A DNA stretch of 64,000 nt, taken from assembly GCA_034211175.1 (NCBI GenBank), contig JAXHUH010000240.1, positions 2,393 through 66,392 on the forward strand. The letters run 5' to 3'. Both the position numbers and the translations under genes were made by a program. The notes under the pieces were generated by a model that ran no database searches, had not been told where the DNA came from, and saw only the letters and a list, made by a program, of their open reading frames with translations. This document shows positions 1 to 64,000 of this stretch, piece after piece (position 1 is the stretch's first letter; every line of letters starts with the position of its first letter). This DNA comes from Actinomycetota bacterium. GTDB taxonomy: Bacteria; Actinomycetota; Acidimicrobiia; Acidimicrobiales; CAIXPF01.

Positions 1-230
1 ACCACCCGTTGAAGATCCTCCTCCGGACGTCTGACGAGAACGGAGCAACAAGGACACTCTCGACCTCGTCCGCTGTTGCATCGTGCACACCAGGGGGGAG
101 AAGCCCGGAGGACTCGAACGACGGGACGACGGGATCGGCATCGCCGGCGGACCGTACCTGCTCCAGCCGTCCAGTTCGCCGTGAGCGTTGAGGATGCGCA
201 CGTTCTCGAACGTAAAGCGAGCGGCTCTCG

Positions 231-2028
231 AAAGCTAGCTGGTGCGTGTCCGACACCGCTGACGCGAGGATCAGTTGCTCGGTGCGGCAGGTCGCAGGGA
301 AACCGCCCCGCATGGGCAGCGAAGGTGTCGCGTGCCGTCACCCCCTTACCTTCCTGGTGGGCCTTGAGCGATGCTTTGGGTCTGGGAAGTCCGGTGGTGC
401 CGGTATGGCTCACTGCCCCCTGTCGAGTTCATGGCCTGGGGGGTGTTGCCGCCGGTGCTGTCGGGTGCGTCGACCTCTGATGGGGACAGGCGATCGATCG
501 CTGGTTCGTAAGGTGGATGTCGGCGTGCGTGCCCTGCCCGTGACTTCCCGCTGCTGGAAGCACCGTTGGGGAGGTAACGCTGGTGGCGACACCGGACGAC
601 GTGAACGTGTGGGTCGGTCTCGATGTCGGCAAGTCCGACCATCACGGCGACGTCATCGACGACGACGGCAACGCCTTGTTCGACCGGCGGGTCCACAACG
701 ACGAAGCCGACCTCGACGCGCTCTTCGACCGGGCCGGCGGCTACGGCACGGTCGGGTTGGTGATCGACCAGCCGGGCTCGATCGCCCAGCTGGCAATCGC
801 GGTTGCGGCTCGCCGTCAGATCCCCGTGGCGTATGTGCCCGGTCTGGTCATGCGCCGCGCTGCGGATCTCTACCCGGGTGAAGCGAAGACCGACCGGCGT
901 GACGCCGCTGTGTTGGCCGATGTCGGCCGCCGCTGGCGCAACCAGATCCACTGGCTCGACCTCGACACCGCCGATGAGCTGTTGGCCCAACTGCGGGTGC
1001 TCAACGGCTACGACGTCGACCTTGCCGCCGACGCCAACCGAGTGTCGAACCGGCTGCGGGACTCGCTGACCTCGATCTCCCCAGCGTTGGAGCGAGCACT
1101 CGGAGCCCAACTGCGCCACGCCGGGGTACGGGACCTGCTCTGCCGCTACCCGACCCCGACCGCTCTCGCGAAGGCCGGGCGGGCCCGGATCGTCAAGACC
1201 ATCAAACGGCGCTCGCCCCGCCTTGCCGACAAGACCGCCACGGCGGTCCTCGACGCGCTCGCCGCGCAGACCGTGACCCTGCCCGCCGAAGCCGCGGTCG
1301 GTCAGATCATCTCCGAGCTCGCCGCCGAGCTCGACCGCATCCACGAACGCCGCGACAGCCTCGAGTCTCAGATCGAGGCGGCGTTCACCGCGCACCCTTT
1401 CGGCCGGCTGCTGTTGACGATGCCCGGGATCGGACCGCGGACAGGAGCGAGGATCCTCGCCGAGATCGGTGACGGCTCCCGCTTCAGTTCGGGATCGAAG
1501 CTCGCCAGCTACGCCGGCATCGCCCCAGTGGTCCGACAGTCCGGCACCAGCCTCCGCGGCGAGACCAAGAGCCGCAAAGGCAACCACCGGCTCAAGAACG
1601 CCATGTTCATCGCCGCGTTCGCGTCGCTCTCCGCACCCGAATCCCGAGCCTTCTACGACCGCAAACGAGCCGAAGGCAAGAGACACAACGCCGCCGTCAT
1701 CTGCCTCGCCCGCCGCCGCTGCAACGTCATCTTCGCCATGCTCCGCAACCAACAGCCCTACCAGCCACCCCAACCCAACCCCCTCCCCAAAGCCGCCTGA
1801 AACCCTTGACAAAACGATGGGGACACCCCCCGCACTGGGTCGGCGTGGCGGATCGAGTGCGAGCATCCCAACAAGGCGGCACACTCGCCTCATGAGTGCG
1901 CACCGCCGGTATGTCGAATGGGTCTCGGCCGCCGCCGAACCCCGCCATGTGCACCGGTGTGTGCAGGGTGGGTGTGCAGGCACCCTGACCTGCGCAGATG
2001 CGAATCGTCTGGCCTCCGAGCTCCCGAC
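231..2028 (+). mobile_element. IS110-family insertion sequence. This is the maximal interval that contains it; the true ends are unresolved.
   Basis: Intact IS110-type transposase ORF at 583..1800, preceded by about 350 nt of non-coding DNA. Bounded on the left by unrelated partial ORF fragments (<=230) and on the right by the stop of a small minus-strand gene (2029). No terminal inverted repeats seen, as expected for IS110. Confidence 0.6.
583..1800 (+). CDS. IS110-family (DEDD) transposase
   Basis: 405-aa intact ORF. GTG start with GGGGAGG about 9 nt upstream. N-terminal VGLDVGKSDHH motif and C-terminal MPGIGPRTGARILAEIGD..RF..SYAGIAPV..SG..KG motif are typical of IS110/IS116/IS902 transposases. 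Confidence 0.92.
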   Translation: MATPDDVNVWVGLDVGKSDHHGDVIDDDGNALFDRRVHNDEADLDALFDRAGGYGTVGLVIDQPGSIAQLAIAVAARRQIPVAYVPGLVMRRAADLYPGEAKTDRRDAAVLADVGRRWRNQIHWLDLDTADELLAQLRVLNGYDVDLAADANRVSNRLRDSLTSISPALERALGAQLRHAGVRDLLCRYPTPTALAKAGRARIVKTIKRRSPRLADKTATAVLDALAAQTVTLPAEAAVGQIISELAAELDRIHERRDSLESQIEAAFTAHPFGRLLLTMPGIGPRTGARILAEIGDGSRFSSGSKLASYAGIAPVVRQSGTSLRGETKSRKGNHRLKNAMFIAAFASLSAPESRAFYDRKRAEGKRHNAAVICLARRRCNVIFAMLRNQQPYQPPQPNPLPKAA

Positions 2029-2272
2029 TCACCGTTGCCCCCGCCACCAACGAAACCGCAGGTGAGGGCCGGTGCGAGAGCACCGGCCCTCTTTCGCGAG
2101 CGTGTCCGCGGCGGTGTCCGACGAGCGCTCGTTGCTTGGGCCGCAGCGTGTCGAGATCTCGGCGAAGTTCTTGGTGGGCTCGTTGCAGGTCGGCGTCTCC
2201 GCCGGATCCCCAGTAGCCGACACCGGCGAGCACGACCGCGACGACCGAGATGATGAGCGTGAACACGGTCAT
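2029..2272 (-). pseudogene. Small membrane-anchored Cys-containing protein; frame broken at the C4 run 2208-2211
   Basis: ATG at 2272 with GAGGAGG 7 nt upstream. High-GC3 TM segment MTVFTLIISVVAVVLAGVGYW. High GC3 then continues in another frame (GDPAETPTCNEPTKNFAEISTRCGPSNE...) down to the stop at 2029. Confidence 0.35.
2064..2094. terminator. Perfect 12-bp GC-rich hairpin (GAGGGCCGGTGC-GAGA-GCACCGGCCCTC) followed by TTT
   Basis: Read directly from the sequence. It lies between the convergent transposase gene and the small minus-strand gene, and overlaps the 3' end of the latter. The U-tract is short. Confidence 0.4.
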
Positions 2273-2340
2273 GGTGTCGCCTCCTCGGATGATGGTGTGG
2301 CTCCTTGCTGTGCTGGGCAGTCGGGCAGGTTCCGGTGGGG

Positions 2341-2808
2341 TCAGGTCACCGGGATGCGGCGTGGCCGGTCGGCTTCGGGCTTGGGTACCCGGATGGTGAG
2401 CACGCCGTCGTCGTAGCCGGCGCTCACCTCGGCGTCGGGGTCCGCCGCGGGCAGGGTGACCTCGTAGTAGAAGCGGCCGGTGACCCGGGTGCGGCGCCGC
2501 AAGATGCCGGTGCGTTCCTTCTCCTTGCGCTCACCGGACACGGTGAGCTGGCGGCCCGACAGGGTCACGTCGATGTCGTTGCGCTTCACGCCGGGCAGCT
2601 CGACTTCGACCAGGTAGGCGTCGTCGGTCTCCTCGACGTCGGCCAGCGGGGTGAACCCGAGTCCCTGACCGTCGAGCAGCGACGGGAACCGGTCCCAGCT
2701 GTCGAGGTACCGGCGAAGACGCTGGTTGAGGGCGTCGAGCTCTGCGAAGGGATCGAAGTGTGCCGGCTCGGGGCGGGACAGGCTGGTGGAACGTCGCTCG
2801 GGCAGCAT
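2341..2808 (-). CDS. Hsp20/alpha-crystallin family small heat-shock protein
   Basis: 155 aa. Alpha-crystallin domain motifs (DVEETDDAYLVEVELPGVKRNDIDVTL...LTVSGERK...GVLTIRVPK). GAGGAGG RBS. Confidence 0.93.
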   Translation of the reverse strand: MLPERRSTSLSRPEPAHFDPFAELDALNQRLRRYLDSWDRFPSLLDGQGLGFTPLADVEETDDAYLVEVELPGVKRNDIDVTLSGRQLTVSGERKEKERTGILRRRTRVTGRFYYEVTLPAADPDAEVSAGYDDGVLTIRVPKPEADRPRRIPVT

Positions 2809-2853
2809 CGCTTCGGCTACCTCCTCTGGTGGTGATGTCGGTGTGTCGGGCGG

Positions 2854-2964
2854 GGGTGCCGACGGCTCGGCTCGCCCTGCTCGGGCTGGTCGAGCCAGTG
2901 CCGCGCATCCCGCGACGGGGACGGTGGGCGGCCGATGAGTAGGGGCCCGTCACCGTCGGCACCC
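2854..2964 (-). other. Structured spacer between the tandem hsp20 genes, closed by a 12-bp perfect inverted repeat
   Basis: GGGTGCCGACGG (2854-2865) pairs with CCGTCGGCACCC (2953-2964). An inner GGCTCG/CGAGCC pair is also present. Lies in the 5' leader of the downstream hsp20. Confidence 0.35.
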
Positions 2965-2983
2965 GGGCTGGGTCAGCGCCGGG

Positions 2984-3397
2984 TCAGGAGCTGATGGCGG
3001 CTTGGCCCGAACCGACGCTGATCTTGCGGGGCTTGGCCTGATCGGCCACCGGGACGGTGAGGGTGAGCACCCCGTGGTCGTAGTCGGCTTCGATGTGGTC
3101 GACATCGAGGCCCTCGCCCAGGAACAGGGATCGGGTGAAGGTGCCCTGCGGGCGCTCCGAGGCGATCACCTGCACGTCCTCGGCAGGCTCCCAGGACCGC
3201 TCCGCGCGCACGGTGAGCTGGTTCTTCTCGACGGTGACGTCGATGGAGTCGGGGTCGACGCCGGGCAAGTCGAACCGGGCGATCAGCCGGTCGTCCTCCC
3301 GGTAGGCGTCCATACCCATCAGGGTGTTGCGCCGGCTCGCGAGGCCTCCGTCGAAGAACCGGTCGAGCTCACGGAACGGATCGGTACGCATCAGCAT
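2984..3397 (-). CDS. Hsp20/alpha-crystallin family small heat-shock protein (second copy)
   Basis: 137 aa. MDAYREDDRLIARFDLPGVDPDSIDVTVEKNQLTVRAER...GVLTLTVPV. GGGAGGTGA RBS. Confidence 0.93.
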   Translation of the reverse strand: MLMRTDPFRELDRFFDGGLASRRNTLMGMDAYREDDRLIARFDLPGVDPDSIDVTVEKNQLTVRAERSWEPAEDVQVIASERPQGTFTRSLFLGEGLDVDHIEADYDHGVLTLTVPVADQAKPRKISVGSGQAAISS

Positions 3398-3608
3398 CTG
3401 CGCTCACCTCCCTCAACAGATGGTTGGTCGTCTCGTGACGTCTTCTTCCGAGACCGACCCTGTGCCGATGCCATCACATGACTTGACAATCAGACGCTGA
3501 GGAATATTCCCGGAGGAGTGAAAGTTCTTCGGGTTCGGGACCGCCAGTCCTGTGTGGTCTCGACCGAGTCGTTCGAACGGGCCGCTCGAGGAAGGGAGGT
3601 GACCGCCC

Positions 3609-4541
3609 GTGGAGGTCGACCCGGCCTGGCTGGAGACGGACTACTACGAGACCTTGGGTGTCTCACCTGTCGCCGAGCCGGGTGAGATCACCCGCGCGTA
3701 TCGGCGACGGGCCCGCCACCTGCACCCCGACGCCAGCTCCGATCCTGCGGCCGCCGACCGGTTCGCCGAGCTGACCGCGGCCTACGAGGTGCTGAGCGAC
3801 CCGGACCGCCGCGTCGCCTACGACCAGACCCGTCGCCAGGTCGATCGCGGCGTGCGCCGCCGCCCGGGGGGTGGCTACACGATCCGAGTCGACCACGTCG
3901 AAGGCCGCGAGACCGACCCCGCAAGCGCGGGTTCCCGGACCCGCCGCGTGCGCGTGAGGGATCGGTCGGGGTCGTCCACGAGGCGGATCCCGCCGTCACG
4001 GCCAGGCGCAGCGGCACGAGCCGAGGTGAAGTTGCCGTTCGCAGACGCGGTGCGGGGCACCACCGCTGCTGTCTCCGTGCCGGGTCGCGGCACCGTCACG
4101 GTACCGGTCCCCCCCGGGGTGGAGGACGGCCAGACGCTCCGAGTCCCGGTCAGCCCCCACTCCGACCCCAACGGCGCCGGTGACGACCTCGTGGTCACCG
4201 TCCACGTCGAAGACGACCAGCACTTCTCGCGCCGGGGCGACGACCTCACCCTCACCGTGCCCATCACGGTCACCGAGGCCATCCGCGGCACCAAGGTGAC
4301 CGTGCCCACCATCGAGAACCGGCCCGTCACCGTCCGCATCCCACCGGGAACACCCTCCGGTCGCACACTGCGGATCCCCGGGCGGGGTGTCCCCACCGCC
4401 ACGCGACGGGGCGACCTGTTGATCACCGTGCAGATCCACGTCCCCACCGACCTCGACGAGGGACACAACCAGCTCATCGATGAGCTCGCCCGATGGGAGG
4501 ACCCGACCGGGCTGCGCGCTCACCTGGAGGTGAACCCATGA
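3609..4541 (+). CDS. J-domain co-chaperone, class II (CbpA/DnaJ-like, no Cys-rich zinc-finger domain)
   Basis: 310 aa. J domain DYYETLGV...AYRRRARHLHPD. DnaJ C-terminal beta-domains present, but no CxxCxGxG repeats. AGGGAGG RBS. Confidence 0.88.
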   Translation: MEVDPAWLETDYYETLGVSPVAEPGEITRAYRRRARHLHPDASSDPAAADRFAELTAAYEVLSDPDRRVAYDQTRRQVDRGVRRRPGGGYTIRVDHVEGRETDPASAGSRTRRVRVRDRSGSSTRRIPPSRPGAAARAEVKLPFADAVRGTTAAVSVPGRGTVTVPVPPGVEDGQTLRVPVSPHSDPNGAGDDLVVTVHVEDDQHFSRRGDDLTLTVPITVTEAIRGTKVTVPTIENRPVTVRIPPGTPSGRTLRIPGRGVPTATRRGDLLITVQIHVPTDLDEGHNQLIDELARWEDPTGLRAHLEVNP

Positions 4542-4891
4542 CCGAGCACCCCAACGGCCACGACGGCGGCGTGTACGTGATCTCAGCCGCCGCCGAGCTC
4601 ACCGGCGTCAAGCCCCAGACCCTGCGCTCCTATGAGCGCCACGGTCTGGTGCATCCCGCCCGCACCGGTGGGGGCGAACGTCGCTACAGCGACCAGGACC
4701 TCACCAGGATCGCCCGCATCGCCGAGCTGACCGACCAGGGCGTCAACCTCGCCGGCATCGCCCACATCCTCGAACTCGAAGACCGCATCCGAGGCCTGGA
4801 CCACCAACTCGAGCAAGCCACACGTGGCACGGACCGCTCGGCGGGTGACCCATCAACGGTGCCCGCAGCGCCGAGAGGAGGTGAACCATGA
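4538..4891 (+). CDS. hspR: MerR-family heat-shock regulator HspR/CbpM-like
   Basis: ATGA overlap with the J-protein stop. MerR HTH VYVISAAAELTGVKPQTLRSYERHGLVHPARTGGGERRYSDQDL. Sits directly after a dnaJ-type gene, as in dnaK-hspR / cbpA-cbpM operons. Confidence 0.88.
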   Translation: MTEHPNGHDGGVYVISAAAELTGVKPQTLRSYERHGLVHPARTGGGERRYSDQDLTRIARIAELTDQGVNLAGIAHILELEDRIRGLDHQLEQATRGTDRSAGDPSTVPAAPRGGEP

Positions 4892-5219
4892 GCATCCGAG
4901 TCTACGTGAGGACCCACGGGCCCGACACCGTCGTCGCCCTCGACGGCGCCGTCGACTGGACTTGGTCGTCCATCTCGGTGACAGCATCGCAACCGTCGCA
5001 GAGACCACCACCGGCCGGTTGCTGCTCGACATCGACGACCTCACCCTCCTCGACGACGGGGGCTTCGGCGACCTCGTCGACCAGCTCGTGGCCATCGCCG
5101 ACGGACGCAGCGGCATCATCGCCCGGCGCATCCGCACCCGCCAAGTCCTCCACCGCTGGGGCGTCGGCCACCGGATACCGGTGTACGACTCCTTGCCCGA
5201 GCCTGGAGGAACGCCGTGA
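4888..5219 (+). pseudogene. STAS-domain (anti-sigma-factor-antagonist-like) protein; one-base frame break near 4956
   Basis: ATGA overlap with the hspR stop. Frame 1 gives MSIRVYVRTHGPDTVVALDGAVD. Frame 0 continues LDLVVHLGDSIATVAETTTGRLLLDIDDLTLLDDGGFGDLVDQLVAIA... to TGA at 5219. Joined, this reads as a typical roughly 110-aa STAS fold. Both parts have high GC3. Confidence 0.5.
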
Positions 5220-5773
5220 GCACCCATGCCCGTCGCCTCCCGCTCGCCATCGAGATCGCCCGTGAAGGCCGCGAAGGCCGCAAGGTGGGCACGATCCTCA
5301 CCATCGGTGACGAGAACGCCGTCCTCGCCCGCAGTCGATGCCTGATCCTCGACCCCCTCGCCGGACACGCTGCGGAAGCCAAGCAACTCAGCGACCCGGA
5401 TCTGCGCGAGACCGTCAAGGAGCTGGCCCAGCTCGACGGTGGCTTCATCGTCGCCGCCGACGGAACCGTGCTGTCCGCCACCCGGTACTTCGCCGCTGAC
5501 CTGGAAGACGCGGAACCGATGCTCGGCCTGGGCAGCCGCCACATCGCAGCCGCCTCGATCACCCGCCAGACCAACGCCCTGGCCGTCGTCGTGTCCGAGA
5601 GCTCGATCGTGCGACTCTTCGAACACGGTCGCCTCACCGCCGAGGTCCTCCCCGAGCTGTGGCTGCTGAGCCGCTTCAGCACCCACGTCCAAGGGCCTCG
5701 CCTGGCCACCCACCCCGCCGAGAACATCGCGGTGGTGTCACGCACGGAGGAGCCTGACGGCGCCGACAGCTGA
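5216..5773 (+). CDS. DisA_N / diadenylate-cyclase (DAC) domain protein, soluble, with non-canonical catalytic motifs
   Basis: GTGA overlap with the STAS stop. 185 aa aligning by eye to the CdaA/DisA DAC core: LDGGFIVAADG (DGA motif is DGG) and GLGSRHIAAASIT...AVVVSESS (RHR motif is RHI). Confidence 0.75.
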   Translation: MSTHARRLPLAIEIAREGREGRKVGTILTIGDENAVLARSRCLILDPLAGHAAEAKQLSDPDLRETVKELAQLDGGFIVAADGTVLSATRYFAADLEDAEPMLGLGSRHIAAASITRQTNALAVVVSESSIVRLFEHGRLTAEVLPELWLLSRFSTHVQGPRLATHPAENIAVVSRTEEPDGADS

Positions 5774-5950
5774 GCTGCTACCGGGCGCGCTCCTCAGGAT
5801 CGCCGCGGCGCTGCAACTCTCGCCACCGATGACCGGGAACTGCCACCCTGCGGTAGTCGCCAACGCAACAGCGCAGCCCACCGCACCTATGCCGGGCGAT
5901 CTTTGCCCGCGACGCATGTCCGGTACTCGACACCCGCATCGGCGTCCGCC

Positions 5951-6268
5951 GAGATCGCCTGCACGGTGGCAGCGTCCTGGCTTCGGCGCAACGAGCCGAA
6001 CCAGGCGCTCGCCATCTCGCTGCGCAAGGCGGGCTTCCTGCATGGGAGCGGATCCTCGAAGCACCGAGGACGCGGCTACCTGTCCCGGCTGGGACCCGGC
6101 ACGCTGCGCCGGGCACTGTGCGAAGCCGGCCAGTGCGCGGCCAAGGCGACCGGCCCCGACCGCGACTGCTACCGGTCGGTCGAGCAACGCCACGACGGCA
6201 AGCTCGCCGCGATCTGCGTGACCCGCAAGCCCGCCCGTCGCAGCCACCACATCGTCCGGGACATGGTC
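5951..6268 (+). pseudogene. C-terminal fragment of a second IS110-family transposase (remnant)
   Basis: The translation SGSSKHRGRGYLSRLGPGTLRRALCEAGQCAAK...GKLAAICVTRKPARRSHHIVRDM matches the Transposase_20 C-terminal pattern (SG..RG.ISK.G...LRRAL..AA...  A.ARKL). No N-terminal DEDD domain upstream. Confidence 0.5.
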
Positions 6269-6481
6269 CCGACAGGTGTACGCCATCCCCGACATCTGAC
6301 CGATCTCGAACCATCAGCTGTCGGCTCCGGTGGCGGCCGGGCGGAGCCATGCGCGATCAAGGCCTGGACGGGAACCCGTCACACAAGAAGCGCTCGGGTC
6401 GCGGCCTGGCCTCAGCCCCTCACCTCATCGGTGCATCCAGGCTCAGCGTGGCGGCGACGTGGGAAGGAGTTCGCACCGGCC

Positions 6482-7960
6482 ATGCCGAAACGTCACACCA
6501 TGGAAGGACCTCGGACGGAGAGCGGGAGCGCCACTGCTCGTAGGGCAAGGCGGGCGTCGGTGCGGAGGCTCTGCCTCGTCAGTGTTGCGGCCGTCGCAGT
6601 GGTGCTGATGGCGGCGGTGCCGGCGCACCAGGCGGCCGCGCAGGACTCGTCCTTCGGGGTCGGATCGGGCCGCGCGTCGGCAAAGTACCTCAAGGTTGGC
6701 CCGTCCCGGGGATCGCTGGCCCTCGCGCCAACAGTGGGTCTTGCTCTGTCCGATTTCCTGAACACCCGTGGTCGCGGGGACGTGCGGACCGTCGACTTCG
6801 CTGCCCTGGCGGACTCCCTGCCTCCCGAGCTCTTGGACGCAATGCCCGCGGTCAAGGTCGAGTCCACGGACGATGGTTCCGAGGACGGCCAGACCGCCAC
6901 CCTCGGCACACCCGCCGAGGTGCCGGTTGGATTGTCGGCTGCGACGCTGCGGGCATCTGCCGGCGCCGCGCCGTTCGGCCGGTCGAGCTTCGAGACGGCG
7001 CCGGTCGATCTCGAGGTGCTGGCCGTCAGCGGCGGCACGGCCGAGGCGTTCAGCGGAGTGGTCGACGGAAACATCAGGGAGGCCGTGGGTACCGTCGAGA
7101 TCGGCAAGATCGACATCGCTGGAGGAGCGCTCGTCCTCGAGGGTCTGCGCTGGAAGGCGGTGCACCGCACCGGTGCAGAGTCGGTCGAGCAGGGCACGTT
7201 CACCGTGGGCTCGGTTTCGGTGGCCGGACAGCGCTTCGCCGCCCCCGACGGCGCCGAGCAGCCATTGGCGGACGCCCTTGCCGCCGCCGAGCCGCTGCTC
7301 GCACCGCTGGGCCTCCAGATCACGCTCCCGAAGCCACGGATCGAGAGTGGGATCGTTGAGATGACACCTCTCCGCATCCGGGTGGCCGGCTCCGAGCTGG
7401 GGGCCGTGGTCGGACCGGTACTGGAGGGCGTGCAGCCGGTCCGGGACGCTCTGGTCGATGCGATCCGGAGTGGCACCGAGGACGTCGACGCCGCCATCCT
7501 GCTGGCCGACGTCGCCCTCGGGGTCCTGGCTGGTGGTTCCACCCTCGACATCGAGCTCGGCGGGGTGACGGCCCAGACGGCCGAACCCGCCGAAGCGTTC
7601 ACCTTCGGCGGCGGTTTCGATCTGCCCCCGCCGACAGCGCCCGGCTCGGGCGCTCTGGACATCGGGGCGGCGCCGACGAGCGCAACGTCGATCGACAGCA
7701 CTTCGACACTGCAGTCGTCGCCGACGTCGCTGACGTCGCCGACGCCGCCGACGTCGCCAGCGCCGATGGCTGAGGCAGGTACCGGTGGGGCCACCGACGA
7801 CACCGGCATCGGCGCCTCCACGGTTCCGGTTTCGTCGGCAGGCACCGCAGGCGGCGCCGGCCCGCTCCTCCTCATCGGCTTGGCCGCCGCCGCAGCCGCC
7901 GTGGCCGCCGGAGCCGTGGACTACCGGCGTCTCCTGCGACGCCCCATGCTCCCGGCCTGA
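6482..7960 (+). CDS. Secreted protein of unknown function with an S/T/P-rich stalk and a C-terminal TM anchor
   Basis: ATG with GGGAAGGAG upstream. Signal peptide ...VAAVAVVLMAAVPAHQAAAQD. C-terminus is SPTSLTSPTPPTSPAP...GPLLLIGLAAAAAAVAAGAVDYRRLLRRP. No LPXTG motif. Confidence 0.72.
   Translation: MPKRHTMEGPRTESGSATARRARRASVRRLCLVSVAAVAVVLMAAVPAHQAAAQDSSFGVGSGRASAKYLKVGPSRGSLALAPTVGLALSDFLNTRGRGDVRTVDFAALADSLPPELLDAMPAVKVESTDDGSEDGQTATLGTPAEVPVGLSAATLRASAGAAPFGRSSFETAPVDLEVLAVSGGTAEAFSGVVDGNIREAVGTVEIGKIDIAGGALVLEGLRWKAVHRTGAESVEQGTFTVGSVSVAGQRFAAPDGAEQPLADALAAAEPLLAPLGLQITLPKPRIESGIVEMTPLRIRVAGSELGAVVGPVLEGVQPVRDALVDAIRSGTEDVDAAILLADVALGVLAGGSTLDIELGGVTAQTAEPAEAFTFGGGFDLPPPTAPGSGALDIGAAPTSATSIDSTSTLQSSPTSLTSPTPPTSPAPMAEAGTGGATDDTGIGASTVPVSSAGTAGGAGPLLLIGLAAAAAAVAAGAVDYRRLLRRPMLPA
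7718..7762 (+). repeat. Five imperfect 9-bp tandem units (TCGCCGACG-like) encoding the (S/P)(P/L)(T/A) stalk
   Basis: Read directly: tcgccgacg tcgctgacg tcgccgacg ccgccgacg tcgccagcg, in frame with the CDS. Confidence 0.6.
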
Positions 7961-8032
7961 GCCGCACCCGCTGCCGTCCCGGCGGCGAACGCACACCACC
8001 ATCTTCCAACAGACGAGACAGGGGTCAACCTC

Positions 8033-9763
8033 GTGCAGCCGCATCCGAACCTTCCGAGTCCCGCGGGCAGAGTCCTGCGGGGCTACGCACCGGTCGCCAT
8101 CCTCGGCGTGCTCTTCGCCCTCATGGCGGCGACCGTGCCCTCCACCTACTCCGATCAAGGCCTCGCCACCACCGGGTCGGGCGGGGGGCCCACCGCCTCC
8201 TTCGAATCGAACTCCGGACCCCAGCTCGACCGCTCAGGAACTGGCGGGACCGGAGGGGAGGACGCAGCGTCTGGTCCCTCCGGTAGCTCTGGTGACGCGG
8301 GCGGTGTCGCAGCTGACGGGACCGCCGGCAGCGGTCCTGAGGTCACAACCGGTGGTGGTGGTGGTGCTGGTGGTGGCAGCGGCGCTGCGCCCGCCGCAGG
8401 CCAGCAGCCCTGTGCCGATCGTCCGGTGCAGATCCCGGGTGACCCGTACTCGCCGCCGTGCTTCGAGTTCTCCGGCGACAACGGCGGGGCAACAGCCAAG
8501 GGCGTGACCGCCGAGGAGATCATCGTGTCGGCCCGCATCCTCGACGAGAAGGGCTTCCAGCAGACGCTGGCCACCCTGGCCGGTGCCGACATCGTGGACG
8601 GTCCCGAGGACGTGAAGCACACCATCTCGGCGCTGGCCGAGTACTTCAACAGCCGGATGCAGTTCTACGGGCGTCAGATGTCGATCAAGTTCTACAACGG
8701 CAAGGGATCGGGGGTGAACGAGCTGCAGGGTGCCGGCCAAGCCGAGGCGGAGGCCGACGCCATCACTGCTGCCGAGGAGATCGGTGCCTTCGCCGAGATC
8801 AACGCCGGCTCCGCGCCGTTCGCCGACGCCCTGGCCCGCAAGCAGGTGATCGCGTTCGGCACGCCGTACCTGTCCCGCAACTGGCACGTCGAACGTCGAC
8901 CGTACAACTGGAGCGTCGCCACGGACTGCTCGATCATCGTGGAGTCGGTGGGCGAGTTCGCCAACCAGACGCTGGCCAACACGCCGGCGGTGTTCGCCGG
9001 GCCCGGTCTGAAGGACAAGCCCCGCAAGTTCGCGTTCTTCTCCCCGGAGAACCCGTGGTACGTCGACTGCGTCGACCAGGGCATCGCGATCGCGGAAGCG
9101 GCCGGCACCAAGGTCGATCAGCGGGTCACCTACCGGCTCGACATCGACTCGATGTCCAACCAGGCGGCCAGCATCATCACCAAGCTCAAGAGCGAGGGCA
9201 TCACCACGATCCTGTGCGGCTGCGACCCGATCATGCCGATCTTCTTGACGACCAAGGCGGCCGAGCAGGGCTACAACCCCGAATGGGTCGTGGCCGGCAC
9301 TGCGCTGTCCGACATTGACCTGGTCGGCCAGCTCTACGACCAGGACCAGTGGTCCCGGGCCTTCGGCGTCAGCTACCTGAGCTCGTTCCTGCCCATCGAA
9401 TCCGGGATCGGCTACAGCGCCTACAAGAGCGTGCGCAACGACGAGCCGGCCTTCGCGGTCGAGACGATCTACTCCCAGATGTACCAACTCGCCCTCGGCA
9501 TCCAGATGGCCGGCCCGAATCTGACGCCGGAGACCTACGAGCAGGGCATGTTCGCCTACCCGGGCGGCACCGGCCCGTTCGGGACGTGGGGCTTCGACGC
9601 CGACAGCTACACCCCCACCCAGGACTACCGGGTCATCTGGTGGGATCCCGAGGCGGTGTCGCCGATGAACGGCAAGCGCGGCGCCTACATCGAGGCCTAC
9701 GACGGGCGTCGCTTCAAGAAGGGCGAGCTCCCCGCATCGAACCAGCCCCCGGTGTTCCGATGA
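8033..9763 (+). CDS. ABC transporter substrate-binding protein, LivK/type-1 periplasmic-binding fold, TM-anchored with a Gly/Ser-rich linker
   Basis: 576 aa. N-terminal TM VAILGVLFALMAATV, long G/S linker, then an SBP-like domain. First gene of a coupled SBP-permease-ATPase set. Confidence 0.83.
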   Translation: MQPHPNLPSPAGRVLRGYAPVAILGVLFALMAATVPSTYSDQGLATTGSGGGPTASFESNSGPQLDRSGTGGTGGEDAASGPSGSSGDAGGVAADGTAGSGPEVTTGGGGGAGGGSGAAPAAGQQPCADRPVQIPGDPYSPPCFEFSGDNGGATAKGVTAEEIIVSARILDEKGFQQTLATLAGADIVDGPEDVKHTISALAEYFNSRMQFYGRQMSIKFYNGKGSGVNELQGAGQAEAEADAITAAEEIGAFAEINAGSAPFADALARKQVIAFGTPYLSRNWHVERRPYNWSVATDCSIIVESVGEFANQTLANTPAVFAGPGLKDKPRKFAFFSPENPWYVDCVDQGIAIAEAAGTKVDQRVTYRLDIDSMSNQAASIITKLKSEGITTILCGCDPIMPIFLTTKAAEQGYNPEWVVAGTALSDIDLVGQLYDQDQWSRAFGVSYLSSFLPIESGIGYSAYKSVRNDEPAFAVETIYSQMYQLALGIQMAGPNLTPETYEQGMFAYPGGTGPFGTWGFDADSYTPTQDYRVIWWDPEAVSPMNGKRGAYIEAYDGRRFKKGELPASNQPPVFR

Positions 9764-11970
9764 GTGCGCCGGACGTGCAGGACCACCGGGAAGCCGGATC
9801 GTTCCGTGACCGGCTGACGACGCCGAGCCGCAGCCGCTCCGTCGCCGTCGGTGCCGTGGCCTTCGCGGTCGGGTACCCGCTGCTCGGCCTCGCCCTGCCC
9901 GACGGTGCGCCCTTCGGTGTGGTGCTCCAGGGTGCGGTGTTCGGGACGGTGACCGCCCTGCTGGCGATGGGTCTGATCCTGCTGTACCGCACCGACAGCA
10001 TCATCAACTTCTCCTACGGGGCCATGGGCCTCGTCGGCGGCAACCTGGGCGTGAACCTCTACCTCGAGGCCGGGTGGAACTATCTCTTCGCCATGGCCGT
10101 CGGCGTGGGCGCCGGCCTGGCCGTGGGCGCCATCGTCGAGCTCACCGTCATCCGACGGTTCAAGGACGCCAGCCGACTCACGCTCACCGTGGCCACCATC
10201 GGCCTCGCGCAGATCCTCGGCTACGTGGGCGCCATCTTCATCCCGGGCCGGTTCGGCTCGACCGGCCTGGTCGGGGGCTTCGAGACGCCCTACACGTTCG
10301 GCTTCGACGTCGGCCCCGTCCGCTTCACCGCCGGGCACGTCGTGATCATGGTGGCCGTCCCGCCGATCATCGCCGCCCTCTCCTGGTTCCTCCTGCGCAC
10401 CGACGCCGGCGTCGCCGTGCGGTCGGCGGCCCAGAACAAGGAGCGGGCCCAGCTGCTCGGCATCCCGATCGACCGTCTGAAGACGATCGTGTGGATCGTG
10501 GCCGGCGGCCTTGCAGCGCTCACGATCGTGCTCCAGGCCCCCTTCGCCGGGACGGCGTCGAATCCGCTCACCGCCCCGATCACCGTGCTGCTGCCTGCCC
10601 TCGCTGCGGCGGTCATCGCCCGGATGGAGTCGCTGCCCCTCGCCTTCTTCGCCGGGATCGGCCTCGGCGTGCTCGAGCAGCTCGTCCGCTGGAACGTCGA
10701 CAAGGCCTCGGCCTCGGACCTGGCCTTCCTGGTCGTCATCCTCGGCGCCCTGTTGCTGCAGTCCGGCAAGTTGTCACGAGCCCACGACGTCTCCTTCGGG
10801 CTGGAACTCGCCGGCGTGGTTCGCGCGGTCCCCGCCGAGCTGTCAGCTCTACCGGAGGTTCGCTGGGTCCGGCGCGGCATGGTCGCCGTCGTGCTGCTCG
10901 CCGCCGTGTTGGTGCCCAGGGGCTGGGCCCCGTCGTCGCAGAGCCTGGCCACCACCGCCGTGGTGTGGTGCCTGGTCGCCGTGTCGTTGGTCGTGCTGTC
11001 CGGGTGGGCCGGCAAGGTGAGCCTCGGCCAGTTCGGCGTCGTGGGCGTCGCCGCCATCGTCGCCGGCAACATCGTTCAGCGATGGAACATCGACATCTTC
11101 GTGACCGTTCTGATCGCCGGGCTCGCGGGAGCGGCGGCGGCCCTCATCATCGGCGTGCCGGCGCTGCGCATCAAAGGGTTGTTCCTGGCGGTGACCACGC
11201 TGGCCTTCGCGGTCACGCTCGACAGCTTCTTGCTCAACCCTGTGAACTTCCCCGACCAGGTGCCCGACAACGTCAACCCGCCCATCTTCTGGGATCGTTT
11301 CGACGGCTCCGAACAGCTCGTGCTCTACAACTTCGCTCTCGGCCTGCTCATAGTGTCGTTGCTGCTGACCAACGCGCTACGCCGCACCCGATGGGGGCGG
11401 GTCTTCCAGGCCACGAAGGACAACGAGAAGACCGCACAGGCACAGTCAGTACCCACCACCAAGATCAAGCTGGTGTCGTTCTGCTACTCCGGCTTCATTG
11501 CCGGTCTCGCCGGCGGCGTCTATGTCTTGGTGCTGCGCGGCGCCCGGGTCAACTCCTTTCCCCCCATCATGAGCCTCGAGGTCTTCTCGATGACCGTCAT
11601 CGGGGGTCTGGGCTCGCTGCTCGGCGCTGTCTCCGGCGTTGTCCTCTTCCGGTTCCTCCAGAACTCCGAGCTGCTGGGCGGCGACCTACGCCTGGCCGTG
11701 ACCGGTGCCGGTCTGCTCATCGTGTTGTACATCTACCCCGGCGGTCTCGGCCAGGCCATGTACGCCGTCCGCGACCGGTACCTCCGAATGATCGCCCGGC
11801 GGCGGAGGATCCATGTGCCGAGCCTCATCGAGGACAGTCGCCAGGACGACGCCGTGACGTCCGACGGGAACGTCGATGAGCCACCGGATCCGCCCTCTGT
11901 GCCATGGGCACACCCGGTCGACGACACGTCGGTACAGCCGGTGCCCACCACGTCCGGGAGGAACCCCTGA
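9760..11970 (+). CDS. Fused LivH-LivM-type ABC permease
   Basis: ATGA overlap with the SBP stop. About 736 aa, polytopic. The N-half resembles LivH and the C-half resembles LivM branched-chain-type permeases. Confidence 0.87.
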   Translation: MSAPDVQDHREAGSFRDRLTTPSRSRSVAVGAVAFAVGYPLLGLALPDGAPFGVVLQGAVFGTVTALLAMGLILLYRTDSIINFSYGAMGLVGGNLGVNLYLEAGWNYLFAMAVGVGAGLAVGAIVELTVIRRFKDASRLTLTVATIGLAQILGYVGAIFIPGRFGSTGLVGGFETPYTFGFDVGPVRFTAGHVVIMVAVPPIIAALSWFLLRTDAGVAVRSAAQNKERAQLLGIPIDRLKTIVWIVAGGLAALTIVLQAPFAGTASNPLTAPITVLLPALAAAVIARMESLPLAFFAGIGLGVLEQLVRWNVDKASASDLAFLVVILGALLLQSGKLSRAHDVSFGLELAGVVRAVPAELSALPEVRWVRRGMVAVVLLAAVLVPRGWAPSSQSLATTAVVWCLVAVSLVVLSGWAGKVSLGQFGVVGVAAIVAGNIVQRWNIDIFVTVLIAGLAGAAAALIIGVPALRIKGLFLAVTTLAFAVTLDSFLLNPVNFPDQVPDNVNPPIFWDRFDGSEQLVLYNFALGLLIVSLLLTNALRRTRWGRVFQATKDNEKTAQAQSVPTTKIKLVSFCYSGFIAGLAGGVYVLVLRGARVNSFPPIMSLEVFSMTVIGGLGSLLGAVSGVVLFRFLQNSELLGGDLRLAVTGAGLLIVLYIYPGGLGQAMYAVRDRYLRMIARRRRIHVPSLIEDSRQDDAVTSDGNVDEPPDPPSVPWAHPVDDTSVQPVPTTSGRNP

Positions 11971-13754
11971 TGACCTCGACCGCATCCGCGAGCCATGAGG
12001 TGACTGCCTCACCGACCCCCGTGCTCGACTGCCGCGGCATCGACGTCGCCTACGGGCCGGTGCAGGTGCTCTTCGATGTGGACCTGTCCGTGCACGCCGG
12101 CGAGATCGTGGCGCTGCTCGGCACGAACGGCGCCGGGAAGTCGACGTTGCTCAAGGCCATCTCGGGTCTGGTACGACCCAAGAGCGGCACCATCACCTTC
12201 GGCGGTGAGGAGATCACCGGGGAGCCGGCGCACCTGACGGCCGCGCGTGGTCTGGTGCAGATGCCGGGCGGCAAGGGCGTGTTCCCGACGCTCTCGGTCA
12301 AGGAGAACCTGCGCCTGTCGTGTTGGCTCTTCCGCGACGACGCCGAGCGCGTCGACGCGAAGGTGGCCGAGGTGCTCGACCTGTTCCCTCGGTTGAAGGA
12401 CCGGTACTCGAACCTGGCCGGCGACATGTCTGGTGGCGAACCGCAGATGCTGACGCTCGGCATGGCCCTCGTCAACGAGCCGAAGCTGTTGATGATCGAC
12501 GAGCTGTCGCTCGGTTTGGCTCCCACGATCGTCGGTGACCTCATCGAGGTCGTGCACGACATCAACCGCATGGGCGTGACCGTCATCGTCGTGGAGCAGT
12601 CGATCAACGTTGCGCTCACGTTGGCCCGGAGGGCCGTCTTCATGGAGAAGGGTGAGTTCCGCTTCACGGGTCCGACGTCGGCCCTCCTCGAGCGACCCGA
12701 CATCCTCCGGTCCGTCTTCATCGCCGGTGGCTCGGTCGACAGCGCCGACAGCGCCGACAGCGCCGACGGCGCCGACGTTCCGACCGCAGCGCCCGCCACG
12801 CCGGCGGACGCACCCCGTGAGACGCCGGGGCCGGATGCGCCGACGGTCCTGCGTTGTGCCGACGTCGTGAAGCGCTTCGGTGGCATCAACGCGATCGACG
12901 GCATCGACCTCCACCTCCGAGCCGGTGAGGTCCTCGGCCTCATCGGGCAGAACGGGGCTGGCAAGACCACGCTGTTCGACTGCATCTCGGGCTACCACCG
13001 GGTCGACAGTGGGCGCATCGAGCTCCACGGGACCGACATCACCGCTTGGGAACCCCACGAGCGAGCCCTCTACCAGCTGGGCCGGTCGTTCCAGGAGGCG
13101 ATGCTGTATCCGACCCTCACCGTGCGCGAGACCATCGCGACAGCGCTCGAGCGGCACCTCGCCAACCGCGACATCATCGCCGCCACGCTGGCTGCGCCGG
13201 CGTCCTACGACAGTGAGATGGCGGCGTGGCGACGGGTGGAGGAGCTGATCGAGATGATGAACCTCGGCGCCTTCCGCGACAAGCTGGTCGGTGAGCTGTC
13301 GACAGGCTCCCGGCGCATCGTCGAGCTGGCCTGCTTGCTTGCCCAGGAGCCGAGCGTGCTGCTGCTCGACGAGCCGTCGGGCGGGGTCGCGCAGAAGGAG
13401 ACGGAAGCACTGGGGCCGCTGCTGCGCCAGGTGCAGGAGATGACCTCGTGCTCGATCATGATCATCGAACACGACATGCCGCTGCTCACGTCGCTGTGCG
13501 ATCGCATGTACTGCCTGGAGCTGGGAGACGTCATCGCCGAAGGCACTCCCGCCGAGGTCCTCGATCACCCGCGGGTGATCGAGTCCTATCTCGGCGAGAA
13601 CGACGCTGCGATCAACCGATCGGGCGGCCACCAACCGAACGGCGAGCGGCCTGCCAGCAGGCTTGCGTCGGCCGATGCGGCAGAGCCACACGATGGCGTC
13701 GACCGTGCTCTCGCGAGCAGGTCGCGGCGTCGGCGGCCTCTCCAGGGACGGTGA
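11970..13754 (+). CDS. Fused double ABC ATPase, LivF-like domain then LivG-like domain
   Basis: TGATG junction with the permease. Two Walker A sites (GTNGAGKST, GQNGAGKTT). First domain has SGGEPQML (LivF type); second has LSTGSRR and IIEHDM (LivG type). The last roughly 45 codons have weaker GC3, so the C-terminal tail is uncertain. Confidence 0.87.
   Translation: MTSTASASHEVTASPTPVLDCRGIDVAYGPVQVLFDVDLSVHAGEIVALLGTNGAGKSTLLKAISGLVRPKSGTITFGGEEITGEPAHLTAARGLVQMPGGKGVFPTLSVKENLRLSCWLFRDDAERVDAKVAEVLDLFPRLKDRYSNLAGDMSGGEPQMLTLGMALVNEPKLLMIDELSLGLAPTIVGDLIEVVHDINRMGVTVIVVEQSINVALTLARRAVFMEKGEFRFTGPTSALLERPDILRSVFIAGGSVDSADSADSADGADVPTAAPATPADAPRETPGPDAPTVLRCADVVKRFGGINAIDGIDLHLRAGEVLGLIGQNGAGKTTLFDCISGYHRVDSGRIELHGTDITAWEPHERALYQLGRSFQEAMLYPTLTVRETIATALERHLANRDIIAATLAAPASYDSEMAAWRRVEELIEMMNLGAFRDKLVGELSTGSRRIVELACLLAQEPSVLLLDEPSGGVAQKETEALGPLLRQVQEMTSCSIMIIEHDMPLLTSLCDRMYCLELGDVIAEGTPAEVLDHPRVIESYLGENDAAINRSGGHQPNGERPASRLASADAAEPHDGVDRALASRSRRRRPLQGR
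12738..12776 (+). repeat. 9-bp tandem repeat (GACAGCGCC x3, then GACGGCGCC) encoding the DSADSADSADGAD inter-domain linker
   Basis: Read directly from the sequence, in frame, between the two ATPase domains. Confidence 0.7.
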
Positions 13755-13950
13755 TGCCGATCGCGGTTCCGGTGATGCGACGCAACGTCTCGGGATCGGC
13801 CATGCCGCGAAGCCGATGAGGCCGCGTTGGCCTTGCCAACCGACCGAGCCGTGAGTCGGATCTGACGCCAGACGCCCGGGGGATGATCGCAGGCAGAGCG
13901 CGCGGCGTCGTATGTCCCGTCCGCCCGAGCGGTGCGGTGAGCGCTCGCTT

Positions 13951-13974
13951 GAGACATGAAGCATTTTGTGTCTT
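13951..13974. promoter_or_regulatory. Operator-like palindrome GAGACA-N12-TGTCTT (site 1 of 9)
   Basis: AT-rich patch 75 nt upstream of the yrbEA start. Flanked by CTTGAGA direct repeats (13948-13954, 13972-13978). Confidence 0.5.
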
Positions 13975-13988
13975 GAGAAGGAAACCGC

Positions 13989-14014
13989 CTGGGGGGTGAC
14001 GAACAACCCCCCAG
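13989..14014 (+). other. Perfect hairpin CTGGGGGG-N10-CCCCCCAG in the mce leader
   Basis: 8-bp stem and 10-nt loop, read directly. Lies 35 nt upstream of the yrbEA ATG. No U-tract. Confidence 0.4.
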
Positions 14015-14048
14015 CTGCGAACGGAGCTCGTCACCGATACGGGGGAAC

Positions 14049-14842
14049 ATGACGGCAGTGACCCAAGCAATCCGAGGACGTGCCGGCGCCGCCGTGGACG
14101 ACGTCGGCCGCGTCTTCGGGCTGATGTTCGCCATCCTGGTGCGCATCCCTCGGCGTCCGTGGCGCCCACGGGCTGTCGCCGAGCAGGTGTGGTTCGTCGC
14201 GTCGGTCACACTTTTCCGGCGCTGTTGCTGACCCTCAGCTTCGGGCTCGTGATCGGCCTGCAGGTGTACAACATCACCCGGCAGTTCGGCGCCGAATCAG
14301 CGCAGGGCGCGGCCATGGTCCTCGCCATCGTCCGAGAGGCCGGACCGCTGGGCACCACGTTCATGCTCGCCGCTGCGGCAGGCACCGCCATCACGGCCGA
14401 CATCGGCAGCCGGACGGTGCGCGACGAGATCGCTGCCATGCAGGTCATGTCGGTCGACCCGATCCACCGGGTGGTCGTGCCTCGCGTGCTGGGCGCCTCC
14501 ATCGCCGCCGGCATCCTCACCGGCATCGTGATCATGGGCGGGCTGGCCGGCGGCTTCCTGTACTCGGTGGTGCTCAAGGGATCGAACGCCGGCGCCTACC
14601 TCGACGGCTTCTCGACCCTGGCCCAGATGCCCGACCTGTACCTGGCCCTGGCCAAGGGCATGGTGTTCGGGGTCGTGGCCGCGGTCATCGCCGCGTGGCG
14701 AGGCCTGTACGCCAAGGGCGGCGCCGGCGGGGTCGGCTACGCCGTCAACACCGGGGTCGTCATCACCATCCTCGCCCTGGTCGTCGTGAACCTGATCATG
14801 ACCTTCGGCTACCTCGCCATCGTCCCGGACGCCATCCAATGA
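14049..14842 (+). pseudogene. yrbEA: YrbEA/MlaE-family Mce permease; frame break at the TTTT/CC run 14212-14217
   Basis: Frame 0 gives MTAV...VGRVFGLMFAILVRIPRRPWRPRAVAEQVWFVASVTLF. Frame 2 continues PALLLTLSFGLVIGLQVYNITRQFGAE... to 14842. Joined, this gives a normal-length YrbE protein. Confidence 0.75.
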
Positions 14843-15705
14843 CCGCCACCACTCCCGCTCCCACCACTTCGGCGCGCCTGTGGAGCGCGACCAAGCAAGC
14901 CCTCGACCCGCTCGCCCAACCCTGGCGCGTGTCCCAGGACATCGTCGGAGTCGGCGCCAAGGCCGTGGTCAACGTGCCGGCGGCGCTGACCCACCGGGCC
15001 TACATCGTCAAGCTCATCTCCGACGTCGCCGTGGGCTCGGGCGCCTTCATCGTCGGCGCCGGTGCGGTGATCGTGGTGATCTTCATGACCGGTGTCATCG
15101 GCATCCAGGTCGGCCTCGAGGGCTACGAGGGTCTCGAGCTCATCGGTGCCGAGGACCTCATCGGCTTCCTCTCCGCGTTCGCCAACGTCCGCGAGATCAC
15201 CCCGCTGGCCGCGGCCATCATCTTCGCCGCCCAGATCGGCGCCAACTACACCGCCGAGCTGGGGGCCATGCGCATCTCCGAGGAGGTGGACGCGATCGAG
15301 TCGATGGGCATCAAGTCCCTCCGCTACCTGGTCTCGACCCGGCTGGTCGCGTCGTTCATCACCGTCATGCCGCTGTATGTCATCGGCCTGTACGTGCAGC
15401 TGCTGACCACCAAGCTGACCTCGACGGTGTTCTTCGGCATCGCCCCCGGCGTCTACGACCAGTACTTCGAGCTGTACCTGCCCCGCATCGACATCGTCTA
15501 CAGCGTCATCAAGATCCTGGTCTTCATCTCGATCATCACCTTCGTGCACTGCGCCTACGGGTTCCGGGTCTCGGGTGGGCCCGAGGACGTCGGCTACGCG
15601 GTGGGTCGGGCCGTGCGCCTGTCGATCACACTCGTGTTCCTCACCAACTTCTTGCTGACCCTCATCTTCTGGGGTTCGGGCGACACCGTGAGGTTCTCCG
15701 GATGA
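14839..15705 (+). CDS. yrbEB: YrbEB/MlaE-family Mce permease
   Basis: ATGA overlap. 288 aa polytopic with the YrbE pattern (...REITPLAAAIIFAAQIGANYTAELGAMRISEEVDAIESMG...). Confidence 0.9.
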   Translation: MTATTPAPTTSARLWSATKQALDPLAQPWRVSQDIVGVGAKAVVNVPAALTHRAYIVKLISDVAVGSGAFIVGAGAVIVVIFMTGVIGIQVGLEGYEGLELIGAEDLIGFLSAFANVREITPLAAAIIFAAQIGANYTAELGAMRISEEVDAIESMGIKSLRYLVSTRLVASFITVMPLYVIGLYVQLLTTKLTSTVFFGIAPGVYDQYFELYLPRIDIVYSVIKILVFISIITFVHCAYGFRVSGGPEDVGYAVGRAVRLSITLVFLTNFLLTLIFWGSGDTVRFSG

Positions 15706-16838
15706 GCATCCCCATCGCCCTCGTCCGACGCCTGGTCGTCTCCGTGCTGCTCGTCGGTCTGCTCGCCGCGTGGCTCGCCCAGCCCGGGCCCGACCGCAAC
15801 GAGATCACCGTGGAGTTCGCCCGGGCTGGGCTCAACGTGCGCCCTGGCGACGAGGTGCGGGTGCGCGGCGTGCCGGTCGGCACGATCTCGTCGATCGATG
15901 TCGACCGTGACACCTACACGGCGCGCTACACGCTCTCCGTCGACCGCGACGCCCCCATCGCGCCGCTCACGACTGCAGCCCTGGTCCCCAAGACGCTCTT
16001 CGGCGACAAGTACGTGGAGCTGGAGGGCGCCCCGCCCGACGCCGACCACCTGGGCGACGGCGCCCACATCCCGCTCGAGCGAACGTCGGCACCCAGCGAG
16101 GTGCAGGAGGTCCTCGACCAGCTCGAACCGGTCCTGGCCGAGGTCGACCCGGTGGCGTTCGCCAACGTGGTGGCCTCCACCGCGGAGGGCCTCGACGGCG
16201 CCGGCGCCGACATCGCCCGCCTGGTCGACGCCGTGCCCGGGGCGCTCGCCACCATCACCGCCAACCAGCAGGACCTGGGCCGCATCTTCCGCTCCGTTCC
16301 CGGCATCGCCGGCACCCTCGAGGAGCGGGCCGACCAGCTCGTGCAGGTTGCCGACTCCTTCGGCACGCTGGCCACGACCATCGACGACAACGAAGACGAG
16401 CTGGTCCGGTTCGTGACCGACACGGCGGACCTGTCCGCCCGGGCCGCCGAGCTGCTCACCACCGAGGAGGAGCGCCTCACCCGCATCCTCGACGACGGCT
16501 TCGCGGTGATCGACCTGGTGGCCGAGCAGCCCGAGGCGCTACCCAAGCTGCTCGACGGGTTACCGCGGTTCGTGAACGGCCTGGCCGCGGCCACGTCATC
16601 GGGCTACTTCAAGGCGCCGATCGCCAGCTTCGGCGTGTTGATCCCCACCGTCGACTCCAAGGGCGCCCTCGGGGAGGCCGGGGGCGGCGCCGGCTTCGGC
16701 CCTGACATCGTCGTCGAGGGCTTCCCCCTCAGCGACGGCATCACCATCGGCCCCGAGGACAGCACCGGCGGGCTGACCGGTGCGGTCAACGGCGTGGTCG
16801 GTCTGCTGGGGAACCTGCTCGGAGGTGGGCAGCGATGA
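15702..16838 (+). CDS. mceA: MCE-family substrate-binding protein MceA
   Basis: ATGA overlap. N-terminal TM followed by an MCE/MlaD domain (VEFARAGLNVRPGDEVRVRGVPVGTISSIDVD). Confidence 0.88.
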   Translation: MSIPIALVRRLVVSVLLVGLLAAWLAQPGPDRNEITVEFARAGLNVRPGDEVRVRGVPVGTISSIDVDRDTYTARYTLSVDRDAPIAPLTTAALVPKTLFGDKYVELEGAPPDADHLGDGAHIPLERTSAPSEVQEVLDQLEPVLAEVDPVAFANVVASTAEGLDGAGADIARLVDAVPGALATITANQQDLGRIFRSVPGIAGTLEERADQLVQVADSFGTLATTIDDNEDELVRFVTDTADLSARAAELLTTEEERLTRILDDGFAVIDLVAEQPEALPKLLDGLPRFVNGLAAATSSGYFKAPIASFGVLIPTVDSKGALGEAGGGAGFGPDIVVEGFPLSDGITIGPEDSTGGLTGAVNGVVGLLGNLLGGGQR

Positions 16839-18052
16839 GCCTGTGGATCAAGCTCGGCGTCCTCACCGCCGCCGGCATGGCCTGCCTCGCCGTCCTCGCC
16901 GTGCAGATCGGCCAGCTCGGCGGCGCGGCCGGCGCCCTCGCCGACACCTACCCGGTGGTCGCCCACTTCGATGACGCCACCGGCGTCACCGACGGCAACG
17001 AGATCCGCCTCGCCGGCGTGCGCGTCGGCAAGGTCGGTTCCGTCGCCGTGGAGCGGGGCGAAGCGGTGGTCACCATGAACATCGACGAGCGGTACCGGGT
17101 CCCCCAGGACAGCCGGTTCGAGCTCCGGTGGAAGAATCTGCTCGGGCAGCGCTTCATCCAGGTGGTCCCGCCGCCGGAGGCCACACCGGGCGGACCGGCC
17201 GTCGAGGAGGGCGCAGAGCTGACCACGGCCCGGACCCGCTCCGCCGCCGACCTGTCGATGCTGCTCAACAACACCGAGCCGCTCGTGGCTCAGCTCGATG
17301 TGCCCCGCCTGAACCAGGTGACCGCGACGCTCGCCGCCTCGTTCGCCGGACGGGAAGCCGCCCTCGGCGCCGGCATCGACGACGCCAGGACCCTGCTCAC
17401 CGAGCTGAACACTCGCCGCGACGCCATCGACCGCAGCCTCGCCAACCTCGACACCCTGATCGGCGGCATCGCCGAGCGCGACGCCGAGATCGAGCGGTTC
17501 CTGACCTCCTTCGCCACCACGGCGGAGACCTTGGCCGCCAATGCCGGCCAGCTGGGCCTCACCGTCGCCCAGCTCGACGTGCTCGTCGACGTGACCGAGC
17601 AGGTGCTCTCGGCGAGCAGCGAGGATCTCGACGCGGTGATCGACCAGTCGGTCCAGGTCCTCGACGCCGTGGCCGCCAACGCCGACTCCCTCGAGGAAGG
17701 CGTGCGGACGCTGCCCTGGGCGGTGGCCGCCATCACCCGGGCGACCGGGAAGGGCAACTGGTGGCAGGTCTACGCCCGGGGTCTCGGCGGGGTCACGGCG
17801 TTCGTCAACGAGCCGGTGATCGGACCCGACCACAACGACGTCGGCGTCGACGACCAGACCGCCCCCGACGCCCTGCTCGGCGAACCACGCGTCCCACTCC
17901 CCCCGATCCCCGAGACCCAGCTCGGGCCGGTCACCTTGAACCCGTCGCCACAGACCCGCGCCGAGCGCTACGAGCAGAACCGCCAACCCGAGGAGCCGCT
18001 GCTCGGCGGCCTCGGCACCCTCCTCAACAACCTGCTGGGGGGTGGATCGTGA
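16835..18052 (+). CDS. mceB: MCE-family protein MceB
   Basis: ATGA overlap. TM plus MCE domain (VVAHFDDATGVTDGNEIRLAGVRVGKVGSVAVE). Confidence 0.88.
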   Translation: MSLWIKLGVLTAAGMACLAVLAVQIGQLGGAAGALADTYPVVAHFDDATGVTDGNEIRLAGVRVGKVGSVAVERGEAVVTMNIDERYRVPQDSRFELRWKNLLGQRFIQVVPPPEATPGGPAVEEGAELTTARTRSAADLSMLLNNTEPLVAQLDVPRLNQVTATLAASFAGREAALGAGIDDARTLLTELNTRRDAIDRSLANLDTLIGGIAERDAEIERFLTSFATTAETLAANAGQLGLTVAQLDVLVDVTEQVLSASSEDLDAVIDQSVQVLDAVAANADSLEEGVRTLPWAVAAITRATGKGNWWQVYARGLGGVTAFVNEPVIGPDHNDVGVDDQTAPDALLGEPRVPLPPIPETQLGPVTLNPSPQTRAERYEQNRQPEEPLLGGLGTLLNNLLGGGS

Positions 18053-19194
18053 TCGACTCCCGCCTGCGCCTCAAGGCTGCGATCGGCATGGGCATCGTCG
18101 TGGTCCTCGGCCTTGTCGCCTTCGCCATCGGCGGCATGCGGATCTTCGAGCGCACCTACCCGCTGTCGGTGGTCGTCGAGGATGCCGCCGGGCTCGAGAC
18201 CGGAGATCCGGTCCGGGTGGCCGGTGTCCCGGTCGGCTCGGTGAACTCGATCGAGCGGATTCCCGAGGACGGCACGCTGCGGGTCGGCTTCCAGGTCGAT
18301 TCGGGCACCGAGATCTCCGAGTCGAGCACCGCATCGGTCCGGCTCCGCACCCTGCTGGGCAAGAAGTACCTCGACATCGCCGACCCCGGCACCGGCCAGC
18401 CGTTGGCCGAGGGCGGCGTGGTCCCCGTCTCCCAGACCAGCGCGTCCACCGACGTCGACACCCTGCTCAACGCGGCGGAGCCCACGTTCGAGCGCACGGA
18501 CGTGGACAGCATGAACAGCTTGCTCGCCGGTGTCGACCGCACCCTCGCCGGGCGGGGCGACGAGCTGCGGGACGTGTTCACCGAGCTCGGTGACCTGGCT
18601 TCCACGTTCGCCGACCGTGAGGCCGAGCTGACCCGGCTCATCGAATCCACCAACCAGCTCGCCGGCGTGGTCGGCGCCCGTGACGCCGAGCTGCGCACCG
18701 TGCTCGACGGCATGGACCTGGTGCTGGCCACGCTGTCCGAGCGGGGCGGCAACCTCACCGCCCTGGTCGACCAGGTGCGCACCCTGTCCGACACCCTGTC
18801 CCCGCTGCTCGCCACCAACCGGGACGACTTCACCTCCCTCTTGGCCGACGTGAACCAGGTCAGCGAGGTGCTCGTCCGCCAGAAGGACCGCCTCGACGTC
18901 GCACTCACCCAGGCCCCCAGCCTGGCCGAGCGCTTCCACGCCACCACCGCTGAGGGCTCGTGGGTGAACGTGTACATCGTCGGCGTGGTCGCCACGCCGT
19001 TCCTGGCCGATCCGGTCGACCTGGGCTCGTCGAACACGTCCGAGCCCGGCGTCAGCGGCGGGGTGCCCCGGGTGTGGCTCGACCCGCCCCAGCTCCTTCC
19101 GGACACCGACATCGCCGGCATCGACCTGCTCTTCGAGGACAACCGGGTCATCCAGGCGCCGGAGGGCTACATCGAGGGAGCGCCGAGCCGATGA
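18049..19194 (+). CDS. mceC: MCE-family protein MceC
   Basis: GTGA overlap. TM plus MCE domain (LSVVVEDAAGLETGDPVRVAGVPVGSVNSIERI). Confidence 0.88.
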   Translation: MIDSRLRLKAAIGMGIVVVLGLVAFAIGGMRIFERTYPLSVVVEDAAGLETGDPVRVAGVPVGSVNSIERIPEDGTLRVGFQVDSGTEISESSTASVRLRTLLGKKYLDIADPGTGQPLAEGGVVPVSQTSASTDVDTLLNAAEPTFERTDVDSMNSLLAGVDRTLAGRGDELRDVFTELGDLASTFADREAELTRLIESTNQLAGVVGARDAELRTVLDGMDLVLATLSERGGNLTALVDQVRTLSDTLSPLLATNRDDFTSLLADVNQVSEVLVRQKDRLDVALTQAPSLAERFHATTAEGSWVNVYIVGVVATPFLADPVDLGSSNTSEPGVSGGVPRVWLDPPQLLPDTDIAGIDLLFEDNRVIQAPEGYIEGAPSR

Positions 19195-20381
19195 CCACCT
19201 CGCTGGCCCGGCGCGCCATCACCGCCGTCGTCGTCTTCGCGTTCTCGCTGTCCACCGCCGGGCTCGCCGGTGTCGCCCTCGGCGTCGAGCTCGACAACCC
19301 CTTCGAGCCCGAGCGCACGGTCGTGCACGCCGACTTCGAGCGAGCCGTGGGCCTCTACGACCAATCCCGCGTGTTCGCCGACGGCGTGGAGGTCGGCGAG
19401 GTCACCGACATCGAGGTGCTCCCCGACACCGTCCGGGTGGAGCTGACCCTCGACGACATCGCCATCCAGGACGACACCAAGGCCATCCTCCGGCTCCGGT
19501 CCCTCATCGGTGAGCGGTACGTGGAGCTCACGGACGTGTGGACCGGGGACGGGAGCCGCCTCGAGTCCGGTGACGTCATCCCGTTGGAGCGCACCGTGGT
19601 GCCGGCCGAGATCACCGAGGTGCTCGACGAGGCGGCCCGGGTGTCCGAGGAGCTGGACGGCGCCACCCTCAACCGCGTCATCGAGGAGCTGGCCGTGGTC
19701 GTCGCCGACGACGGTGTCGCCGTGGAGGCGCTGCTCGAGGACCTGGCCGACGCCGGCGACGTGGTCGCGGCCCGGGCCGACGACCTCGACGAGCTCATCA
19801 GCTCCCTCGACACGGCCGTGGCCACCCTCGCCGAGAAGGATCAGACGGTCGTGTCGGTTCTGCGCAACGGCACGACGGTGTCCCAGGCCCTGCTCGCCCA
19901 GGAAGGGGCGCTCGACGCAGCCGTGCGCAGCATCGACACCATCGTCGGTGACCTGGCCACCTTCGCCGGCGACCAGCGCCAGGGCCTCACCGACCTGGCC
20001 GGTGACCTGTCCGAGATCGGCGCGCTGCTGGCCTCCCACCGGGCCGACTTCGAACAGACCGTGGACTACCTGCCGTGGGCGTCGTACGGGTTCGCCCGGG
20101 CCATCGCCCACGACGGCGACCGCTGGTACCTGCAACCCCAGGTCACCGGCACCCTCGTCGCGCCCTTCATCCCCAACGTCAACTCCCGCGGCGGGATCGG
20201 CTCCGAGGAGGAGGACAACCGCCTCGTTCCCGGCGTCGACTACGGCGACTCGGTCTTGCGCGACGTGGTGCCATGGCAGATCGACACCACGCCGCTGCTC
20301 GGCAACGGCCCGCTCCTGCCCTCGACGTCGCTGGGACCGGTCACCATCGACGCCGACGGCTCCGGGAGCGCGACGCCGTGA
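19191..20381 (+). CDS. mceD: MCE-family protein MceD
   Basis: ATGA overlap. TM plus MCE domain (VHADFERAVGLYDQSRVFADGVEVGEVTDIEV). Confidence 0.88.
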   Translation: MTTSLARRAITAVVVFAFSLSTAGLAGVALGVELDNPFEPERTVVHADFERAVGLYDQSRVFADGVEVGEVTDIEVLPDTVRVELTLDDIAIQDDTKAILRLRSLIGERYVELTDVWTGDGSRLESGDVIPLERTVVPAEITEVLDEAARVSEELDGATLNRVIEELAVVVADDGVAVEALLEDLADAGDVVAARADDLDELISSLDTAVATLAEKDQTVVSVLRNGTTVSQALLAQEGALDAAVRSIDTIVGDLATFAGDQRQGLTDLAGDLSEIGALLASHRADFEQTVDYLPWASYGFARAIAHDGDRWYLQPQVTGTLVAPFIPNVNSRGGIGSEEEDNRLVPGVDYGDSVLRDVVPWQIDTTPLLGNGPLLPSTSLGPVTIDADGSGSATP

Positions 20382-20412
20382 CCGACCACCGAACCACCAA
20401 GGAGGCCGGACC

Positions 20413-21540
20413 GTGCTCCGCCTGACCCTCGTCCAGCGGATCCGCCTCGGGATCCTCGTGGCCGTGCTCGCCGCCGCCGGCGTGTTCGTCATCCGGGCGT
20501 GGCCCGAAGCCGGCACCGCCTACGCAGCGATCGCCGAGGACGCCTCCGGGCTGGTGCCCCGCAACGACGTACGCCTGAACGACATCGTCGTCGGCCAGGT
20601 GACCGGCATCGACCTCGAGGGGCTCGACGCCCGCATCGGCTTCACCATCGACGACGACGTGGAGCTGCCGTCGGCGACCAAGGTGGAGATCCGCCAGACG
20701 TCGCTGCTGGGGGAGTACTTCCTCGCCCTCGTCCCCGAGGGCGAGGGCCGGCTGGAGCCGGGCACCACCATCCCGCTGGAGCGGACCCGCCGGGCCGCCG
20801 AGCTGGAGACCATCGTGTCCCGGGCCGGTGCGCTCACCGCCCAGGTCAACATCGACAACATCAACCGCATCCTCACCTCACTGGACACCGGCTTCGCTGC
20901 CGGGCCCGATGCGGTCGGCGACATGTTCGAGTCCATCGCCGGCACGGCGACCACGATGTCGACGCTGCGCGCCGACCTCAACGCCACCATCGACTCCGTC
21001 GATGCCCTGTCGGCCCGGCTGGCGCCGGAGACCGGCCGGTTCAGCGACGCCGTCAGCCGGTTCGCCGACGGCGCCGAGGCGCTCGCCAGCTCCAACGAGG
21101 GCATCGACGTGCTCGTCGAGCAGCTCGGCTCGGCCACCGGGTCGCTGTCCGAGCTCCTCGAGCGCAACCGGGAACGGCTCCAGCGCAGCACACCGGTGCT
21201 GCGCCGGACGCTGGCCGACGTGGTCGCCAACCTCGACGACGTGATCTCGTCGGTCCAGGGCCTGCCCGCCTTCAACCGGGGCTGGGCCTGCGCCGCCGAC
21301 GGCCACTACCTCAACTTCATGTTCCCCCTCGCTCCCGAGGCGGCGAACCTTGATCTGAACCCGGGCCGGTGCGACAACGTCGAGGAAGGCCCACGCGGTC
21401 GTGCGCGGCCCACCGAGGTGCAGCTGCTGCCCGGCTTGGACAGCTTGCAGGTGGATGACCCGGTCGGCACCGGCGACGTCGACCTCGGCGCCGGCACCGC
21501 CAACGAGGGCCGGTCGGCCCTGGAGGGCGACCGGCCATGA
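20413..21540 (+). CDS. mceE: MCE-family protein MceE
   Basis: GTG with AAGGAGG 7 nt upstream. TM plus MCE domain (AIAEDASGLVPRNDVRLNDIVVGQVTGIDLE). Confidence 0.85.
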   Translation: MLRLTLVQRIRLGILVAVLAAAGVFVIRAWPEAGTAYAAIAEDASGLVPRNDVRLNDIVVGQVTGIDLEGLDARIGFTIDDDVELPSATKVEIRQTSLLGEYFLALVPEGEGRLEPGTTIPLERTRRAAELETIVSRAGALTAQVNIDNINRILTSLDTGFAAGPDAVGDMFESIAGTATTMSTLRADLNATIDSVDALSARLAPETGRFSDAVSRFADGAEALASSNEGIDVLVEQLGSATGSLSELLERNRERLQRSTPVLRRTLADVVANLDDVISSVQGLPAFNRGWACAADGHYLNFMFPLAPEAANLDLNPGRCDNVEEGPRGRARPTEVQLLPGLDSLQVDDPVGTGDVDLGAGTANEGRSALEGDRP

Positions 21541-22790
21541 GGCTCAACGCCCGCACCGTCATCAACGTCCTGGTCGTCTTCGCCGTCGGTGCCTCCGCGC
21601 TGGTGTGGGCCGTGGTCGGTCTTGCCGGGCTGCGACTCTTCGGAGACGAACGCGTCACCGTGCAGGCAGTGGTCACCCGGGCCGCCGGTGCACTCCCCGG
21701 CGCCGAGGTGACGTATCTGGGCCAGTCGGTCGGCACGGTGAACCGCAGCGAGTTCGTCGACGACGGGATCCTGCTCACCATGGACGTCGACCTGCCGGAC
21801 GAGGTCGCTGCGGTGCTGCGCGCCGACGTCCGGCAGAAGTCGGCGCTCGGCGAACCCTACGTGGACCTCGGGCCTGCGCAGGCCGACCCGGACGCCGATG
21901 CGAGCGAGGAAGAGGTCGTCCCCCTGGCATGGTCAGCGGGTCGGGTGCCGGCCCAGGAGCTGGACGGCGTGCGCATCCCGAGGGAACGGACGTCGGTCCC
22001 GGCCGAGCTGGGCCAGCTGCTCTCCGACGCCGACGCCCTCCTCGGAGACCTGAATCCCAAAGCCCTGGGCGACTTCGTCGACGGATCCGCTGCCATCGTC
22101 GGCAACGAGGAGAACCTGCGCCGCATCCTGCGCAGCGGCGCCGTGGTGGCAGAGACGATCCGCGGGCGCAGCGCCGAGATCGACTCGCTGGTGGCCAACG
22201 CCGCCCAGCTGAGCGAGACCCTGGACGCGTCCCGTGGCGACGTGCAGGGTGCGCTGGACGGCTTCTCCGAGCTCGGCGCCGTGCTGGCCGACCGGACCGA
22301 GCAGCTGGAGTCGATCCTCGAGCGAGGTTCCACGCTGGCCACCGAGGGCTCCCGCCTCATCGCCGACACCCGTCCCGAGGTCGACGGCGTCCTCTCCGGT
22401 CTCGACGCCACGTTCGAGACCCTCGCCGACCGTCCCACCAAGGTGCGTGAGATCCTCACCCTCACACCGCTGATGATCGACCGGTTCGGCAAGACCTTCG
22501 AAGGTGGCTACTTCTGGCTCGGTGCCGCGCACGTCCCCTTCGTGCCCGGTACTCCCCGCCTGGGCGTGCCGGTCACCGGCAAGGGCCTGCGCATCGACCG
22601 CATCTTCGCTCCCTCCGTGGCCCAGAAGATCACCGTCGACCTCGAAGCGATGGGCATGCCTCAGTTCGGGGTGGTCCAGCTGCTGCCCAGCGAGCAGATC
22701 GGCGCCGCCGCCCAGGAGCCGGGCGGGCTCAGCCGCCTGATCGACGCCACGCGGGTGGACCTCGAGGACGAAGCGCCCGAGGTCGAGTGA
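21537..22790 (+). CDS. mceF: MCE-family protein MceF
   Basis: ATGA overlap. TM plus MCE domain (VQAVVTRAAGALPGAEVTYLGQSVGTVNRSEF). Confidence 0.88.
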   Translation: MRLNARTVINVLVVFAVGASALVWAVVGLAGLRLFGDERVTVQAVVTRAAGALPGAEVTYLGQSVGTVNRSEFVDDGILLTMDVDLPDEVAAVLRADVRQKSALGEPYVDLGPAQADPDADASEEEVVPLAWSAGRVPAQELDGVRIPRERTSVPAELGQLLSDADALLGDLNPKALGDFVDGSAAIVGNEENLRRILRSGAVVAETIRGRSAEIDSLVANAAQLSETLDASRGDVQGALDGFSELGAVLADRTEQLESILERGSTLATEGSRLIADTRPEVDGVLSGLDATFETLADRPTKVREILTLTPLMIDRFGKTFEGGYFWLGAAHVPFVPGTPRLGVPVTGKGLRIDRIFAPSVAQKITVDLEAMGMPQFGVVQLLPSEQIGAAAQEPGGLSRLIDATRVDLEDEAPEVE

Positions 22791-22810
22791 CCGCTGAGAA
22801 CCGGTGGCGC

Positions 22811-23350
22811 TCAGAGCACCTGGACGCTGGAGACCAGGTCCTCGTCCCGGTCGACCTGCACCAGCAGGCCGACCCGGACGATGCGGCTCTCTGGTGCCGC
22901 CGCCTGTCCCTGCTCACCACTACTGTCCGCCCCGTCGGCCGGTGCCGCTGAAGGAGCTGTGATCTGTTGGTTGACCACGACGAAGAAGACGGCCGTTCCG
23001 TCGTCGGCCCGCTGCAGGGTGGGCCCGGCGACGACCTCACCGCTGCTGACCGACCCGCTGGCCTGGAGGTCGGCGACGAACGTCTCACCCATGGTGGAGC
23101 GGAATTCGTCGGCGAAGGCCGGGGTCCCGAGGGCGAGGATGCGCTCGATGTCGGCCTCGACCCGGCCGGAGTCGAACGTGGTCACCGCACTGGCGAAGCG
23201 CTCGACGAGGGCGAGCTCGTCGGGGTCGGGAGTGGGCGTCCCGTCGTCGCCGTCGGCGGCGGCAGCGACGCCGAACCCAGCGAGCGCGACGCCGATGGCC
23301 AGAGCGACGCCGGCGGCGATCCGGGAGTGCAAGACACGTCGGAGCATCAC
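22811..23350 (-). CDS. Mce-associated (Mas-like) membrane protein
   Basis: 179 aa. N-terminal TM IAAGVALAIGVALAGFGVAAA followed by an NTF2-like domain of about 120 aa. Convergent on the mceF end. Confidence 0.6.
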   Translation of the reverse strand: MMLRRVLHSRIAAGVALAIGVALAGFGVAAAADGDDGTPTPDPDELALVERFASAVTTFDSGRVEADIERILALGTPAFADEFRSTMGETFVADLQASGSVSSGEVVAGPTLQRADDGTAVFFVVVNQQITAPSAAPADGADSSGEQGQAAAPESRIVRVGLLVQVDRDEDLVSSVQVL

Positions 23351-23833
23351 GAGACACTACCCCGTGGTCGTCTCGCCACGTGGGCGACCGCCGGGTTGCT
23401 CGCAGCGGTGGGGGCGGTGGCGTTCCTCGTCGCCGAGACCGGTGACGAGCGCTCGGATCGGGAGGAGGTGCTGGCCTTCTCCGAGGAGTTCATCGGCATC
23501 TTCACCTCCTACGACCACGCCACCTTCGAGCAGACCGAGGCCGCGGTAGCCGAGCGGTCCACAGCATCGTTCGCCACGCGGTACCGGTCGCTGCTGGGCG
23601 GTGCCGGGTTCCTGGACGCGCTCGCGGAGAACCAGGCCGAGGCGACCTCGGAGATCACCGTCGGGCCGCTCCTGGCCATGCTGGGCGACCACGAGGCGCG
23701 CACGTTCGCCATCGTCGAGCAGGAGGTGATCGGTCGCCAGTTCGAAGAACCGCAGCGGGCGCGACTGCGGGTGGAGGTGGTCATGGTCGAGACGCCCGAC
23801 GGTTGGACCGTGGTCGACGTCGAGACGACCTGA
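23327..23833 (+). CDS. Mce-associated (Mas-like) membrane protein; start uncertain
   Basis: TM WATAGLLAAVGAVAFLVAE followed by EEFIGIFTSYDHATFEQTEAAVAERSTASFATRY..., typical Mas layout. The GTG at 23327 overlaps the divergent gene start; TTG at 23396 is an alternative. Confidence 0.55.
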   Translation: MQDTSEHHETLPRGRLATWATAGLLAAVGAVAFLVAETGDERSDREEVLAFSEEFIGIFTSYDHATFEQTEAAVAERSTASFATRYRSLLGGAGFLDALAENQAEATSEITVGPLLAMLGDHEARTFAIVEQEVIGRQFEEPQRARLRVEVVMVETPDGWTVVDVETT

Positions 23834-23852
23834 CCCGGCCGAGCCCGCCGGT

Positions 23853-25148
23853 TCACCAGCCGGCGGCGAGCACGATCGCGCCCTGCACGGCGCCGACGGC
23901 GCCACCCAGCATGCCGCCGATGACGACGAGGATGATCTCGTCCTCCTCGAAGATGCCTCGCAGCATGCGCTCGAACTGGTGCTTGTCGAGCACCGAGAGC
24001 CGCTCCTCGATCAGCTCGTCGAGCCGCAGTGAATCGGCGAGGTGCTCTTCGACCAGAGCCCGAGCTTGGGGGATCAGGTCACCGAGCCGCTGGGTGAGCA
24101 CGAAGGTGACCTTGTCGAGCTGGTCGTCGGTCGGCTCGGTGCCGGCGATCATGGTCAACATGGGCCGGAACTGGTCGAGCTGGCTTCGGGCTTGGCCGAC
24201 CAGCTCGGTGACCAGCTCAGGTGCGGCCGGGTTGGCGACGGTGTGGTCGATCAGGTTGGCGGGCGTGAGCACCTCGCCCGCCGCGATGCGCCCGTAGTCG
24301 TGGGCGATCTCGGCCTGGCGCTTGGGGAACATGCCCTGATAGGTGACGAGGCCGAGGTAGCGACGGGGCTCGAGCGGGCGGAAGATCATCTGGATGGCCA
24401 GCCAGTTGGTGCCGAGGCCGACGATGGCGCCGACGATCGGCATCGTCCACCACACGCCGAACACCGAGTACGCAGCGGCTTGGAGCATGCCGACGGCGAA
24501 GCCGAAGACGCCGCCGTAGAGCTCGATGAAGCGCAGTTCGCGGTGGCCGACCTCTTGGGCGACCCGGGCGAGCCGATCCGCGTTCGGGCCGCTCAGCTCC
24601 TCGACCACGAGCCGGTCCAAGTCGATCAGGTCCTCCGCGTGTTCGCCCATCCCCACCAGGGCTTGACCGACGCTCTGCTCGACCTGGCCGAGCACCAGGC
24701 CCCGCACCTGCTCCCGGGCCTCCGGCGCCATGGCGTCCCAGGTGCCGGGGGCGACGATGTCGAGCGCCTCGCCGAGCATGGTGTCGACCTCCGTGGGATG
24801 CGCAGCCACGAGCCGCTGCACCAGCCCGTGGGCATCGAGGCGCTCGACCATGTCCTCGGGGCTGAGGACGTGTCCGGTCGTGGTGGCGATCTCGGTGGCG
24901 AACTTCGGCGCCAGCCGGTACACGATGCCTTGCCACTTCAGGGGCCCCACGCCCCATGGCTCCCGGGGGTGGAAGACCATCTTCACCGCGGCCCAGTTCG
25001 TGATGTAGCCGATGAAGGCGGTGATGAGCGGGACGGTCAGGAACAGGACGAGCGTGTCGCTCACGAGAGCCTCCGAGATCGTGGTAGCTGCGGAAGGCTT
25101 CGCCAGGGACGCCCCGATGTCCTCCGGCCGCCCCCGGCCCGAGGACAT
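23853..25148 (-). CDS. DUF445-family membrane protein
   Basis: 431 aa with the motif duplicated: ITNWAAVKMVFHP and GTNWLAIQMIFRP. Confidence 0.72.
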   Translation of the reverse strand: MSSGRGRPEDIGASLAKPSAATTISEALVSDTLVLFLTVPLITAFIGYITNWAAVKMVFHPREPWGVGPLKWQGIVYRLAPKFATEIATTTGHVLSPEDMVERLDAHGLVQRLVAAHPTEVDTMLGEALDIVAPGTWDAMAPEAREQVRGLVLGQVEQSVGQALVGMGEHAEDLIDLDRLVVEELSGPNADRLARVAQEVGHRELRFIELYGGVFGFAVGMLQAAAYSVFGVWWTMPIVGAIVGLGTNWLAIQMIFRPLEPRRYLGLVTYQGMFPKRQAEIAHDYGRIAAGEVLTPANLIDHTVANPAAPELVTELVGQARSQLDQFRPMLTMIAGTEPTDDQLDKVTFVLTQRLGDLIPQARALVEEHLADSLRLDELIEERLSVLDKHQFERMLRGIFEEDEIILVVIGGMLGGAVGAVQGAIVLAAGW

Positions 25149-25164
25149 CGGGCGCCCGGGTGGA

Positions 25165-26061
25165 TCAGCCCTTCGCCACGTTGAGGAGCTGACCCATCTC
25201 CTCGTTGGCGTTGTCGGGCACGATGAGGTCGTCGAGCGATGCGATGGTGTCCCAGTTGTCGCGCACCTGCTCGGGCGTGAGCTCCTTCGAGTAGTAGCCG
25301 AGCGGCTCGGCGATCACCACCCGGGTCACCCGGCCACCGGCGACGGACAGGATCTGGCCGGTGACGTCGCACTGCTCCGAGGCCAGGTAGACGACGACCG
25401 GGGCGACGGCCTCGGGGTCGAGGGAGTCCGCCATGGGGCCGAGCAGGTCCTCGGTCATGCGAGTGCGGGCGCCGGGGGCGATGACGTTGGCCAGCACATT
25501 GCGCTTGCGGCCCTCCTGGGCGAGGGCCTTGGTGAACCCGACGAGGCCCATCTTCGCTGCTGCGTAGTTGGTCTGGCCGAAGTTGCCGAACAGGCCGGCG
25601 GCCGAGGTCGTGTTGATGACCCGCCCGTAGTTCTGCTCCCGCATGAGCTTCCACGCCGGGAGGGTCACCCAGAAGGCGCCGTAGAGGTGGACCTGCAGAA
25701 CCGGCTCGAGCAGATCGGGGGTCAGGTTGTGTAATGCCTTGTCGCGCAGGATGCCAGCGTTGTTCACGACGATGTCGACCCGGCCGAACGCGTCGAGCGC
25801 GGACTGCACGATGGCCTCCCCGCCGGCCTGGCTGGCCACCGAGTCCGTGTTCGCGACCGCCTCGCCACCGGCGGCATTGATCTCGTCGGCCACCAGCTTG
25901 GCCGGGCCGGCGTCGGCACCGCTCCCGTCGACCGTCCCGCCGAGGTCGTTGACCACCACGCGGGCGCCACGAGCGGCCAGCTGGTGCGCGTGCTGGCGGC
26001 CCAGCCCGTGCCCGGCCCCCGTCACGATCGCAACCTGTCCGTCGAATCCGATGTCCGTCAT
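25165..26061 (-). CDS. SDR oxidoreductase, MFE-2/Hsd4A-like 3-hydroxyacyl-CoA dehydrogenase type
   Basis: ATG at 26061 with GGGAAGGA RBS. VAIVTGAGHGLGRQHA...VVVNDLGG...VDIVVNNAGILRD...NYAAAKMG. Confidence 0.88.
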   Translation of the reverse strand: MTDIGFDGQVAIVTGAGHGLGRQHAHQLAARGARVVVNDLGGTVDGSGADAGPAKLVADEINAAGGEAVANTDSVASQAGGEAIVQSALDAFGRVDIVVNNAGILRDKALHNLTPDLLEPVLQVHLYGAFWVTLPAWKLMREQNYGRVINTTSAAGLFGNFGQTNYAAAKMGLVGFTKALAQEGRKRNVLANVIAPGARTRMTEDLLGPMADSLDPEAVAPVVVYLASEQCDVTGQILSVAGGRVTRVVIAEPLGYYSKELTPEQVRDNWDTIASLDDLIVPDNANEEMGQLLNVAKG

Positions 26062-26096
26062 CTCGTCCTTCCCGCCAGGGCGTCTCCCCGGCACAT

Positions 26097-26120
26097 GTGA
26101 CAGAGGCGATCATATGTCCT
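26097..26120. promoter_or_regulatory. Operator-like palindrome GTGACA-N12-TGTCCT (site 2 of 9)
   Basis: In the divergent SDR/ACAD intergenic region. Overlaps the local palindrome CACATGTG (26092-26099). Confidence 0.45.
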
Positions 26121-26183
26121 ACGGTTTCGCCGGAACCGAGTCCGACCCGCCGGGCGGACACGTGAGGCCCACAGGAGGACGAG

Positions 26184-27449
26184 ATGACGACGGTCAGCCC
26201 CGCGAGCGTGCGCGAGGAAGCGGAGACGTGGTTCCGCGAGAACTGGGATCCCGAGATCCCCCTCGGGCACTGGTGGGAGCGGCTCGCGGACAGCGGCTGG
26301 GGGTTCCCGACATGGCCGGAGCGCTGGTTCGGGCGGGGTCTGAGCAGCGACCAGGCCAAGCAGGTCGACGCAGCTCGGGCCGAGGTCGGCGCCGTCGGCC
26401 CGCCCAGCGGCATCGGCGTGATGATGGCGGGGCCCACGATCATCGACCATGGCACCGAGGAGCAGTGCCAGCGGTTCCTGCCGGACATGGTCACCGGCAA
26501 GGAGGTCTGGTGCCAGCTGTTCTCCGAGCCCGGCGCGGGCTCGGACCTGGCCGGGTTGCAGGCCCGGGCCGAGCGCGACGGTGACGAGTGGGTCGTCAAC
26601 GGCCAGAAGGTGTGGACGTCCGGGGCGCAGTTCTCCAAGTGGGGGATCCTCATCGCCCGCACCTCGGTCGACGTGCCCAAGCACGAAGGCATCACGTTCT
26701 TCGTGATCGACATGGACCAGCCCGGCATCGAGGTCCGACCGCTCAAGGAGATGACCGGGGGCGCCACCTTCAACGAGGTCTTCATGACCGATGCGCGGGT
26801 GCCGCACAGCAATGTGATCGGGGAACCGAACCGCGGTTGGGCGGTGGCGGTGACAACGCTGACCCACGAGCGCAACTCCCTCGGCGCATCGGGGATGGCC
26901 AGTGCCGCCGGCGGCGTGATGATCGGGCGCAACGACCTCGATCGCCCTGCGGGCCGCAAGGGCAGCGGGGGAGGCGAGATGGCCGGGATGGCCGCCGCCT
27001 TCGGGGCCGGGGGGTCCATGATCGCCGGACTTCCGGCGCTGGTCGGCCGCGGAGACGACAAGGTCCTCCGCGACAAGGTGATGCGCATCTACACGCTGAT
27101 GGAGATCACCCGCTACACGAGCCTGCGGGTCCAGGCGGCGAAGGCCGCCGGCCGGGGTCCCGGGCCGGAGGTCTCCACCGGGAAGCTCGTCGCCTCGGAG
27201 ATGGTGCGCCAGCTGCGCGACGTCGGTTTGGAGGCGCTCGGGCCCTACGGCCAGCTGATGGGCGACGACACGCCGCTGGGAGGCATGCTCCAGCAGCTGG
27301 CGCTGTTCAGCCCGGCCATCTCCATCGCCGGCGGGTCGGACCAGATCCAGCGAAACATCATCGGCGAACGAGTACTCGGCCTGCCCGGTGAGCCTCGCGT
27401 CGACAAGGACGTGCCCTTCGCGGAGCTGAAGGTGGGGACGCAGCGATGA
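26184..27449 (+). CDS. Acyl-CoA dehydrogenase
   Basis: 421 aa. AGGAGGA RBS. ...GTEEQCQRFLPDMVTGKEVWCQLFSEPGAGSDLAGLQARAERDGDEWVVNGQKVWTSGA... Confidence 0.92.
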   Translation: MTTVSPASVREEAETWFRENWDPEIPLGHWWERLADSGWGFPTWPERWFGRGLSSDQAKQVDAARAEVGAVGPPSGIGVMMAGPTIIDHGTEEQCQRFLPDMVTGKEVWCQLFSEPGAGSDLAGLQARAERDGDEWVVNGQKVWTSGAQFSKWGILIARTSVDVPKHEGITFFVIDMDQPGIEVRPLKEMTGGATFNEVFMTDARVPHSNVIGEPNRGWAVAVTTLTHERNSLGASGMASAAGGVMIGRNDLDRPAGRKGSGGGEMAGMAAAFGAGGSMIAGLPALVGRGDDKVLRDKVMRIYTLMEITRYTSLRVQAAKAAGRGPGPEVSTGKLVASEMVRQLRDVGLEALGPYGQLMGDDTPLGGMLQQLALFSPAISIAGGSDQIQRNIIGERVLGLPGEPRVDKDVPFAELKVGTQR

Positions 27450-28333
27450 GCGATTCGGTCGGTTCCGAGGTGCGGCGGGTCCGCACCGGGGCGGGGCTCA
27501 GCGTCGTGCTCGAGCGCTTCGGCGGCCCCTCCGAGCGTCCCCCGGTGTTGCTGCTGCACGGTGGCGGTCAGACCCGGCACAGCTGGTCCGGTACGGCCAG
27601 CCAGCTGGCGGCACACGGGTACGAGGCCTTCACCATGGATCTCCGTGGTCACGGCGACTCGGACTGGGCCTCCGATGGCGACTACACGACCGACGCCATG
27701 GTGGAGGACCTCGACGCGGTGTGCGCCGAGATCGGCCGGTCGCCGGTGCTGGTGGGCGCCTCGATGGGAGGCATGGTCGGGCTGGTCAGCGAGGGCTCGC
27801 TGCGTCCCGGCCGGTTGCAGGGCCTCGTGCTCGTCGACATCGCGACCCAGCTCGAGACGGCCGGGGTCGAGCGCATCGTCGGGTTCATGTCCGCAGCGCC
27901 CGACGGCTTCGCCACCCTCGAGGAGGCGGCCGATGCCATCGCCGCGTACCGGCCCAACCGGCCTCGACCCAGCAACCTCGACGGGCTGCGAAAGAACCTG
28001 CGGCAAGGTGAGGACGGCCGCTGGCGCTGGCACTGGGATCCGGCGTTCCTCTCGGGCAAGAGCCGAGACGGCCGCACCGACGTCGACAGGCTCGGCGACG
28101 CAGCCCGCAACCTCAGCCTTCCCACGTTGCTGGTGCGGGGCCGCATGTCGGACATGTTGAGCCTGGAGGGTGTCGCCACGTTCCGCGAGCAGTGCCCGCA
28201 CGCCCACTTCGTCGACATCGCCGATGCCGGCCACATGGTGGTCGGCGACCGCAACGACGCCTTCACCGCGGCGGTGATCGACTTCGTCGACCAGCTCTGC
28301 GAGGACGACCACGACGAGGAGTTGGCCAGCTGA
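27446..28333 (+). CDS. Alpha/beta-fold hydrolase
   Basis: ATGA overlap. LLLHGGGQTRHSW oxyanion region and the GASMGG nucleophile elbow. Confidence 0.87.
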   Translation: MSDSVGSEVRRVRTGAGLSVVLERFGGPSERPPVLLLHGGGQTRHSWSGTASQLAAHGYEAFTMDLRGHGDSDWASDGDYTTDAMVEDLDAVCAEIGRSPVLVGASMGGMVGLVSEGSLRPGRLQGLVLVDIATQLETAGVERIVGFMSAAPDGFATLEEAADAIAAYRPNRPRPSNLDGLRKNLRQGEDGRWRWHWDPAFLSGKSRDGRTDVDRLGDAARNLSLPTLLVRGRMSDMLSLEGVATFREQCPHAHFVDIADAGHMVVGDRNDAFTAAVIDFVDQLCEDDHDEELAS

Positions 28334-28740
28334 TGCTCGCCACCGACCCCCACTTGTTCCGACTCCCGGCTGAAGGGGAGAACCGCCCCCGTCTGCTGGG
28401 CTCCTACGCCCCCGAGTCCGGTCTCCACTTCTGGCCTCGCCGCAGGCGCTGCCCGGTCACGCGCACGCCCGTGGAAGACGTCGAGCTCGGCCCGGTGGGC
28501 ACGCTGTACGCCTGGACGTTCCTCCACGTGCCGCGCATGGGCAAGGTGTCCTTCGGCGACACCGGTGGGTATGCCGTGGGGCAGGTCGACCTCCCGGAGG
28601 GCGTCCGGGTGCAGGCGCCCCTCATGGGCTCGCAACAGGACTGGTCCATCGATGACGAGATGGCGCTCACGCTGTTCCCGGTGGGGACCGACGACGACGG
28701 CCAGGAGCTCGTCACCTTCCGCTTCGAGGTGGTCCGGTGA
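28333..28740 (+). CDS. DUF35 OB-fold/zinc-ribbon-like protein (thiolase partner)
   Basis: TGATG junction. About 135 aa. GTLYAWTFLHVP...GYAVGQVDLPEGVRVQAPL OB-fold pattern. Precedes a thiolase-like gene with a GTGA overlap. Confidence 0.78.
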   Translation: MLATDPHLFRLPAEGENRPRLLGSYAPESGLHFWPRRRRCPVTRTPVEDVELGPVGTLYAWTFLHVPRMGKVSFGDTGGYAVGQVDLPEGVRVQAPLMGSQQDWSIDDEMALTLFPVGTDDDGQELVTFRFEVVR

Positions 28741-29888
28741 CGTCCAAGATGGGTCGCCGGGTCTTCGTCGCCGGCGTGGGCATGCACCCGTTCGGCAACG
28801 AGGGGATCCCGGCCGCGGACATGGGCTACGTGGCTGGTGTCGACGCCCTCGAAGACGCCGGCATCGACTTTCCCGAGGTCGGCGCCCTCTACAACGGCTA
28901 CATCGGAGGCGGGATCACGGCGGGTGTGCACCTGGCCAAGGACCTGGGCCTCACCGGTCTGCCCGTCACCCACGTCGAGAACGCCTCTGCCACCGGCTCG
29001 TCGGCCTTCGGGGAGGCCGTCCACGCCGTGGCCGGCGGACGGGTCGATGTCGCCATGGCGCTCGGCTTCGACGACATGAACCGCATGGCCGGCCTGGGCC
29101 GCAGCGGGCGGGGCGGGCTGGGTGCCGAGGACGTCATGCTGCCGGCGGCGTTCTTCGCCATGTGGGCCACCCGGCGCATGCACGAGGCAGGCACATCCGT
29201 GGAGACCTTCGCCGCCATCGCCGCGAAGAACTGGAACCACGCCCGCCACAACCCGATGGCCCAGCGCCGGGCCGACCACGAGGTGACCGTCGAGGAGGTC
29301 TTGGCATCGACGATGATCTCCTACCCGCACACCTCCAAGATGGCGTGCGCAGCCGGTGGCGGTGGCGCAGCGGCGATCGTGGTCTCCGAGGACGTCGCTC
29401 GCCGCTTGGGCGGTCCGATGATCGAGGTCGTGGCGTCGCAGCAGCGCTCCGAGACCTACACCGACGGCCACGTGTTCCTGGGAGCCGTCATCGGGCCAGC
29501 GCAGATGACGCGCGACACCGCCGCCGACGCCTACGAGCAGGCCGGGCTCGGCCCTCGCGATCTGGACCTGGTGCAGGTCCACGACGCATTCCCCGTCGAG
29601 GAGCTCGTCTACTACGAGCTGCTCGGCATCTGCGACGACGGCGAGGGGGACAAGCTCGTGGTCACCGGTGAGACCAGCCTCGGTGGGCGCATCCCGTTCA
29701 GCACCGACGGCGGGCTCACCGCCCGCGGGCATCCCGGCGGGCCGACGGGGCTGGCCCAGATCCACGAGACCGTGCTCCAGCTCCGCGGCGCAGCCGGCGA
29801 GCGTCAGGTGGAGGGTGCCCGGACCGGGCTGTGCCACATGGCCGGTGCCGGCTCCGTCTGTGTCGTGCACATCCTCCAGCGCACCTGA
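28737..29888 (+). CDS. SCP-x/Ltp-type thiolase-like protein
   Basis: 383 aa. RVFVAGVGMHPFG...HVENASATGSSAF...GHPGGPTGLAQ...MAGAG. Confidence 0.87.
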   Translation: MTSKMGRRVFVAGVGMHPFGNEGIPAADMGYVAGVDALEDAGIDFPEVGALYNGYIGGGITAGVHLAKDLGLTGLPVTHVENASATGSSAFGEAVHAVAGGRVDVAMALGFDDMNRMAGLGRSGRGGLGAEDVMLPAAFFAMWATRRMHEAGTSVETFAAIAAKNWNHARHNPMAQRRADHEVTVEEVLASTMISYPHTSKMACAAGGGGAAAIVVSEDVARRLGGPMIEVVASQQRSETYTDGHVFLGAVIGPAQMTRDTAADAYEQAGLGPRDLDLVQVHDAFPVEELVYYELLGICDDGEGDKLVVTGETSLGGRIPFSTDGGLTARGHPGGPTGLAQIHETVLQLRGAAGERQVEGARTGLCHMAGAGSVCVVHILQRT

Positions 29889-29911
29889 CGCATCCGGTGG
29901 CTCGCTCGTGG

Positions 29912-30514
29912 CTAGCCCTGGTGGCGGAGGCCGTCGCCCAGTGCCTCGAGCGCCGCCGTGGCCAGCGCGACCAGATCCGTCCGGCCGTCGTCGTGCAGCC
30001 ATGTGGTCAGGGCCGCGCGCAGGGCGGCCATGCAGCCCGCCGCCAGCAGCTGGGGGAGCAGTGAGGTCTCGGCGTGACCGGCCCGCTCGGCAGCGAAGGT
30101 CCGGATGACCCCCTCCCAGTCCGCCTGGTGGCCGAGACTGCGGGCGTGGACCGAGGGTGTGGCCAGCACGAGACGAGCCTGCTGGAGGAACTCCTCGCTG
30201 CTCGTCTCGTAGTCCTGCGCGAGCTCCAGCACGGCACCTCGCACGGCATCGAAGGCACCTTCCTCAGGCGGACGTGTCCGCAGCGCCTGCTCGAGCCGCC
30301 GCAGCCTGCTGGCGTCTTCGGGCAGCAGCGCGTCGTCCTTGGTGTCGAAGTACCGGAAGAAGGTGCGCCGGGAGATGCCGGCCGACGCGGCGATGTCGTC
30401 CACGGTGACGTCGTCGAAGCCATGGGCGGCGAAGAGGGCGAGCGCGTGCTCAGCGATCTCGGCGCGCGTGCGCTCGTGGTTCCGCTCTCGCAGACCGGGA
30501 CGCGGTTGGGACAT
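29912..30514 (-). CDS. TetR-family transcriptional regulator
   Basis: ATG at 30514. HTH region RTRAEIAEHALALFAAHGFDDVTVDDIAASAGISRRTFFRYF. Divergent from the MMPL gene. Confidence 0.88.
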   Translation of the reverse strand: MSQPRPGLRERNHERTRAEIAEHALALFAAHGFDDVTVDDIAASAGISRRTFFRYFDTKDDALLPEDASRLRRLEQALRTRPPEEGAFDAVRGAVLELAQDYETSSEEFLQQARLVLATPSVHARSLGHQADWEGVIRTFAAERAGHAETSLLPQLLAAGCMAALRAALTTWLHDDGRTDLVALATAALEALGDGLRHQG

Positions 30515-30642
30515 CACGCGCGCCACCCTAGTGTCATGTGGCACCGCATGCCGATGAGGAACTGCGAGCCAGACCGGCATAGGATGCCCGACACCCCGTC
30601 CCCGGCGTGTTGTCCGATGCGCCAACGAAACGAAGGCAATCG

Positions 30643-33147
30643 ATGAGCTGGATCCTGGAGCGCATGGCTCGTGCCGTCGCCCGCACCCCCGCTCGGGTGC
30701 TGCTGGCACTGGTCGTCGTCACCGTCGTCCTCGGCGGCTTCGCCACCCAGCAGACGACCGACGCCGATCTCACCTCCTTCGCTCCCGACAGCGAGCTGGC
30801 GCGCGCCTTCGAGCGGGTGGAAGACGACTTCTCCGGTGGCGGTTCCCGCATCCAGGTGATCGTCGACGCCGGCGAAGGCGGCGACATCCTCTCGTCGGAC
30901 GGCATCGCAGCAGCGAACGCCATCGCCGATGCGGTCCGAGCCGAGGAGTCCGTCGACCTGGCCAGCGGTGAACGGGGCGTGGTGACGTTCGCGGCGCCCG
31001 TGGCGGGCGCGCTGGAGGCGCAGGGCGTCGAGGTGGCCGAGGCCGATGCCGAGGAGATCGCCGCGGCCGTCGAGGTGGCCTACGCAGACCCGCGCGCCGC
31101 GCAAGCCCTCGGGCTGCTCTCCGGCGAGCCGGGGGAGGCCCGGGCGGGTCTCGTGATCATCGAGCTGGACCCGTCGCTGAGTGACAGCGAAGCAGCTGAG
31201 GACCAGCTCGCCGCCGCCGCCGCCATCGCCGACGTCGATACCGCGACCTCTGAGGTGGAGATCGACGCGTTCAGCCAGGCGATCCTGTCCGATCAGCTCC
31301 AGGCTGAGTCCCAGGACGAGATGCCCCGCCTCCTTGGCGTCTCCCTCCTGCTCATCGTCGGCATCCTCGCGTTCCAGTACCGCTCCGCCAGCGATGTCGC
31401 CCTCGGCTTCGCCGGGCTCATCGTCACCATCATGTGGATGTTCGGCATCGGCGTCCTGCTCGGACCGGACTACCTGGGCGTGGTGGGGCCCTTCACCCAG
31501 ATCTCCACCGCGGTCCCGGTCCTCCTCGTCGGTCTCGGCATCGACTACGCCATCCACCTCAACTCGCGCTACCGCGAGGAGCAGAACCACGGTGTCCCGC
31601 CCGGGGGAGCCTCGGCCACGGCGGTGCGGGCCGTCGGGGGCGCACTGGTGCTGGCCACGGTCACCACCGTCGTGGGCTTCCTCACCAACGTCGTCTCGCC
31701 GCTGCCGCCGATGGCCGACTTCGGCATCTTCACCGCGGTGGGCGTGCTCTCGGCGTTCGTCGTCATGGCGCTGCTCATCCCCAGCGCCCGCCACGTGCTC
31801 GACGCCCGCCCCCGCGGGCTGGCCAAGGTCCAGCGTCGCCGTGAGAAGGCGGCGGCAAAGGAGGCCGCCGGTCGCACGGCCCACGCGTCCGGACTCTCCG
31901 CCGTGATGGGCCGCACCGCTGCCTTCGCCGAGCACATCCCCCGCATCACGCTGGCCGTCGCCGCCGTCGTCACCGTGACCGCGGGCGTCGCCGCCACCCA
32001 GATCGAGACCTCGTTCAGCCAGGACGACTTCATCCCGGAGGACTCCGAACCCGGCATCGTCCTCGACAAGGTCGACCGGCTCTTCGGCGGCGACCTCACC
32101 GAGGAGACCTACGTCATCGTCGAGGGCGACGTCACCGACCCGGAGGCGCTCGCTGCGCTCGAGGCGGCGCAGGCCGAGCTGGCCGACACCGAGTTCGTGC
32201 GCACCTCGGGCGGCGAGGCCGACCTGACCACGCCCCTCACCTTGCTCCGCCGGCTCTCGGCCCAGGACCCGAACTTCGCCGCTGCAGCCGGTGAGCTCGG
32301 CTTCGACCCGGCGCAGGGTCTGTCCGACGACGCCGACGCACAGGCCTTGTTCGCCCTGGCGCGGGATGCGGCGCCCGACCGGACGGCACAGGTCGTCGGA
32401 CAGGACGGCGAATCGGCGTTGCTGTCCATCGCCACCAACGCCGGCCAGGAGGACGCCCAGGCCGCGGCCGACGCGATCGACACCGCCGTGGCGCCATTGC
32501 GAGACGCCGGCCTGGAGACCGTGGTCGTCTCGCAGTTCCTGGTCTTCGACGAGGTGCTCGACGCCATGACCGACAGTCAGACGCAGGGCATCGTGATCAC
32601 CCTCGTCGCTGCCCTGCTCCTGCTGGTCAGCTACTACGGGTTCGTGGACCGCAAGCCGCTGCTCGGCGCCATCACCATGGTGCCCTCCGTGGCGGTCGTC
32701 GGCTGGATCCTGGGGACCATGGTGCTGCTCGACATCAGCTTCAACGTGCTCTCCGCCATGGTGGCCAGCATCGGCATCGGCATCGGCGTGCCCTACGGCA
32801 TCCACGTGACCCACCGGTTCCTCGAGGACCGGCGCCGCTACGACACCGTCGACGAGGCGGTCCGCCAGACGCTCACCCACACCGGCGGCGCCATGGCTGC
32901 CTCGGCGGCCACCACGGCGGCCGGCTTCGGCGTGCTGGTGTTCGCGTCCCTCGAGCCGCTCCGCCAGTTCGGGCTCATCGTCGCGCTCACCATCGTGTAC
33001 TCGCTGCTCGCGGCCGCGCTGATCCAGCCGGCCTGCCTCAAGCTGTGGGGTGAGTGGCGGGCCCGCAAGGGCGACGTCGGCGAGCTGCACGACCACGAGG
33101 ACCGTGCCGCCGCGTCTGCGGCCGCCGACTCCAAGATCGGGGTCTGA
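30643..33147 (+). CDS. MMPL-family (RND superfamily) membrane transporter
   Basis: About 834 aa. Two 6-TM bundles each preceded by a large extracytoplasmic domain. MMPL-like motifs (GIDYAIHL.., GIGIGVPYGIHVTHRF). Confidence 0.87.
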   Translation: MSWILERMARAVARTPARVLLALVVVTVVLGGFATQQTTDADLTSFAPDSELARAFERVEDDFSGGGSRIQVIVDAGEGGDILSSDGIAAANAIADAVRAEESVDLASGERGVVTFAAPVAGALEAQGVEVAEADAEEIAAAVEVAYADPRAAQALGLLSGEPGEARAGLVIIELDPSLSDSEAAEDQLAAAAAIADVDTATSEVEIDAFSQAILSDQLQAESQDEMPRLLGVSLLLIVGILAFQYRSASDVALGFAGLIVTIMWMFGIGVLLGPDYLGVVGPFTQISTAVPVLLVGLGIDYAIHLNSRYREEQNHGVPPGGASATAVRAVGGALVLATVTTVVGFLTNVVSPLPPMADFGIFTAVGVLSAFVVMALLIPSARHVLDARPRGLAKVQRRREKAAAKEAAGRTAHASGLSAVMGRTAAFAEHIPRITLAVAAVVTVTAGVAATQIETSFSQDDFIPEDSEPGIVLDKVDRLFGGDLTEETYVIVEGDVTDPEALAALEAAQAELADTEFVRTSGGEADLTTPLTLLRRLSAQDPNFAAAAGELGFDPAQGLSDDADAQALFALARDAAPDRTAQVVGQDGESALLSIATNAGQEDAQAAADAIDTAVAPLRDAGLETVVVSQFLVFDEVLDAMTDSQTQGIVITLVAALLLLVSYYGFVDRKPLLGAITMVPSVAVVGWILGTMVLLDISFNVLSAMVASIGIGIGVPYGIHVTHRFLEDRRRYDTVDEAVRQTLTHTGGAMAASAATTAAGFGVLVFASLEPLRQFGLIVALTIVYSLLAAALIQPACLKLWGEWRARKGDVGELHDHEDRAAASAAADSKIGV

Positions 33148-33175
33148 CCACCCCCTGGCGCGGTGAGACGCTCCG

Positions 33176-33198
33176 TGTAACATGTTCCGTGCCGGAAC
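33176..33198. promoter_or_regulatory. Overlapping palindromes: TGTAACATGTTCCG (AAC-N2-GTT core) and hairpin GTTCCG-TGC-CGGAAC
   Basis: Read directly. Lies between the MMPL stop and the GAGGAGAG RBS of the following small ORF. Confidence 0.3.
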
Positions 33199-33289
33199 GA
33201 GGAGAGCTCCACCGTGACGATCACCGAAGGCCACGACACCGCCGACCGCCCCGCGCTGGGTTCCAGCGACCCACGCGACGGGCGGCTTC

Positions 33290-33565
33290 ATGCTCGCCGA
33301 TCTCCACACCCAGCTGGTCGAGGGTGAGATGATGATCCAGGACCTGGCCAGCAGCATGGAGCTGCGCCGTCGCGCTGGTGATTGGCAGACGCACCTCGAC
33401 GTCCTGCTCGGGGGATCCCACGGTGTCGCCGGCGAGGGCACACTCGGCGGGCGACCCAAGATCCAGGCTCCACCCAAGGCGGTGCTCGGGTCTGCGCTGC
33501 GCACCAAGTGGGAGGCGGAGGGTCGTGACCCGAAGGCCAAGCTGGCGGAGGCGTCGTCGGGGTGA
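33290..33565 (+). CDS. Hypothetical protein; may really start at GTG 33214 with a frame break near 33280
   Basis: High-GC3 91-aa ORF. A 24-codon high-GC3 stretch with a strong RBS (GAGGAGAG-N7-GTG at 33214) lies upstream in another frame. Confidence 0.45.
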   Translation: MLADLHTQLVEGEMMIQDLASSMELRRRAGDWQTHLDVLLGGSHGVAGEGTLGGRPKIQAPPKAVLGSALRTKWEAEGRDPKAKLAEASSG

Positions 33566-33891
33566 GCGGACCGGCAGAAGGACCCTCGGATCTCTTCGTC
33601 GACGATCCGCTGGTTCGGGAGACCCTCGAGATCGAGCACCGACTGCGTGACAACGGGTACTCGAGCCTCCCTCACGTGCTCGCACTCGGCGGCGACTTCG
33701 ACTTCGACGGGCTGAGCATCGACGAGATCGTCACCGAGGCCCGCCGATTGCTCGCCCACCAGCACGCCGTCGAGCTGTCCGGCGCCCGCATCCTGGCGTC
33801 GATCGGAGAGCTGGCCGTGAAGGCCGCAGCGTTCGACGCGGTGCTGGAGCTCTCCCAGGATCGCTCGTCACCCCCTCCGACCGCGGGGTGA
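33562..33891 (+). CDS. Hypothetical protein
   Basis: 109 aa. GTGA overlap with the preceding ORF. High GC3. No recognisable motif. Confidence 0.5.
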   Translation: MSGPAEGPSDLFVDDPLVRETLEIEHRLRDNGYSSLPHVLALGGDFDFDGLSIDEIVTEARRLLAHQHAVELSGARILASIGELAVKAAAFDAVLELSQDRSSPPPTAG

Positions 33892-33905
33892 CGGTTCCGC
33901 TCCGC

Positions 33906-34349
33906 TCAACGTGGGTCGACGATGGTGAGCGTCGCCTGGGCGGCAGCCAGAACGCGGCGATCGTCGTCTTGGCGGTACAGCTCGCAGCGCACCACCGCAG
34001 ATCGCTTCGTCATGGCCACCACCGTGGCCTCGGCGTCGACGGTCTCGGCCTTCAGCGGGGCGAGGTAGTTCACCTTGACCTCTGTGGTCGCGGCCCACTG
34101 GCCCCGCTGCATCAGGGGGTAGACGACCACGCCGGTCACGTGGTCGACGATGGCTGCGGTCACGCCTCCGTGGGCGTTGCCGAACGGCGTCAGCAGCTCC
34201 GGCGCGATGGTTGCCGTGGCGAAGAACCGTCCGGGCTCGAAGCGCACGTGCTCGATGCCGAGGTAGCCAGGGAGACCGCCAGCGGCGCTGCCCGCCTCGA
34301 TCATGCCTCGGGCGATCTCGTCGTCGTACCGGTCTGCGAAGTCTGTCAT
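33906..34349 (-). CDS. PaaI/hotdog-fold thioesterase
   Basis: 147 aa. NAHGGVTAAIVDHVTG...TTEVKVNYLAP pattern. Confidence 0.87.
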   Translation of the reverse strand: MTDFADRYDDEIARGMIEAGSAAGGLPGYLGIEHVRFEPGRFFATATIAPELLTPFGNAHGGVTAAIVDHVTGVVVYPLMQRGQWAATTEVKVNYLAPLKAETVDAEATVVAMTKRSAVVRCELYRQDDDRRVLAAAQATLTIVDPR

Positions 34350-34373
34350 GGCACAGAAGGTACTTCGTGTCTC
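34350..34373. promoter_or_regulatory. Operator-like palindrome GGCACA-N12-TGTCTC (site 3 of 9)
   Basis: Abuts the thioesterase start codon. 37 nt upstream of the divergent TetR gene. Confidence 0.4.
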
Positions 34374-34409
34374 GTGGAGTCACGCGGACGATCGGCATAA
34401 ACTGAGCTG

Positions 34410-35029
34410 ATGGCCCGGATGCTGCGAGACTCTTGGCGTAGCGACGCCCCGACTTCCGTTGACGACGCGCGCAATCGCCTGATCGATGCAGCCGAGGTGT
34501 GCTTCACCCGGTTCGGCGTGGCCAAGACGACCCTCGAGGACATCGCGACCGAAGCCGGGGTGTCCCGAGCCACGGTGTACCGGTACTTCGAGGGTGGCCG
34601 GGACGAGATCATCCTCGGTGTCGTCCTCCGTGAGGGCAACGAATTCATCGAGTCGCTCGGCCGGCGCGTCCACCACGAGGAGACGCTCGGGGCAGCGATC
34701 GTCGAGGTGTGCTCTACACGGTCTCGGCAGTCCGCAAGAACGAGCATCTCGCGCTCCTGTTCGCCCCGGAGGTCGCCGGGCACACGACCTCGATCGCCAG
34801 TGCTTCCACGGCGTTGTACGAACTGACGCAGGACTTCCTGCGACCCATCTTCGAGCAGGCACGAACAGAGGGTCAACTCCGCGACGGCGTCATCGCCGAC
34901 GACGCCGCCGAGTTCGTCCTCCGGATGATCCTGTCGTTGCTGTCGGTGGCTGGTCCCCGCAAGCGGTCCCAGGCCAAGGAGCGGGAGTTCCTGCGCACCT
35001 ACTGCGCCGGCGCCATCGTACGGGAGTAG
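34410..35029 (+). pseudogene. TetR-family regulator; frame break in GTGTG at 34705-34711
   Basis: Frame 0: HTH RNRLIDAAEVCFTRFGVAKTTLEDIATEAGVSRATVYRYF...AAIVEV. Frame 2 continues VLYTVSAVRKNEHLALLFAPE...EFVLRMILSLL... to the stop at 35029. Confidence 0.75.
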
Positions 35030-35030
35030 C

Positions 35031-35411
35031 TCAGGCGGTCAGGTCAGCCAGCTCGACCCGGAACGCTTGCTGCTCGGCCGTGGGCGTTGCCGTCTGGAGG
35101 GTCATCCCTCGGTCATGTCAGCCTCGACCTCGATCTGGCCGGACATGAACGCCTGCATCGCCGCTGACCGGTCCCCGTCGATGAAGAGGTCTCGGCGATG
35201 TCGCAGGGAACGGTGAGCTTGGTCGGCGCGCCCTCGGTGTGGCCCCGCTCGAAGGTCCCCCGGCGAGGTGGACGTCGACGTCGCCGTCCGGGGCCCCGGT
35301 CACGGTGATGTTCACGGTGGCGTCCGCCAGGGCGTCCGGAGCTTCCGGCTGCTCGGAGTGCAGCTCCTCGACTGCGTCGAACCAGGCCTCGGTCAGGAAG
35401 GGGTGCGACAT
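35031..35411 (-). pseudogene. SCP2 sterol-carrier-domain protein, split over three frames
   Basis: MSHPFLTEAWFDAVEEL...VNITVTGAPDGDVDVHLAGG / TFERGHTEGAPTKLTVPCDIAE / DLFIDGDRSAAMQAFMSGQIEVEADMTEG / MTLQTATPTAEQQAFRVELADLTA. Breaks at the C5 run 35257-35261, at about 35186-35194, and at about 35098-35110. Confidence 0.62.
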
Positions 35412-35451
35412 GGTGTGGGTCCTCGAGTTCGCCAGGAACATTGGTTCCGCT

Positions 35452-35475
35452 GATACAGTAAGAACCTCTTGTAAC
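35452..35475. promoter_or_regulatory. Weaker operator-like site GATACA-N12-TGTAAC (site 4 of 9)
   Basis: AT-rich. 41 nt upstream of the SCP2 start. Keeps the ACA-N12-TGT core and exact spacing. Confidence 0.3.
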
Positions 35476-35558
35476 GGGATCTCGTGGATCGCGGCAAATG
35501 TCCTCGGTCGGGACCGCGGCGCTGCGAGCGTCGGCCCCGCCTCCGGCGCAGGACCTCG

Positions 35559-36890
35559 TCAGGCTCGCTCGCCGGCCAGCCGGGCGAGTGGCCGGGCGAG
35601 CGCGAGGCTGGTGGCGGCGACACCCAGCACGAGCGCCGTCATCCCGCCGCTGACCAGGTAGGGGACCTGGGCCCATGGGGCGACTTGCTCGGCTGCCCCG
35701 CTCCATGCCATGGCACTGGCTGCGACAGCACCGACGCCGGCGGTCGCCGCCGCAGGCAGCGACCAGTCTCTGGGCGCCGCCGACGCACGCCGGCGGGCGA
35801 AGTAGGTGACACCGCCGGCCGCCGCCGCGAGAAGGAGCACGAGTAGTGCGATCGAGGTGGCTTCACCGTCGTGATCGACGGGCAGCAGCGGGAGCTGGGC
35901 CAGCCCCGTTCGAAGGGAGACGGGCGCGGCGGCTGAGGAGGACGCCGGGTCGGGTCCGGCGAGCTCCGAGGACGCCACAGCTGCCACCGGTGAAGAGGGA
36001 CCCGCCTGGTCACCGCGCAGCGCAGATGGATCGCTGGCGGCTGGTCGGCCGACCGGTGGCGACGGCGGGGGCGGCGACGTGTCGTCGGCAGGGGCGGCTG
36101 GCCCTGCGGTGGCCGACCCGTCGTCGGGGGCGGGCGTCTCGGGCGCCGGGGTGGGCAGCGCGGCGCACAGCAGGAACACGGGCGCCAGCACGCTGCCGGC
36201 GAGCACGGGCGGCGATGTCGGCAGCGCAGGGAGCGGTACGGGGACGAGCACGGGAGCGAGACCGAGCGCCAGGAAGGCCAAACCGGGAACCTGGCCGCAG
36301 GCCGGACCGATGACCGGCGCCAGCGGGTCCACCACCGGTGCCAGCGCCTCCAACGCCGGCGCCAGCGTTTCCAGCGCTCCGGCGAGCGCTTGGATCGCCG
36401 GAGCCAGCAACTCTCCCGTCGTCGGCGCTGCAGCGGTGGTGCCCATCGGTCGGCCCCACAGGTGGGCGCTGACCGGGGCGGACACGACGCCGAGCTCGTG
36501 GACCGCCCGGGCCAGCGAGCGCACCGGCGCATCGAGAGTGTCGCGGACCGTTGCGGTGGTGAGCCGTTCCCGTGCGAGGTGGTCGACCACCGGCCCGCCG
36601 GTGGCCGCGACCCGGACCGTCGCGGTTCGCATCTCGCCGAGGGCGCCGGCCAGCCTCATCGTCGACACGCCACTCTGGTCGCGCCCGGCGAAGATGCCGG
36701 TAGCTCCTCCATCCGGATGAGCCATGTCGTCGAGCGTGCCCGTGAGGTCCTCAGTGGCGGAACCGAGGTCGCCGAGCGCCTCGGCGAAGGCGTCGAGCTC
36801 GCCGTCGGCGCCGGCGTGTGCGGTGGGCGGAGTGGTCATCGCAGCAGCCAGCGCAGCGATCACGGCCAGGGACAGGATGCGCCGCATCAT
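35559..36890 (-). CDS. Secreted/membrane protein of unknown function: signal peptide, LAPxxxx heptads, Pro-rich region, C-terminal 2-TM QVPYLVSGG module
   Basis: ATGA overlap with the upstream small gene. Signal peptide MMRRILSLAVIAALAAAMTTPPTAHA. C-terminal AMAWSGAAEQVAPWAQVPYLVSGGMTALVLGVAATSLALA is paralogous to the 119-aa neighbour. Confidence 0.7.
   Translation of the reverse strand: MMRRILSLAVIAALAAAMTTPPTAHAGADGELDAFAEALGDLGSATEDLTGTLDDMAHPDGGATGIFAGRDQSGVSTMRLAGALGEMRTATVRVAATGGPVVDHLARERLTTATVRDTLDAPVRSLARAVHELGVVSAPVSAHLWGRPMGTTAAAPTTGELLAPAIQALAGALETLAPALEALAPVVDPLAPVIGPACGQVPGLAFLALGLAPVLVPVPLPALPTSPPVLAGSVLAPVFLLCAALPTPAPETPAPDDGSATAGPAAPADDTSPPPPSPPVGRPAASDPSALRGDQAGPSSPVAAVASSELAGPDPASSSAAAPVSLRTGLAQLPLLPVDHDGEATSIALLVLLLAAAAGGVTYFARRRASAAPRDWSLPAAATAGVGAVAASAMAWSGAAEQVAPWAQVPYLVSGGMTALVLGVAATSLALARPLARLAGERA
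36303..36407 (-). repeat. Five tandem 21-nt units encoding LAPAIQA LAGALET LAPALEA LAPVVDP LAPVIGP
   Basis: Read directly. In frame with CDS 35559..36890. Confidence 0.8.
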
Positions 36891-37246
36891 GACGATGCAC
36901 CGGTGTTCGATGGCGGATCGGTGTCGGTCGACTCGATGCCCCGGGCTGCAGACACCGCGCCGACGAGGAACACGATCGAGCCGGCCACCGTCAGCGAAAC
37001 GGTGGCGAGTCCGCCGCTGACCAGGTACGGGACCTGCTCGCCGAGAGAGGTCTTCCCCGCCGCACCGTTCCAGGTGATGAACACCACGAACAGGGCGCCG
37101 AGCCAGAGCGCGACGGCGGCCATGTCGGTCCGGCCGCGGCCGCGAGACGACGCGGCGCCCGCCCGGTCCCAGAGGGTACGGAACTCGTCCCAGCGGATGG
37201 ACACCGACTCCTCGGTGTGCGTCCGCAGCGGTTCGCTGGGGGTCAT
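36887..37246 (-). CDS. Small 2-TM membrane protein with a W-x-GAA...QVPYLVSGG module
   Basis: 119 aa. ATGA overlap with the ATPase stop. AAVALWLGALFVVFITWNGAAGKTSLGEQVPYLVSGGLATVSLTVAGSIVFLVGA. Confidence 0.65.
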   Translation of the reverse strand: MTPSEPLRTHTEESVSIRWDEFRTLWDRAGAASSRGRGRTDMAAVALWLGALFVVFITWNGAAGKTSLGEQVPYLVSGGLATVSLTVAGSIVFLVGAVSAARGIESTDTDPPSNTGASS

Positions 37247-38832
37247 GATGCGTTGCTCCTTCCGAGATACGCGGCGGCGACGTCCCCGTGCAGTCGGTCG
37301 GCGAGGTCGGTGACGCGGCCGGCCATCTGCACCGCTCCCACCTCGAGGACGCAGGCCACGTCTGCATGGTTCAGCACCGCCAGGTTCTGCTCGACGGCCA
37401 GAACGGTCACGCCGGTGCGGTTCACGGTGGAGACGAGGTCGAGCACCGTCTCGACGACGATGGGCGCCAGGCCGAGAGAGGCCTCGTCGACCAGCAGCAG
37501 CTGGGGATCGCTCATCAGGGCCCGTCCGATGGCCAGCATCTGCTGTTCGCCACCCGAGAGGGTGCCGGCGGTCTGGCGGAGCCGTTGGCCGAGCACCGGA
37601 AACGTCTCGAGCACCTGCTCGAGACGCTCGCGGCGGTGCTCGCGGCCGGCGACGAGCGTTCCGGATGCGAGGTTGTCCTCCACCGGCAGGCTCGAGAAGA
37701 GCTCACGGCCTTCCGGCACGAGGGCGACCCCTCGTCGCACGATGTCGGGTGTCGACATCGCCCGCACCGACTCACCACCCACGCGGATGTCGCCATCGAG
37801 CACGTCGGCCAAGCCGAGGACGGCCCGCAACGTCGTGGTCTTCCCGGCGCCGTTGGCGCCGAGGAGCACGCCGAACTCGCCACGACCCAGCTCGAGATCG
37901 ACGCCGTGGACGACCGGGATGCCGCCGTAGCCGGCCCGCAGCCCGTGAAAGGAGAGGTGCGCTACGGCGTCGTCAGTCGACACGGGCCACGTCCGGTGCG
38001 GCGGTGAGCGGGCGGGTGCGGCGGCGCCCGCCGCGGGAAGACTTCGCGGTGCACGGCCGCCGGACCCCAGGTAGGCCTCGACCACCGTGGGGTCGTCGGT
38101 GACCTCGTCGGGTGTTCCGGCGGCGATGACCTGTCCGAAGTTCAGCACGTAGATCCGGTCGGCGACCTCCCGCACCAGAGGTACGTGGTGCTCGATGACC
38201 ACGACCGTGACGCCGAGGCGGGCGCGGATGTCGCGGACGACGCCGGACAGCCTCGGGATCTCCTCACGGCTGGCGCCGGCCGCAGGCTCATCCAGCAGCA
38301 GCACGGCGGGCCGGGTCAGAAGGGCGCAACCGAGCTCGAGGAGCTTGCGGCTGCCATAGGGCATGTCGGCGGCGCTCACGTCCCGGTACCCGGTGAGCCC
38401 GAGGATGGCGAGGACGTCGTCAGCCATGGCGAGCCGGTCGAGCTCGCGCTGGCGCTCCCGACGGCCCAGGCCGAGCAGACCAGCTGGTGAGTCGGTGTCC
38501 ACGGTGAGGTAGGAGGCGATGAGCAGGTTGCCCACCGCCGTCTCGGACAACCACAGGCCCCCTTGCTGGAAGGTGCGACTGAGCCCCTTCCTCGTCCGCG
38601 CTGCGGGCGACAGCGTGGTGATGTCCTGATCTTCCAGCTGGACCCGCCCGGAGGTGGGCGAGACGAACCCGGTCAGGACGTTGAACAACGTGGTCTTGCC
38701 TGCGCCGTTGGGGCCGATGATGGCGACCACCTCGCCGGGCGCGACGTCGATGCTCACCCCGTCGAGGGCCCGCACGCCGGCGAACTGCACGGTGAGGTCG
38801 AACGCCTCGAGCTTCGGGGTGCGTGCGTTCAT
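37243..38832 (-). CDS. Fused double ABC ATPase, LivG-like domain then LivF-like domain
   Basis: No stop codon between the domains. Walker A GPNGAGKTT (LivG part, IEHHV) and GANGAGKTT (LivF part, SGGEQQML). The roughly 30-aa linker has lower GC3 than an alternative frame, so the fusion could be an indel artefact. Confidence 0.82.
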   Translation of the reverse strand: MNARTPKLEAFDLTVQFAGVRALDGVSIDVAPGEVVAIIGPNGAGKTTLFNVLTGFVSPTSGRVQLEDQDITTLSPAARTRKGLSRTFQQGGLWLSETAVGNLLIASYLTVDTDSPAGLLGLGRRERQRELDRLAMADDVLAILGLTGYRDVSAADMPYGSRKLLELGCALLTRPAVLLLDEPAAGASREEIPRLSGVVRDIRARLGVTVVVIEHHVPLVREVADRIYVLNFGQVIAAGTPDEVTDDPTVVEAYLGSGGRAPRSLPAAGAAAPARSPPHRTWPVSTDDAVAHLSFHGLRAGYGGIPVVHGVDLELGRGEFGVLLGANGAGKTTTLRAVLGLADVLDGDIRVGGESVRAMSTPDIVRRGVALVPEGRELFSSLPVEDNLASGTLVAGREHRRERLEQVLETFPVLGQRLRQTAGTLSGGEQQMLAIGRALMSDPQLLLVDEASLGLAPIVVETVLDLVSTVNRTGVTVLAVEQNLAVLNHADVACVLEVGAVQMAGRVTDLADRLHGDVAAAYLGRSNAS

Positions 38833-40853
38833 GGTGCGTCTCCGGACATGACCAGCGTCGGGTCCGCCGGGGCCGAACGTGGCGGCGCAGGTGCTTCGGT
38901 CTGCGGCGGTGTCGGGCTGTCGTGGGTGCCCTCCGAGTCGGGGCGCCGCCGCTCGTCGATGCGTGCTCGCAGCGAACGCACGAGGCCGGCCATGCCATCG
39001 GGGCGGAACCCGATGAGCACCAGCAGGAGCGCAGCACCGACGAAGAGGGCGACGTCGTCCTGGCCGCCCCCGCCCCCGTAGACCGTGTTGAAGGTGAACA
39101 GCGCGGTCATGATCGCGACACCGATCCGGGAACCGATACCGCCGAGCACCACGTACAGCACCACGGTGAACGACAGCAGGAGCGGGAACAGCAGCGAGAC
39201 GAGGTGGCCGATCCGGAGCGCGAACAGCGCTCCGGCAACGCCCGCTCCGACCCCGGAAACGGTGAACCCCGCGACGCTCAGGGCGGCCGGCGAGATCCCC
39301 CGAGCTGATGCTGCTGCTCGGTTGTCGCGCACGGCGACCCATGCCCGCCCGAGCGGCGACCCTTGCAGTCGGCGGTCGGCGAGCCACACGGCGGCCATGA
39401 TGACGAGTGCGGCGCCGAGGAACGTCCGGTCGTCGGCGAGGTCGAAGGGGCCGATCGCGGGCCGAGCGAGCTGGAGTCCCGCCCCGCCCTGGGAGAACTC
39501 CGGGCGCGGGAACACAGACACCTCGAGCACCACGGCGAACGACAGCGTCAGGACCGCCAGGTACAGGCCCCGCACGCGCAGTGCCGCCATGCCAAGCACG
39601 AAGGCCACTGCCGCGGTGCTCACCACGCCGACTCCGAAGGCGAAGAAGAAGGGGAACTCCCAGGTGGTGCTGGCGACGGCGGTCATGAACGCCCCCACAC
39701 CCATCAACCCGCCGTGGGCCAGCGAGAGCTGACCGGTGTTGGCCAGCAGCGTGTTGAGGCTCAGCGCGAGGATCACCATCACCGGGATCAGCGACAGCTT
39801 GAAGGCATCGATGCCGCTGACCGAGCGCACCAGCACCAAGCCGACCAGCACCATGCCGGCCGCCGGCAGCACCCCTCCGATCAGTCGCACCCGCCACGGT
39901 GACGGCGGTCGAGGAGTGCGAACGAGGCTGTGGAGCTGGACCAGCGACTCACCGCCCTCTGCCGCCACGCCCTCGGGGCCACGGCCGAACAGCCCTTGGG
40001 GGCGGAACAGCAGCACGCCGAACAAGATGAGGAATACCACCAGCTGGGGCGCACCAGCCGTGCCGCCAGCCCAGTAGCGGGTCAGCGCTTCGGCGAGGCC
40101 CACGATCAACCCTCCGGCGACCGCTCCAGGAAGGCTGCGCATGCCGCCGAGGATGGCGGCGGTGAATGAACCGGCGAGTGCGTAGGTGAGGAAGCCGGGT
40201 CCCACGCGCTGGCCGACCCATCCGAGGAAGATCGCAGCCAGGGCCGCGAGCGCACCGGCGATGCACCACGTCACCGCTTCCACCACAGGCGGTCGCAGCC
40301 CGATCACCTTGGCTGCGTAGGGGTTGTCTGCGCTGACTCGGACCATGAGGCCGATCGGGGTCCGCTCCACCAGGAGCCACAGGCCGAGGCAGACGACGGC
40401 CACGGAGACGACGACCGCGATCTGGGTGGGGGTGACAACGGCACCGAAGAGCTCGATGCCGCCACCGGTGAACGGCGCCGCGAACGGTCGGACCGGCCCG
40501 CTGTCGCCGGCGAACAGCCGGACCTCCAGCACGGTCAGCATCAGCAGGGCCGCGATGGTGCCGACCAACGGTGGGAGGCTGCCCTTGGAGCTGCCCTTCC
40601 GGAACAGCACGGCACGGATTGCGACGCTCACCAGGGCACCGCCGATGACGCCTGCGGGGACGGCGACGGCCCAGGGCAGCTCGAGATCCTGCACCAGCTT
40701 GGCCACGAGGAGCGCACCGAACACGCCGATCTCACCGTGGGCAAAGCTCAAGATCCGTGATGAGTTGTTGATCAGCACCAGTCCGAGGGCGAGCAAGGCG
40801 TACGCGGCGCCGCCGGTGACGCCGACCACCAGGTAGGGCAGCACGTCGCTCAT
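38829..40853 (-). CDS. Fused LivH-LivM-type ABC permease
   Basis: ATG at 40853 with GGAGAGGGGAA RBS. About 674 aa polytopic. ATGA overlap with the ATPase start. Confidence 0.87.
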   Translation of the reverse strand: MSDVLPYLVVGVTGGAAYALLALGLVLINNSSRILSFAHGEIGVFGALLVAKLVQDLELPWAVAVPAGVIGGALVSVAIRAVLFRKGSSKGSLPPLVGTIAALLMLTVLEVRLFAGDSGPVRPFAAPFTGGGIELFGAVVTPTQIAVVVSVAVVCLGLWLLVERTPIGLMVRVSADNPYAAKVIGLRPPVVEAVTWCIAGALAALAAIFLGWVGQRVGPGFLTYALAGSFTAAILGGMRSLPGAVAGGLIVGLAEALTRYWAGGTAGAPQLVVFLILFGVLLFRPQGLFGRGPEGVAAEGGESLVQLHSLVRTPRPPSPWRVRLIGGVLPAAGMVLVGLVLVRSVSGIDAFKLSLIPVMVILALSLNTLLANTGQLSLAHGGLMGVGAFMTAVASTTWEFPFFFAFGVGVVSTAAVAFVLGMAALRVRGLYLAVLTLSFAVVLEVSVFPRPEFSQGGAGLQLARPAIGPFDLADDRTFLGAALVIMAAVWLADRRLQGSPLGRAWVAVRDNRAAASARGISPAALSVAGFTVSGVGAGVAGALFALRIGHLVSLLFPLLLSFTVVLYVVLGGIGSRIGVAIMTALFTFNTVYGGGGGQDDVALFVGAALLLVLIGFRPDGMAGLVRSLRARIDERRRPDSEGTHDSPTPPQTEAPAPPRSAPADPTLVMSGDAP

Positions 40854-40884
40854 CGGTTCCCCTCTCCGACACCCGTCGCCCGGT

Positions 40885-42381
40885 TCACCCGCCGAACCCC
40901 AGGTGCCAGGTCGAGTCGATCTCGACGAGCCGGCCGGCGTCGGCGTCGCCCTGCCACAGCACGACGCCCCGGCCGCCGACGTGGCTGCCGTCACGGAAAT
41001 CCAGCGGGTTCAGCACCTGGTTGTCGTAGACGAGACCGCCCATGGCGGCGTTGAACGTCGCCACCGTGAGGTTCGGGCCGGTCTGCTCCAGTGCTTCGCG
41101 CAGCGCATCCGAGATCGCCCACACCAGGATGAGCAGGGGGTCTTCGTCGCCGGGGAACGGCTCGTCCGGATAGGCGGCCTTCCAGTCGGCGCGAGCCTGC
41201 TGCTGCAGGGCGGAGTCGGAGTCGGCAGGGTGGTGGTTGGCAGAGAACGTGATGCAACCGTCGAGGCTCTCTGATCCGAGCGGCGCTTCGATGCCGCACG
41301 CCGCCGTGTTGGCGACGCCCAGCCACTGCGGGCTGTAACCCTGTGAGGTACAGGCGTCGGCAGCCTGGGCCATGACCAACCCCGAAGCCATCATGTAGAC
41401 GAGCTCGACGCCTTCCTGCTGCATCTTGATGCAGGTGGCCTGCAGCTGGGACGGGTTCGGGTCCTTGTCCACGGCGTCGTCGACAGCGATCTCCGCCCCG
41501 AGCTCCCGAGCCCGTGTCACGAACCCCCGGCGCGCGCTCTCGGCGTTGGGCGTGTTCATCCGCAGCATCGCCATCGGCCGGTCCCGGCCGTCGAGCTCGG
41601 CCACGGCGTACTCGGCCAGCAGGGCGCTCATCGGCTCGTACGTCATGGTCAGCGCCCAGTAGTTCGGGTTGCCCAGCAGGCCTTGCTCGACCGTCCCTGC
41701 TGACAGGTAGGGGCGGCCCTGGCCGACCGTGTACTGGCCGCAGGCTGCGATCTGGTCGGCGCCGGCTGCCCCGTAGACGAAGAATACGTCGTGTTGCTCG
41801 ACCAGGGTCTTGCATGCCTGGACCGAACCGCTGGGCGTGTACTGGTCGTCGCCGATGAACACCTCCACCTCGCGGCCGTGGATGCCGCCCTCGCGGTTGC
41901 GTGCGTCCCAGTAGGCGTTGACCGCCTCTTCCAGCGGGAGCAAAGAGCTGATGTCCAGGCCGCTGATCGACATCGGCAGGTGCATGCCGACGCGGACGGT
42001 GTCTGCGGTGACGCCAGGCGCGAACCCGTCGGCCGCAACCGCCGACCCGGCGGCGACACCGACCTCTGCGGTCCCGCCCCCGTCGCCTCCAGCCGGCCCT
42101 CCGGTGCTGGCCGGTGGTGTCGCCGTCGTCGCCGCCGCCGTCTTGCTTGGCGTCGGAGCGCCGCCAACCACATCGTCGGTGGGTGCGTCGGCGACCCCGG
42201 TGGCGCCGCCGCCGTCCTCGGCGTACGGGGTGAGGCCGGCGCCCCCGGTGGCGGCGAGCGACTCGGGGTCGACCTTGGACCCGCACGCCGCTGCGACGAG
42301 CGCACCGACGAGAACCAGGCCCACGAGCCCGACGCGAGATCGCCCGAAGGCATAATGTGCGGTTTCTCGACGCTCGACCAT
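40885..42381 (-). CDS. ABC substrate-binding lipoprotein, LivK/type-1 PBP fold
   Basis: 498 aa. Signal plus lipobox-like LVGALVAAAC, A/T/G-rich linker, then an SBP-like domain. GAGGGGGG RBS. Confidence 0.86.
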   Translation of the reverse strand: MVERRETAHYAFGRSRVGLVGLVLVGALVAAACGSKVDPESLAATGGAGLTPYAEDGGGATGVADAPTDDVVGGAPTPSKTAAATTATPPASTGGPAGGDGGGTAEVGVAAGSAVAADGFAPGVTADTVRVGMHLPMSISGLDISSLLPLEEAVNAYWDARNREGGIHGREVEVFIGDDQYTPSGSVQACKTLVEQHDVFFVYGAAGADQIAACGQYTVGQGRPYLSAGTVEQGLLGNPNYWALTMTYEPMSALLAEYAVAELDGRDRPMAMLRMNTPNAESARRGFVTRARELGAEIAVDDAVDKDPNPSQLQATCIKMQQEGVELVYMMASGLVMAQAADACTSQGYSPQWLGVANTAACGIEAPLGSESLDGCITFSANHHPADSDSALQQQARADWKAAYPDEPFPGDEDPLLILVWAISDALREALEQTGPNLTVATFNAAMGGLVYDNQVLNPLDFRDGSHVGGRGVVLWQGDADAGRLVEIDSTWHLGFGG

Positions 42382-42480
42382 CGGCCCCCCTCGGTGCGCT
42401 GGGAGCGCAACCGTTCGTCCGTGGTCCTCACTTCGACGGGTGGGCGGGCACTTCCTTCCTTGCTCCAGCCGTCCCGAGGG

Positions 42481-43389
42481 TCACACGCCGAGCGTCTCCG
42501 CCGGACGGGCCTGGTCGAGCAGCTCGGAGACGACCGGGCCGAGCTCGGCGGGCTCCCAGCGGTCCTCCTTGTCTCGCTCGGGTCCCCGCCGCCATCCCTC
42601 GGCCACCGAGATCCGGCCACCGGCCACGTTGAACACCTGTCCGGTCACGCCGGTGGACTCGGCGCTGCCCAGCCACACCACCAAAGGTGAGATGTTCTCC
42701 GGTGCATACGCGTCGAAGGTGCCGGGCTCCACGTCGCGGGCCGCCTCACCGAAGCCGAGGTTCTCCGTCATGCGGGTCAGCGCCGCCGGGGCGATGGCGT
42801 TGACGGTGACGCCGTAGCGGCCGAGCTCCTTGGCGGCGATGTTCGTCATCGCCGCGATGCCCGCCTTCGCCGCCCCGTAGTTGAGCTGGCCCGGGTTCCC
42901 GTAGAGCCCCGACCCCGACGACGTGTTGATGATCCGGGCGTCGTTGGATTCGCCGGCCTTGGCCCGTTCCCTCCAGTGGGCCGCCGCCCAGCGCAGCGGG
43001 GCGAAGGTGCCCTTCAGATGGACCTTGATGACGGCGTCCCACTCGTCCTCGGTCATGTTCACGAGCATCCGGTCGCGCAGGATGCCCGCGTTGTTGACGA
43101 GCACGTCGATGCCGCCGAAGGTGTCGATGGCCGTCTGGATCAGACGTCCGGCGCCATCCCAGTCGGACACGTCGTCGCCGTTGGCCACGGCCTCGCTGCC
43201 CATGCCGCGGATGTCGTCGACCACCTCGCCGGCGGGCCCGCCGGACGAACCGCGACCGTCGACCTCGGCACCGAGGTCGTTGACCACCACCTTGGCCCCC
43301 TCGGCGGCGAAGGCGAGCGCGTGCGCGCGGCCGATGCCCCGTGCCGCACCCGTGATGACGACCACCCGGCCGTCGCAGATTCCACTCAT
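42481..43389 (-). CDS. SDR oxidoreductase, paralogue of 25165..26061
   Basis: VVVITGAARGIGRAHA...VVVNDLGAEVDG...IDVLVNNAGILRD...NYGAAKAG. Confidence 0.88.
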   Translation of the reverse strand: MSGICDGRVVVITGAARGIGRAHALAFAAEGAKVVVNDLGAEVDGRGSSGGPAGEVVDDIRGMGSEAVANGDDVSDWDGAGRLIQTAIDTFGGIDVLVNNAGILRDRMLVNMTEDEWDAVIKVHLKGTFAPLRWAAAHWRERAKAGESNDARIINTSSGSGLYGNPGQLNYGAAKAGIAAMTNIAAKELGRYGVTVNAIAPAALTRMTENLGFGEAARDVEPGTFDAYAPENISPLVVWLGSAESTGVTGQVFNVAGGRISVAEGWRRGPERDKEDRWEPAELGPVVSELLDQARPAETLGV

Positions 43390-43441
43390 GAAGATGTTCC
43401 CCCTGGTCTCCGATGGCGTCCGCCGCACCGGCGGCCCTGAC

Positions 43442-43465
43442 GTGACACAGTAGAGGACATGTCTC
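43442..43465. promoter_or_regulatory. Operator-like palindrome GTGACA-N12-TGTCTC (site 5 of 9)
   Basis: In the divergent SDR2/ACAD2 intergenic region. The right half overlaps the first ATG of the ACAD2 ORF. Confidence 0.5.
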
Positions 43466-44736
43466 ATCAGGGGGAGTCTGACGTGGTCGGTGACGTCTAT
43501 GCCGAGTCCCGGGCGTGGTTCGAGCAGAACTGGGATCCTGATCTGGCGTTGCGGGAGTGGTGGCAGCGGTTGGCCGATTCCGGTTGGGGATTCCCGACCT
43601 GGCCGGAGGGAACCTACGGCCGCGGATTGTCCGGTGATGCCGCCCGCATGGTGGCCGACGCCCGCCGCGATGCCCGGGTGGCCCCACCCCCGGCCGGTAT
43701 CGCCCAGAACCTGGCCGGTCCGACCATCGTTGCCCACGGCACCCCGGAGCAGCAGGCCCGCTTCCTGCCGGGGATCGTCACCGGTGAGATCTGGTGCCAG
43801 CTGTTCTCCGAACCCGGCGCCGGCTCCGACCTCGCCGGACTCCAGACCCGGGCCGAACGTGACGGCGACGAGTGGGTGGTGAACGGGCAGAAGGTGTGGA
43901 CCTCGGGTGCGCACATCGCCCGCTACGGCATCCTGATCGCCCGGACCGATCCGTCGGTCCCCAAGCACGCCGGGCTGACGTACTTCGTCATCGAGATGGA
44001 CCAACCCGGCATCGACGTCCGACCCATCCGCGAGATGACCGGGCGGGCCATCTTCAACGAGGTGTTCCTGGCCGACGCCCGGGTGCCGGCGCAGAACCAG
44101 ATCGGAGGACTCGGCGAGGGGTGGGCGGTCGCGTTGACCACGCTGGCCAACGAGCGCACCATGCTCGGTGCCGGGTCCTTCGGCAGCTCCGGGTCGGGCG
44201 CGTCCATCCGCGAGATCGACCTCGACGCGCCGGCCGGGCAGCTGGTGCGGGACGAGCCCCGCCCCGAGGGTCGCAGCCGCGGGGGCGCTGCCGAGCTGAT
44301 GGCGGCGGTGCTCGAGCGCTTCGGTGGCTCCGACGACGCGGTGGTGCGCCAGGAGGTCGCCCGGATCCACAGCCTGATCGAGATCGCCCGCTACACCGAC
44401 CTGCGGGCCAAGGCTGCCATCGAGCGGGGCGGACGGCCGGGCCCTGAGGTGTCGGTCGGCAAGCTCGCTGCTTCGCACCTGCTCCAGACCATGCGGGAGA
44501 CGCTGTTCCGCCTCTGCGGCCCGCACGCCACCCTCTGGGGTGACGACGCCCCGTTCGGCGGGCGGGTCCACGAGGTCGGCCTGTCGAGCTACCTCATCTC
44601 CATCGGGGGCGGGACCGACCAGATCCAGCGCAACATCATCGGCGAGCGGGTGCTCGGCTTGCCCCGCGAGCCGCGAGCCGACAAAGGCGTGCCGTTCCGC
44701 GACCTGACGATCGGCACCCAGGGTGCCCACCGCTGA
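43459..44736 (+). CDS. Acyl-CoA dehydrogenase, paralogue of 26184..27449
   Basis: 425-aa ORF. An alternative start at GTG 43483, preceded by GGGGAG, fits an RBS better. Confidence 0.9.
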   Translation: MSHQGESDVVGDVYAESRAWFEQNWDPDLALREWWQRLADSGWGFPTWPEGTYGRGLSGDAARMVADARRDARVAPPPAGIAQNLAGPTIVAHGTPEQQARFLPGIVTGEIWCQLFSEPGAGSDLAGLQTRAERDGDEWVVNGQKVWTSGAHIARYGILIARTDPSVPKHAGLTYFVIEMDQPGIDVRPIREMTGRAIFNEVFLADARVPAQNQIGGLGEGWAVALTTLANERTMLGAGSFGSSGSGASIREIDLDAPAGQLVRDEPRPEGRSRGGAAELMAAVLERFGGSDDAVVRQEVARIHSLIEIARYTDLRAKAAIERGGRPGPEVSVGKLAASHLLQTMRETLFRLCGPHATLWGDDAPFGGRVHEVGLSSYLISIGGGTDQIQRNIIGERVLGLPREPRADKGVPFRDLTIGTQGAHR

Positions 44737-44773
44737 CCGTCTAGCCCACCCCACCAACCCACAGGAGAGATCC

Positions 44774-45667
44774 ATGCGCAGCGAAGCGCTCGAGAACATC
44801 GTCGCCATGCTTCGGGCCCAGGCCGCCGAGCGCGGCGACGCCGAGATGACCATCGCCGAGTGGCGGGAGGCCTACGACGGCCTCGGAGCGCTGCTCCCCG
44901 CGGCCGATGGCGTCGGCGTGGAGGCGGTCGACGCCGGTGGCGTCCGGGCCGAGTGGATCGGCACCGGTGACGGCCCGGTGGTGGTCTACGTCCACGGCGG
45001 GGGCTACTGCATCGGCTCGCTGGAGAGCCACCGGCCCATGCTCACCCACCTCGCGTCCGCCGTCGCCGGTCGGGTGCTGGCCGTCGACTACCGGCTGGCC
45101 CCTGAACACCCCTTTCCGGCCGCCCTCGACGACGCCTGTGCGGCGTACCGCTGGGTCCTCGCCGGCGGCGCCGACCCGGCACGGGTGGTCATCGCCGGCG
45201 ACTCCGCCGGGGGAGGCCTCACGCTGGCGACGCTGGTGGCCATGCGCGACGCCGGCGACCCGCTGCCGGCCGCCGGCGTGTGCCTGTCACCGTGGGCGGA
45301 TCTGACCCAATCGGGCGCGACCATGTCGGAGAAGGCGGACGTCGATCCCATGGTCCACGCCGAGGACCTGGCCCGCTGGGCGGCGGCCTACGCCGGCTCC
45401 GATCACGACGCGGGTTCCCCCGGACTCAGCCCGCTGTTCGCCGACCTGTCCGGCCTGCCTCCGCTCCTGGTCGAGGTCGGCACCGCCGAGGTGCTGCTCG
45501 ACGATGCCCGTCGCGTGGCCGAGCGGGCCCGCGCCGCAGGTGTGGACGTGACGCTGTTCGAGGGGGAGGATCTCATCCATGTCTGGCACTTCTTCGCCGG
45601 CGCCGTACCGGAGGCCGACGACGGCATCGCCCGGGTCGCCCGCTTCATCAGCGAGCGGGTGGCCTGA
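44774..45667 (+). CDS. Alpha/beta hydrolase fold-3 (HSL-type) esterase/lipase
   Basis: AGGAGAGA RBS. HGGGY oxyanion motif and GDSAGG nucleophile motif. Confidence 0.88.
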   Translation: MRSEALENIVAMLRAQAAERGDAEMTIAEWREAYDGLGALLPAADGVGVEAVDAGGVRAEWIGTGDGPVVVYVHGGGYCIGSLESHRPMLTHLASAVAGRVLAVDYRLAPEHPFPAALDDACAAYRWVLAGGADPARVVIAGDSAGGGLTLATLVAMRDAGDPLPAAGVCLSPWADLTQSGATMSEKADVDPMVHAEDLARWAAAYAGSDHDAGSPGLSPLFADLSGLPPLLVEVGTAEVLLDDARRVAERARAAGVDVTLFEGEDLIHVWHFFAGAVPEADDGIARVARFISERVA

Positions 45668-45698
45668 GCGGCCGCGCCGACCGCTGTTGGGGCTTCGG

Positions 45699-46584
45699 TC
45701 AGGCGCGGCGACGGCCGCGATGGCCGAGCACGGAGGGGGCGGCGGAGAGGTACTCGAGTGCCTGGTCGAGTGAGCCGGGGAGATCGCCGGGGTGGTGGCG
45801 GGGCGAGAAGTACAGGCGGATGTCCCAGAACGCCCGGGCCAGCGAGAACACCTCACCGCGACGGGCGCTGCGCAGGTGGGCACGCCAACTCCACCGTCCC
45901 CGCGCGGTCGGGTCCCGCCGCATCACCTCGCTGGTGAGCAGCGGCCAGCCGAGCAGCACGAGCCCGGCCAGGGGCACCATCGCCGCGGCACGGCGCAGGT
46001 ACCCCCCGCCGATGTGGTGGTAGACGTCGTAGGCGACGTGGCGGTGCTCGATCTCTTCGGCGGCGTGCCACAGGAACAGGTGCGCCATCTCCGGGTCCAC
46101 GTCGATGTCGGCCCAGGTGTTGTCGGCGAGCACGTACCCGGCCAGCGACGCCGTGAAGTGCTCGGCGGCGGCGGGTGGCGACCATCAGCAGCACGGCCTG
46201 CTTGCGCAACGGCTCGGGCAGCGAGCGCACCCGGTCGTTCAAGCGCCGCCGGAACGCCTCGAACCACTCGAGCTCGCGGCGGAAGTCGATGCCGTGCTCC
46301 TCCATGCGGGCCACGCAGCGCTCGTGCTCGTTGCCGTGGGTGACCTCCTGGCCGAGGAAGCCGCGGATCTCGGTGCGGATCCGCTCGTCGGTGACGTAGG
46401 GCAGGGCGTTGCGCAGCGAGTCGTTGAAGAACCGCTCACCGGTAGGGAACAGCAGGTTCCCGACGTTGAAGGTGTGCGTGGCCTGGGCGTCGTCGACGAG
46501 CCAGTGAGCCCGAGGGCTCGACAGGTCGAACTCGGTGTGCCGGGGGGCGACCGGTTCGGGCGGGCGGCGGAGCGTGGCGGTCAT
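45699..46584 (-). pseudogene. Predicted metal-dependent hydrolase (Metal_hydrol-like); frame break at about 46165-46178
   Basis: The N-part MTATLRRPPEP...FFNDSLRNALPYVTDERIRTEIRGFLGQEVTHGNEHE...RKQAVLLMVA continues in another frame as AAAEHFTASLAGYVLADNTWADIDVDPEMAHLFLWHAAEEIEHRHVAYDVY... Confidence 0.7.
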
Positions 46585-46638
46585 CGAAGGCCTCCATCGG
46601 GGCAAGATGTGCGAACAGGGCAAAACCCTACCCAAACA

Positions 46639-46658
46639 ATGCAACGTCGATGCAACGT
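46639..46658. repeat. Direct repeat ATGCAACGT x2 (period 11) in the divergent hydrolase/BVMO promoter region
   Basis: ACAATGCAACGTCGATGCAACGTTGTAT, read directly. Contains the palindrome CAACGTTG. Confidence 0.5.
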
Positions 46659-46744
46659 TGTATCGTCGCCGGTGAGCCACGACACGGCGGGTGTATGCTG
46701 TCTCGGGCGGCTCATGGCCGGTAGGGAACACGAGGGGGGTGCGC

Positions 46745-48364
46745 GTGAGCGCCGAAGATGAGATCGAAGACGTCCACGACATGATCGTGGTCGGAGCCGG
46801 GTTCTCCGGTCTGTACATGGTCCACCAGGCCCGGGAGGAGCTCGGCCTCGACGTCATCGGAGTGGAGGCCGGCGGCGGCCCCGGTGGCACGTGGTACTGG
46901 AACCGCTATCCCGGAGCCCGGTGCGACTCGGAGAGCTTCTACTACTGCTACACGTTCTCCCAGGTCTTGCTCGACGAGTGGGACTGGTCGTCCCGCTATC
47001 CCGAACAGCCCGAGATCCTGCGCTACCTCGAGTTCGCCGCCGACCGCCTCGACCTGCGTCGCAGCTTCACCTTCGACACCCGGGTCGAGTCGATGACGTG
47101 GGACGATGACTCGTCCCGTTGGATCGTCCGCACCGACACCGGTCGAAGGCTGGCGGCCACCTACGTCGTGGCCGCCGTCGGTTGCCTCTCGGCGGCCAAC
47201 GTGCCGTCCGTGCCCGGCCTCGAGGACTTCGGCGGGGACTGGTTCCACACCGGCCGCTGGCCCCACGAGGGGGTGGACTTCGCCGGCCGCACGGTGGCCC
47301 AGATCGGCACCGGCTCCACCGGCATTCAGGCTGCGCCGGTGATCGCCCGGCAGGCCGCACACCTCTACGTCTTCCAGCGCACGCCCAACTACACGGTCCC
47401 CGCCCGCGACCGGCCGATGGATCGCGAGGAGTGGATTCAGATCAAGTCCCGCTATGACGAGGTCGTCCGGGCCACCAAGGAGTCCTTCGCCGGGTTTCCG
47501 TACACGCCGTCACCGCGGTCGGCTCTCGAGCTCGGCGACGAGGAGAGAACGGCGATCTACGAGGCGTTGTGGGAGGAGGGCGGCTTCAAGTTCCTGTGGG
47601 GTGGCTTCTTCGACCTGCTGCTCGACGAGCGCGCCAACGAGACCGCGGCCGAGTTCATCCGCTCCAAGATCCGCGCCATCGTGCACGACCCCGAGGTGGC
47701 CGAGAAGCTGTGCCCGAAGGGCTATCCGTACGGCGCGAAACGGCCGCCGATCGACACCGACTACTACGAGACGTTCAACCGGGACAACGTCACCCTGGTC
47801 GACATCTCCGACGGCGGCATCACCCGCATCACCCCCACGGGCGTCGAGACGCCCGCCGGCCACCACGAGGTGGACACGATCGTGTTCGCCACCGGCTTCG
47901 ACGCCATGACCGGGCCGTTGCTGCGCATGGGCATCACGGGGCGCGACGGGGTCACCCTCGAGGAGAAGTGGGCGGAGGGCCCGGCCACCTATCTGGGGCT
48001 GCAGGTGGCCGGGTTCCCGAACCTGTTCACGATCACCGGACCGGGCAGCCCGTCGGTGCTCACCAACATGCCGACCTCGATCGAACAGCACGTCGAATGG
48101 ATCGCCCGGTGCATCGAGGACCTGCGCCGCACCGGCCGCCGGGTCATCGAGCCGACCCCGGAGGCCGAGGTCGCATGGACCGGTCACGTCGCCGAGGCAT
48201 CGCAGTTCGGGCTGTTCAACCGCGCCGACTCCTGGTATCTCGGGGCGAACATCCCCGGCAAGAAGCGGGTCTTCATGCCCTACGTGGGCGGACTCGCCAA
48301 CTACCGGGCCAAGTGCGATGAGGTCGCGGCTCGCGGTTACGAGGGGTTTCTCGTCTCCCCCTGA
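46745..48364 (+). CDS. Baeyer-Villiger (flavin, NADPH) monooxygenase
   Basis: VVGAGFSGL FAD motif, GGTWYWNRYPGARCD, BVMO fingerprint FGGDWFHTGRWP, second Rossmann GTGSTG. GTG start with GAGGGGGG RBS; the start is not certain. Confidence 0.9.
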   Translation: MSAEDEIEDVHDMIVVGAGFSGLYMVHQAREELGLDVIGVEAGGGPGGTWYWNRYPGARCDSESFYYCYTFSQVLLDEWDWSSRYPEQPEILRYLEFAADRLDLRRSFTFDTRVESMTWDDDSSRWIVRTDTGRRLAATYVVAAVGCLSAANVPSVPGLEDFGGDWFHTGRWPHEGVDFAGRTVAQIGTGSTGIQAAPVIARQAAHLYVFQRTPNYTVPARDRPMDREEWIQIKSRYDEVVRATKESFAGFPYTPSPRSALELGDEERTAIYEALWEEGGFKFLWGGFFDLLLDERANETAAEFIRSKIRAIVHDPEVAEKLCPKGYPYGAKRPPIDTDYYETFNRDNVTLVDISDGGITRITPTGVETPAGHHEVDTIVFATGFDAMTGPLLRMGITGRDGVTLEEKWAEGPATYLGLQVAGFPNLFTITGPGSPSVLTNMPTSIEQHVEWIARCIEDLRRTGRRVIEPTPEAEVAWTGHVAEASQFGLFNRADSWYLGANIPGKKRVFMPYVGGLANYRAKCDEVAARGYEGFLVSP

Positions 48365-48392
48365 GAGGCGCCGTCATTGCACGTCGGCCGCC

Positions 48393-48983
48393 TCAGCGGT
48401 CCGTAGGAGACGACGCACCGCGCAGGAACAGGTCCACCACGGAGACGACGGAGGCCCCGTCGAGGCCGCCGTGGCTCTCGAAGAGGTACCGGAACAGCAC
48501 CGGTCCGATCAGCTGGGCCACGGCCATGTCCGGGTCCAGCTGGTCGCAGAGCTCACCGCGAGAGACGGCAGCGGTGATGATTTCGTCGAGTACCCGGGTG
48601 CCGTCGGCGCGGACCGCCGAACTCAGCTCCGCCAGCTCGGCGTCGTCGCTCGCCTGCTGCCCGATGGCGATCATCACCTTGCCCAGGCCCGTCGTCGTGA
48701 TCGCCACCCGGAATGCCTCGAGCTCGGCCACCAGGTCGGCTCGGACGTCGCCGGTGGGGACCGTGTGCAGGAGCTGCACCTCTTCGGTGATGAGATCCCG
48801 GAGCAGGTCGAGGCGCTGGGGCCAGTGCCGGTACAGTGTGGTGCGGGAGTAGCCGCTGCGATCGGCAACCCGCGTCACGGTCACACGTTGCCACCCCTCC
48901 TCCACGAGGACGGTGCGTGCTGCGGCCAGGACGTTGCGGCGAGTGCGGACCACACGAGGGTCGAGCTCCGTGCTGGCAGGCAT
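48393..48983 (-). CDS. TetR-family transcriptional regulator
   Basis: 196 aa. HTH NVLAAARTVLVEEGWQRVTVTRVADRSGYSRTTLYRHW. Divergent from an MFS gene. Confidence 0.9.
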   Translation of the reverse strand: MPASTELDPRVVRTRRNVLAAARTVLVEEGWQRVTVTRVADRSGYSRTTLYRHWPQRLDLLRDLITEEVQLLHTVPTGDVRADLVAELEAFRVAITTTGLGKVMIAIGQQASDDAELAELSSAVRADGTRVLDEIITAAVSRGELCDQLDPDMAVAQLIGPVLFRYLFESHGGLDGASVVSVVDLFLRGASSPTDR

Positions 48984-49087
48984 CGAGCAACGACCTTACC
49001 GGGGGACGACGGAACAGGGCGCGTTGTCCAGTTCTGAACACCGCGTCCTAGAGTCGGTGGTCCCGGTCCCCCGACGAGAGAGATGCC

Positions 49088-50707
49088 ATGTCCATCCATT
49101 CCCTGCGCGGCGCGCCCGACATCGAGCTGGACGTGCCATCGGCTCACCAAGACGACGAGATCGTGGGGAGCGCTGGTCGTCGCCGCCTCGTGCTGGCGGC
49201 CATGTGCGTGGCCCTCGTGGCCGTCGTCTCCTCGGTGTCCGGCCTCAACGTCGCGCAGCAGGCGCTGGCCGAGGGCCTCGGCGCCACGCAGAGCGAGCTG
49301 CTGTGGATCATCAACGGCTACACCGTCGCCCTGGCTGCGCTGCTCATGCCCGTCGGCGCGGTGGGCGACCGCTGGGGACGCAAGCCGATCCTGCTGACGG
49401 GGCTCGTCCTGTTCGCGGTGTCGAACCTCGCCGCAGCGTTCGCCACGAGCGCGACCATCCTGATCGGCCTCCGGGTCGTCGCCGGCCTCGCCGCCGCCAT
49501 GATCATGCCGGTCACGCTGTCGGTCATCACGACCAGCTTCCCCCGGGACCAGCAGGCCAAGGCCATCGGGACCTGGGCCGGGTTCGCCGGCGCCGGCGGC
49601 ATCATCGGCCTGTTCGTGTCTGCCGCGTTGATCGACAACGTGACCTGGCCGTGGGTCTTCGCGCTGCCGGTGGCCCTCGCCGTGGTGTCGTTCGTGGCGA
49701 CCGCAGCGTTCGTCCCGAACTCCGTCGAGCACGCCGAGGCGGGCTTCGACGTGCGCGGATCCCTGCTGGCCGTCGCCGCGGTCGGTGGTCTCGTCCTCGC
49801 CCTGCACGAAGGCCCCGAGCAGGGGTGGACGGCGGCGATCACGATCGTCGCCTTCGCCGTCGGTGTGGCCTCGACCGTGGCGTTCGTGATCGTCGAGAGG
49901 CGCACGCCCCACCCCCTGCTCGACGTGCGCGTCTTCGCCATCCGCGGCTTGGCCTCCGGCTCGCTCAACCTCTTCGTGGTCTTCGCCGTGATGTTCTCGC
50001 TGTTCCTCGTGCTGGTGCAGTACCTCCAAGCGGTCCTGGGGTACTCGGCCCTGGCCGCCGCAGCGGCGCTGCTGCCGATGGCGGTCATGATGTTGCCCTT
50101 GTCCACGGTGGCACCGAGCGTCGCCGAGCGCGTGGGCTTCCGTCGGACACTGGTGATGGGGACGTTGACGATCGCCGTCGGTCTCGTCGTGCTCGCGTCG
50201 ATGGCCGACATCGACGGCGGCTTCGTCAGCGTGCTGCCGGCGACCCTGATCCTCGGTGCCGGCATCGGGCTGACCATGAGCCCGTCCACCGCCGCTATCA
50301 CCTCGTCGCTCCCCGACGAGAAACAGGGGGTGGCGGCCTCGCTCAACGACACGGTGCGCGAGCTGGGTGCTGCGGTGGGCATCGCGCTCGTCGGCTCCGT
50401 GCTGAACGCGTCCTACCGGACCAACGTGGCGGCGGCCGCGGTGGGCCTGCCCGGGGAGGCCGCCGAGGCGGTCGAGGAGGGCATCGGTGGCGCGCTCGTG
50501 GTCGCCGGTCAGCTCGGACCGGATGGGGTCGCGCTGGTCGACGCAGCCCGGGGAGCGTTCGTCGACGGCATGGCTCCGGCGCTCCTGCTCGGCGCGGGCG
50601 CCTGCGTCCTCGCCGCTGCGTTCACCGCCATCCGGGGTCCCAAGACGGCGGCAGAGGCCGAGCCACGGCTCCACCCCGATCTCGAGGCGCAGCCGGACGC
50701 GGCGTAG
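49088..50707 (+). CDS. MFS transporter, 14-TM DHA2/EmrB-like
   Basis: 539 aa. ...GAVGDRWGRKPIL... motif A-like loop. About 14 hydrophobic segments. Confidence 0.88.
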   Translation: MSIHSLRGAPDIELDVPSAHQDDEIVGSAGRRRLVLAAMCVALVAVVSSVSGLNVAQQALAEGLGATQSELLWIINGYTVALAALLMPVGAVGDRWGRKPILLTGLVLFAVSNLAAAFATSATILIGLRVVAGLAAAMIMPVTLSVITTSFPRDQQAKAIGTWAGFAGAGGIIGLFVSAALIDNVTWPWVFALPVALAVVSFVATAAFVPNSVEHAEAGFDVRGSLLAVAAVGGLVLALHEGPEQGWTAAITIVAFAVGVASTVAFVIVERRTPHPLLDVRVFAIRGLASGSLNLFVVFAVMFSLFLVLVQYLQAVLGYSALAAAAALLPMAVMMLPLSTVAPSVAERVGFRRTLVMGTLTIAVGLVVLASMADIDGGFVSVLPATLILGAGIGLTMSPSTAAITSSLPDEKQGVAASLNDTVRELGAAVGIALVGSVLNASYRTNVAAAAVGLPGEAAEAVEEGIGGALVVAGQLGPDGVALVDAARGAFVDGMAPALLLGAGACVLAAAFTAIRGPKTAAEAEPRLHPDLEAQPDAA

Positions 50708-50749
50708 CGGTCCCCGGGCGGCGGGCGCTACCGCCGTGGCCCCGTCCAC

Positions 50750-50773
50750 GCGACAGAGGGTCAGCGGTGTCGC
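50750..50773. promoter_or_regulatory. Operator-like palindrome GCGACA-N12-TGTCGC, perfect half-sites (site 6 of 9)
   Basis: 55 nt upstream of the enoyl-CoA hydratase start. Confidence 0.5.
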
Positions 50774-50827
50774 ACGGGTCCTCCTCGGTGCGCCACCATG
50801 GGGGCACAACACGAGGAAGGACGATGC

Positions 50828-51592
50828 ATGCTCGTGCAGACAGAGCGCCGGTACCGGGTCGAGGTCGTCACGATCAACCGCCCCGAGGCCCGTAACGCGA
50901 TCGATTACGACACGTCGAAGGCGCTCGCCGATGCCTTCGACGCCGCGGAGGCGGACCCGGAGGTGTGGGCCGTGGTGCTGACCGGCGCCGGGGACAAGGC
51001 GTTCTCCGCCGGGATGGATCTGAAGGCCTTCGCCGGGGGCGGCGGGAACGTGATGGGTGTGAACGGTGGCTTCGCCGGCATCACCCGTCGTGACTTCCCG
51101 AAGCCCTTGATCGCCGCGGTCAACGGCCACGCCCTGGCCGGCGGGTTCGAGATCATGCTCGCCTGCGACCTGGTGGTCGCCGCCGACCACGCGACCTTCG
51201 GGATCCCCGAGGTGCAGCGCGGGTTGGCGGCCGGCGCCGGCGGGCTCGTGCGCCTGCCCAAGCGCGTGGGCCTCGCCGTCGCCCTGGAGATGGCCATGAC
51301 CGGTGATCCCGTCGACGCGGCCACCGCGCAGCGGCTCGGGCTCGTCAACCGCGTGGTGCCCGGCGACCAGGTGCTCGACGCCGCCGTCGCCCTCGCCGAG
51401 CGGATCTGCCGCAACGCCCCACTGGCCACGAGGCTGTCGAAGCAGGTGGTGAAGCGCTCCCTCGACGTCACCGAGGACGAGGCCTTCGACCTGCAGGGAG
51501 ACGTGCTGGTCGAGGTGTTCACCTCACCCGATGCCAGGGAGGGCCCGAGGGCCTTCGCAGAGAAGCGCGAGCCGAACTGGACCAGCGCATGA
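50828..51592 (+). CDS. Enoyl-CoA hydratase/isomerase (crotonase family)
   Basis: [26 protein letters not shown]...[18 protein letters not shown]...[17 protein letters not shown]. Confidence 0.9.
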
Positions 51593-52323
51593 GGGGCGCC
51601 GGCACCGAGGTCCGCATCGAGGCCCCTCGAGGGGAGCTGCCCGCCTACGTGGCCGAGCCCGAGGGCGATACCCCCGCCCCGGCGGTGGTGGTCATCCACG
51701 ATGCCTTCGGGATGACCGCAGACCTGCGCAACCAGGTCGATTGGCTGGCCGGCGAGGGCTACCTCGCCGCCGGTCCCGACCTGTTCCACTGGGGTGGGCG
51801 GCTGCGCTGCATCCGCACGGTGATGGGCGAGATCCGCAAGGGTGCCGGACGGTCGTTCGACGAGGTCGAGGCGGTGCGGTCGTGGCTGACCGCCCATCCC
51901 CGGTCCAACGGCAGGCTCGGCGTCATCGGCTTCTGCATGGGCGGGGGCTTCGCGCTCGTGCTCGCGCCCGGACACGGGTTCGACGCGTCGAGCGTCAACT
52001 ACGGCACTGCACCGAAGCGGGCATACACCGCCGACTTCCTCCAGGGCGCGTGTCCGGTCGTGGGCAGCTTCGGTGGCCGGGACCTGATGCTGCGGGGCGC
52101 CGCCGACCGCCTGGAGGTCGCACTGGACGAGCTCGACGTGGACCACGATGTGAAGGAGTACGCCCCGGCTGGCCACTCGTTCCTGAACGACCACGACCCG
52201 GGGGATCTCCCGCTCGCGCTGTCGGTGCTGATGAAGCTGCCCGGCATGGGCTTCCACGAAGCCTCCGCCGCCGACGCCAAGGCGCGGATCGTGGCGTTCT
52301 TCGACCGTCACCTCCGGGCATGA
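51589..52323 (+). CDS. Dienelactone hydrolase family protein
   Basis: ATGA overlap. [10 protein letters not shown]...[13 protein letters not shown] pattern. Confidence 0.84.
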
Positions 52324-52351
52324 TCGGCATCGGAGGGTGCAGGAGCTGACC

Positions 52352-53277
52352 ATGGCATGGAACCGAAAGGACATGGGCGATCTCCGCGGACGAACCGCGG
52401 TGGTGACCGGCGCCAACAGCGGGCTGGGCCTGGAGTCGGCCCGGGCGCTGGCCGCCGCCGGCGCGCGGGTGCTGTTGGCCTGCCGCGACGAGGAGCGGGC
52501 CGCAAGCGCCGCCGCCACGGTGGCCGCCGAGGCCACCGGCGCTGCTCCGGAGGTCGTCCGGCTGGACCTCGCCGACCTCGACAGCGTCGCCGAGGCCGCC
52601 GGGGAGATCACTGGCCGGGTGGAGCGGCTCGACATCCTGCTCAACAACGCCGGGGTGATGGCGATCCCGCTGCGCCGCACCGCACAGGGCCACGAGGCCC
52701 AGCTCGGCATCAACCACCTGGGCCACTTCGCGCTGACGGGGCTGCTGCTGCCCGTGCTGTCGGCCGCCGAGCAGCCTCGGGTCGTGACCACGTCGTCGTT
52801 CATGCACCACATGGGGCGCATGCGTTGGGACGACCTCGACTGGGAGCGCGGCTACCGGAAGTGGGAGGCGTACGGGCAGTCGAAGCTTGCGAACCTGCTG
52901 TTCACCTTCGAGCTCGACCGGCGGGCCCGTGCCGCAGGCAGCCCGCTCGTCGCCGCCGCCGCCCATCCCGGCTACGCCTCGACCTCCCTCCAGCGCCGCG
53001 GGCCGGAGATGTCCGGTAACAAGGTCATGGCGCTGGCCATGCGGCTCGCCAACCGGGCCGTGGCCCAGCGGCCCGAAGGTGGCGCGCTGCCCCAGCTCTT
53101 CGCCGCGGTGGCGGCCGAGGTGGGGGGCGGCGACTACGTGGGGCCGGGCGGGCTCTTCGGGCTGCGTGGGTCGCCGAGGAGGTCCGGGCCGCCAAGCGGG
53201 CCTACCGGGAGGCCGATGGGCAACGTCTGTGGGAGGTCTCGGAGGAGACGACGGGGGTCACCTACCGCTGGGCGTGA
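52352..53277 (+). pseudogene. SDR oxidoreductase (retinol-dehydrogenase-like); frame break at about 53165-53176
   Basis: AGGAG RBS. TAVVTGANSGLGLESA...LLNNAGVM...YGQSKLAN...GLRGSP, then continues in another frame as EEVRAAKRAYREADGQRLWEVSEETTGVTYRWA to the stop at 53277. Confidence 0.75.
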
Positions 53278-53370
53278 GGCGTCTCCCACCGGTTGGCGGT
53301 GGGTGCACCCCGGCTCGGTAGGTTCGCCGCTCGTGACCTCGGCTGGCGACTGCGAACGGGTGTGCGAGCC

Positions 53371-54915
53371 GTGCCGGTGACCGACCCCTCGTCAGCCGGG
53401 CCCCGGATCGTCGGCAGCGGCAGCTGGCGGGAGCGCCTCCTCGTCCCGGAGCTCGTGGCCATCGGTCTGGCCGTGGCGGTGGTGAGCAGCCTGGGTTCGC
53501 CGATGGTGCCCACCGTCGCCGACGACTACGACGTGTCGCTCGGGACGGCGCAGTGGGGCCTCACCGCCGCGCTGCTCGCTGGCGCGGTGGTCACGCCGGT
53601 GCTCGGTCGCCTGGCCGACGGCCGGTACCGGCGCCAGGTGATCGTCGCCGCCCTCGGGACGATCACCGCCGGCGGCGCGGCCGCTGCCCTTCCCTTCGGC
53701 TTCGGCGTGCTCCTGGTCGGCCGGACTCTCCAGGGTGTCGGGCTGGGCCTGATGCCGATGGCCATGGCGGTCGCCCGGGACCACCTCCCTGCCGAGCGGG
53801 GGACCCGCACCGTGGCCGCCCTGTCGGTGACGACGGCGACCGGCGTGGGGATCGGCTACCCGGTCAGTGGCTTCCTGGTCGACACGGTGGGCTTGCGGGC
53901 CACCTTCGCGGTCTCCGCCGCCGCGACCGGCCTGGTGTTGCTCGGCGCCGTCCTCAGCATCCCGTTCAGCGACCACCGGGTGCAGGAGCCCGTCGACGTT
54001 CCCGGTGCGGCGGCGCTGGCCGTGGGCGTCTCGGCCGTCGTCGTCGCCCTCAGCGAGCTGCCGACCTGGGGCGCCGGCTCCTTGCCCTTCGCCGGCATGC
54101 TGGCGTTGGCCACGGCGGCGATCGGGGTCTTCGTCCGCCGCACCCTGGCCGCCCGCCACCCTCTCGTCGACCTCCGCAGCCTGTCCGTGCCGTCGGTGCG
54201 GGTGGCGCACACCGTGGCCGTGCTGGCGGGCGTGGGGATGTACTTCCTGTTCTCCCTGGCCATCCGGTACGTGCAGACGCCGGTGAGCACCGGCTACGGG
54301 CAGGGTCGCACCGTGCTCGCCGCCGGGCTGATCCTCACGCCGTTCTCGGTGGCGAGCCTGACGGTCAACCGGCTCACCGGCGTCCTCCGCCGGAGGCTCG
54401 ACGGCCGCTGGCTCATGCCCCTCGGCTGCGGCGCCTTCGCCGCTGCCATGGTCGTGTTCGGATCGGCCCGGTCCGAGGTGTGGCAGTTGGTGGTGGTGAT
54501 GGTCCTGGCCGGCGTCGGGGTCGGGACCGTGTTCGCGGCGATGCCACAGATGATCGTGGCGGCCGTGCCCGCGGCGGAGACGGGAAGCGCGCTGGGTTTG
54601 AACCAGGTGCTCCGTACCATCGGCTCCTCGGTGGGCTCCGCGGCGAGCGCCGCGGTGCTCGCCGCCAGCACCGAGCCGGGCGCTCGTTTCCCGCTCGACC
54701 GCGGCTACACGACCTCGGCGATCATCGGCTTGGCCGTGTGGTTGGTGGCGCTCGCCACGGGATGGCCCCGCTCGTCGCTGCGACTCGGCCCGCCCAGCCC
54801 GGAGCTGGCCCGCTACGAGACCGAGAGCGTCGATGCCGAGGTGGCCGGGGCGGTCATGTACGAGCCGGACACCGATCCGAGCCGTCCGGTGCGCCGGGAC
54901 GAGCAGGCTCGGTGA
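53371..54915 (+). CDS. MFS transporter; start uncertain
   Basis: Polytopic. GRLADGRYRRQVI motif A-like loop. The ORF is open from 53293. Confidence 0.78.
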   Translation: MPVTDPSSAGPRIVGSGSWRERLLVPELVAIGLAVAVVSSLGSPMVPTVADDYDVSLGTAQWGLTAALLAGAVVTPVLGRLADGRYRRQVIVAALGTITAGGAAAALPFGFGVLLVGRTLQGVGLGLMPMAMAVARDHLPAERGTRTVAALSVTTATGVGIGYPVSGFLVDTVGLRATFAVSAAATGLVLLGAVLSIPFSDHRVQEPVDVPGAAALAVGVSAVVVALSELPTWGAGSLPFAGMLALATAAIGVFVRRTLAARHPLVDLRSLSVPSVRVAHTVAVLAGVGMYFLFSLAIRYVQTPVSTGYGQGRTVLAAGLILTPFSVASLTVNRLTGVLRRRLDGRWLMPLGCGAFAAAMVVFGSARSEVWQLVVVMVLAGVGVGTVFAAMPQMIVAAVPAAETGSALGLNQVLRTIGSSVGSAASAAVLAASTEPGARFPLDRGYTTSAIIGLAVWLVALATGWPRSSLRLGPPSPELARYETESVDAEVAGAVMYEPDTDPSRPVRRDEQAR

Positions 54916-54928
54916 CGCACCTCCGCAA

Positions 54929-55336
54929 TCAGTCGGTGGGCGCGAACCGGGGGATGGCGGGGCCCTCGTCGGTCGGGTCCCAGCGCACCGACACCCGCTG
55001 GCCCACGCTGACGGTGGCGGGGTCGCACTCGACGATGTTGGTCAGCACCCGTGGTCCCTCATCGAGCTCCACGTAGGCGAGCACGAAGGGGGACGCCTCG
55101 CGCCAGGGACCGTCGCCCTTGTGGGTGACGGTGTAGCTGTAGATGGTCCCCTCACCACTGGCGTCGATCCACTGGACGCCTTCGGTGTGGCAGGCCGGGC
55201 AGAAGGTCCGGGGGTACCAGATGACCGTCTGGCACGAGCTGCAGCGGGGCAGCACCAGGCGGTGCTGGGCGGTGGCGTCCCAGAACGGCTTGGTCTCCGG
55301 GGTCACCGGCGGTGCGAAGGTGGGCAGGTCGCTCAT
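54929..55336 (-). CDS. DUF35 zinc-ribbon/OB-fold protein (thiolase partner)
   Basis: ATGA overlap with the thiolase stop. CSSC...CPAC zinc ribbon. GEGTIYSYTVTH...FVLAYVELDEGPRVLTNI OB fold. Confidence 0.85.
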   Translation of the reverse strand: MSDLPTFAPPVTPETKPFWDATAQHRLVLPRCSSCQTVIWYPRTFCPACHTEGVQWIDASGEGTIYSYTVTHKGDGPWREASPFVLAYVELDEGPRVLTNIVECDPATVSVGQRVSVRWDPTDEGPAIPRFAPTD

Positions 55337-56511
55337 GCGTCCTCCTGTCCGAGGATGAGAGTTGCGCTGCCCATGCGGTTCGCCAGTGAGCCGCCGGTGC
55401 CATGCGCCAGCGCGAGCTGGCAGTCCGGCACCTGGACCTCGCCGTGGGCCTCGCCGCGCAGCTGGCGGACGGCCTCGATGATCTTGGTCATGCCGCCCCG
55501 GTTGGCGGGGTGGTTGTTGCACAGGCCGCCGCCGTCGGTGTTGAACGGCAGCCGACCGTCCGGTGCGCGCAGGCCCTGGTCGGCCACGAACGTGCCGCCC
55601 TTGCCCTTCTCGCAGAACCCGAGGTCCTCGATGGTCTCCAACACGGTGATGGTGAAGGAGTCGTAGATCGATGCGTAGTCGATGTCGGCCGGGGTCACTT
55701 CCGCTTCCTCGAAGGCCCGGGGCCCCGACCACACCGCGCCGGTGTGGGTGAGGTCGATGCGGCCGTTGTCGGTGTGCTTGGGCGACTCACCGTGGCCGAG
55801 CACCTTGACGCAGCGGCGCTCGAGGTCCCGGGCGATCTCGGGGCTGACCACGACCAGGGCACCCCCGCCGTCGGTGATCACGCAGCAGTCGAGGCGGTGC
55901 AGCGGGTCACTGACGATGGGGGACTCGACCACCTGCTCGATCGTGACCGGGTCGGGCAGGAACGCGTTCGGGTTGAACTGGGCGTGGTGCGATGCCGCGA
56001 CCTTGATCTCGGCCAACTGCTCGCTGGTGGTGCCGAACTCGTACATGTGCCGACGGGCGGCCAGCGCGTAGCCGCCGTGGATGGCCATGCCGTAGGTCAT
56101 CTCGAAGCCGGCCTCGGGGGCGCTGGCGAACATCGCTCGGGCGCCGCCCATCATCGACGCCGGATCTGATCGGGGCAGGCCGCCCAACGTCACCAGCGCG
56201 ACCGAGCACTTGCCCGTCGCGATGGCGGCGGCCGCGTGGCCGACGTGGCACAGGTACGACGACCCGCCGGTCTCGGTGGTGTCGATGTGGCGCAGCTTCA
56301 GCCCCAGGTACTCGGCCATGGAGAAGCCACCGAAACCGGGGGCGTCACCGGCGCAGAAGTAGCCGTCGACGTCGTCCATGGACAAGCCGGCGTCGGCGAG
56401 GGCGCCGACGGCGACGTCAGCGTGCACCTGGGCGACGGTGCGGTCGGGGATGACGCGCAGTGGATGTTCGTAGGCGCCCGCGATGAACGCCTTGCCGCGG
56501 ATGGTGGTCAA
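55333..56511 (-). CDS. SCP-x/Ltp-type thiolase-like protein
   Basis: 392 aa. KAFIAGAYEHP...TGGSSYLCHVGHAAAAIATGKCSVALV... Confidence 0.88.
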   Translation of the reverse strand: MTTIRGKAFIAGAYEHPLRVIPDRTVAQVHADVAVGALADAGLSMDDVDGYFCAGDAPGFGGFSMAEYLGLKLRHIDTTETGGSSYLCHVGHAAAAIATGKCSVALVTLGGLPRSDPASMMGGARAMFASAPEAGFEMTYGMAIHGGYALAARRHMYEFGTTSEQLAEIKVAASHHAQFNPNAFLPDPVTIEQVVESPIVSDPLHRLDCCVITDGGGALVVVSPEIARDLERRCVKVLGHGESPKHTDNGRIDLTHTGAVWSGPRAFEEAEVTPADIDYASIYDSFTITVLETIEDLGFCEKGKGGTFVADQGLRAPDGRLPFNTDGGGLCNNHPANRGGMTKIIEAVRQLRGEAHGEVQVPDCQLALAHGTGGSLANRMGSATLILGQEDA

Positions 56512-56568
56512 GGACTCCTCGAATCTGTCGGGGGTGATGGTGTTCGCGTCCGGGGGCCGGGTCCGGCC

Positions 56569-57978
56569 TCAGCCCTTCGAGCGGTGGACGACCTGGGGCT
56601 CGCAGAAGCCGAGCAGCCCCCACGTGCCGTTCTCGACGCCGATGCCGCTCCACTTGGCCCCGCCGAAGGGCTGGTGGGGTGCCAGCGCCAGGTGGGTGTT
56701 GACCCACGCGGTGCCGCACTCGAGCTCTTCGGCGATCTCCGCCGCTCGCTCGACGTCGGTGCCCCACACCGAGCCGGACAGGCCGTAGTGGGTGGCGTTG
56801 GCCCGGTCGATGACCTCGTCGACGTCGCGGTAGGCGATGACGGGCAGCGCCGGGCCGAACTGCTCCTCGTCGACGATGCGGGTGCCGTCGGAGAGGCCGG
56901 TGAGGATGGTGGGCTCGAAGAAGTAGCCGTCGCCCTCGATCGGCTTGCCGCCGGCCGCAGCCACCGCGCCGGAGGACAGGGCGTCGGCGACCAGCTCGCT
57001 GACCCGTTCGAACTGGGGGCGGTTGTTGATCGGGCCCAGCTGCACGTCGGGCTCGGTGCCCGCGCCGACCTTGACGGAACGAGCCCGGTCACCGAGGCCC
57101 TCCACGATCTGGTCGTGCAACGACTCGGGCACGTACACCCGCTTGATCGCCGAGCACACCTGGCCGTTGTTCTGGAACGCACCCCAGAACAGCTTCTCGA
57201 CCACGGCGTCGACGTCGACGTCCTCGAGGACGATGGCCGGGTCGTTGCCGCCCAGCTCCAGGGTGGTGCGCTTGAGGTCGGGGGCGGCGGCGGCCGCGAC
57301 CTTCTTGCCGGTGGCCACCGACCCGGTGAAGCTGATCTTGCGGGGGACAGGGTGCGATGTCATCGATGCCCCGAGGGGGTCCTTGCCACTGACCACGTTC
57401 AGCACGCCGGGCGGCAGGACATCGCGCAGGACTTCGCCCACGGCCAGCGTGGCCCGCGGGGTGAACGGCGACGGCTTGAGCACCATCGTGTTCCCGGCAA
57501 GCAGGGCAGGGGCGATCTTCCAGGAGGCGAGCACGAGCGGGAAGTTCCACGGGGTGATGCCGGCGACGACGCCGAGGGGTCGCTGGATGACCTCGACGAA
57601 CGCGGCGTCGTCGTCTTGGATCACCTGCCGGGGGATCTCCAGGTCGGCGTAGTACTGGAACCACATGGCGGCGCCGTACACCTCGAAGGTGGCCTCGCCG
57701 AGCGGCTTGCCCTGCTCGAGTGTGAGGATGGGCGCGATGTCGTTGGCGGCCGCCATCAGTGCATCGGCGGACTGGCGGAGGAGGTCGCGCCGCCGGCCCT
57801 CGTCCTGGCGCCAGTCGCGGTAGGCCTTGGCCGCCGAGGCCATGGCTGCGTCGAGCTGCTGCGGCGTGCAGTCCGGCGCCGTCGCCTCCGGAGCGCCGGT
57901 CGCCGGGTTGACGACGTCGAACGTCGCCTCGGTGCTCGCTGCGACGCCGTCGATGGTCATCGTGACTTCTTCGCTCAC
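56569..57978 (-). CDS. NAD(P)-dependent aldehyde dehydrogenase
   Basis: 469 aa. GITPWNFPL, LKPSPFTP, ELGGNDP. The catalytic Cys region is GQVCSAIKRVYV. Confidence 0.93.
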   Translation of the reverse strand: MSEEVTMTIDGVAASTEATFDVVNPATGAPEATAPDCTPQQLDAAMASAAKAYRDWRQDEGRRRDLLRQSADALMAAANDIAPILTLEQGKPLGEATFEVYGAAMWFQYYADLEIPRQVIQDDDAAFVEVIQRPLGVVAGITPWNFPLVLASWKIAPALLAGNTMVLKPSPFTPRATLAVGEVLRDVLPPGVLNVVSGKDPLGASMTSHPVPRKISFTGSVATGKKVAAAAAPDLKRTTLELGGNDPAIVLEDVDVDAVVEKLFWGAFQNNGQVCSAIKRVYVPESLHDQIVEGLGDRARSVKVGAGTEPDVQLGPINNRPQFERVSELVADALSSGAVAAAGGKPIEGDGYFFEPTILTGLSDGTRIVDEEQFGPALPVIAYRDVDEVIDRANATHYGLSGSVWGTDVERAAEIAEELECGTAWVNTHLALAPHQPFGGAKWSGIGVENGTWGLLGFCEPQVVHRSKG

Positions 57979-58014
57979 GGGTCCCCCTGTCAGGTCCCTC
58001 TGCTCGCCCTCTGC

Positions 58015-58038
58015 GAGACATGTGGCTCAGAGTGTCGC
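58015..58038. promoter_or_regulatory. Operator-like palindrome GAGACA-N12-TGTCGC (site 7 of 9)
   Basis: 37 nt upstream of the ALDH start, in the divergent ALDH/esterase region. Confidence 0.5.
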
Positions 58039-58159
58039 ACGCGACGGTCGGGTCGCGCCAGGTCGACCGACGGGCCGACGAAGAAGGTGAGCGTCGGGCA
58101 CACTGGCCCCGGCTGCGCCGCCTGCTCTGGGCGGCCCGACGAAGGGGAGCGTGGAGACC

Positions 58160-59086
58160 ATGCCGATCGATCCGCAGATCCAGACCGTCCTCGACCAGAT
58201 GGAGGAGATCGGGTTCCCCGGGCTCTCGTCCCTCCCCGTCGAGCAGGCCCGTGCGGCCCTGGCCATGATGGGGGCCGCCGAGGCCGACGCCGTGGAGGAG
58301 GTGGCCCGGGTCGAGGATCTGGAGATCCCCGGGCCGGGCGGGGCCATCCCGGCTCGGGCCTACGTGCCGGCCACCGACGGCACGCCCCCGGTCGTCGTCT
58401 ACTACCACGGCGGCGGTTTGGTTCTCGGCGGCCTCGACAGCCACGACGGCACGTGCCGCGCCCTGGCCAACGCATCCGGGGCCCTGGTGCTGAGCATCGA
58501 CTACCGCCTCGCCCCGGAGCACCCGTTCCCCGCTGCGGTCGAGGACGCCGGGGCGGCGCTGGACTGGGTGGCCGCGAACGTCGCCGAGCTCGGGGGCGAC
58601 CCCGCGAGGTTGGCCGTGGCCGGGGACTCGGCCGGCGGCAACCTCGCCGCGGTCGTCGCCCTCCAGGCCCGGGACGCCGGCGCACCGCAGCTGCGGGGGC
58701 AGCTGTTGGTGTACCCGGTCACCGACTCGACGATGAGCCACCCCTCGATCGAGGAGAACGCCTCCGGCTACTTCCTCACCAAGGCCGACATGGAGTGGTT
58801 CTTCGACCACTACGCTCCCGAGCGGCCCGACGACTGGCGTCTGTCACCGCTGGCCGCGCCCGACCTCGCCGGGCTGCCACCCGCCCTCGTGCTCACCGCC
58901 GAGTTCGACCCGCTGCGCGACGAAGGCGAGGCCTACGCCCGCCGGCTCGCGGATGCCGGGGTGCCGGTGGAGCTGGTGCGCAAGGACGGGTTGATCCACG
59001 GGTTCTTCGGCATGGTCGCCGACGTGGACGAGGCCCGGGACGCCATGGACCGGGCCGGGGCCGCCCTTCGGGCCTGGCTGGCCTGA
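58160..59086 (+). CDS. Alpha/beta hydrolase fold-3 (HSL-type) esterase, paralogue of 44774..45667
   Basis: HGGGL and GDSAGG motifs. ATG 58160 has AAGGGGAG 10 nt upstream. The ORF is open from GTG 58151. Confidence 0.88.
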   Translation: MPIDPQIQTVLDQMEEIGFPGLSSLPVEQARAALAMMGAAEADAVEEVARVEDLEIPGPGGAIPARAYVPATDGTPPVVVYYHGGGLVLGGLDSHDGTCRALANASGALVLSIDYRLAPEHPFPAAVEDAGAALDWVAANVAELGGDPARLAVAGDSAGGNLAAVVALQARDAGAPQLRGQLLVYPVTDSTMSHPSIEENASGYFLTKADMEWFFDHYAPERPDDWRLSPLAAPDLAGLPPALVLTAEFDPLRDEGEAYARRLADAGVPVELVRKDGLIHGFFGMVADVDEARDAMDRAGAALRAWLA

Positions 59087-59093
59087 GCGGCGG

Positions 59094-60587
59094 TCAGCCC
59101 AGCTCGAAGCCGGCCGGCCCCTCGCCGCCGGGCACGACGGTGACCGTCTGGCCCACGAGCTGGCCGCCCGAGAGCTCGGCGGCCAGCGACGGATCGTCCC
59201 GGCGAACGACGACCCGCCGACGGTCGGCGGTGGTGGCGTAGGCCACGACGGACGCCGGGCCGGCGTCCCGGTCGTGGATGACCGTGCCGCCGTCGACGGT
59301 CGCCGGGCCGGTGGCGCCGGGGCCGGCCTGGGCCAGCGCCGTCGCATCGATGGCAGCCTGGGCGCCGGCCAGGTCGGGCTTGGCGAACCCTCGCTCGGGC
59401 GGCGTGGTGCTCCACAGGCCGATCGAGTGCTTGGTGACGTACCAGCCCAGCCCGGTGGTGAGCCCGATGGCGCCGGGGTCGTCCCGCAGCTGCTGGGCCA
59501 TGGTCGCGATGCTGTGGGACGTGTAGTTGTTGCCGGGTCCGCCGAAGTAGGCGTGGCCGCCGGTGACCGTGAACGGGCGGGGGTCGTCCAGGCTCAAGCC
59601 GAGGGCGGTGGCGGAGATCTCCACGGCCACCGGGAAGCAGGAGTAGAAGTCGAAGCGGGAGATGTCGTCGAGGTCGCAGCCGACCGCCTCGAACAGCGCC
59701 CGTCCAGCCGTCTCGATCGCGGGGGAGCGGTGCAGCTCCGGCCGCTCCAGCGGATAGAAGACGTCGTTGAGATCGGCGACGCCGAGGGGGAACACCCACC
59801 GGTCACGGGGGATGCCGGCGGACTCGGCCGCCTCGGCCGAGCACAGCAGGAACGCCGCCGCCTGGTCGACCTCGATGATGGCGTTCATCCGCTTGGTGTA
59901 GGGCTCGGCGATCATCCGGTTGCCGGGCGTCGGCTCGGACAGCTCCTCGGCGGTGGCCGGCTCCGGGAACCAGGCCAGGTCCGGGTGGGTCGCGGCCACC
60001 TCGGTGGCCGGCGCCATGAACTGGCCGAGGAAGCGGCGCTGCTCGTCGAGGCTGCGCCCGGCGTGGTGGGCCACGGCCGATTCCAGGATCGGGTACAGGA
60101 ACGGCGGCGGCGCCAGGCCGGCGTGCACCTCGGCGGGCGACGCGCCCATGCGCGTGTCGCCGATCTCGGTGTCCTCGCCGGTGGCCTCCCGGGCGGTCCG
60201 GGGGGCGACCCCCTGCTTGCGGGCACGGCGTACCGATGCCCCGGCCTCGGCGCCAGCGACGAGGGCCACGTCGCAGCGGCCCTCGACGATGTCGGTGCCG
60301 AGCGTGCCCACCAGCCACTGGGGGGTGTTGCCCCCGATGGTGGACGACAGCAGGCGGCGCGGGGCCAGCCCGAGCGCAGCGGCGAGGCGGTGCGCGGCGT
60401 GCTCGGTGTGGGGGGCGAGGACGCCGGGCATGGCGATCGTGTCCACGCCCAGATCGGCGCCGCAGTCGGCGAGGGCCCGGCGGGTGGCCTCGGCGGCGAG
60501 CGTGATCGGGTCGACCAGCTCGTCGCCGCGGTTCGTGACCTGCCCGACCCCGACGAGGACCGGGGTCCTGGGGTCGAGCGCGCTCAC
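59094..60587 (-). CDS. Thiolase-like protein, about 497 aa (acetyl-CoA acetyltransferase-like)
   Basis: GTGA overlap with the MaoC stop. PVLVGVGQVTNR...VALVAGAEAG...GGPGNNYTSHSIA pattern. Confidence 0.78.
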   Translation of the reverse strand: MSALDPRTPVLVGVGQVTNRGDELVDPITLAAEATRRALADCGADLGVDTIAMPGVLAPHTEHAAHRLAAALGLAPRRLLSSTIGGNTPQWLVGTLGTDIVEGRCDVALVAGAEAGASVRRARKQGVAPRTAREATGEDTEIGDTRMGASPAEVHAGLAPPPFLYPILESAVAHHAGRSLDEQRRFLGQFMAPATEVAATHPDLAWFPEPATAEELSEPTPGNRMIAEPYTKRMNAIIEVDQAAAFLLCSAEAAESAGIPRDRWVFPLGVADLNDVFYPLERPELHRSPAIETAGRALFEAVGCDLDDISRFDFYSCFPVAVEISATALGLSLDDPRPFTVTGGHAYFGGPGNNYTSHSIATMAQQLRDDPGAIGLTTGLGWYVTKHSIGLWSTTPPERGFAKPDLAGAQAAIDATALAQAGPGATGPATVDGGTVIHDRDAGPASVVAYATTADRRRVVVRRDDPSLAAELSGGQLVGQTVTVVPGGEGPAGFELG

Positions 60588-61423
60588 CGGGCGATCGCCC
60601 GGGCCTGGCTGAGCACGACGTTGCCCTTCTGGGTCGACGCCTCGACGACGGCGCCGTCGCCGTCGCGCCACATCTTGGTGACGATCGTGTCCTCGGGCCA
60701 CACCTGGTCGGCGAAGCGGCCCTCGAGCGTGCCGAAGGCGTCCACGTCGCCGCCGAACACCCCGGCCAGCACCGCCCGACCGACGAAGCCGAAGGTGCAC
60801 AGGCCGTGGTTGAACGGCGCGTCGAAGCCAGCCATCTGCGCGAACTCCGGATCGATGTGCAGCGGGTTCCGGTCACCGGAGAGGCGGTAGATCGCTGCCT
60901 GCTCCTTGCGGGTCTCGTACTCGACCACCACGTCGGGGTCCCGGTCGGGTGGCTGGTTCTTGCCGCTGGTCGACGGGCCCCGTTCGCCGCCGAACCCGCC
61001 GGCACCACGGACGAACAAGGTGGCGGCGGCGGTGAACATCTCGCCGTCATCGTCGCTGGCCGTGCCCTCGAAGCCGAGGACCGCGGCCTTGCCCTTGTCC
61101 CACACCTCGGTGATCCGCCCATGGATCTGCACCTCGGCCCTGGGCGGCAGGGTCCGGTGGCACGTGATCGACTGCTCGCCGTGCAGGATCATGGCCGGGT
61201 TCACCTCGACCTCGCCGAACACACTGCCCATGGCCGTCAGCCCCGGGATCACGCCGTAGGTGGGCAGGACCACTGGGCCGCGACCCTCATAGACGAAATC
61301 GAGGTCCTCCGGCGGGCGGGCACCGACGCCCAGCGCGTAGAGCATGACGTCCTTGTCGTTCCAAGACGCCTTGACCGGCGGGAGTTCGAGGCCGGCGAGA
61401 TCAGTGGAGATCGGTTGAGGCAT
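60584..61423 (-). CDS. MaoC-like double-hotdog (R)-specific enoyl-CoA hydratase (MFE-2 hydratase-2 / Hsd4B-like)
   Basis: ATG at 61423. ...YALGVGA...ILHGEQSI... and YRLSGDRNPLHIDPEFA...GFDAPFNHGLCTFG. Confidence 0.87.
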   Translation of the reverse strand: MPQPISTDLAGLELPPVKASWNDKDVMLYALGVGARPPEDLDFVYEGRGPVVLPTYGVIPGLTAMGSVFGEVEVNPAMILHGEQSITCHRTLPPRAEVQIHGRITEVWDKGKAAVLGFEGTASDDDGEMFTAAATLFVRGAGGFGGERGPSTSGKNQPPDRDPDVVVEYETRKEQAAIYRLSGDRNPLHIDPEFAQMAGFDAPFNHGLCTFGFVGRAVLAGVFGGDVDAFGTLEGRFADQVWPEDTIVTKMWRDGDGAVVEASTQKGNVVLSQARAIAR

Positions 61424-61457
61424 GGGCGCAGTCTGAACCGAACCCCGCGCCGACCGC

Positions 61458-61481
61458 AAGACAGAAGGCCGTTGCTGTTTC
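61458..61481. promoter_or_regulatory. Operator-like site AAGACA-N12-TGTTTC (site 8 of 9)
   Basis: 35 nt upstream of the MaoC start. Confidence 0.4.
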
Positions 61482-61529
61482 ACGGAGCCGACGCAACCAC
61501 GGGCCCCCGGGGTCAGCGGTCGTATCGGT

Positions 61530-62729
61530 CTACGAGCCCGAGCCGGTCGCGGCGACCGCGTCGGAGAAGCCGTGGGGGATGACGATGTCGGCCGGGCTGA
61601 GCTCGGCGAGCGAGCCCTTGCCGAGTCCGAGCATGGCGGAGTCGATGCCGCCGCGGAGGACGTCGAGCACGTTCTCGACGCCGGGCTGGCCGCCGACGGC
61701 CAGGGCCCACAGCGAGGCGCGGCCGATCATGACCGCCTTCGCGCCGAGGGCGACGGCCTTGACGACGTCGCTGCCGCGGCGGATGCCGCCGTCCATGACG
61801 ACCTCGATGCGATCGCCCACGGCGTCGGCGATGAGGGGCAGGGCACGGATGGAGGCGGGGGTGGTGTCGAGGTTGTTGCCGCCGTGGTTGGAGACGCTGA
61901 TGGCGCTGTAGCCGGCGTCGGCCGCCCGTCTGGCGTCGTCGACGCGCATGATGCCCTTGAGCATGAACGGGCCGTCCCACTGCTCGCGCAGCCAGCGCAG
62001 GTCGTCCCAGCTGGGTGGCGGGGTGCCCATCCACTGGCCGTAGGCCTCGAAGAAGCCCGGGGGCTGCTCGCCCTCGGGGACCATGTTGGGCACGTGGAGG
62101 TCGGGCAGGGATCGGTGCTCGATGGTGTAGCGGCCGTAGCGCCAGGCGTAGCGAGGGCTGGTGAGCAGCTCGGGGGAGTGCTTGATGGAGGTCTTGAGGT
62201 CGAGGGCTTCGGGGATGTCGGGGCTGCCCCAGTCGCGGCCGTGGGAGAACGACCAGTCGAGGGTGACGATGAGGCCGGGGATGCCGGCGCGCTTGGCTCG
62301 GTCGAGTCGGGCGGTCATCTGCTCGCGGGTGCCGCACCAGTAGATCTGGAACAAGGTCTGGGGGTTCTCGGCCATGACCTGCTCCATGGGGGTGGAGCCG
62401 AAGTTGGACAGGCCGAGGGCCGTGCCCCGGGCCGCGGAGGCCCGCGCGATGCCCATCTCGGCCTCCGGGTGCACCATCTGCACGCCGGTGGGGGAGATGA
62501 ACACCGGCATCGAGATGGGTTGGCCCATGACCTCGACCGATTGGTCCCGCTCGGCGGGCTTGTCGGCGACGGTGGGCACGAAGCCCAGCTCCCGGAAGGC
62601 GCGGACGTTGTCGTCGAGGGTCTCACCGGCCTCTGCGCCGGCTTTGAGGGCCCCGAACACCGAGCGGGGCAGGATCTTGGCGGCCCGCTGGCGGGCGACC
62701 TCCACGGTCTCGAACCACTTGTGTGCCAT
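61530..62729 (-). CDS. FMN-dependent alpha-hydroxy-acid dehydrogenase family, MftD/LldD(Rv0694)-like long form
   Basis: 399 aa. WFETV..ARQRA.K.LP.SV..., ISPTG, the insert TLDWSFSHGRDWGSPDIPE, SVSNHGGNNLD, DGGIRRGSDVVKAVALGA. Confidence 0.88.
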   Translation of the reverse strand: MAHKWFETVEVARQRAAKILPRSVFGALKAGAEAGETLDDNVRAFRELGFVPTVADKPAERDQSVEVMGQPISMPVFISPTGVQMVHPEAEMGIARASAARGTALGLSNFGSTPMEQVMAENPQTLFQIYWCGTREQMTARLDRAKRAGIPGLIVTLDWSFSHGRDWGSPDIPEALDLKTSIKHSPELLTSPRYAWRYGRYTIEHRSLPDLHVPNMVPEGEQPPGFFEAYGQWMGTPPPSWDDLRWLREQWDGPFMLKGIMRVDDARRAADAGYSAISVSNHGGNNLDTTPASIRALPLIADAVGDRIEVVMDGGIRRGSDVVKAVALGAKAVMIGRASLWALAVGGQPGVENVLDVLRGGIDSAMLGLGKGSLAELSPADIVIPHGFSDAVAATGSGS

Positions 62730-62788
62730 CGCTTCGGGTCCTCCGCCCTTCGATGTCGTCGGCTTTCTGTTGAACCCGGGAGGGCGGC

Positions 62789-63652
62789 TCAGACGGTGAG
62801 CAGCGCGTAGTCGTCGACCTCTCGGCCGTCGGCTTCGAGCCGGCGGCGCTCCCGGTCCATGAGGTCCTTCTCGATCTCGGTGCGCTCGGTGGCCAGCTCG
62901 TCCATGCCGATGGGGCCCATGGCCCGGCCGGCGAGGAACTGGCGGATGAGCGGGTTGTCGGTGGTCCGCATCTCCTCCTTGGCCGCGAACTTGACCAGGT
63001 TGGCCTGGTACAGCACGGCGATGTAGTCCGAGGTGCGCATCACCGAGGCGATGTTGTGAGTGATGATCAGGAAGGTGGCGTGGGTCTCCTCCTGGATCTT
63101 CTTGATCAGCTCGTCGAGATAGGAGACCCGGACGGGGTCGAGGCCGGAGTCGGGCTCGTCGAACAGGATGATCTCGGGGTCCATCGACAGCGCCCGGGCG
63201 AGGCCGGCCCGCTTCTTCATGCCGCCGGAGACCTCGCCGGGGAACTTCTTCATGTGGTCGAGCAGGCCGACGAGGCTGGCCTTCTCGAGCACGATCTCGC
63301 GGATCTCCTTCTCGGGCTTGGTGGTGTGCTCGCGCAACGGGAAGGCGATGTTGTCGAAGATGTTCATCGACCCGAACAGGGCGCCGTCCTGGAACAGCAC
63401 GCCGAACTTGCGCCGGACCCGGTACAGGTCCTTCTCCCCCATCGAGACGGTCTCCTCACCGTCGACCCAGATCTCACCGTTGTCGGGCCGCAGCAGGCCG
63501 ATGACGTTCTTGAGCAGCACCGACTTGCTGGTTCCGGACGGACCCATCACGGCACTCACCTTGCCCCGGGGGATGTCGAAGGAGATGTCCTCGAGGACCG
63601 TGTGTGATCCGAAGCTCTTCGTCACGTTGCGCAGCGAGATCGCAGCATCCAC
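62789..63652 (-). CDS. mkl: Mkl/MceG (MlaF-type) ABC ATPase for Mce transporters
   Basis: GTG at 63652 with GGGGAGG RBS. ISLRNVTKSFGSHTVLEDISF, Walker A GPSGTSKS, VSGGMKKRAGLARAL, ILFDEPDSGLDP, plus a C-terminal extension. Confidence 0.87.
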   Translation of the reverse strand: MDAAISLRNVTKSFGSHTVLEDISFDIPRGKVSAVMGPSGTSKSVLLKNVIGLLRPDNGEIWVDGEETVSMGEKDLYRVRRKFGVLFQDGALFGSMNIFDNIAFPLREHTTKPEKEIREIVLEKASLVGLLDHMKKFPGEVSGGMKKRAGLARALSMDPEIILFDEPDSGLDPVRVSYLDELIKKIQEETHATFLIITHNIASVMRTSDYIAVLYQANLVKFAAKEEMRTTDNPLIRQFLAGRAMGPIGMDELATERTEIEKDLMDRERRRLEADGREVDDYALLTV

Positions 63653-63752
63653 GGGTCTACCTCCCCAACGGGGGGGGACGAGGCGGGCTGCAGGTTGTTC
63701 TCGGTCATCTCGGTCCCCCAGCTCTGGTCGCCGCACGAACGCGGCGCTACAT

Positions 63753-63776
63753 TGGACACGATACTGGCTATGTCTC
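63753..63776. promoter_or_regulatory. Operator-like palindrome TGGACA-N12-TGTCTC (site 9 of 9)
   Basis: In the divergent mkl/TetR intergenic region. 72 nt upstream of the TetR GTG and 101 nt upstream of the mkl GTG. Confidence 0.5.
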
Positions 63777-63847
63777 ATGGGGGCCAATTGCTGGAACAAC
63801 CGCCCGCCCCCGAAGGGACGTCGGCCCATGGCGGGAGAGAGGCGACC

Positions 63848-64000
63848 GTGACCGAAGCGCAGAATCCCCGATCGAGGACCCGGCTCGAGCCGGCGGTGCG
63901 GCTGCGCCAGATCGTGGAGGCAGCCGCGCGGGTGTTCGCCGAGCACGAAACCAGCAAGGTCCCCTTCGAGCGCATCGCCCAGGAGGCCGGTGTGTCTCGC
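63848..64000 (+). CDS. TetR-family regulator, N-terminal part only (runs off the window)
   Basis: GTG with GGGAGAGAGG RBS. LRQIVEAAARVFAEHETSKVPFERIAQEAGVSR HTH region. Confidence 0.75.
   Translation, partial: MTEAQNPRSRTRLEPAVRLRQIVEAAARVFAEHETSKVPFERIAQEAGVSR

Follow-up and report, generated by a model that had tools for sequence, protein, structure and literature searches.

A partly decayed accessory heat-shock locus carries a member of a large family of stand-alone DacZ-like proteins, putative c-di-AMP synthases

We found that a 64,000-nucleotide stretch of actinobacterial DNA (here called the window) appears to carry an accessory heat-shock locus whose last gene encodes a stand-alone DacZ-like diadenylate cyclase (DAC) domain protein. 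This protein belongs to a large, unstudied family that resembles enzymes that make c-di-AMP, and two of the four genes in its cluster are damaged in this organism. Judging from the sequences, we put at about even the chances that the locus is a partly decayed accessory heat-shock locus and that the family is a probably active c-di-AMP synthase that is coexpressed with stress genes. c-di-AMP is known mainly for osmotic, cell wall, and DNA damage signaling. If our reading is true, a cyclase family without a sensor domain that lies beside hsp20, J-protein, HtrA, and FtsH genes in several phyla would provide a testable link between folding stress and c-di-AMP, and the RHR motif would be shown not to be obligatory. 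In a literature search, we found no paper that linked a diadenylate cyclase with Hsp20 or c-di-AMP with HspR. The value of this particular window is lower, because its locus is damaged and its exact gene order is lineage specific.

The locus contains four genes on the + strand between positions 3609 and 5773. They encode a J-protein (3609 to 4541; 310 amino acids), HspR (4538 to 4891; 117 amino acids), a protein with the STAS (anti-sigma-antagonist) fold (4888 to 5219), and the DAC-domain protein (5216 to 5773; 185 amino acids). These genes are divergent from two hsp20 genes on the - strand, one encoding 155 amino acids (2341 to 2808; PF00011, 69.4 bits) and the other encoding 137 amino acids (2984 to 3397; PF00011, 75.5 bits), with a divergent promoter region at 3398 to 3608. 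A sequence-only reading of this DNA had described 4-nt overlaps at all of the gene junctions, and we found each of them again (ATGA at 4538, ATGA at 4888, and GTGA at 5216). GGAGG-type Shine-Dalgarno sites lie 6 to 7 nt upstream of all four starts. With overlapping stop and start codons and ribosome-binding sites inside the upstream genes, the operon is predicted to be translationally coupled. A consensus scan for promoters and terminators found no promoter and, past 5773, no terminator.

The hspR gene is genuine, as its product, a MerR-family heat-shock repressor, scores above the NF047375 equivalog cutoff (108.6 versus 105 bits). We also confirmed that dnaK and grpE are missing at this hspR locus. 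The metagenome-assembled genome (MAG; G000) has two further hspR operons, both with dnaK, and the dnaK operons of the MAG on C46 and C239 have good HAIR sites upstream. We concluded that the window operon is the third hspR locus of the MAG. Like the classical actinobacterial dnaK-grpE-dnaJ-hspR operon, it has hspR beside a J-protein gene, with hsp20 heat-shock genes alongside. Unlike the classical operon, it lacks dnaK, grpE, clpB, the zinc finger of the J-protein, and a convincing HAIR site, and it adds STAS and DAC-like genes in apparent translational coupling downstream. The J-protein (DnaJ, 73.8 bits; DnaJ_C, 123.4 bits) has a J domain with HPD and a DnaJ_C domain and is without a zinc finger, a G/F region, or any cysteine. 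This architecture fits the CbpA type that had been proposed, but the NF007618 equivalog score (133.7 versus 403 bits) does not.

The HAIR operator consensus is CTTGAGT-N7-ACTCAAG. We found a weak HAIR-like site at 3482 to 3502 (CTTGACAATCAGACGCTGAGG) that aligns with a stretch upstream of dnaK in L093, a metagenome locus from a more distant relative (alignment A6). It has mismatches at 5 of 14 positions relative to this consensus, which is the background level. The whole window contained no HAIR site with 3 or fewer mismatches, and the best site between 2300 and 3700 had 5/14 mismatches, equal to background. Since no HAIR site beats background in the promoter region, HspR control of the window operon can only be presumed.

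The assignment of the last gene product to the DAC domain held. PF02457 matched it with 64.1 bits (cutoff, 27) over model positions 3 to 118 of 119. An AF2 model of the protein (pLDDT, 87) had DisA, CdaM, and CdaA as its top Foldseek matches (probability, 1.0; E value, about 1e-7; TM score, about 0.5 to 0.6). The Asp-Gly, Ser/Thr-Arg-His, Tyr, and Ser-Glu positions of these three DAC domains, for which structures have been solved, align with those of the window protein. In contrast, sequence matches to them reach E values of only ~1e-6, another residue takes the place of the final Arg in RHR, and nothing is appended to the DAC domain of the window protein, be it a transmembrane, an HhH, or another domain. 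The best-matching named DAC is DacZ/CdaZ, of the archaeal DacZ type (NF041371; Pfam DacZ_P or DACZ_N plus DAC). The DacZ model gave 104.6 bits for the window protein, over model positions 131 to 268 of 270, and up to 137 bits for its relatives. The window protein differs from DacZ in lacking the N-terminal sensor domain, and its score is far under the 430-bit cutoff, so it is not a DacZ equivalog. Furthermore, the C-terminal extension of the family lies outside the DacZ model, and the nearest subclade has DGG rather than DGA. We found no DacZ structures in the PDB.

PanS, the minimal DAC of the PanDA defense system (PMC13640721), likewise has a DAC domain and lacks a sensor domain. It is a protein of about 150 amino acids with a 2TM-beta effector partner in defense islands, and none of these features is found here. 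PanS is a marginal sequence match to the window protein (E value, 0.22). We rejected a PanDA-type defense role because the 2TM-beta neighbor is absent and both length and context differ.

The window protein does read DGG and RHI, as had been noted, with SES as its third motif. We found that these are not a peculiarity of the window gene. The family comprises at least 7,579 proteins at an E value of ≤0.001 among 8,000 scored, from many phyla, and RH followed by a non-Arg, mostly hydrophobic residue is universal in it. RHR occurred in 0 of 200 family members (0/120 nearest proteins and 0/80 genome loci). The Asp and Gly of the first motif are invariant; its third residue gives DGG in 113 of 120 near homologs and DGA in 71 of 80 broader loci, and DGG marks only the nearest subclade. 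D74, G75, R108, H109, S127, and E128 were invariant in 66 aligned sequences, and the Tyr that aligns with the CdaA-chain Tyr is nearly invariant. The hallmarks of the family are EGREG(R/K), DG(A/G), RH plus a non-Arg (mostly hydrophobic) residue, SES, and ~35 additional amino acids at the C terminus that are likewise conserved. PMC3328451 names the DGA motif and describes an RHR-to-AAA mutant of the Mycobacterium tuberculosis enzyme as dead, and PMC6741144 mentions only DGA. PMC10249747 gives no motif.

Of the 198 relatives found, we surveyed the gene neighborhoods of the best 80; contig ends truncate many of these loci. Among these 80 loci, hsp20 was present in the flanks of 11 and within 3 kb in 9, and ~69 had no heat-shock neighbor. 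Two hsp20 genes, a J-protein gene, and the DAC-like gene recurred in 4 loci with differing arrangements (L005, L010, L016, and L047), and in L016 FtsH is directly upstream of the DAC-like gene. HtrA was near the DAC-like gene in 5 of the surveyed loci. In an Acidimicrobiia MAG (L004), hsp20 is divergent from an Xer-like gene that is followed by the DAC-like gene. In the same survey of the best 80 of 198, 9 loci had a DHH/DHHA1 gene close by and on the same strand, in 8 of them immediately upstream (66 to 169 nt), and 4 loci had Metallophos directly downstream of the DAC-like gene. All 8 full-length DHH/DHHA1 copies retained the DHH motif. More broadly, this stand-alone DacZ-like family often has hsp20, J-protein, HtrA, or FtsH genes as neighbors, or else DHH/DHHA1 or metallophosphoesterase genes.

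According to the reading that we favor, the family would be a catalytically active accessory diadenylate cyclase, and because it has no sensor domain its output would be set mainly by transcription. In many lineages, the cyclase would have joined a heat-shock or proteostasis regulon, controlled by whichever regulator is in local use, such as HspR in the window and the Xer-like protein in the Acidimicrobiia MAG. c-di-AMP would then rise under protein-folding stress and be removed by the products of the neighboring DHH/DHHA1 or metallophosphoesterase genes. The locus of this organism is partly decayed, with a STAS pseudogene and a cyclase gene that has suffered an in-frame N-terminal loss.

An alternative is that the DAC-like protein is a nucleotide-binding pseudo-enzyme that acts as a c-di-AMP or ATP sensor or as a regulator of chaperones or proteases and not as a cyclase. 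We consider this unlikely, although the absence of RHR throughout the family, the change from DGA to DGG in the nearest subclade, and the chaperone and protease neighbors all agree with it. It also agrees with the presence of other DACs. G000 encodes a canonical DisA with DGA and RHR, and a second, higher-scoring DAC was present in 5/5 other genomes tested, so that 6/6 genomes, including G000, have a canonical DAC and the family was not the sole DAC in any of the 5 genomes checked. With a canonical DAC always coexisting in the genomes tested, a dedicated receptor would have a supply of its ligand. However, Asp, Gly, Arg-His, and Ser-Glu are invariant across many phyla, a degree of conservation beyond what a binding module typically requires. 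In 13 of the best 80 of 198 loci, a phosphoesterase gene adjoins the DAC-like gene, which points to a make-and-break pair. In addition, the RH-hydrophobic form occurs in a bacterial protein of DacZ architecture, the DacZ_P-plus-DAC protein of G042 (DGA/RHW, SES, and the same EGREG motif). The context favors an enzyme.

Two genes of the window locus are damaged. A one-base break had been noted in the STAS frame near 4956, and we found that it is a genuine 1-nt deletion at 4956/4957 that removes one base of codon 24. Frame 1 covers 4888 to 4956, and the -1 frame covers 4953 to 5219. Intact homologs of 109 to 110 amino acids (P0122 to P0124) read GAVD(A/T)DLVVHLG across the break site. Contigs from two samples (runs X1 and X2) carry the identical break, and a relative in X4 has the extra base. 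We rejected programmed -1 frameshifting, as the sequence has no slippery heptamer and the relatives simply have an extra base. The window STAS gene is a frameshifted pseudogene. Compared with P0002, a 91%-identical relative, the DAC-like gene is missing 35 codons at the 5' end. The breakpoint lies near 5241/5242, and a loose end in X4 reads the N terminus of the relatives (alignments A1 and A3). With its N-terminal segment gone and a pseudogene next to it, the window copy may itself be nonfunctional.

Alternatively, the STAS-DAC end of the operon could be nonfunctional and decaying in this organism, a leftover of a heat-shock island gained by horizontal transfer in which hsp20, the J-protein gene, and hspR are the only genes that still count. 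Such an explanation, to which we give a low probability, would account for the STAS frameshift in two samples and for the 35 codons lost relative to relatives with both genes intact. An IS110-family transposase gene (583 to 1800, + strand; Pfam DEDD_Tnp_IS110, 131 bits; Transposase_20, 85 bits) lies 0.5 kb from the hsp20 genes and hints at mobility. The contig, C240, is compositionally deviant within the MAG (GC, 70.0% versus 72.8%; PC1 z score, -3.4), which clouds statements about its kin, and a search of 300 other genomes from the class turned up neither the STAS gene nor the DAC-like gene. Furthermore, G000 has another copy of the DAC-like gene, on C10, and this second copy is full length. 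Against this, the deletion in the DAC-like gene is in frame, leaves the Pfam DAC domain whole, and does not touch the start codon or the Shine-Dalgarno site. The 185-amino-acid frame is free of stops and frameshifts and keeps the family-specific C-terminal extension, and the protein is predicted to fold confidently.

The assignment of the third gene to STAS held by fold but not by Pfam score. The model of an intact homologue (P0122; pLDDT, 91.4) had RsbV, SpoIIAA, and TM1442 as its top folds, with TM scores of 0.72 to 0.81 to SpoIIAA/RsbV, and a profile of the window STAS subfamily retrieved bona fide STAS proteins. The Pfam cutoff was missed both by the window fragment (13 bits; E value, 0.091; on the C-terminal 88 amino acids) and by intact homologs, which scored 20.3 and 21.3 bits against PF01740, just under the cutoff of 22.6. 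Unlike in SpoIIAA/RsbV, the phosphorylatable serine of DSxG is Asp in this subfamily (LDDGGFG; alignment A4), and genes for a partner kinase or phosphatase are absent from the surroundings; the operon itself has no kinase or PP2C gene. With 3 other close clusters found among 5.8 billion, this is a rare subfamily. Searches for further STAS loci gave one metagenome locus (L093) and one weak match in a genome (L094; 47% over 39 amino acids), and P0125 and P0127 as queries revealed none.

The sequence-only reading had proposed an hspR-STAS-DAC module in which a STAS switch wires the DAC protein to HspR. Among the best 80 of 198 family loci, STAS was next to the DAC-like gene in 0/80 and hspR was nearby in 1/80, and the module is therefore lineage specific. 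Its exact order seems to be confined to a few close relatives, in two of which the STAS and DAC-like genes very probably share a contig, as the contig sizes pair at 3935 nt and 3574 nt. L093 has the order dnaK-dnaJ-hspR-clpB-STAS without a DAC-like gene. We regard as quite unlikely the combined reading in which the family is a dedicated proteostasis-stress c-di-AMP synthase that different phyla wired into their heat-shock regulons and in which, in this clade, the serine-less STAS protein controls it through the N-terminal segment of the cyclase; the joint loss of the two in this organism would then be the footprint of that coupling. Conventional partner switching, with STAS coupling HspR or stress signals to DAC activity, is very improbable: the shared contigs, the STAS gene after hspR-clpB in L093, and the joint loss would suit it, but STAS is missing from the other family loci surveyed and occurs in L093 without a DAC-like gene, no kinase or PP2C gene is in the operon, and with no phospho-serine and a STAS pseudogene a working switch cannot operate in this organism. 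A complex prediction for P0122 with P0002, with an alignment for each, scored 0.00 against a mark of 0.32 and is evidence neither way.

Used as a query, the window J-protein returned 3 distant loci only. Neither L095 nor L096 contained the STAS or the DAC-like gene, and both have the order dnaK-dnaJ-hspR-clpB. The window J-protein is 51% identical to the dnaJ product of L093.

Four + strand genes encode a J-protein (3609-4541), HspR (4538-4891), a STAS-like protein (4888-5219, split over two frames) and a DAC-domain protein (5216-5773). A 211-nt intergenic region separates them from a divergent pair of - strand hsp20 genes (2341-2808 and 2984-3397), and positions 583-1800 hold an IS110 transposase gene. 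The sequence-only reading had proposed an operon joined by 4-nt overlaps, and we read the same overlaps: ATGA between the J-protein gene and hspR, ATGA between hspR and the STAS-like gene, and GTGA between the STAS-like and DAC genes. A GGAGG-type ribosome-binding site stands 6 to 7 nt before each of the four starts. The reading also named a zinc-finger-less J-protein and HspR, and both identities held: domain scans found a J domain with HPD and DnaJ_C and no zinc finger in the J-protein, which lacks any cysteine, and the hspR product scored above the NCBIfam HspR equivalog cut-off (108.6 versus 105 bits). The DAC product passed the Pfam DAC cut-off (64.1 versus 27 bits), but the window STAS fragment alone matched Pfam STAS weakly (13 bits; E, 0.091). 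Downstream, a + strand open reading frame at 5903-7960 (685 aa from a TTG start) has a C-terminal hydrophobic anchor and a signal-peptide-like stretch further in from the start. It matched nothing in Pfam, and the next frame (8033-9763) had no Pfam match at an E value of ≤0.001.

The predicted DAC fold was borne out by an AF2 model of the window protein (pLDDT, 87), whose best matches were DisA, CdaM and CdaA. The model has two additional C-terminal strands from a conserved family-specific extension. The closest named model is DacZ (104.6 bits, and up to 137 bits for relatives; cut-off, 430); the window protein matches only its DAC half, and the extension lies outside its coverage. Among 8,000 candidates scored, 7,579 matched this DAC-like family at an E value of ≤0.001, and the median length of the 120 best matches is 211 aa. 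Genome matches came from Thermodesulfobacteriota, Acidimicrobiia, Rubrobacter, Planctomycetota, Acidobacteriota, Verrucomicrobiota and other groups.

The sequence-only reading took DGG and RHI as altered DAC motifs. We found both motifs, but they are not peculiar to this protein. The 120 nearest proteins had DGG (113), DGA (6) or DGR (1), and none had RHR; the forms were RHI, RHL, RHV, RHH and RHM. At 80 genome loci, the best 80 of 198 relatives, we counted 71 DGA, 9 DGG and no RHR, with RHM in 53 and RHV, RHL, RHF, RHA, RHI or RHW also present. Thus, RH plus a non-Arg, mostly hydrophobic residue (RH-x) is a trait of the family and DGG a trait of a subclade, and neither is a local oddity. A bacterial protein from another genome (G042) with true DacZ architecture (DacZ_P plus DAC; DGA, RHW, SEGREGK) also carries the RH-x variant. 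Across 66 family sequences, R-E-G-R-E-G (residues 16 to 21 of the window protein), D74, G75, G106, R108, H109, S127, E128 and S129 were invariant and Y91 nearly so; the conserved positions align with DGA, (T)RHR, Tyr and SE(E/S) of CdaA chains. For the M. tuberculosis enzyme, PMC3328451 describes loss of activity upon changing RHR to AAA and no such loss with G73A in DGA. Galperin (2023) proposed 22 DAC families, as given in PMC13640721.

We found that the family recurs beside proteostasis genes. All neighborhood counts cover the best 80 of 198 relatives, with many loci cut by contig ends. An hsp20 gene lay within the flanks at 11 of 80 loci and within 3 kb at 9; by a rough estimate from the per-genome rarity of hsp20, 11 would be far too many for chance. 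Four loci (L005, L010, L016 and L047) combined two hsp20 genes, a J-protein gene and the DAC-like gene in three different arrangements. In one of these, from a Trueperaceae MAG (L016, 2052-6766), ftsH lies directly upstream on the same strand, the only such case in the 80, and an opposite-strand hsp20-hsp20-dnaJ (CbpA-like) operon converges on the DAC-like gene. An Acidimicrobiia MAG locus (L004, 2568-4525) repeats the window layout, but its putative regulator differs: the gene divergent from hsp20 overlaps the DAC-like start, and its translation, read by eye, is Xer-like (tyrosine recombinase-like) rather than HspR. HtrA was nearby at 5/80 loci and thioredoxin at 4/80. A same-strand DHH/DHHA1 gene was nearby at 9/80, directly upstream (66 to 169 nt) at 8, and all eight full-length DHH/DHHA1 neighbors kept the DHH motif; a metallophosphoesterase gene was directly downstream at 4/80. 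Most loci had neighbors other than proteostasis genes, among them histidine kinase/response regulator hybrids (12/80) and AcrB (6/80). We consider this recurrent heat shock placement of an unstudied family more general and more interesting than the exact gene order.

The one-base STAS break suspected near 4956 is genuine. Intact homologues read GAVD(A/T)DLVVHLG across the frame change, so the window gene is short of one base in codon 24. At the level of contigs rather than raw reads, the break is present in the probable source run, and a second sample from that study yielded an independent 629-nt contig that carries it too, with zero differences over 4844-5472; in a relative from another study, an extra A after 4956, together with T>C at 4957, restores the frame. 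The break is no one-off assembly slip, and the gene is a pseudogene in this organism. Close homologues formed only three other clusters among 5.8 billion proteins (109 to 110 aa, 72 to 90% identical) and scored 20 to 21 bits, slightly below the Pfam cut-off of 22.6. A subfamily profile retrieved 110 proteins from 1.84 billion representatives, and 13 of 26 scanned matches (three of the 26 being the close homologues themselves) passed that cut-off. The AF2 model of one intact homologue, P0122 (pLDDT, 91.4), matched RsbV, SpoIIAA and TM1442 at TM 0.72 to 0.81. Together, the profile matches and this model show a real STAS fold. The proposed partner switch was not supported: although the fold is that of the SpoIIAA/RsbV antagonists, the phosphorylatable serine of DSxG aligns with Asp in LDDGGFG, the operon genes include neither a kinase nor a phosphatase gene, and the gene is broken. 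The STAS-like protein is not a classical partner-switch substrate.

The hspR-STAS-DAC order is not widespread: STAS adjoined the DAC-like gene at 0/80 loci and hspR was near it at one (L019). In close relatives, STAS and DAC-like genes are very likely co-located, judging from equal contig sizes: P0122 (STAS) and P0002 (DAC-like) each come from a 3935-nt contig, and P0123 (STAS) and P0235 (DAC-like) each from a 3574-nt contig. A more distant STAS-bearing metagenome contig (L093, 114-7795) has no DAC-like gene and carries one long heat shock operon of dnaK, CbpA-like dnaJ without a zinc finger, hspR, clpB, STAS, a 124-aa Cys-rich frame (no Pfam or NCBIfam match) and htrA, with no grpE between dnaK and dnaJ; the region upstream of its dnaK aligns with window 3440-3612. 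The exact order is a lineage-specific variant, damaged in this organism.

The damage extends to the DAC gene, whose 185-aa product is 91% identical to P0002 (220 aa), the entire difference being an N-terminal segment. A contig of the relative with the restored STAS frame parts from the window sequence immediately before 5242; the loose end encodes the relatives' SREVVFTLLE. This in-frame shortening spares the start, the ribosome-binding site and the whole Pfam domain.

The window is the third hspR locus of its MAG, which also has dnaK-dnaJ-hspR-clpB (C46) and dnaK-dnaJ-hspR (C239). Good HAIR-like sites precede both operons and an hsp20 gene on C96; the best in the window (3482-3502) had 5/14 mismatches, no better than random windows. 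HspR control of the window operon is suggested by gene content only. Overall, the earlier observations (genes, junctions, motifs) stood, and the interpretation was partly supported, for the folds but not for a classical switch. Beyond the directly established gene content, folds, motif states, two lesions and recurrent neighborhoods, a mechanism can be proposed. Three observations suggest an active, sensor-less accessory cyclase: the invariance of the catalytic-site positions, the phosphoesterase genes next to family members and the variant motif shared with a DacZ-architecture protein. Its output would follow transcription within stress regulons. Here, HspR would repress both the operon and the hsp20 genes divergent from it.

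Searches of 40 relatives and 300 class genomes found neither the STAS nor the DAC-like gene. Mis-binning or horizontal acquisition could account for this, because the contig is a compositional outlier (GC, 70.0% versus 72.8%; tetranucleotide PC1 z, -3.4; PC3 z, -2.8); contamination of the MAG stands at 9.5%, and the contig could be either mis-binned or a foreign island.

The DAC-like protein is not the sole cyclase candidate of the cell: C265 encodes a canonical DisA with DGA and RHR, and all five other genomes tested had a second, higher-scoring DAC match. The MAG has seven PF02457 matches, an unusually large repertoire. Four are DACNK-plus-DAC paralogues of ~340 aa (C14:80238-80627, C128:19159-19527, C200:12674-13036 and C343:4417-4782; L084 to L087), the domain calls coming from Pfam scans of the C14 and C200 copies; DGA is degenerate in three (HDL, HDL, VDR), with RHR or RHT at the RHR position. 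A second, full-length DAC-like copy, P0004 on C10 (L082:512-2004), is 81% identical to the window copy and lies directly downstream of a PAC2-family (proteasome assembly chaperone-like) gene. A few kilobases away is a permease gene that resembles, by eye, the ABC permease gene downstream in the window.

Follow-up and report, generated by a model that had tools for sequence, protein, structure and literature searches.

KstR (Rv3574) of mycobacteria and Rhodococcus is an autoregulated repressor of a large lipid-catabolic supercluster with an mce transporter among its genes (PMC1995591, PMC13492129). The locus described here lies in the genome of an Acidimicrobiales bacterium rather than in mycobacteria or Rhodococcus, and was analysed over a window of 64,000 nucleotides. 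It resembles the KstR system in several respects. One TetR-type repressor would act on many palindromic operators, often in divergent intergenic regions, the lipid-catabolic supercluster is large and carries an mce transporter, and the regulator would control its own gene. On the other hand the KstR operator (TnnAACnnGTTnnA, 14 bp) differs from the predicted operator here, and it was observed, in agreement with the first-pass annotation, that the KstR box and the KstR2 box each have 0 matches in the window. The gene content is also different, with BVMO, esterases, TLP1 and 4HBT here and steroid ring-opening enzymes in the KstR regulon. The TetR encoded at 34410 is not a KstR orthologue, as its PDB sequence matches at E <= 1e-3 include no KstR chain.

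Mce3R (Rv1963c) is another TetR-type repressor which, like the one proposed here, acts on an mce operon and neighbouring lipid-metabolic genes. As a double-TetR protein, Mce3R recognises two 25-bp sites that are not palindromic (PMC11667970), whereas the candidate here is a single-domain TetR of 206 aa with a strictly palindromic predicted operator. Acyl-CoA-responsive TetR proteins use a few palindromic sites to repress beta-oxidation and lipase clusters, and acyl-CoA releases these repressors; in Sulfolobus, the TetR-type FadR represses a 30-kb lipid cluster in this way via four sites (PMC6449355). Members of this class (FadR of Bacillus, Thermus and Sulfolobus, and KstR2) are among the nearest structural matches of the modelled 34410 protein (TM ~0.6-0.69), at 15-20% sequence identity, and that protein scores 38 bits with the NCBIfam FadR model, whose cut-off is 200. 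Its best PDB match, by sequence and by fold, is SmeT, which binds a 28-bp pseudopalindrome and represses two divergent genes (PMC3128119). An operator length of 24-30 bp is shared with the QacR/SmeT/TtgR class, in which two dimers occupy a 28-bp palindrome; those proteins control efflux pumps via one operator, whereas here there are multiple operators and catabolic targets.

Occurrence and shape of the palindrome

The palindrome is genuine, non-random and promoter-proximal. The first-pass annotation had listed nine 24-mers of the form GNGACA-N12-TGTCNC, and all nine (9/9) are present with the positions and sequences that it gave. It had counted five sites with the full GACA-N12-TGTC core; there are six (13951, 26097, 43442, 50750, 58015 and 63753). 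In the window as a whole the strict core occurs 7 times against 1.19 expected, a number reached by 0/100 shuffles, and 6/7 matches fall within intergenic DNA (28 regions, 4415 bp), where 0.068 would be expected. The remaining match, at 2558, falls within an HSP20 gene; its flanks do not fit the motif, and it looks like a chance occurrence.

Motif discovery in intergenic DNA, which had been proposed as a check, was carried out on all 4-mer palindromic dyads with spacers of 0-20. GACA-N12-TGTC was rank 1 and by far the most enriched (Poisson p 1.3e-10), while the lowest p among 500 random sets was 3.8e-6. The mismatch-tolerant search proposed alongside it turned out differently. With <=2 mismatches, GNGACA-N12-TGTCNC is not enriched in the window (32 found vs 49 expected), so that the loose pattern alone gives no support to the weak sites 34350, 35452 and 61458. 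These three sites are backed by a half-site weight matrix trained on 17 sites from distant lineages only, which places the nine sites at ranks 1-6 and 8-10 in the window. At a score >=14 it finds 10 matches against 0.22 expected and at >=12 it finds 11 against 0.47, the next match scoring 8.6. Two candidate sites, 46641 and 23351, are added in this way.

The exact N12 spacer that had been claimed holds. A sharp maximum at N12 is seen in the window, in its clade and in distant TetR-carrying loci, whereas loci without a 34410-type TetR show flat spacer counts. Phylogenetic footprinting of orthologous promoters showed invariant arms, with drift in the spacer and flanks. The motif is longer than first described, CATGnGACA-N12-TGTCnCATG, and consists of two conserved 9-bp arms with centres ~21 bp apart, or two helical turns, around 12 bp that are not conserved. 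Within five of the spacers there is a -10-like hexamer, TANNNT. With gene starts corrected, all nine sites are intergenic as had been claimed, and lie 0-112 nt from start codons. One earlier reading needed revision: site 43442 had been placed over the first ATG of ACAD2, which more likely starts at GTG 43483, 17 nt from the site and preceded by a GGGGGAG Shine-Dalgarno sequence.

Predicted operator sites and the units they would join

The sites and the transcription units beside them are given in Table 1. It had been proposed that the motif joins the mce operon, mkl and catabolic genes into one regulon, and the present data support this as a candidate regulon.

Table 1. Predicted operators, predicted target units and TetR genes in the window
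Feature	Coordinates	Strand	Details
Predicted operator	13951..13974		GAGACA-N12-TGTCTT; 74 nt upstream of yrbEA; matrix score 22.1
Predicted operator	26097..26120		GTGACA-N12-TGTCCT; SDR1<>ACAD1; 35 nt to SDR1, 63 to ACAD1
Predicted operator	34350..34373		GGCACA-N12-TGTCTC; 4HBT<>TetR; 0 nt to 4HBT, 36 to TetR; score 15.6
Doubtful operator, weakest site	35452..35475		GATACA-N12-TGTAAC; 40 nt upstream of SCP2-like gene; score 16.6
Predicted operator	43442..43465		GTGACA-N12-TGTCTC; SDR2<>ACAD2; 52 nt to SDR2, 17 to ACAD2
Predicted operator	50750..50773		GCGACA-N12-TGTCGC; 54 nt upstream of ECH (ECH-DLH-SDR-MFS)
Predicted operator	58015..58038		GAGACA-N12-TGTCGC; ALDH(-)<>esterase(+); 36 nt to ALDH, 112 to esterase
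Predicted operator	61458..61481		AAGACA-N12-TGTTTC; 34 nt upstream of MaoC (MaoC-TLP1)
Predicted operator	63753..63776		TGGACA-N12-TGTCTC; mkl<>second TetR; 100 nt to mkl, 71 to second TetR
Candidate 10th site, degenerate	46641..46664		GCAACG-N12-TGTATC; true Metal_hydrol<>BVMO intergenic region; score 16.1
Candidate 11th site	23351..23374		GAGACA-N12-CGTCTC; start of minus-strand Mas-like ORF; score 12.8
yrbEAB-mceABCDEF transporter operon	14049..22790	+	Predicted target; Pfam MlaE
SDR1	25165..26061	-	Predicted target
ACAD1 / alpha-beta hydrolase / DUF35 OB-fold / thiolase-like operon	26184..29888	+	Predicted target
4HBT (hotdog) thioesterase	33906..34349	-	Predicted target
SDR2	42481..43389	-	Predicted target
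ACAD2-esterase operon	43483..45667	+	Predicted target
ECH-DLH-SDR-MFS operon	50828..54915	+	Predicted target
ALDH / thiolase-like / DUF35 operon	54929..57978	-	Predicted target
Abhydrolase_3 family esterase	58151..59086	+	Possible target; 112 nt from site
MaoC hydratase / TLP1 thiolase-like operon	59094..61423	-	Predicted target
mkl (MceG-type ATPase), then MftD-like FMN dehydrogenase	61530..63652	-	Predicted target; mkl start 63652
TetR-family regulator	34410..35029	+	Best candidate binder; motif in own promoter
Second TetR gene	63848..64000	+	Cut by window end; site 71 nt upstream

Relatives keep orthologous sites upstream of SDR1/ACAD1, 4HBT/TetR, SDR2/ACAD2, BVMO, ECH, ALDH, MaoC and mkl. 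In relative L003 one shared site lies in the yrbEA<>MaoC intergenic region; in the window yrbEA has a corrected start at 14049 and a frameshift near 14215. The ortholog of site 26097 is L082:825, and a further site, L089:7063, stands upstream of an ACAD. Site 34350 forms the own promoter of the 34410 TetR gene and, as had been described, abuts the 4HBT ATG; its orthologs are L082/L083:9940, L081:9941 and L089:9929. A -10-like TACCTT is found 7 nt ahead of this ATG, and the 4HBT gene has the look of a leaderless gene whose -10 is covered by the predicted operator. Site 43442 has the highest matrix score in the window (25.9) and an ortholog at L082/L083:12093. In the orthologs of site 50750 (L003:18782, L082:19426) one arm is altered to GACG/CGTC. 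Alignment of site 58015 (A2) showed invariant arms and a variable spacer in 5 relatives, and alignment of site 61458 (A1; 7 sequences, TLP1 identity 74-94%) showed that ACA and TGTCTTGC are invariant and the flanks diverged. A site is also present upstream of MaoC at L089:6926, and the conserved regulon has the MaoC-TLP1 operon at its core. Site 63753 has orthologs upstream of mkl at L005:6896, L044:4138 and L004:953.

With regard to the two added candidates, site 46641 aligns with a canonical GCGACA-N12-TGTATC at L082:15295, and the L008:2866 site is upstream of a BVMO. Site 23351 adjoins a Mas-like ORF (22811-23350, minus strand) downstream of mceF, with TAGTGT 6 nt ahead of its ATG. Site 35452, which had been called the weakest, is still the least secure, and its orthologous region is missing from L082.

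The candidate regulator and other readings

It was proposed earlier that the binder is a TetR-family protein, and this part of the claim stands as most likely. The ranking of candidates does not. The TetR at 63848 had been put forward as the prime candidate and the one at 34410 as the second; the latter is now the best candidate. The 34410 TetR has homologues of 36-57% identity in Ilumatobacter, Microthrixaceae, UBA2766, L074 and ~25 mycobacterial loci, with further loci in Iamia, L089 and M. septicum. The family co-occurs with the motif in ~8 lineages, including Ilumatobacter, Microthrixaceae, Iamia and Mycobacterium, usually with the motif in the TetR gene's own promoter or in that of its operon. 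At least one site was found in 27/27 TetR-carrying loci (53 sites, 466 kb) and in 3/42 loci without a 34410-type TetR (3 sites, 658 kb). This comparison is not phylogenetically independent; since many mycobacterial loci are ~95% identical, the effective sample is ~8 lineages. The genes adjoining this TetR across lineages encode 4HBT thioesterase, TLP1 thiolase-like protein, MaoC, DUF35-thiolase and ACAD, the 4HBT thioesterase being its constant neighbour in every lineage. All lineages of the family share one unchanged recognition helix, SRATVYRYF, which matches the invariant ACA/TGT arms and thus counts toward the 34410 TetR as the binder. In the window a 1-nt deletion within a run of Gs near 34705 disrupts the reading frame of the 34410 gene. 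Once repaired, the protein has 206 aa and a predicted TetR fold (pLDDT 83), and intact 206-aa orthologues carry PF00440.

The TetR at 63848 could itself bind the motif, alone or as a lineage-specific paralogue after inactivation of the 34410 gene, which is frameshifted in the window. It has a site in front of its start, it faces mkl, and its helix-turn-helix ends in ...EAGVSR like that of the 34410 family. Against this, no relative was detected in 80 genome loci or in a search of 5.8 billion proteins, and a metagenome scan also gave no relative, the best match being 53% over 30 residues. The mkl site is kept in the close relatives L005 and L044, and in L004, without any TetR alongside, and the 51 visible residues are without the 34410-family invariants C31, G36, T40-T41 and D44. 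This reading is therefore considered improbable, and the protein, which is not the conserved regulator, may be a target or act as a co-regulator. Slightly less improbable, though still unlikely, is that the sites belong to a factor encoded elsewhere, perhaps of another family, the linkage to the TetR reflecting shared regulon membership. The 21-bp distance between arm centres is wide for a single TetR dimer, and three mycobacterial loci have a site upstream of TLP1 with no TetR homologue within 10 kb, in comparisons covering ~20 kb per genome. However, other local regulators vary from lineage to lineage while the 34410-type TetR is the sole one common to all motif-carrying lineages, it has the motif in its own or its operon's promoter across lineages, and TetR proteins that bind as two dimers ordinarily have operators of 24-30 bp (PMC3128119). 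It is very improbable that the palindromes are not protein sites but chance, a dispersed repeat (REP/MITE-like) or RNA/DNA hairpins such as terminators or attenuators. The site 13951 hairpin folds better than shuffles (z = -3.97), but folding is no better than shuffles for 5/6 sites, the arms are conserved in sequence and do not co-vary, the spacers are unrelated, the sites lie upstream and not downstream of genes, an Rfam search of the sites gave no match, and the dyad enrichment (p 1.3e-10) was obtained with all dyads tested.

CATGnGACA-N12-TGTCnCATG is thus very probably the operator of a single TetR-family factor of a kind conserved from Acidimicrobiia to mycobacteria, and that factor is probably the protein encoded at 34410-35029. 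It most likely binds on or immediately next to the promoters of nine or more, possibly 11, transcription units and represses them. These would be the yrbE-mce lipid importer and the mkl ATPase, the two SDR<>ACAD divergons, MaoC-TLP1, ALDH-thiolase-DUF35, ECH-DLH-SDR-MFS, the 4HBT thioesterase and the TetR's own gene. The ~21 bp between the arm centres correspond to two helical turns, and two dimers would therefore most likely bind cooperatively to a single palindrome of 24-30 bp, in the manner of QacR. In such a complex the central 12 bp should be read by the inner subunits; here, unlike in the QacR/SmeT/TtgR class, these 12 bp are not conserved, and this counts against such a mode. The gene context suggests that the repressor would be released by a hydrophobic metabolite of the pathway, most plausibly an acyl-CoA, and uptake and breakdown of one lipid-like substrate class would then be switched on together. 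A genuine frameshift in the 34410 gene would leave the regulon derepressed in this genome. A TetR-type lipid-catabolic regulon of this kind, analogous to that of KstR, would be a new example of a familiar type of switch.

The palindrome and its placement

All nine 24-mers of the form GnGACA-N12-TGTCnC reported by the first-pass annotation were found at the positions given, and six of them, not five as it had counted, carry the full GACA-N12-TGTC core. In this DNA of 70% G+C the strict core occurs 7 times against 1.19 expected, a number reached in 0 of 100 shuffles; the seventh match, at 2558, lies within an HSP20 gene and its flanks do not match. Since the pattern had been picked by eye, a control for cherry-picking was made by counting all 4-mer palindromic dyads with spacers of 0-20 nt in the intergenic DNA of the window (4415 bp). 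GACA-N12-TGTC tops these dyads by a wide margin (6 against 0.068 expected, p 1.3e-10), the lowest p in 500 random sets being 3.8e-6. Enumeration over the whole window had been swamped by codon-periodic GC-rich dyads and was repeated on the intergenic DNA alone; the excesses of AGGA-N14-TCCT and CGTT-N4-AACG are nearly all coding and are thus codon artefacts. The spacer length is strict, with counts peaking sharply at N12. When two mismatches were allowed, as had been proposed for the search, the loose 24-mer showed no enrichment (32 matches versus 49 expected), so the three weak sites (34350, 35452 and 61458) required other support, which was supplied by the comparative data.

The strongest single test of the motif is a scoring matrix built from just 17 sites, all of distant lineages. 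Applied to the window, it returned the nine sites among its top ten matches. Eleven matches reach a score of 12 or more (0.47 expected), after which the score drops to 8.6. The matrix also picks 46641, the degenerate counterpart of a BVMO site in the related locus L082, and 23351, where a Mas-like (Mce-associated) ORF starts. A second Mas-like ORF starts close by on the plus strand, and a -10-like TAGTGT stands 6 nt before the minus-strand ATG of the first.

The conserved block was found to exceed the one described earlier: it reads C-A/G-T/C-G-n-G-A-C-A, then 12 unconserved bases, then the mirror image. The consensus of 32 non-redundant sites of all lineages is CATGAGACA-N12-TGTCTCATG, a strict palindrome with a conserved span of 30 bp (position -2 to 27) and arm centres about 21 bp apart. 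ACA and TGT are invariant in the 32 sites, in part through the rule by which sites were selected, and the spacer shows a weak A preference beside the arms and nothing more. The intergenic location of every site holds after correction of gene starts against intact orthologues, the distance to the start codon being 0-112 nt. A TANNNT hexamer lies inside five spacers, and the 4HBT thioesterase gene appears leaderless, the operator covering its -10. The arms were also considered as -35 boxes (GnGACA resembling TTGACA), a reading that was rejected because no -10 follows 16-18 bp on, where the CRYG flank is found instead. The CATG flanks give ATG codons on both strands, because of which ORF finders extend ACAD2 (MSH..., at 43459) and the mkl ORF (MRHSQ..., at 63778) into the operator. 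The reading frame through the mkl site differs between two relatives, which shows the region to be non-coding.

Sites and other features of the window; L numbers are loci from other genomes compared with it, with the position in that locus after the colon
Feature	Window position	Orthologous site or remark
Site upstream of yrbEA-mce	13951	
Site SDR1<>ACAD1 (divergent)	26097	L082:825
Site 4HBT<>TetR	34350	L082:9940
Site of SCP2	35452	
Site SDR2<>ACAD2	43442	L082:12093
Site Metal_hydrol<>BVMO, degenerate N12	46641-46664	L082:15295 (canonical)
Site of ECH	50750	L082:19426, L003:18782
Site of ALDH	58015	L003/L005:11606, L044:8847, L002:2875
Site of MaoC	61458	L003/L005:9107, L044:6349, L015:995, L043:9104
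Site of mkl	63753	L005:6896, L044:4138, L004:953
Near-consensus GAGACA-N12-CGTCTC	23351-23374	start of Mas-like ORF 22811-23350, minus
Second block GACA-N14-TGTC, Metal_hydrol<>BVMO	46681-46704	
IS110-family transposase, then two HSP20 genes and DnaJ	583-1800; 2341-4541	left end, outside regulon
Second Liv-type set	8033-13754	just upstream of mce site
Frameshift, yrbEA	14215	
MftR-like TetR	29912-30544	
34410 TetR	34410-35029, plus	frameshift at 34705
SCP2-like gene	35060-35411	frameshifts in three places
Insert relative to L082 and L083	35559-42381	between SCP2-like gene and SDR2
Metal_hydrol gene	45699-46600	frameshifted
MftD-type FMN-dependent dehydrogenase	61530-62729, minus	between mkl and MaoC

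The gene map drawn earlier was largely borne out by Pfam and NCBIfam. It comprises yrbEAB-mceA-F, two SDR<>ACAD divergons, an MMPL gene, alpha/beta hydrolases, two DUF35 plus thiolase-like pairs, the 4HBT thioesterase facing a TetR gene, a BVMO, two esterases, ECH-DLH-SDR-MFS, an ALDH, MaoC with the thiolase-like TLP1, an MftD-type FMN dehydrogenase, mkl, and a TetR gene cut by the window end. The closest relatives of TLP1 come from Acidimicrobiales metagenome-assembled genomes (83-94% identity; mycobacteria about 53%). The MftD-type protein scores above the NCBIfam equivalog cut-off of the pre-mycofactocin synthase MftD (628.9 versus 470.85 bits), and no other mycofactocin genes were named by general Pfam and NCBIfam scans of the window ORFs. 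A 602-aa Ala/Pro-rich ORF that matches nothing in Pfam lies in the insert of about 6.9 kb, together with a Liv-type ABC transporter (binding protein, fused permeases, fused ATPases). Frameshifts by deletions of 1-2 nt were seen in at least four genes compared with intact orthologues in L082 and L003, a pattern that suggests assembly indel errors rather than pseudogenes.

Conservation and the candidate regulator

When the sequences upstream of MaoC and of ALDH are aligned, the arms are invariant and the spacer and flanks have diverged, a typical phylogenetic footprint. In L003 the mce operon lies directly opposite MaoC with one site common to both, which gives an independent link of mce with the catabolic genes. 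The SCP2 site was looked for in L082 and not found; the SCP2-SDR2 intergenic region there (L082 11040-11070) has three tandem copies of GGTGTAAC in the position corresponding to the weak site 35452. The arms of the second Metal_hydrol<>BVMO block do not differ among the window, L082 and L083, but its 14-nt spacer does, at two positions. Cytochrome P450 genes occur in relatives' neighbourhoods (L089 3199-4422 and 14433-15689, L090 13384-14838), and in L005 a site at 1271-1294 stands 59 nt upstream of one; these neighbours suggest hydroxylation steps in the same pathway.

The TetR gene at 34410 is the favoured source of the binding protein. Its frame is broken where one nucleotide is missing from a run of Gs (GGG to GG). 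When repaired, the product is a single-domain protein of 206 aa, and many intact orthologues (85-97% identity) are equally long and contain PF00440 (TetR_N). The predicted model has 9-10 helices (pLDDT 83) and its top PDB matches are all TetR proteins, so that, given the repair, the protein shows the N-terminal HTH, all-helical ligand domain and length of about 200 aa of the TetR family. Both the predicted structure and its PDB fold matches point to a generic TetR fold, with no informative close relative, and neither NCBIfam models nor source annotations were more specific than 'TetR/AcrR family'. Site 34350 is 36 nt upstream of this gene, and a site in the own promoter recurs in L082, L081, L089, L010, L014, L016, L020, L039 and L090. 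Homologues of 36-57% identity were found in Ilumatobacter, Microthrixaceae, UBA2766, an unclassified Actinomycetota genome and about 25 mycobacterial loci, and further ones in Iamia, L089 and M. septicum. Each lineage that bears a homologue has the same motif in the promoter of the TetR gene or its operon, and the neighbours are alike across lineages (4HBT, TLP1, MaoC, DUF35-thiolase, ACAD, SDR, BVMO). At least one site occurs in 27 of 27 loci with a 34410-type TetR versus 3 of 42 loci without, a comparison that is phylogenetically non-independent and amounts to about 8 lineages. The recognition helix SRATVYRYF is invariant throughout the family.

Known systems and competing explanations

The KstR regulon is of the same kind functionally, with a TetR repressor and many palindromic operators in divergent promoters, and is likewise a lipid-catabolic supercluster that includes an mce operon (PMC1995591). 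The earlier view that the motif is neither a KstR nor a KstR2 box was upheld, as the KstR operator TnnAACnnGTTnnA has 0 matches in the 64 kb and the KstR2 operator AnCAAGnnCTTGnT likewise 0 in the window. KstR (Rv3574) chains are not among the 36 PDB sequence matches of the 34410 TetR at E <= 1e-3, of which SmeT is the best (2.3e-12), and KstR2 (4w97) is fold match rank 45 (TM 0.50, 16% identity). Judged by sequence, the 34410 system is outside the KstR regulon and its TetR is no orthologue of KstR. In Mce3R two TetR domains together span about 400 aa and the 25-bp operator is not a palindrome (PMC11667970), unlike the 206-aa single domain and strict palindrome described here. The TetR-type FadR equivalog NF053878 gave 38.4 bits, under its cut-off of 200. 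A 28-bp pseudopalindrome is the operator of SmeT, the nearest solved relative (PMC3128119), and the span of 30 bp falls within the palindrome length of QacR-like operators (24-30 bp). PpsR/CrtJ was rejected as a counterpart of the motif because its arm orientation is opposite. Our literature search found no published description of a 34410-type TetR/operator system, a word search for GACA/TGTC/TetR/palindrome gave nothing relevant, and plasmid sequences gave no more than distant matches to single genes.

That the sites are chance occurrences, dispersed repeats or hairpins is excluded: the statistics contradict it, the arms are conserved in sequence and do not co-vary, folding is weak, and no Rfam family matches. 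As to the binding protein, the motif may instead be bound by an unlinked factor of another family. The 63848 TetR, beside mkl, had been named the prime candidate, a choice that did not stand, as no relative was detected in the fetched loci, the metagenome scan or the protein database, with 51 residues visible and the rest beyond the window end. The mkl neighbourhoods of L005 and L044 keep the site with no TetR alongside. This protein may still have a role, especially if the 34410 frameshift is real. The TetRs at 29912 (MftR-like, under the NCBIfam cut-off, 152.7 versus 224.9) and 48393 are not a common denominator across lineages, and the motif is missing from the divergent intergenic region of each.

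Proposed action, substrate and spread

TetR proteins are overwhelmingly repressors released by ligand. Operators that abut or closely precede start codons, the TANNNT spacers and the covered -10 of 4HBT make promoter occlusion likely, and the 34410-type TetR would probably act in this way as a repressor. A 24-30 bp palindrome whose arms lie two turns apart would suit the QacR class mode of two dimers per operator. The predicted operator is common to the 4HBT thioesterase, the ACADs, ECH and the thiolases, and the constant pairing of a hotdog thioesterase with acyl-CoA enzymes suggests an acyl-CoA as the putative ligand, as is the case for TetR-type FadR proteins (PMC6449355). The putative substrate, to judge from the BVMO, esterase, SDR and ALDH, the beta-oxidation-like enzymes and Mce uptake, would be a hydrophobic ketone, alicyclic or isoprenoid-like lipid.

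Six loci (L034, L035, L036, L038, L039, L041) are about 95% identical over 21.5 kb across mycobacterial genera (Mycobacteroides and several Mycolicibacterium species), and in M. septicum (L090 1-5700) a TrwC relaxase, integrase and transposase adjoin the TetR-4HBT module. The module appears to be carried by a mobile element; cross-contamination of assemblies would be the alternative.

As a tentative joint reading, which we hold to be possible and no stronger, this could be an ancient, partly mobile module in which one uncharacterised TetR subfamily and one operator are common to Acidimicrobiia and Mycobacteriales. It would define an unrecognised pathway (TLP1, MaoC, DUF35-thiolase, 4HBT, ACAD, BVMO/esterase) for a lipid-like or alicyclic substrate, with the Mce importer and ATPase recruited in this Acidimicrobiales clade. 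Reading by the protein would be confined to the outer 9 bp of either arm, two helical turns apart, a geometry undocumented for TetR proteins.

The Acidimicrobiia are uncultured and abundant in the environment. Mce transporters are known chiefly from mycobacteria, where four regulators, KstR, Mce3R, Mce1R and Mce2R, have been described (PMC13492129). A candidate regulator, operator and regulon are now proposed for a Mce system outside mycobacteria, and the value of this is practical. The operator can serve as an annotation aid, since a scan delimits the regulon in metagenome-assembled genomes and the CATG flanks make false ATG starts. The same regulator-operator pair in environmental mycobacteria offers culturable hosts, and the defined group of enzymes to which the importer and its ATPase are tied gives the best hint at hand of what is imported.

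What the first reader, a model, noticed from the sequence alone, without database searches (positions are those of the whole stretch)
35559..37246. ABC importer operon extended by two membrane proteins sharing a novel W-x-GAA...QVPYLVSGG 2-TM module, one with a (LAPxxxx)5 repeat
Two further genes are chained to the fused ATPase by ATGA overlaps at 37243 and 36887.

The first is a 119-aa 2-TM protein. The second is a 443-aa protein with these parts in order:
- signal peptide
- an N-terminal domain of about 140 aa
- five exact-period heptads LAPAIQA/LAGALET/LAPALEA/LAPVVDP/LAPVIGP (21-nt repeats, 36303-36407)
- hydrophobic and Pro-rich segments
- a C-terminal 2-TM module

The C-terminal module (AMAWSGAAEQVAPWAQVPYLVSGGMTALVLGVAATSLALA) is clearly paralogous to the small protein (ITWNGAAGKTSLGEQVPYLVSGGLATVSLTVAGSIVFLVGA).

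I cannot place this module in any family I know. Tight coupling to SBP-permease-ATPase suggests extra transmembrane subunits, or an envelope-spanning accessory, of a Liv-type importer inside a lipid regulon.
Basis: seen in the sequence. Interest (0 to 1): 0.65.

Follow-up and report, generated by a model that had tools for sequence, protein, structure and literature searches.

The report
Unnamed membrane hairpin tied to Liv transporters
Two real, conserved membrane proteins at the end of a Liv-type nutrient-importer operon share a two-helix hairpin that belongs to a large, unnamed actinobacterial protein family found almost only beside such importers, so it is probably an undescribed extra component of this transporter class.

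Summary
On the minus strand an SBP, a LivHM permease and a LivG/F ATPase are followed by a 119-aa and a 443-aa ORF joined by ATGA overlaps. Both ORFs end in the same W-x-G-A-A...Q-V-P-Y-L-V-S-G-G two-helix hairpin, and the five LAPxxxx heptads lie at 36303-36407.

Both ORFs are conserved and under purifying selection. Neither has a Pfam, NCBIfam, PDB or fold match.

A hairpin profile finds 1142 representative clusters, and every named example is from Actinomycetota. The module occurs in 47 of 296 good genomes sampled across the phylum. Every source name is "hypothetical" or an automatic guess.

Wherever enough flanking DNA is available, a Liv-type permease lies within about 4 kb: 34 of 34 and 20 of 20 fully flanked loci, and 4 of 4 loci in the window's own genome. 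Gene order differs between lineages. The hairpin start codon often overlaps the LivF stop. One natural protein fuses the small and large proteins.

Best reading (about 0.6): these are accessory membrane components that dock on the importer. Physical contact and role are not shown.

The large protein is confined to a narrow clade. The "fused ATPase" rests on a single-base deletion relative to close relatives.

The parts
40885..42381 (-). Solute-binding protein, probably a lipoprotein (..VAAAC lipobox), Peripla_BP_6
   Evidence: PF13458, E 8.5e-42. Translation.
38829..40853 (-). Fused LivH-LivM permease with two BPD_transp_2 domains
   Evidence: PF02653, E 9.8e-60, two stretches. Translation.
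37243..38820 (-). LivG and LivF ATPase domains read as one 525-aa ORF. The fusion depends on a 1-nt deletion near 38042 relative to relatives with separate genes.
   Evidence: PF00005 twice and PF12399. Junction alignment with L094 and L137.
36887..37246 (-). Small 119-aa protein. It has a cytoplasmic N-terminus with the conserved IRWDEFRxLWDR motif, then the 2-TM hairpin and a short tail.
   Evidence: There are 17 homologues at 54-97% identity. dN/dS is 0.36-0.47.
36953..37129 (-). Hairpin module of the small protein (residues 40-98): TM1, W-N-G-A-A...Q-V-P-Y-L-V-S-G-G, TM2
   Evidence: HMM hit with E 1.9e-30 in the window's six frames. Hydropathy.
35559..36890 (-). Large 443-aa protein
   Evidence: There are 16 homologues at 39-87% identity with full coverage. 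dN/dS is 0.31-0.36.
36441..36812 (-). Extracytoplasmic helical N-domain (residues 27-150). It is the only confidently modelled part of the large protein.
   Evidence: AF2 gives three long helices with block pLDDT 64-86. No fold match below E 0.4.
36303..36407 (-). Five heptads, LAPAIQA/LAGALET/LAPALEA/LAPVVDP/LAPVIGP
   Evidence: This region and the next together are the most constrained stretch, with dN/dS 0.085-0.145.
36144..36302 (-). Pro-punctuated hydrophobic region (residues 197-249) with invariant C198 and C242. It could be a membrane hairpin or a hydrophobic surface.
   Evidence: Invariant columns. Hydropathy peaks at 200-225 and 225-249.
35886..36143 (-). Variable Pro/Ala/Ser-rich linker (residues 250-335)
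   Evidence: Composition P20, A20, S13 over residues 247-335. dN/dS 0.42-0.65. pLDDT below 50.
35799..35861 (-). TM helix (residues 344-364) preceded by the conserved LPLLPVDHDGEA and followed by RRR
35586..35765 (-). C-terminal hairpin module of the large protein (residues 376-435)
   Evidence: HMM hit with E 5.7e-30. BLASTP paralogy to the small protein.

Best explanation
The two ORFs encode accessory membrane components of the Liv/HAAT-type ABC importer encoded just upstream.

The shared unit is a helix, tight turn, helix hairpin with both ends in the cytoplasm. Its invariant small and aromatic residues (W-x-G-A-A and Q-x-P-Y-x-x-S-G-G) sit at the outer-leaflet ends of the two helices.

Proposed mechanism (inferred, not shown):
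- The small-residue faces pack against the LivH/LivM membrane domain or against each other.
- One hairpin may serve each pseudo-symmetric half of the permease.
- The small protein adds a conserved cytoplasmic amphipathic N-terminus near the ATPases.
- The large protein uses its hairpin and one more TM helix to tether a helical, Pro-rich hydrophobic ectodomain above the permease.
- There the ectodomain could help capture or hand over a hydrophobic acid-type substrate, or help dock the lipoprotein SBP.

Shown: the ORFs are real, the hairpins are paralogous, the family is large and unnamed, and its link to Liv-type ABC operons is near-obligate.

Inferred: physical docking, stoichiometry and what the ectodomain does.
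For: Conserved operon.
- The order SBP, permease, LivG, LivF, small, large, with 4-nt overlaps, recurs in relatives down to 39-47% identity (L001, L094/L095, L136-L139).
- P0128 (574 aa) is a natural fusion of the small and large proteins in the same operon position.

Family size.
- The hairpin profile finds 1142 representative clusters at E<=1e-3 and 57 at E<=1e-10.
- 47 of 296 good genomes sampled across the phylum carry it.

Linkage to Liv-type ABC genes.
- Motif scan: 69 of 80 loci have a Liv-type permease or ATPase nearby, and 34 of 34 loci with 8 kb on both sides have a permease within 4.3 kb.
- One-per-genome profile sample: 33 of 40 loci, and 20 of 20 fully flanked, have a permease within 3.3 kb.
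- Own genome: all 4 module loci lie inside Liv operons, while only 2.1% of the genome lies within 5 kb of such a permease.
- Gene order varies: after LivF, between the permease and LivG, upstream of the permease, convergent, or divergent from the SBP gene. The link survives all of these.
- In 10 of 19 loci where the hairpin gene follows LivF, its ATG overlaps the LivF TGA.

Other support.
- Module-linked LivG sequences cluster on a tree: 3 label changes against 7.5 expected, with 0 of 500 shuffles as low.
- Two hairpins per locus arise in three ways: adjacent genes, tandem fusions (13 of the top 150 hits have two stretches) and the small-plus-large pair.
- AF2 of a tandem relative (pLDDT 80) gives helix, 3-residue turn, long helix for each module.
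- Purifying selection is strongest on the hairpin and the heptad plus hydrophobic region.
Against: - There is no direct evidence of physical contact.
- No multimer model could be run.
- No fusion of the module to a Liv permease or ATPase was seen among the 150 listed hits.
- The one transporter fusion found is to an MFS protein, on a 4.9-kb contig that carries no Liv genes.
- Most family members carry a cytoplasmic coiled coil and often a Zn-ribbon. That fits a regulatory role as well as a structural one.
- Only about a quarter of Liv loci in the window's own genome have the module (4 of 15). The window's other Liv locus has none, so the module is not a general requirement.
- The large protein model is poor (mean pLDDT 48).
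- The unlinked LivG controls in the tree come from one genome only.
Confidence: 0.6

Rival explanations
1. The hairpin proteins are transporter-coupled regulators or signal adaptors, not transport subunits. The hairpin senses or contacts the importer. The output is carried by cytoplasmic parts: a coiled coil and Zn-ribbon in most relatives, and the conserved N-terminal helix in the window's small protein. These parts would modulate ATPase activity or gene expression.
For: - Most family members are a hairpin plus a long cytoplasmic helix, often with a C-terminal YHxxxC...CxxC domain.
- That domain gives sub-threshold Ada_Zn_binding and DUF6233 hits.
- AF2 shows TM2 continuing into a long cytoplasmic helix of about 50 residues, then a beta-rich Zn-ribbon with pLDDT about 90.
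- The module is optional among Liv loci.
- A TetR gene lies close by in the window and in relatives.
Against: - The window's two proteins lack the coiled coil and the Zn-ribbon.
- The large protein invests most of its length outside the cell.
- No DNA-binding or kinase domain was detected.
- This rival still implies contact with the transporter, so it overlaps the best explanation.
Confidence: 0.2
2. The proteins are independent envelope proteins that are only co-regulated with the importer. The large protein would be a surface-exposed binder of hydrophobic substrates or a cell-wall protein, and the hairpin merely a membrane anchor. No physical complex forms with LivHMGF.
For: - Other Liv operons carry unrelated secreted, C-terminally anchored proteins (P0194 in L029, C307:21077-22381, window 6482-7960). 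Operon-linked surface proteins are therefore a recurring theme.
- The neighbourhood encodes MMPL, acyl-CoA dehydrogenases, a thiolase, a thioesterase and an SCP2-like protein.
Against: - A simple anchor would not need invariant W/GAA/Q-PY/SGG residues conserved across a phylum.
- Most family members have no ectodomain to anchor.
- The hairpin gene sits inside operons, between the permease and ATPase genes, and is translationally coupled to LivF.
Confidence: 0.13
3. The small protein is a holin-like or other pore-forming 2-TM protein (Holin-X, PF07332), as one automatic UniRef name for a relative suggests.
For: - One UniRef member is named 'Holin-X, holin superfamily III'.
- Relatives give weak PF07332 hits of 10.8-15.2 bits.
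Against: - Every hit is far below the 28.4-bit cut-off.
- The window proteins give no hit at E<=1.
- A PF07332 scan of the window's own genome finds one true member elsewhere (103 bits) and none of the four module loci, even at E<=1.
- There is no phage or lysis context, and the link to Liv operons is constant.
Confidence: 0.02
4. The ORFs are chance open frames in 70% GC DNA and are not translated.
For: High-GC DNA gives many long spurious ORFs.
Against: - Full-length homologues go down to 39% identity with conserved motifs.
- The GC3/GC2 pattern is that of coding sequence.
- dN/dS is below 0.5 overall and 0.085-0.145 in the most conserved region.
- Start/stop overlaps are conserved.
- A natural fusion of the two proteins exists.
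Confidence: 0.01

Closest known systems
Liv / HAAT-family ABC importers (TC 3.A.1.4; LivJ-LivHMGF, BraCDEFG, UrtABCDE)
   Same: The core of the operon is a standard member: a Peripla_BP_6 SBP, two BPD_transp_2 membrane domains, and LivG-type (BCA_ABC_TP_C) and LivF-type ATPases.
   Different: To my knowledge the described systems have five components and no extra membrane subunit. Here two further membrane proteins are translationally coupled to LivF. The hairpin family recurs beside such systems across Actinomycetota.
Small membrane subunits of SBP-dependent secondary transporters (TRAP DctQ, TTT TctB)
   Same: These are small helical membrane proteins encoded with, and needed by, an SBP-dependent importer. 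Relatives gave weak hits to both.
   Different: The hits are noise-level: TctB 13.0-16.5 bits against a 29.1 cut-off, and DctQ 17.3 against 28.3. DctQ has 4 TM helices and TctB 4-5, and they serve non-ABC transporters (from my own knowledge).
Single-pass or hairpin accessory micro-subunits such as KdpF, AcrZ, CydX (from my own knowledge)
   Same: These are short membrane proteins encoded in or next to a transporter operon. They bind the main membrane subunit and tune or stabilise it. This is the closest functional analogy.
   Different: There is no sequence or fold relation. Those proteins are 30-50 aa with a single TM helix. This module is a 2-TM hairpin that is also fused to ectodomains, coiled coils and Zn-ribbons.
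Mce/Mla-type lipid ABC importers with accessory proteins (Mam/OmamA, LucA, MlaB/D)
   Same: These are actinobacterial ABC systems in a lipid-catabolism context, with several extra membrane-anchored accessory proteins that have helical ectodomains and Pro-rich tails.
   Different: The permease family is different (YrbE/MlaE, not BPD_transp_2). No MCE domain is present. The only trace is an insignificant PDB hit to an Mce protein (E 0.54).
Holin-X (PF07332) 2-TM actinobacterial proteins
   Same: They are about 100-aa 2-TM hairpins from Actinobacteria. One relative carries this automatic name.
   Different: The match is below threshold, and the module loci are not detected by the family model in the window's own genome. 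The context is transporter operons, not lysis cassettes.

Membership tests
HAAT / Liv-type ABC importer (operon core) | Peripla_BP_6-type solute-binding protein | tested here: met
   PF13458, 144.5 bits against a 31.7 cut-off.
HAAT / Liv-type ABC importer (operon core) | Two BPD_transp_2 (LivH/LivM) membrane domains | tested here: met
   PF02653, 202.4 bits, two stretches in one 674-aa protein.
HAAT / Liv-type ABC importer (operon core) | LivG-type ATPase with the BCA_ABC_TP_C tail, plus a LivF-type ATPase | tested here: met
   PF00005 twice and PF12399 at 43.2 bits. Reading them as one ORF depends on a 1-nt deletion.
Any curated family for the hairpin module (Pfam-A, NCBIfam) | Score above the curated cut-off of some model | tested here: not met
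   No family at E<=1 for P0002 or P0006. Sixteen wider members give only sub-threshold hits.
Holin-X, PF07332 | Match to the family model above 28.4 bits | tested here: not met
   The best relative scores 15.2 bits. The own-genome scan finds none of the four module loci at E<=1.
TctB (PF07331) / DctQ (PF04290) small transporter subunits | Match above the cut-off and 4 or more TM helices | tested here: not met
   At most 17.3 bits. The module has two TM helices.
Ada-type Zn-binding domain (PF02805) / DUF6233 | Cys-rich Zn-ribbon present in the protein | tested here: not met
   It is absent from both window proteins. In relatives it is present only at sub-threshold level, 18.6 and 23.7 bits.
Proposed new family: Liv-associated 2-TM hairpin | W-x-G-(A/V/S)-(A/S) at the end of TM1 and Q-x-P-(Y/F)-x-x-S-G-G at the start of TM2 | tested here: met
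   Both window proteins score E about 1e-30 against profile A3. Invariant columns are listed.
Proposed new family: Liv-associated 2-TM hairpin | Gene lies within about 5 kb of Liv-type permease and ATPase genes | tested here: met
   This holds for the window, 34 of 34 and 20 of 20 fully flanked loci, and 4 of 4 own-genome loci.
Proposed new family: Liv-associated 2-TM hairpin | Physical association with the LivHM/LivGF complex | not testable with these tools
   No multimer prediction, proteomics or RNA data was available.

The most novel reading that the evidence does not exclude
The hairpin is a phylum-wide, previously unrecognised adaptor subunit of Liv/HAAT ABC importers. Two hairpins would clamp the two halves of the permease. 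Through their variable appendages they would couple the importer either to extracytoplasmic capture domains, as in this window, or to cytoplasmic coiled-coil and Zn-ribbon outputs. A subset of actinobacterial ABC importers would then be modular machines that both transport and signal.
Probability: 0.3. Interest if true: 0.8.

Novelty: new variant of a known kind. Interest (0 to 1): 0.66.

Why it matters
Liv/HAAT importers are among the most numerous uptake systems in soil and aquatic Actinomycetota. The genomes sampled give 6 to 44 PF02653 permease-domain matches each.

These importers are treated as five-component machines. A conserved extra membrane component would change that view:
- It has more than 1100 sequence clusters and no Pfam or NCBIfam model.
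- It would alter the accepted subunit list for part of this family.
- It would give curators a family to define.
- It would offer a handle on how hydrophobic acids or lipid-derived substrates reach these transporters in organisms without a periplasm.

The claim is directly testable in cultivable carriers such as Lentzea, Micromonospora, Allorhizocola and Actinospongicola halichondriae.

Tried and rejected
- Pfam and NCBIfam scans of both window proteins and 16 relatives gave no family.
- PDB sequence search with both profiles gave only designed coiled coils and noise.
- AF2 of the large protein was poor, with mean pLDDT 48. Foldseek against the PDB gave nothing below E 0.4 for either model.
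- Holin-X membership was tested and rejected.
- I planned to fold the natural small-plus-large fusion P0128. MAFFT placed the small proteins' module on the C-terminal copy. I did not hand in that alignment and folded a tandem-module relative instead.
- A regex search for the small protein's N-terminal RWDxFRxLW motif in the 120 fetched loci found none. The motif is specific to the window's clade plus P0043, P0044 and P0128.
- The secreted anchored proteins of other Liv operons (P0194, P0198) show no BLASTP similarity to each other. They were not compared with the large protein.
- Three literature searches found no description of such a subunit.
- Searching earlier scan findings by sequence found nothing.
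- The promoter and terminator scan of 34900-43000 found no sites.
Full report
**1. What is in the sequence**

The window is about 70% GC. On the minus strand it carries, in order:

| Gene | Coordinates | Evidence |
|---|---|---|
| Peripla_BP_6 solute-binding protein | 40885-42381 | |
| Fused LivH-LivM permease | 38829-40853 | |
| ORF with LivG-type and LivF-type ATPase domains | 37243-38820 | |
| 119-aa ORF | 36887-37246 | |
| 443-aa ORF | 35559-36890 | |

An AAGGAG box precedes the small ORF.
- The five heptads LAPAIQA/LAGALET/LAPALEA/LAPVVDP/LAPVIGP occupy 36303-36407. Tandem Repeats Finder sees the 21-nt period over only 2.6 copies.
- The two proteins share their hairpin. BLASTP gives 17/38 identities with E 8e-7. 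In a joint alignment W, G-A-A, Q, P-Y and S-G-G are invariant.
- Hydropathy and charge put both ends of the hairpin in the cytoplasm and the conserved motif at the outer ends of the helices.

**2. Are the ORFs genes?**

- Each has 16-17 full-length homologues, almost all from metagenome assemblies, down to 39% identity.
- Codon-position GC is typical of coding sequence.
- Nei-Gojobori dN/dS against three relatives:

| Region | dN/dS |
|---|---|
| Small protein | 0.36-0.47 |
| Large protein | 0.31-0.36 |
| Heptad plus Pro-rich hydrophobic region | 0.085-0.145 |
| TM helix plus hairpin | 0.17-0.30 |
| Pro/Ala/Ser linker | 0.42-0.65 |

- The same six-gene order with 4-nt overlaps is kept in every relative with enough contig.
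- In one Acidimicrobiales contig the small and large proteins are a single 574-aa protein in the same operon position (P0128).

**3. Is the module known?**

- Neither protein hits Pfam or NCBIfam at E<=1.
- Sixteen wider family members give only sub-threshold noise.
- PDB sequence searches and Foldseek searches of two AF2 models give nothing significant.
- Source names are "hypothetical protein" or "uncharacterized membrane protein". There are two automatic UniRef guesses, Holin-X and LapA domain.
- The Holin-X idea fails. PF07332 finds one true member in the window's own genome but none of the four module loci.
- Three literature searches found no description.

**4. How large is the family and what does it look like?**

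- A 70-position profile of the hairpin finds 1142 representative proteins (50% clusters) at E<=1e-3 and 57 at E<=1e-10.
- Named genomes are all Actinomycetota, apart from two contigs from one MAG labelled Burkholderiales: Acidimicrobiia, Mycobacteriales, Frankiales, Nitriliruptorales, Lentzea, Micromonospora, Allorhizocola and Actinospongicola.
- In an even sample of the phylum, 47 of 296 good genomes and 44 of 204 genera carry it, often in several copies.
- The usual member is 80-250 aa, with the hairpin near the N-terminus. It is followed by a long cytoplasmic helix and often a C-terminal YHxxxC...CxxC Zn-ribbon.
- 13 of the top 150 hits contain two hairpins. One is fused to the C-terminus of an MFS transporter.
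- AF2 of a tandem member (mean pLDDT 80) models each module as helix, 3-residue turn, long helix running into the cytoplasm, and a beta-rich C-terminal domain.
- The window's large protein belongs to a narrow clade of 17 clusters at 90% identity, plus the fusion. Its model is poor except for a three-helix N-domain.

**5. Linkage to Liv-type ABC genes**

This is the decisive comparative result.

- Motif-based scan of 185,579 species genomes:
  - 69 of 80 loci have a Liv-type permease or ATPase nearby.
  - The 11 without lie within 1.7 kb of a contig end.
  - All 34 loci with 8 kb on both sides have a BPD_transp_2 permease within 4.3 kb.
- Independent one-per-genome sample from the profile search:
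  - 33 of 40 loci have the permease within 3.3 kb.
  - All 20 fully flanked loci do.
  - The rest are truncated on one side.
- Own genome:
  - The profile search at E<=0.01 gave five matches at four loci: the window plus contigs C229, C307 and C97. All four lie in Liv operons.
  - Only 2.1% of the genome lies within 5 kb of one of its 15 Liv permease loci.
  - Even in Liv-rich genomes, with 24-44 permease-domain hits in about 3 Mb, the chance expectation is at most roughly 15%.
- Gene order differs between lineages: after LivF, between the permease and LivG, just upstream of the permease, convergent with LivF, or divergent from the SBP gene. The link is therefore kept by selection, not by inertia.
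- Where the hairpin gene follows LivF, its ATG overlaps the LivF TGA in 10 of 19 loci.
- LivG sequences from module-linked systems cluster on a tree: 3 label changes against 7.5 expected, with 0 of 500 shuffles as low. The unlinked controls come only from the window's genome.

**6. Mechanism**

- The invariant residues are small (G-A-A, S-G-G) or interfacial (W, Y, Q, P). They lie at the outer-leaflet ends of the two helices. That pattern fits tight helix packing in the membrane.
- Hairpin pairs arise repeatedly by three genetic routes, and the Liv membrane domain has two homologous halves.
- I therefore propose that hairpins dock on the permease, possibly one per half, and carry lineage-specific appendages.
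- In this window the appendages are a conserved cytoplasmic amphipathic N-terminus (small protein) and a tethered helical, Pro-rich hydrophobic ectodomain with two invariant cysteines (large protein).
- The neighbourhood contains MMPL, acyl-CoA dehydrogenases, a thiolase, a thioesterase, an SCP2-like gene and TetR. This suggests a hydrophobic acid or lipid-derived substrate. Neither the substrate nor a regulon was tested.
- Docking, stoichiometry and the ectodomain's role are inference. I put about 0.6 on physical accessory components.
- The main rival is a regulatory adaptor role, which the coiled-coil and Zn-ribbon relatives favour.

**7. Caveats**

- The module is optional. Only 4 of 15 Liv loci in this genome have it, and the window's other Liv locus has none.
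- No fusion to a Liv component was seen among the 150 listed hits.
- The adjacent TetR and SCP2-like genes also show frame breaks. Assembly indels are therefore plausible in this stretch. The two ORFs of interest are intact over their full length against all homologues.

**8. Verdict**

- The transporter class is known. The hairpin family and its near-obligate tie to that class appear to be undescribed.
- I rate this a new variant of a known kind, of moderate to high interest, and readily testable.

Noticed in passing
window ~38042 (within 37243-38820, - strand): The LivG-LivF fusion arises from one missing base in the LivG tail relative to L137 and L094, where LivG and LivF are separate genes overlapping by 11 nt. 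It may be a recent fusion or an assembly indel.
   Followed up: yes
window 34410-35029 (+): A TetR-family gene is 91% identical to the intact 206-aa TetR of L136 but is split between two frames near 34706. This is a frameshift or a sequencing error.
   Followed up: partly
window 35031-35411 (-): An SCP2-like gene lies directly downstream of the large protein. Its N- and C-terminal parts match the L136 SCP2 protein in one frame. The middle is out of frame and holds an in-frame stop, which implies two indels.
   Followed up: partly
G000 contigs C229:8350-8739, C307:22300-22863, C97:30209-30712: Three further diverged hairpin genes lie in the same genome, each inside a different Liv operon. C229 follows LivF. 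C307 and C97 lie between the permease and LivG.
   Followed up: yes
L029:6547-7815; G000 C307:21077-22381; window 6482-7960: A second kind of extra gene occurs in Liv operons: secreted, beta-rich or unknown-fold proteins of about 420-490 aa with a Pro/Ser linker and a C-terminal TM anchor. Some sit next to a hairpin gene. L029:6547-7815 has no Pfam hit, and P0194 and P0198 show no BLASTP similarity to each other.
   Followed up: partly
L144:932-2890 (P0193/P0186): A 652-aa MFS transporter carries the hairpin module and a short coiled coil fused to its C-terminus, on a 4.9-kb contig without Liv genes. The module is therefore not strictly confined to ABC systems.
   Followed up: partly
relatives P0041, P0042, P0045, P0048, P0064, P0069, P0195: Many family members end in a conserved (S/T)YHxxxCxxV...PCRVCxP domain, probably a Zn-ribbon. 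It scores just below the Ada_Zn_binding and DUF6233 cut-offs and AF2 models it with high confidence. It may be a separate undescribed cytoplasmic domain.
   Followed up: partly
window 30607-33147 (+): An MMPL-family (RND-type) membrane protein of 846 aa lies 2.4 kb from the operon, among thiolase, acyl-CoA dehydrogenase, alpha/beta-hydrolase and 4HBT thioesterase genes.
   Followed up: no
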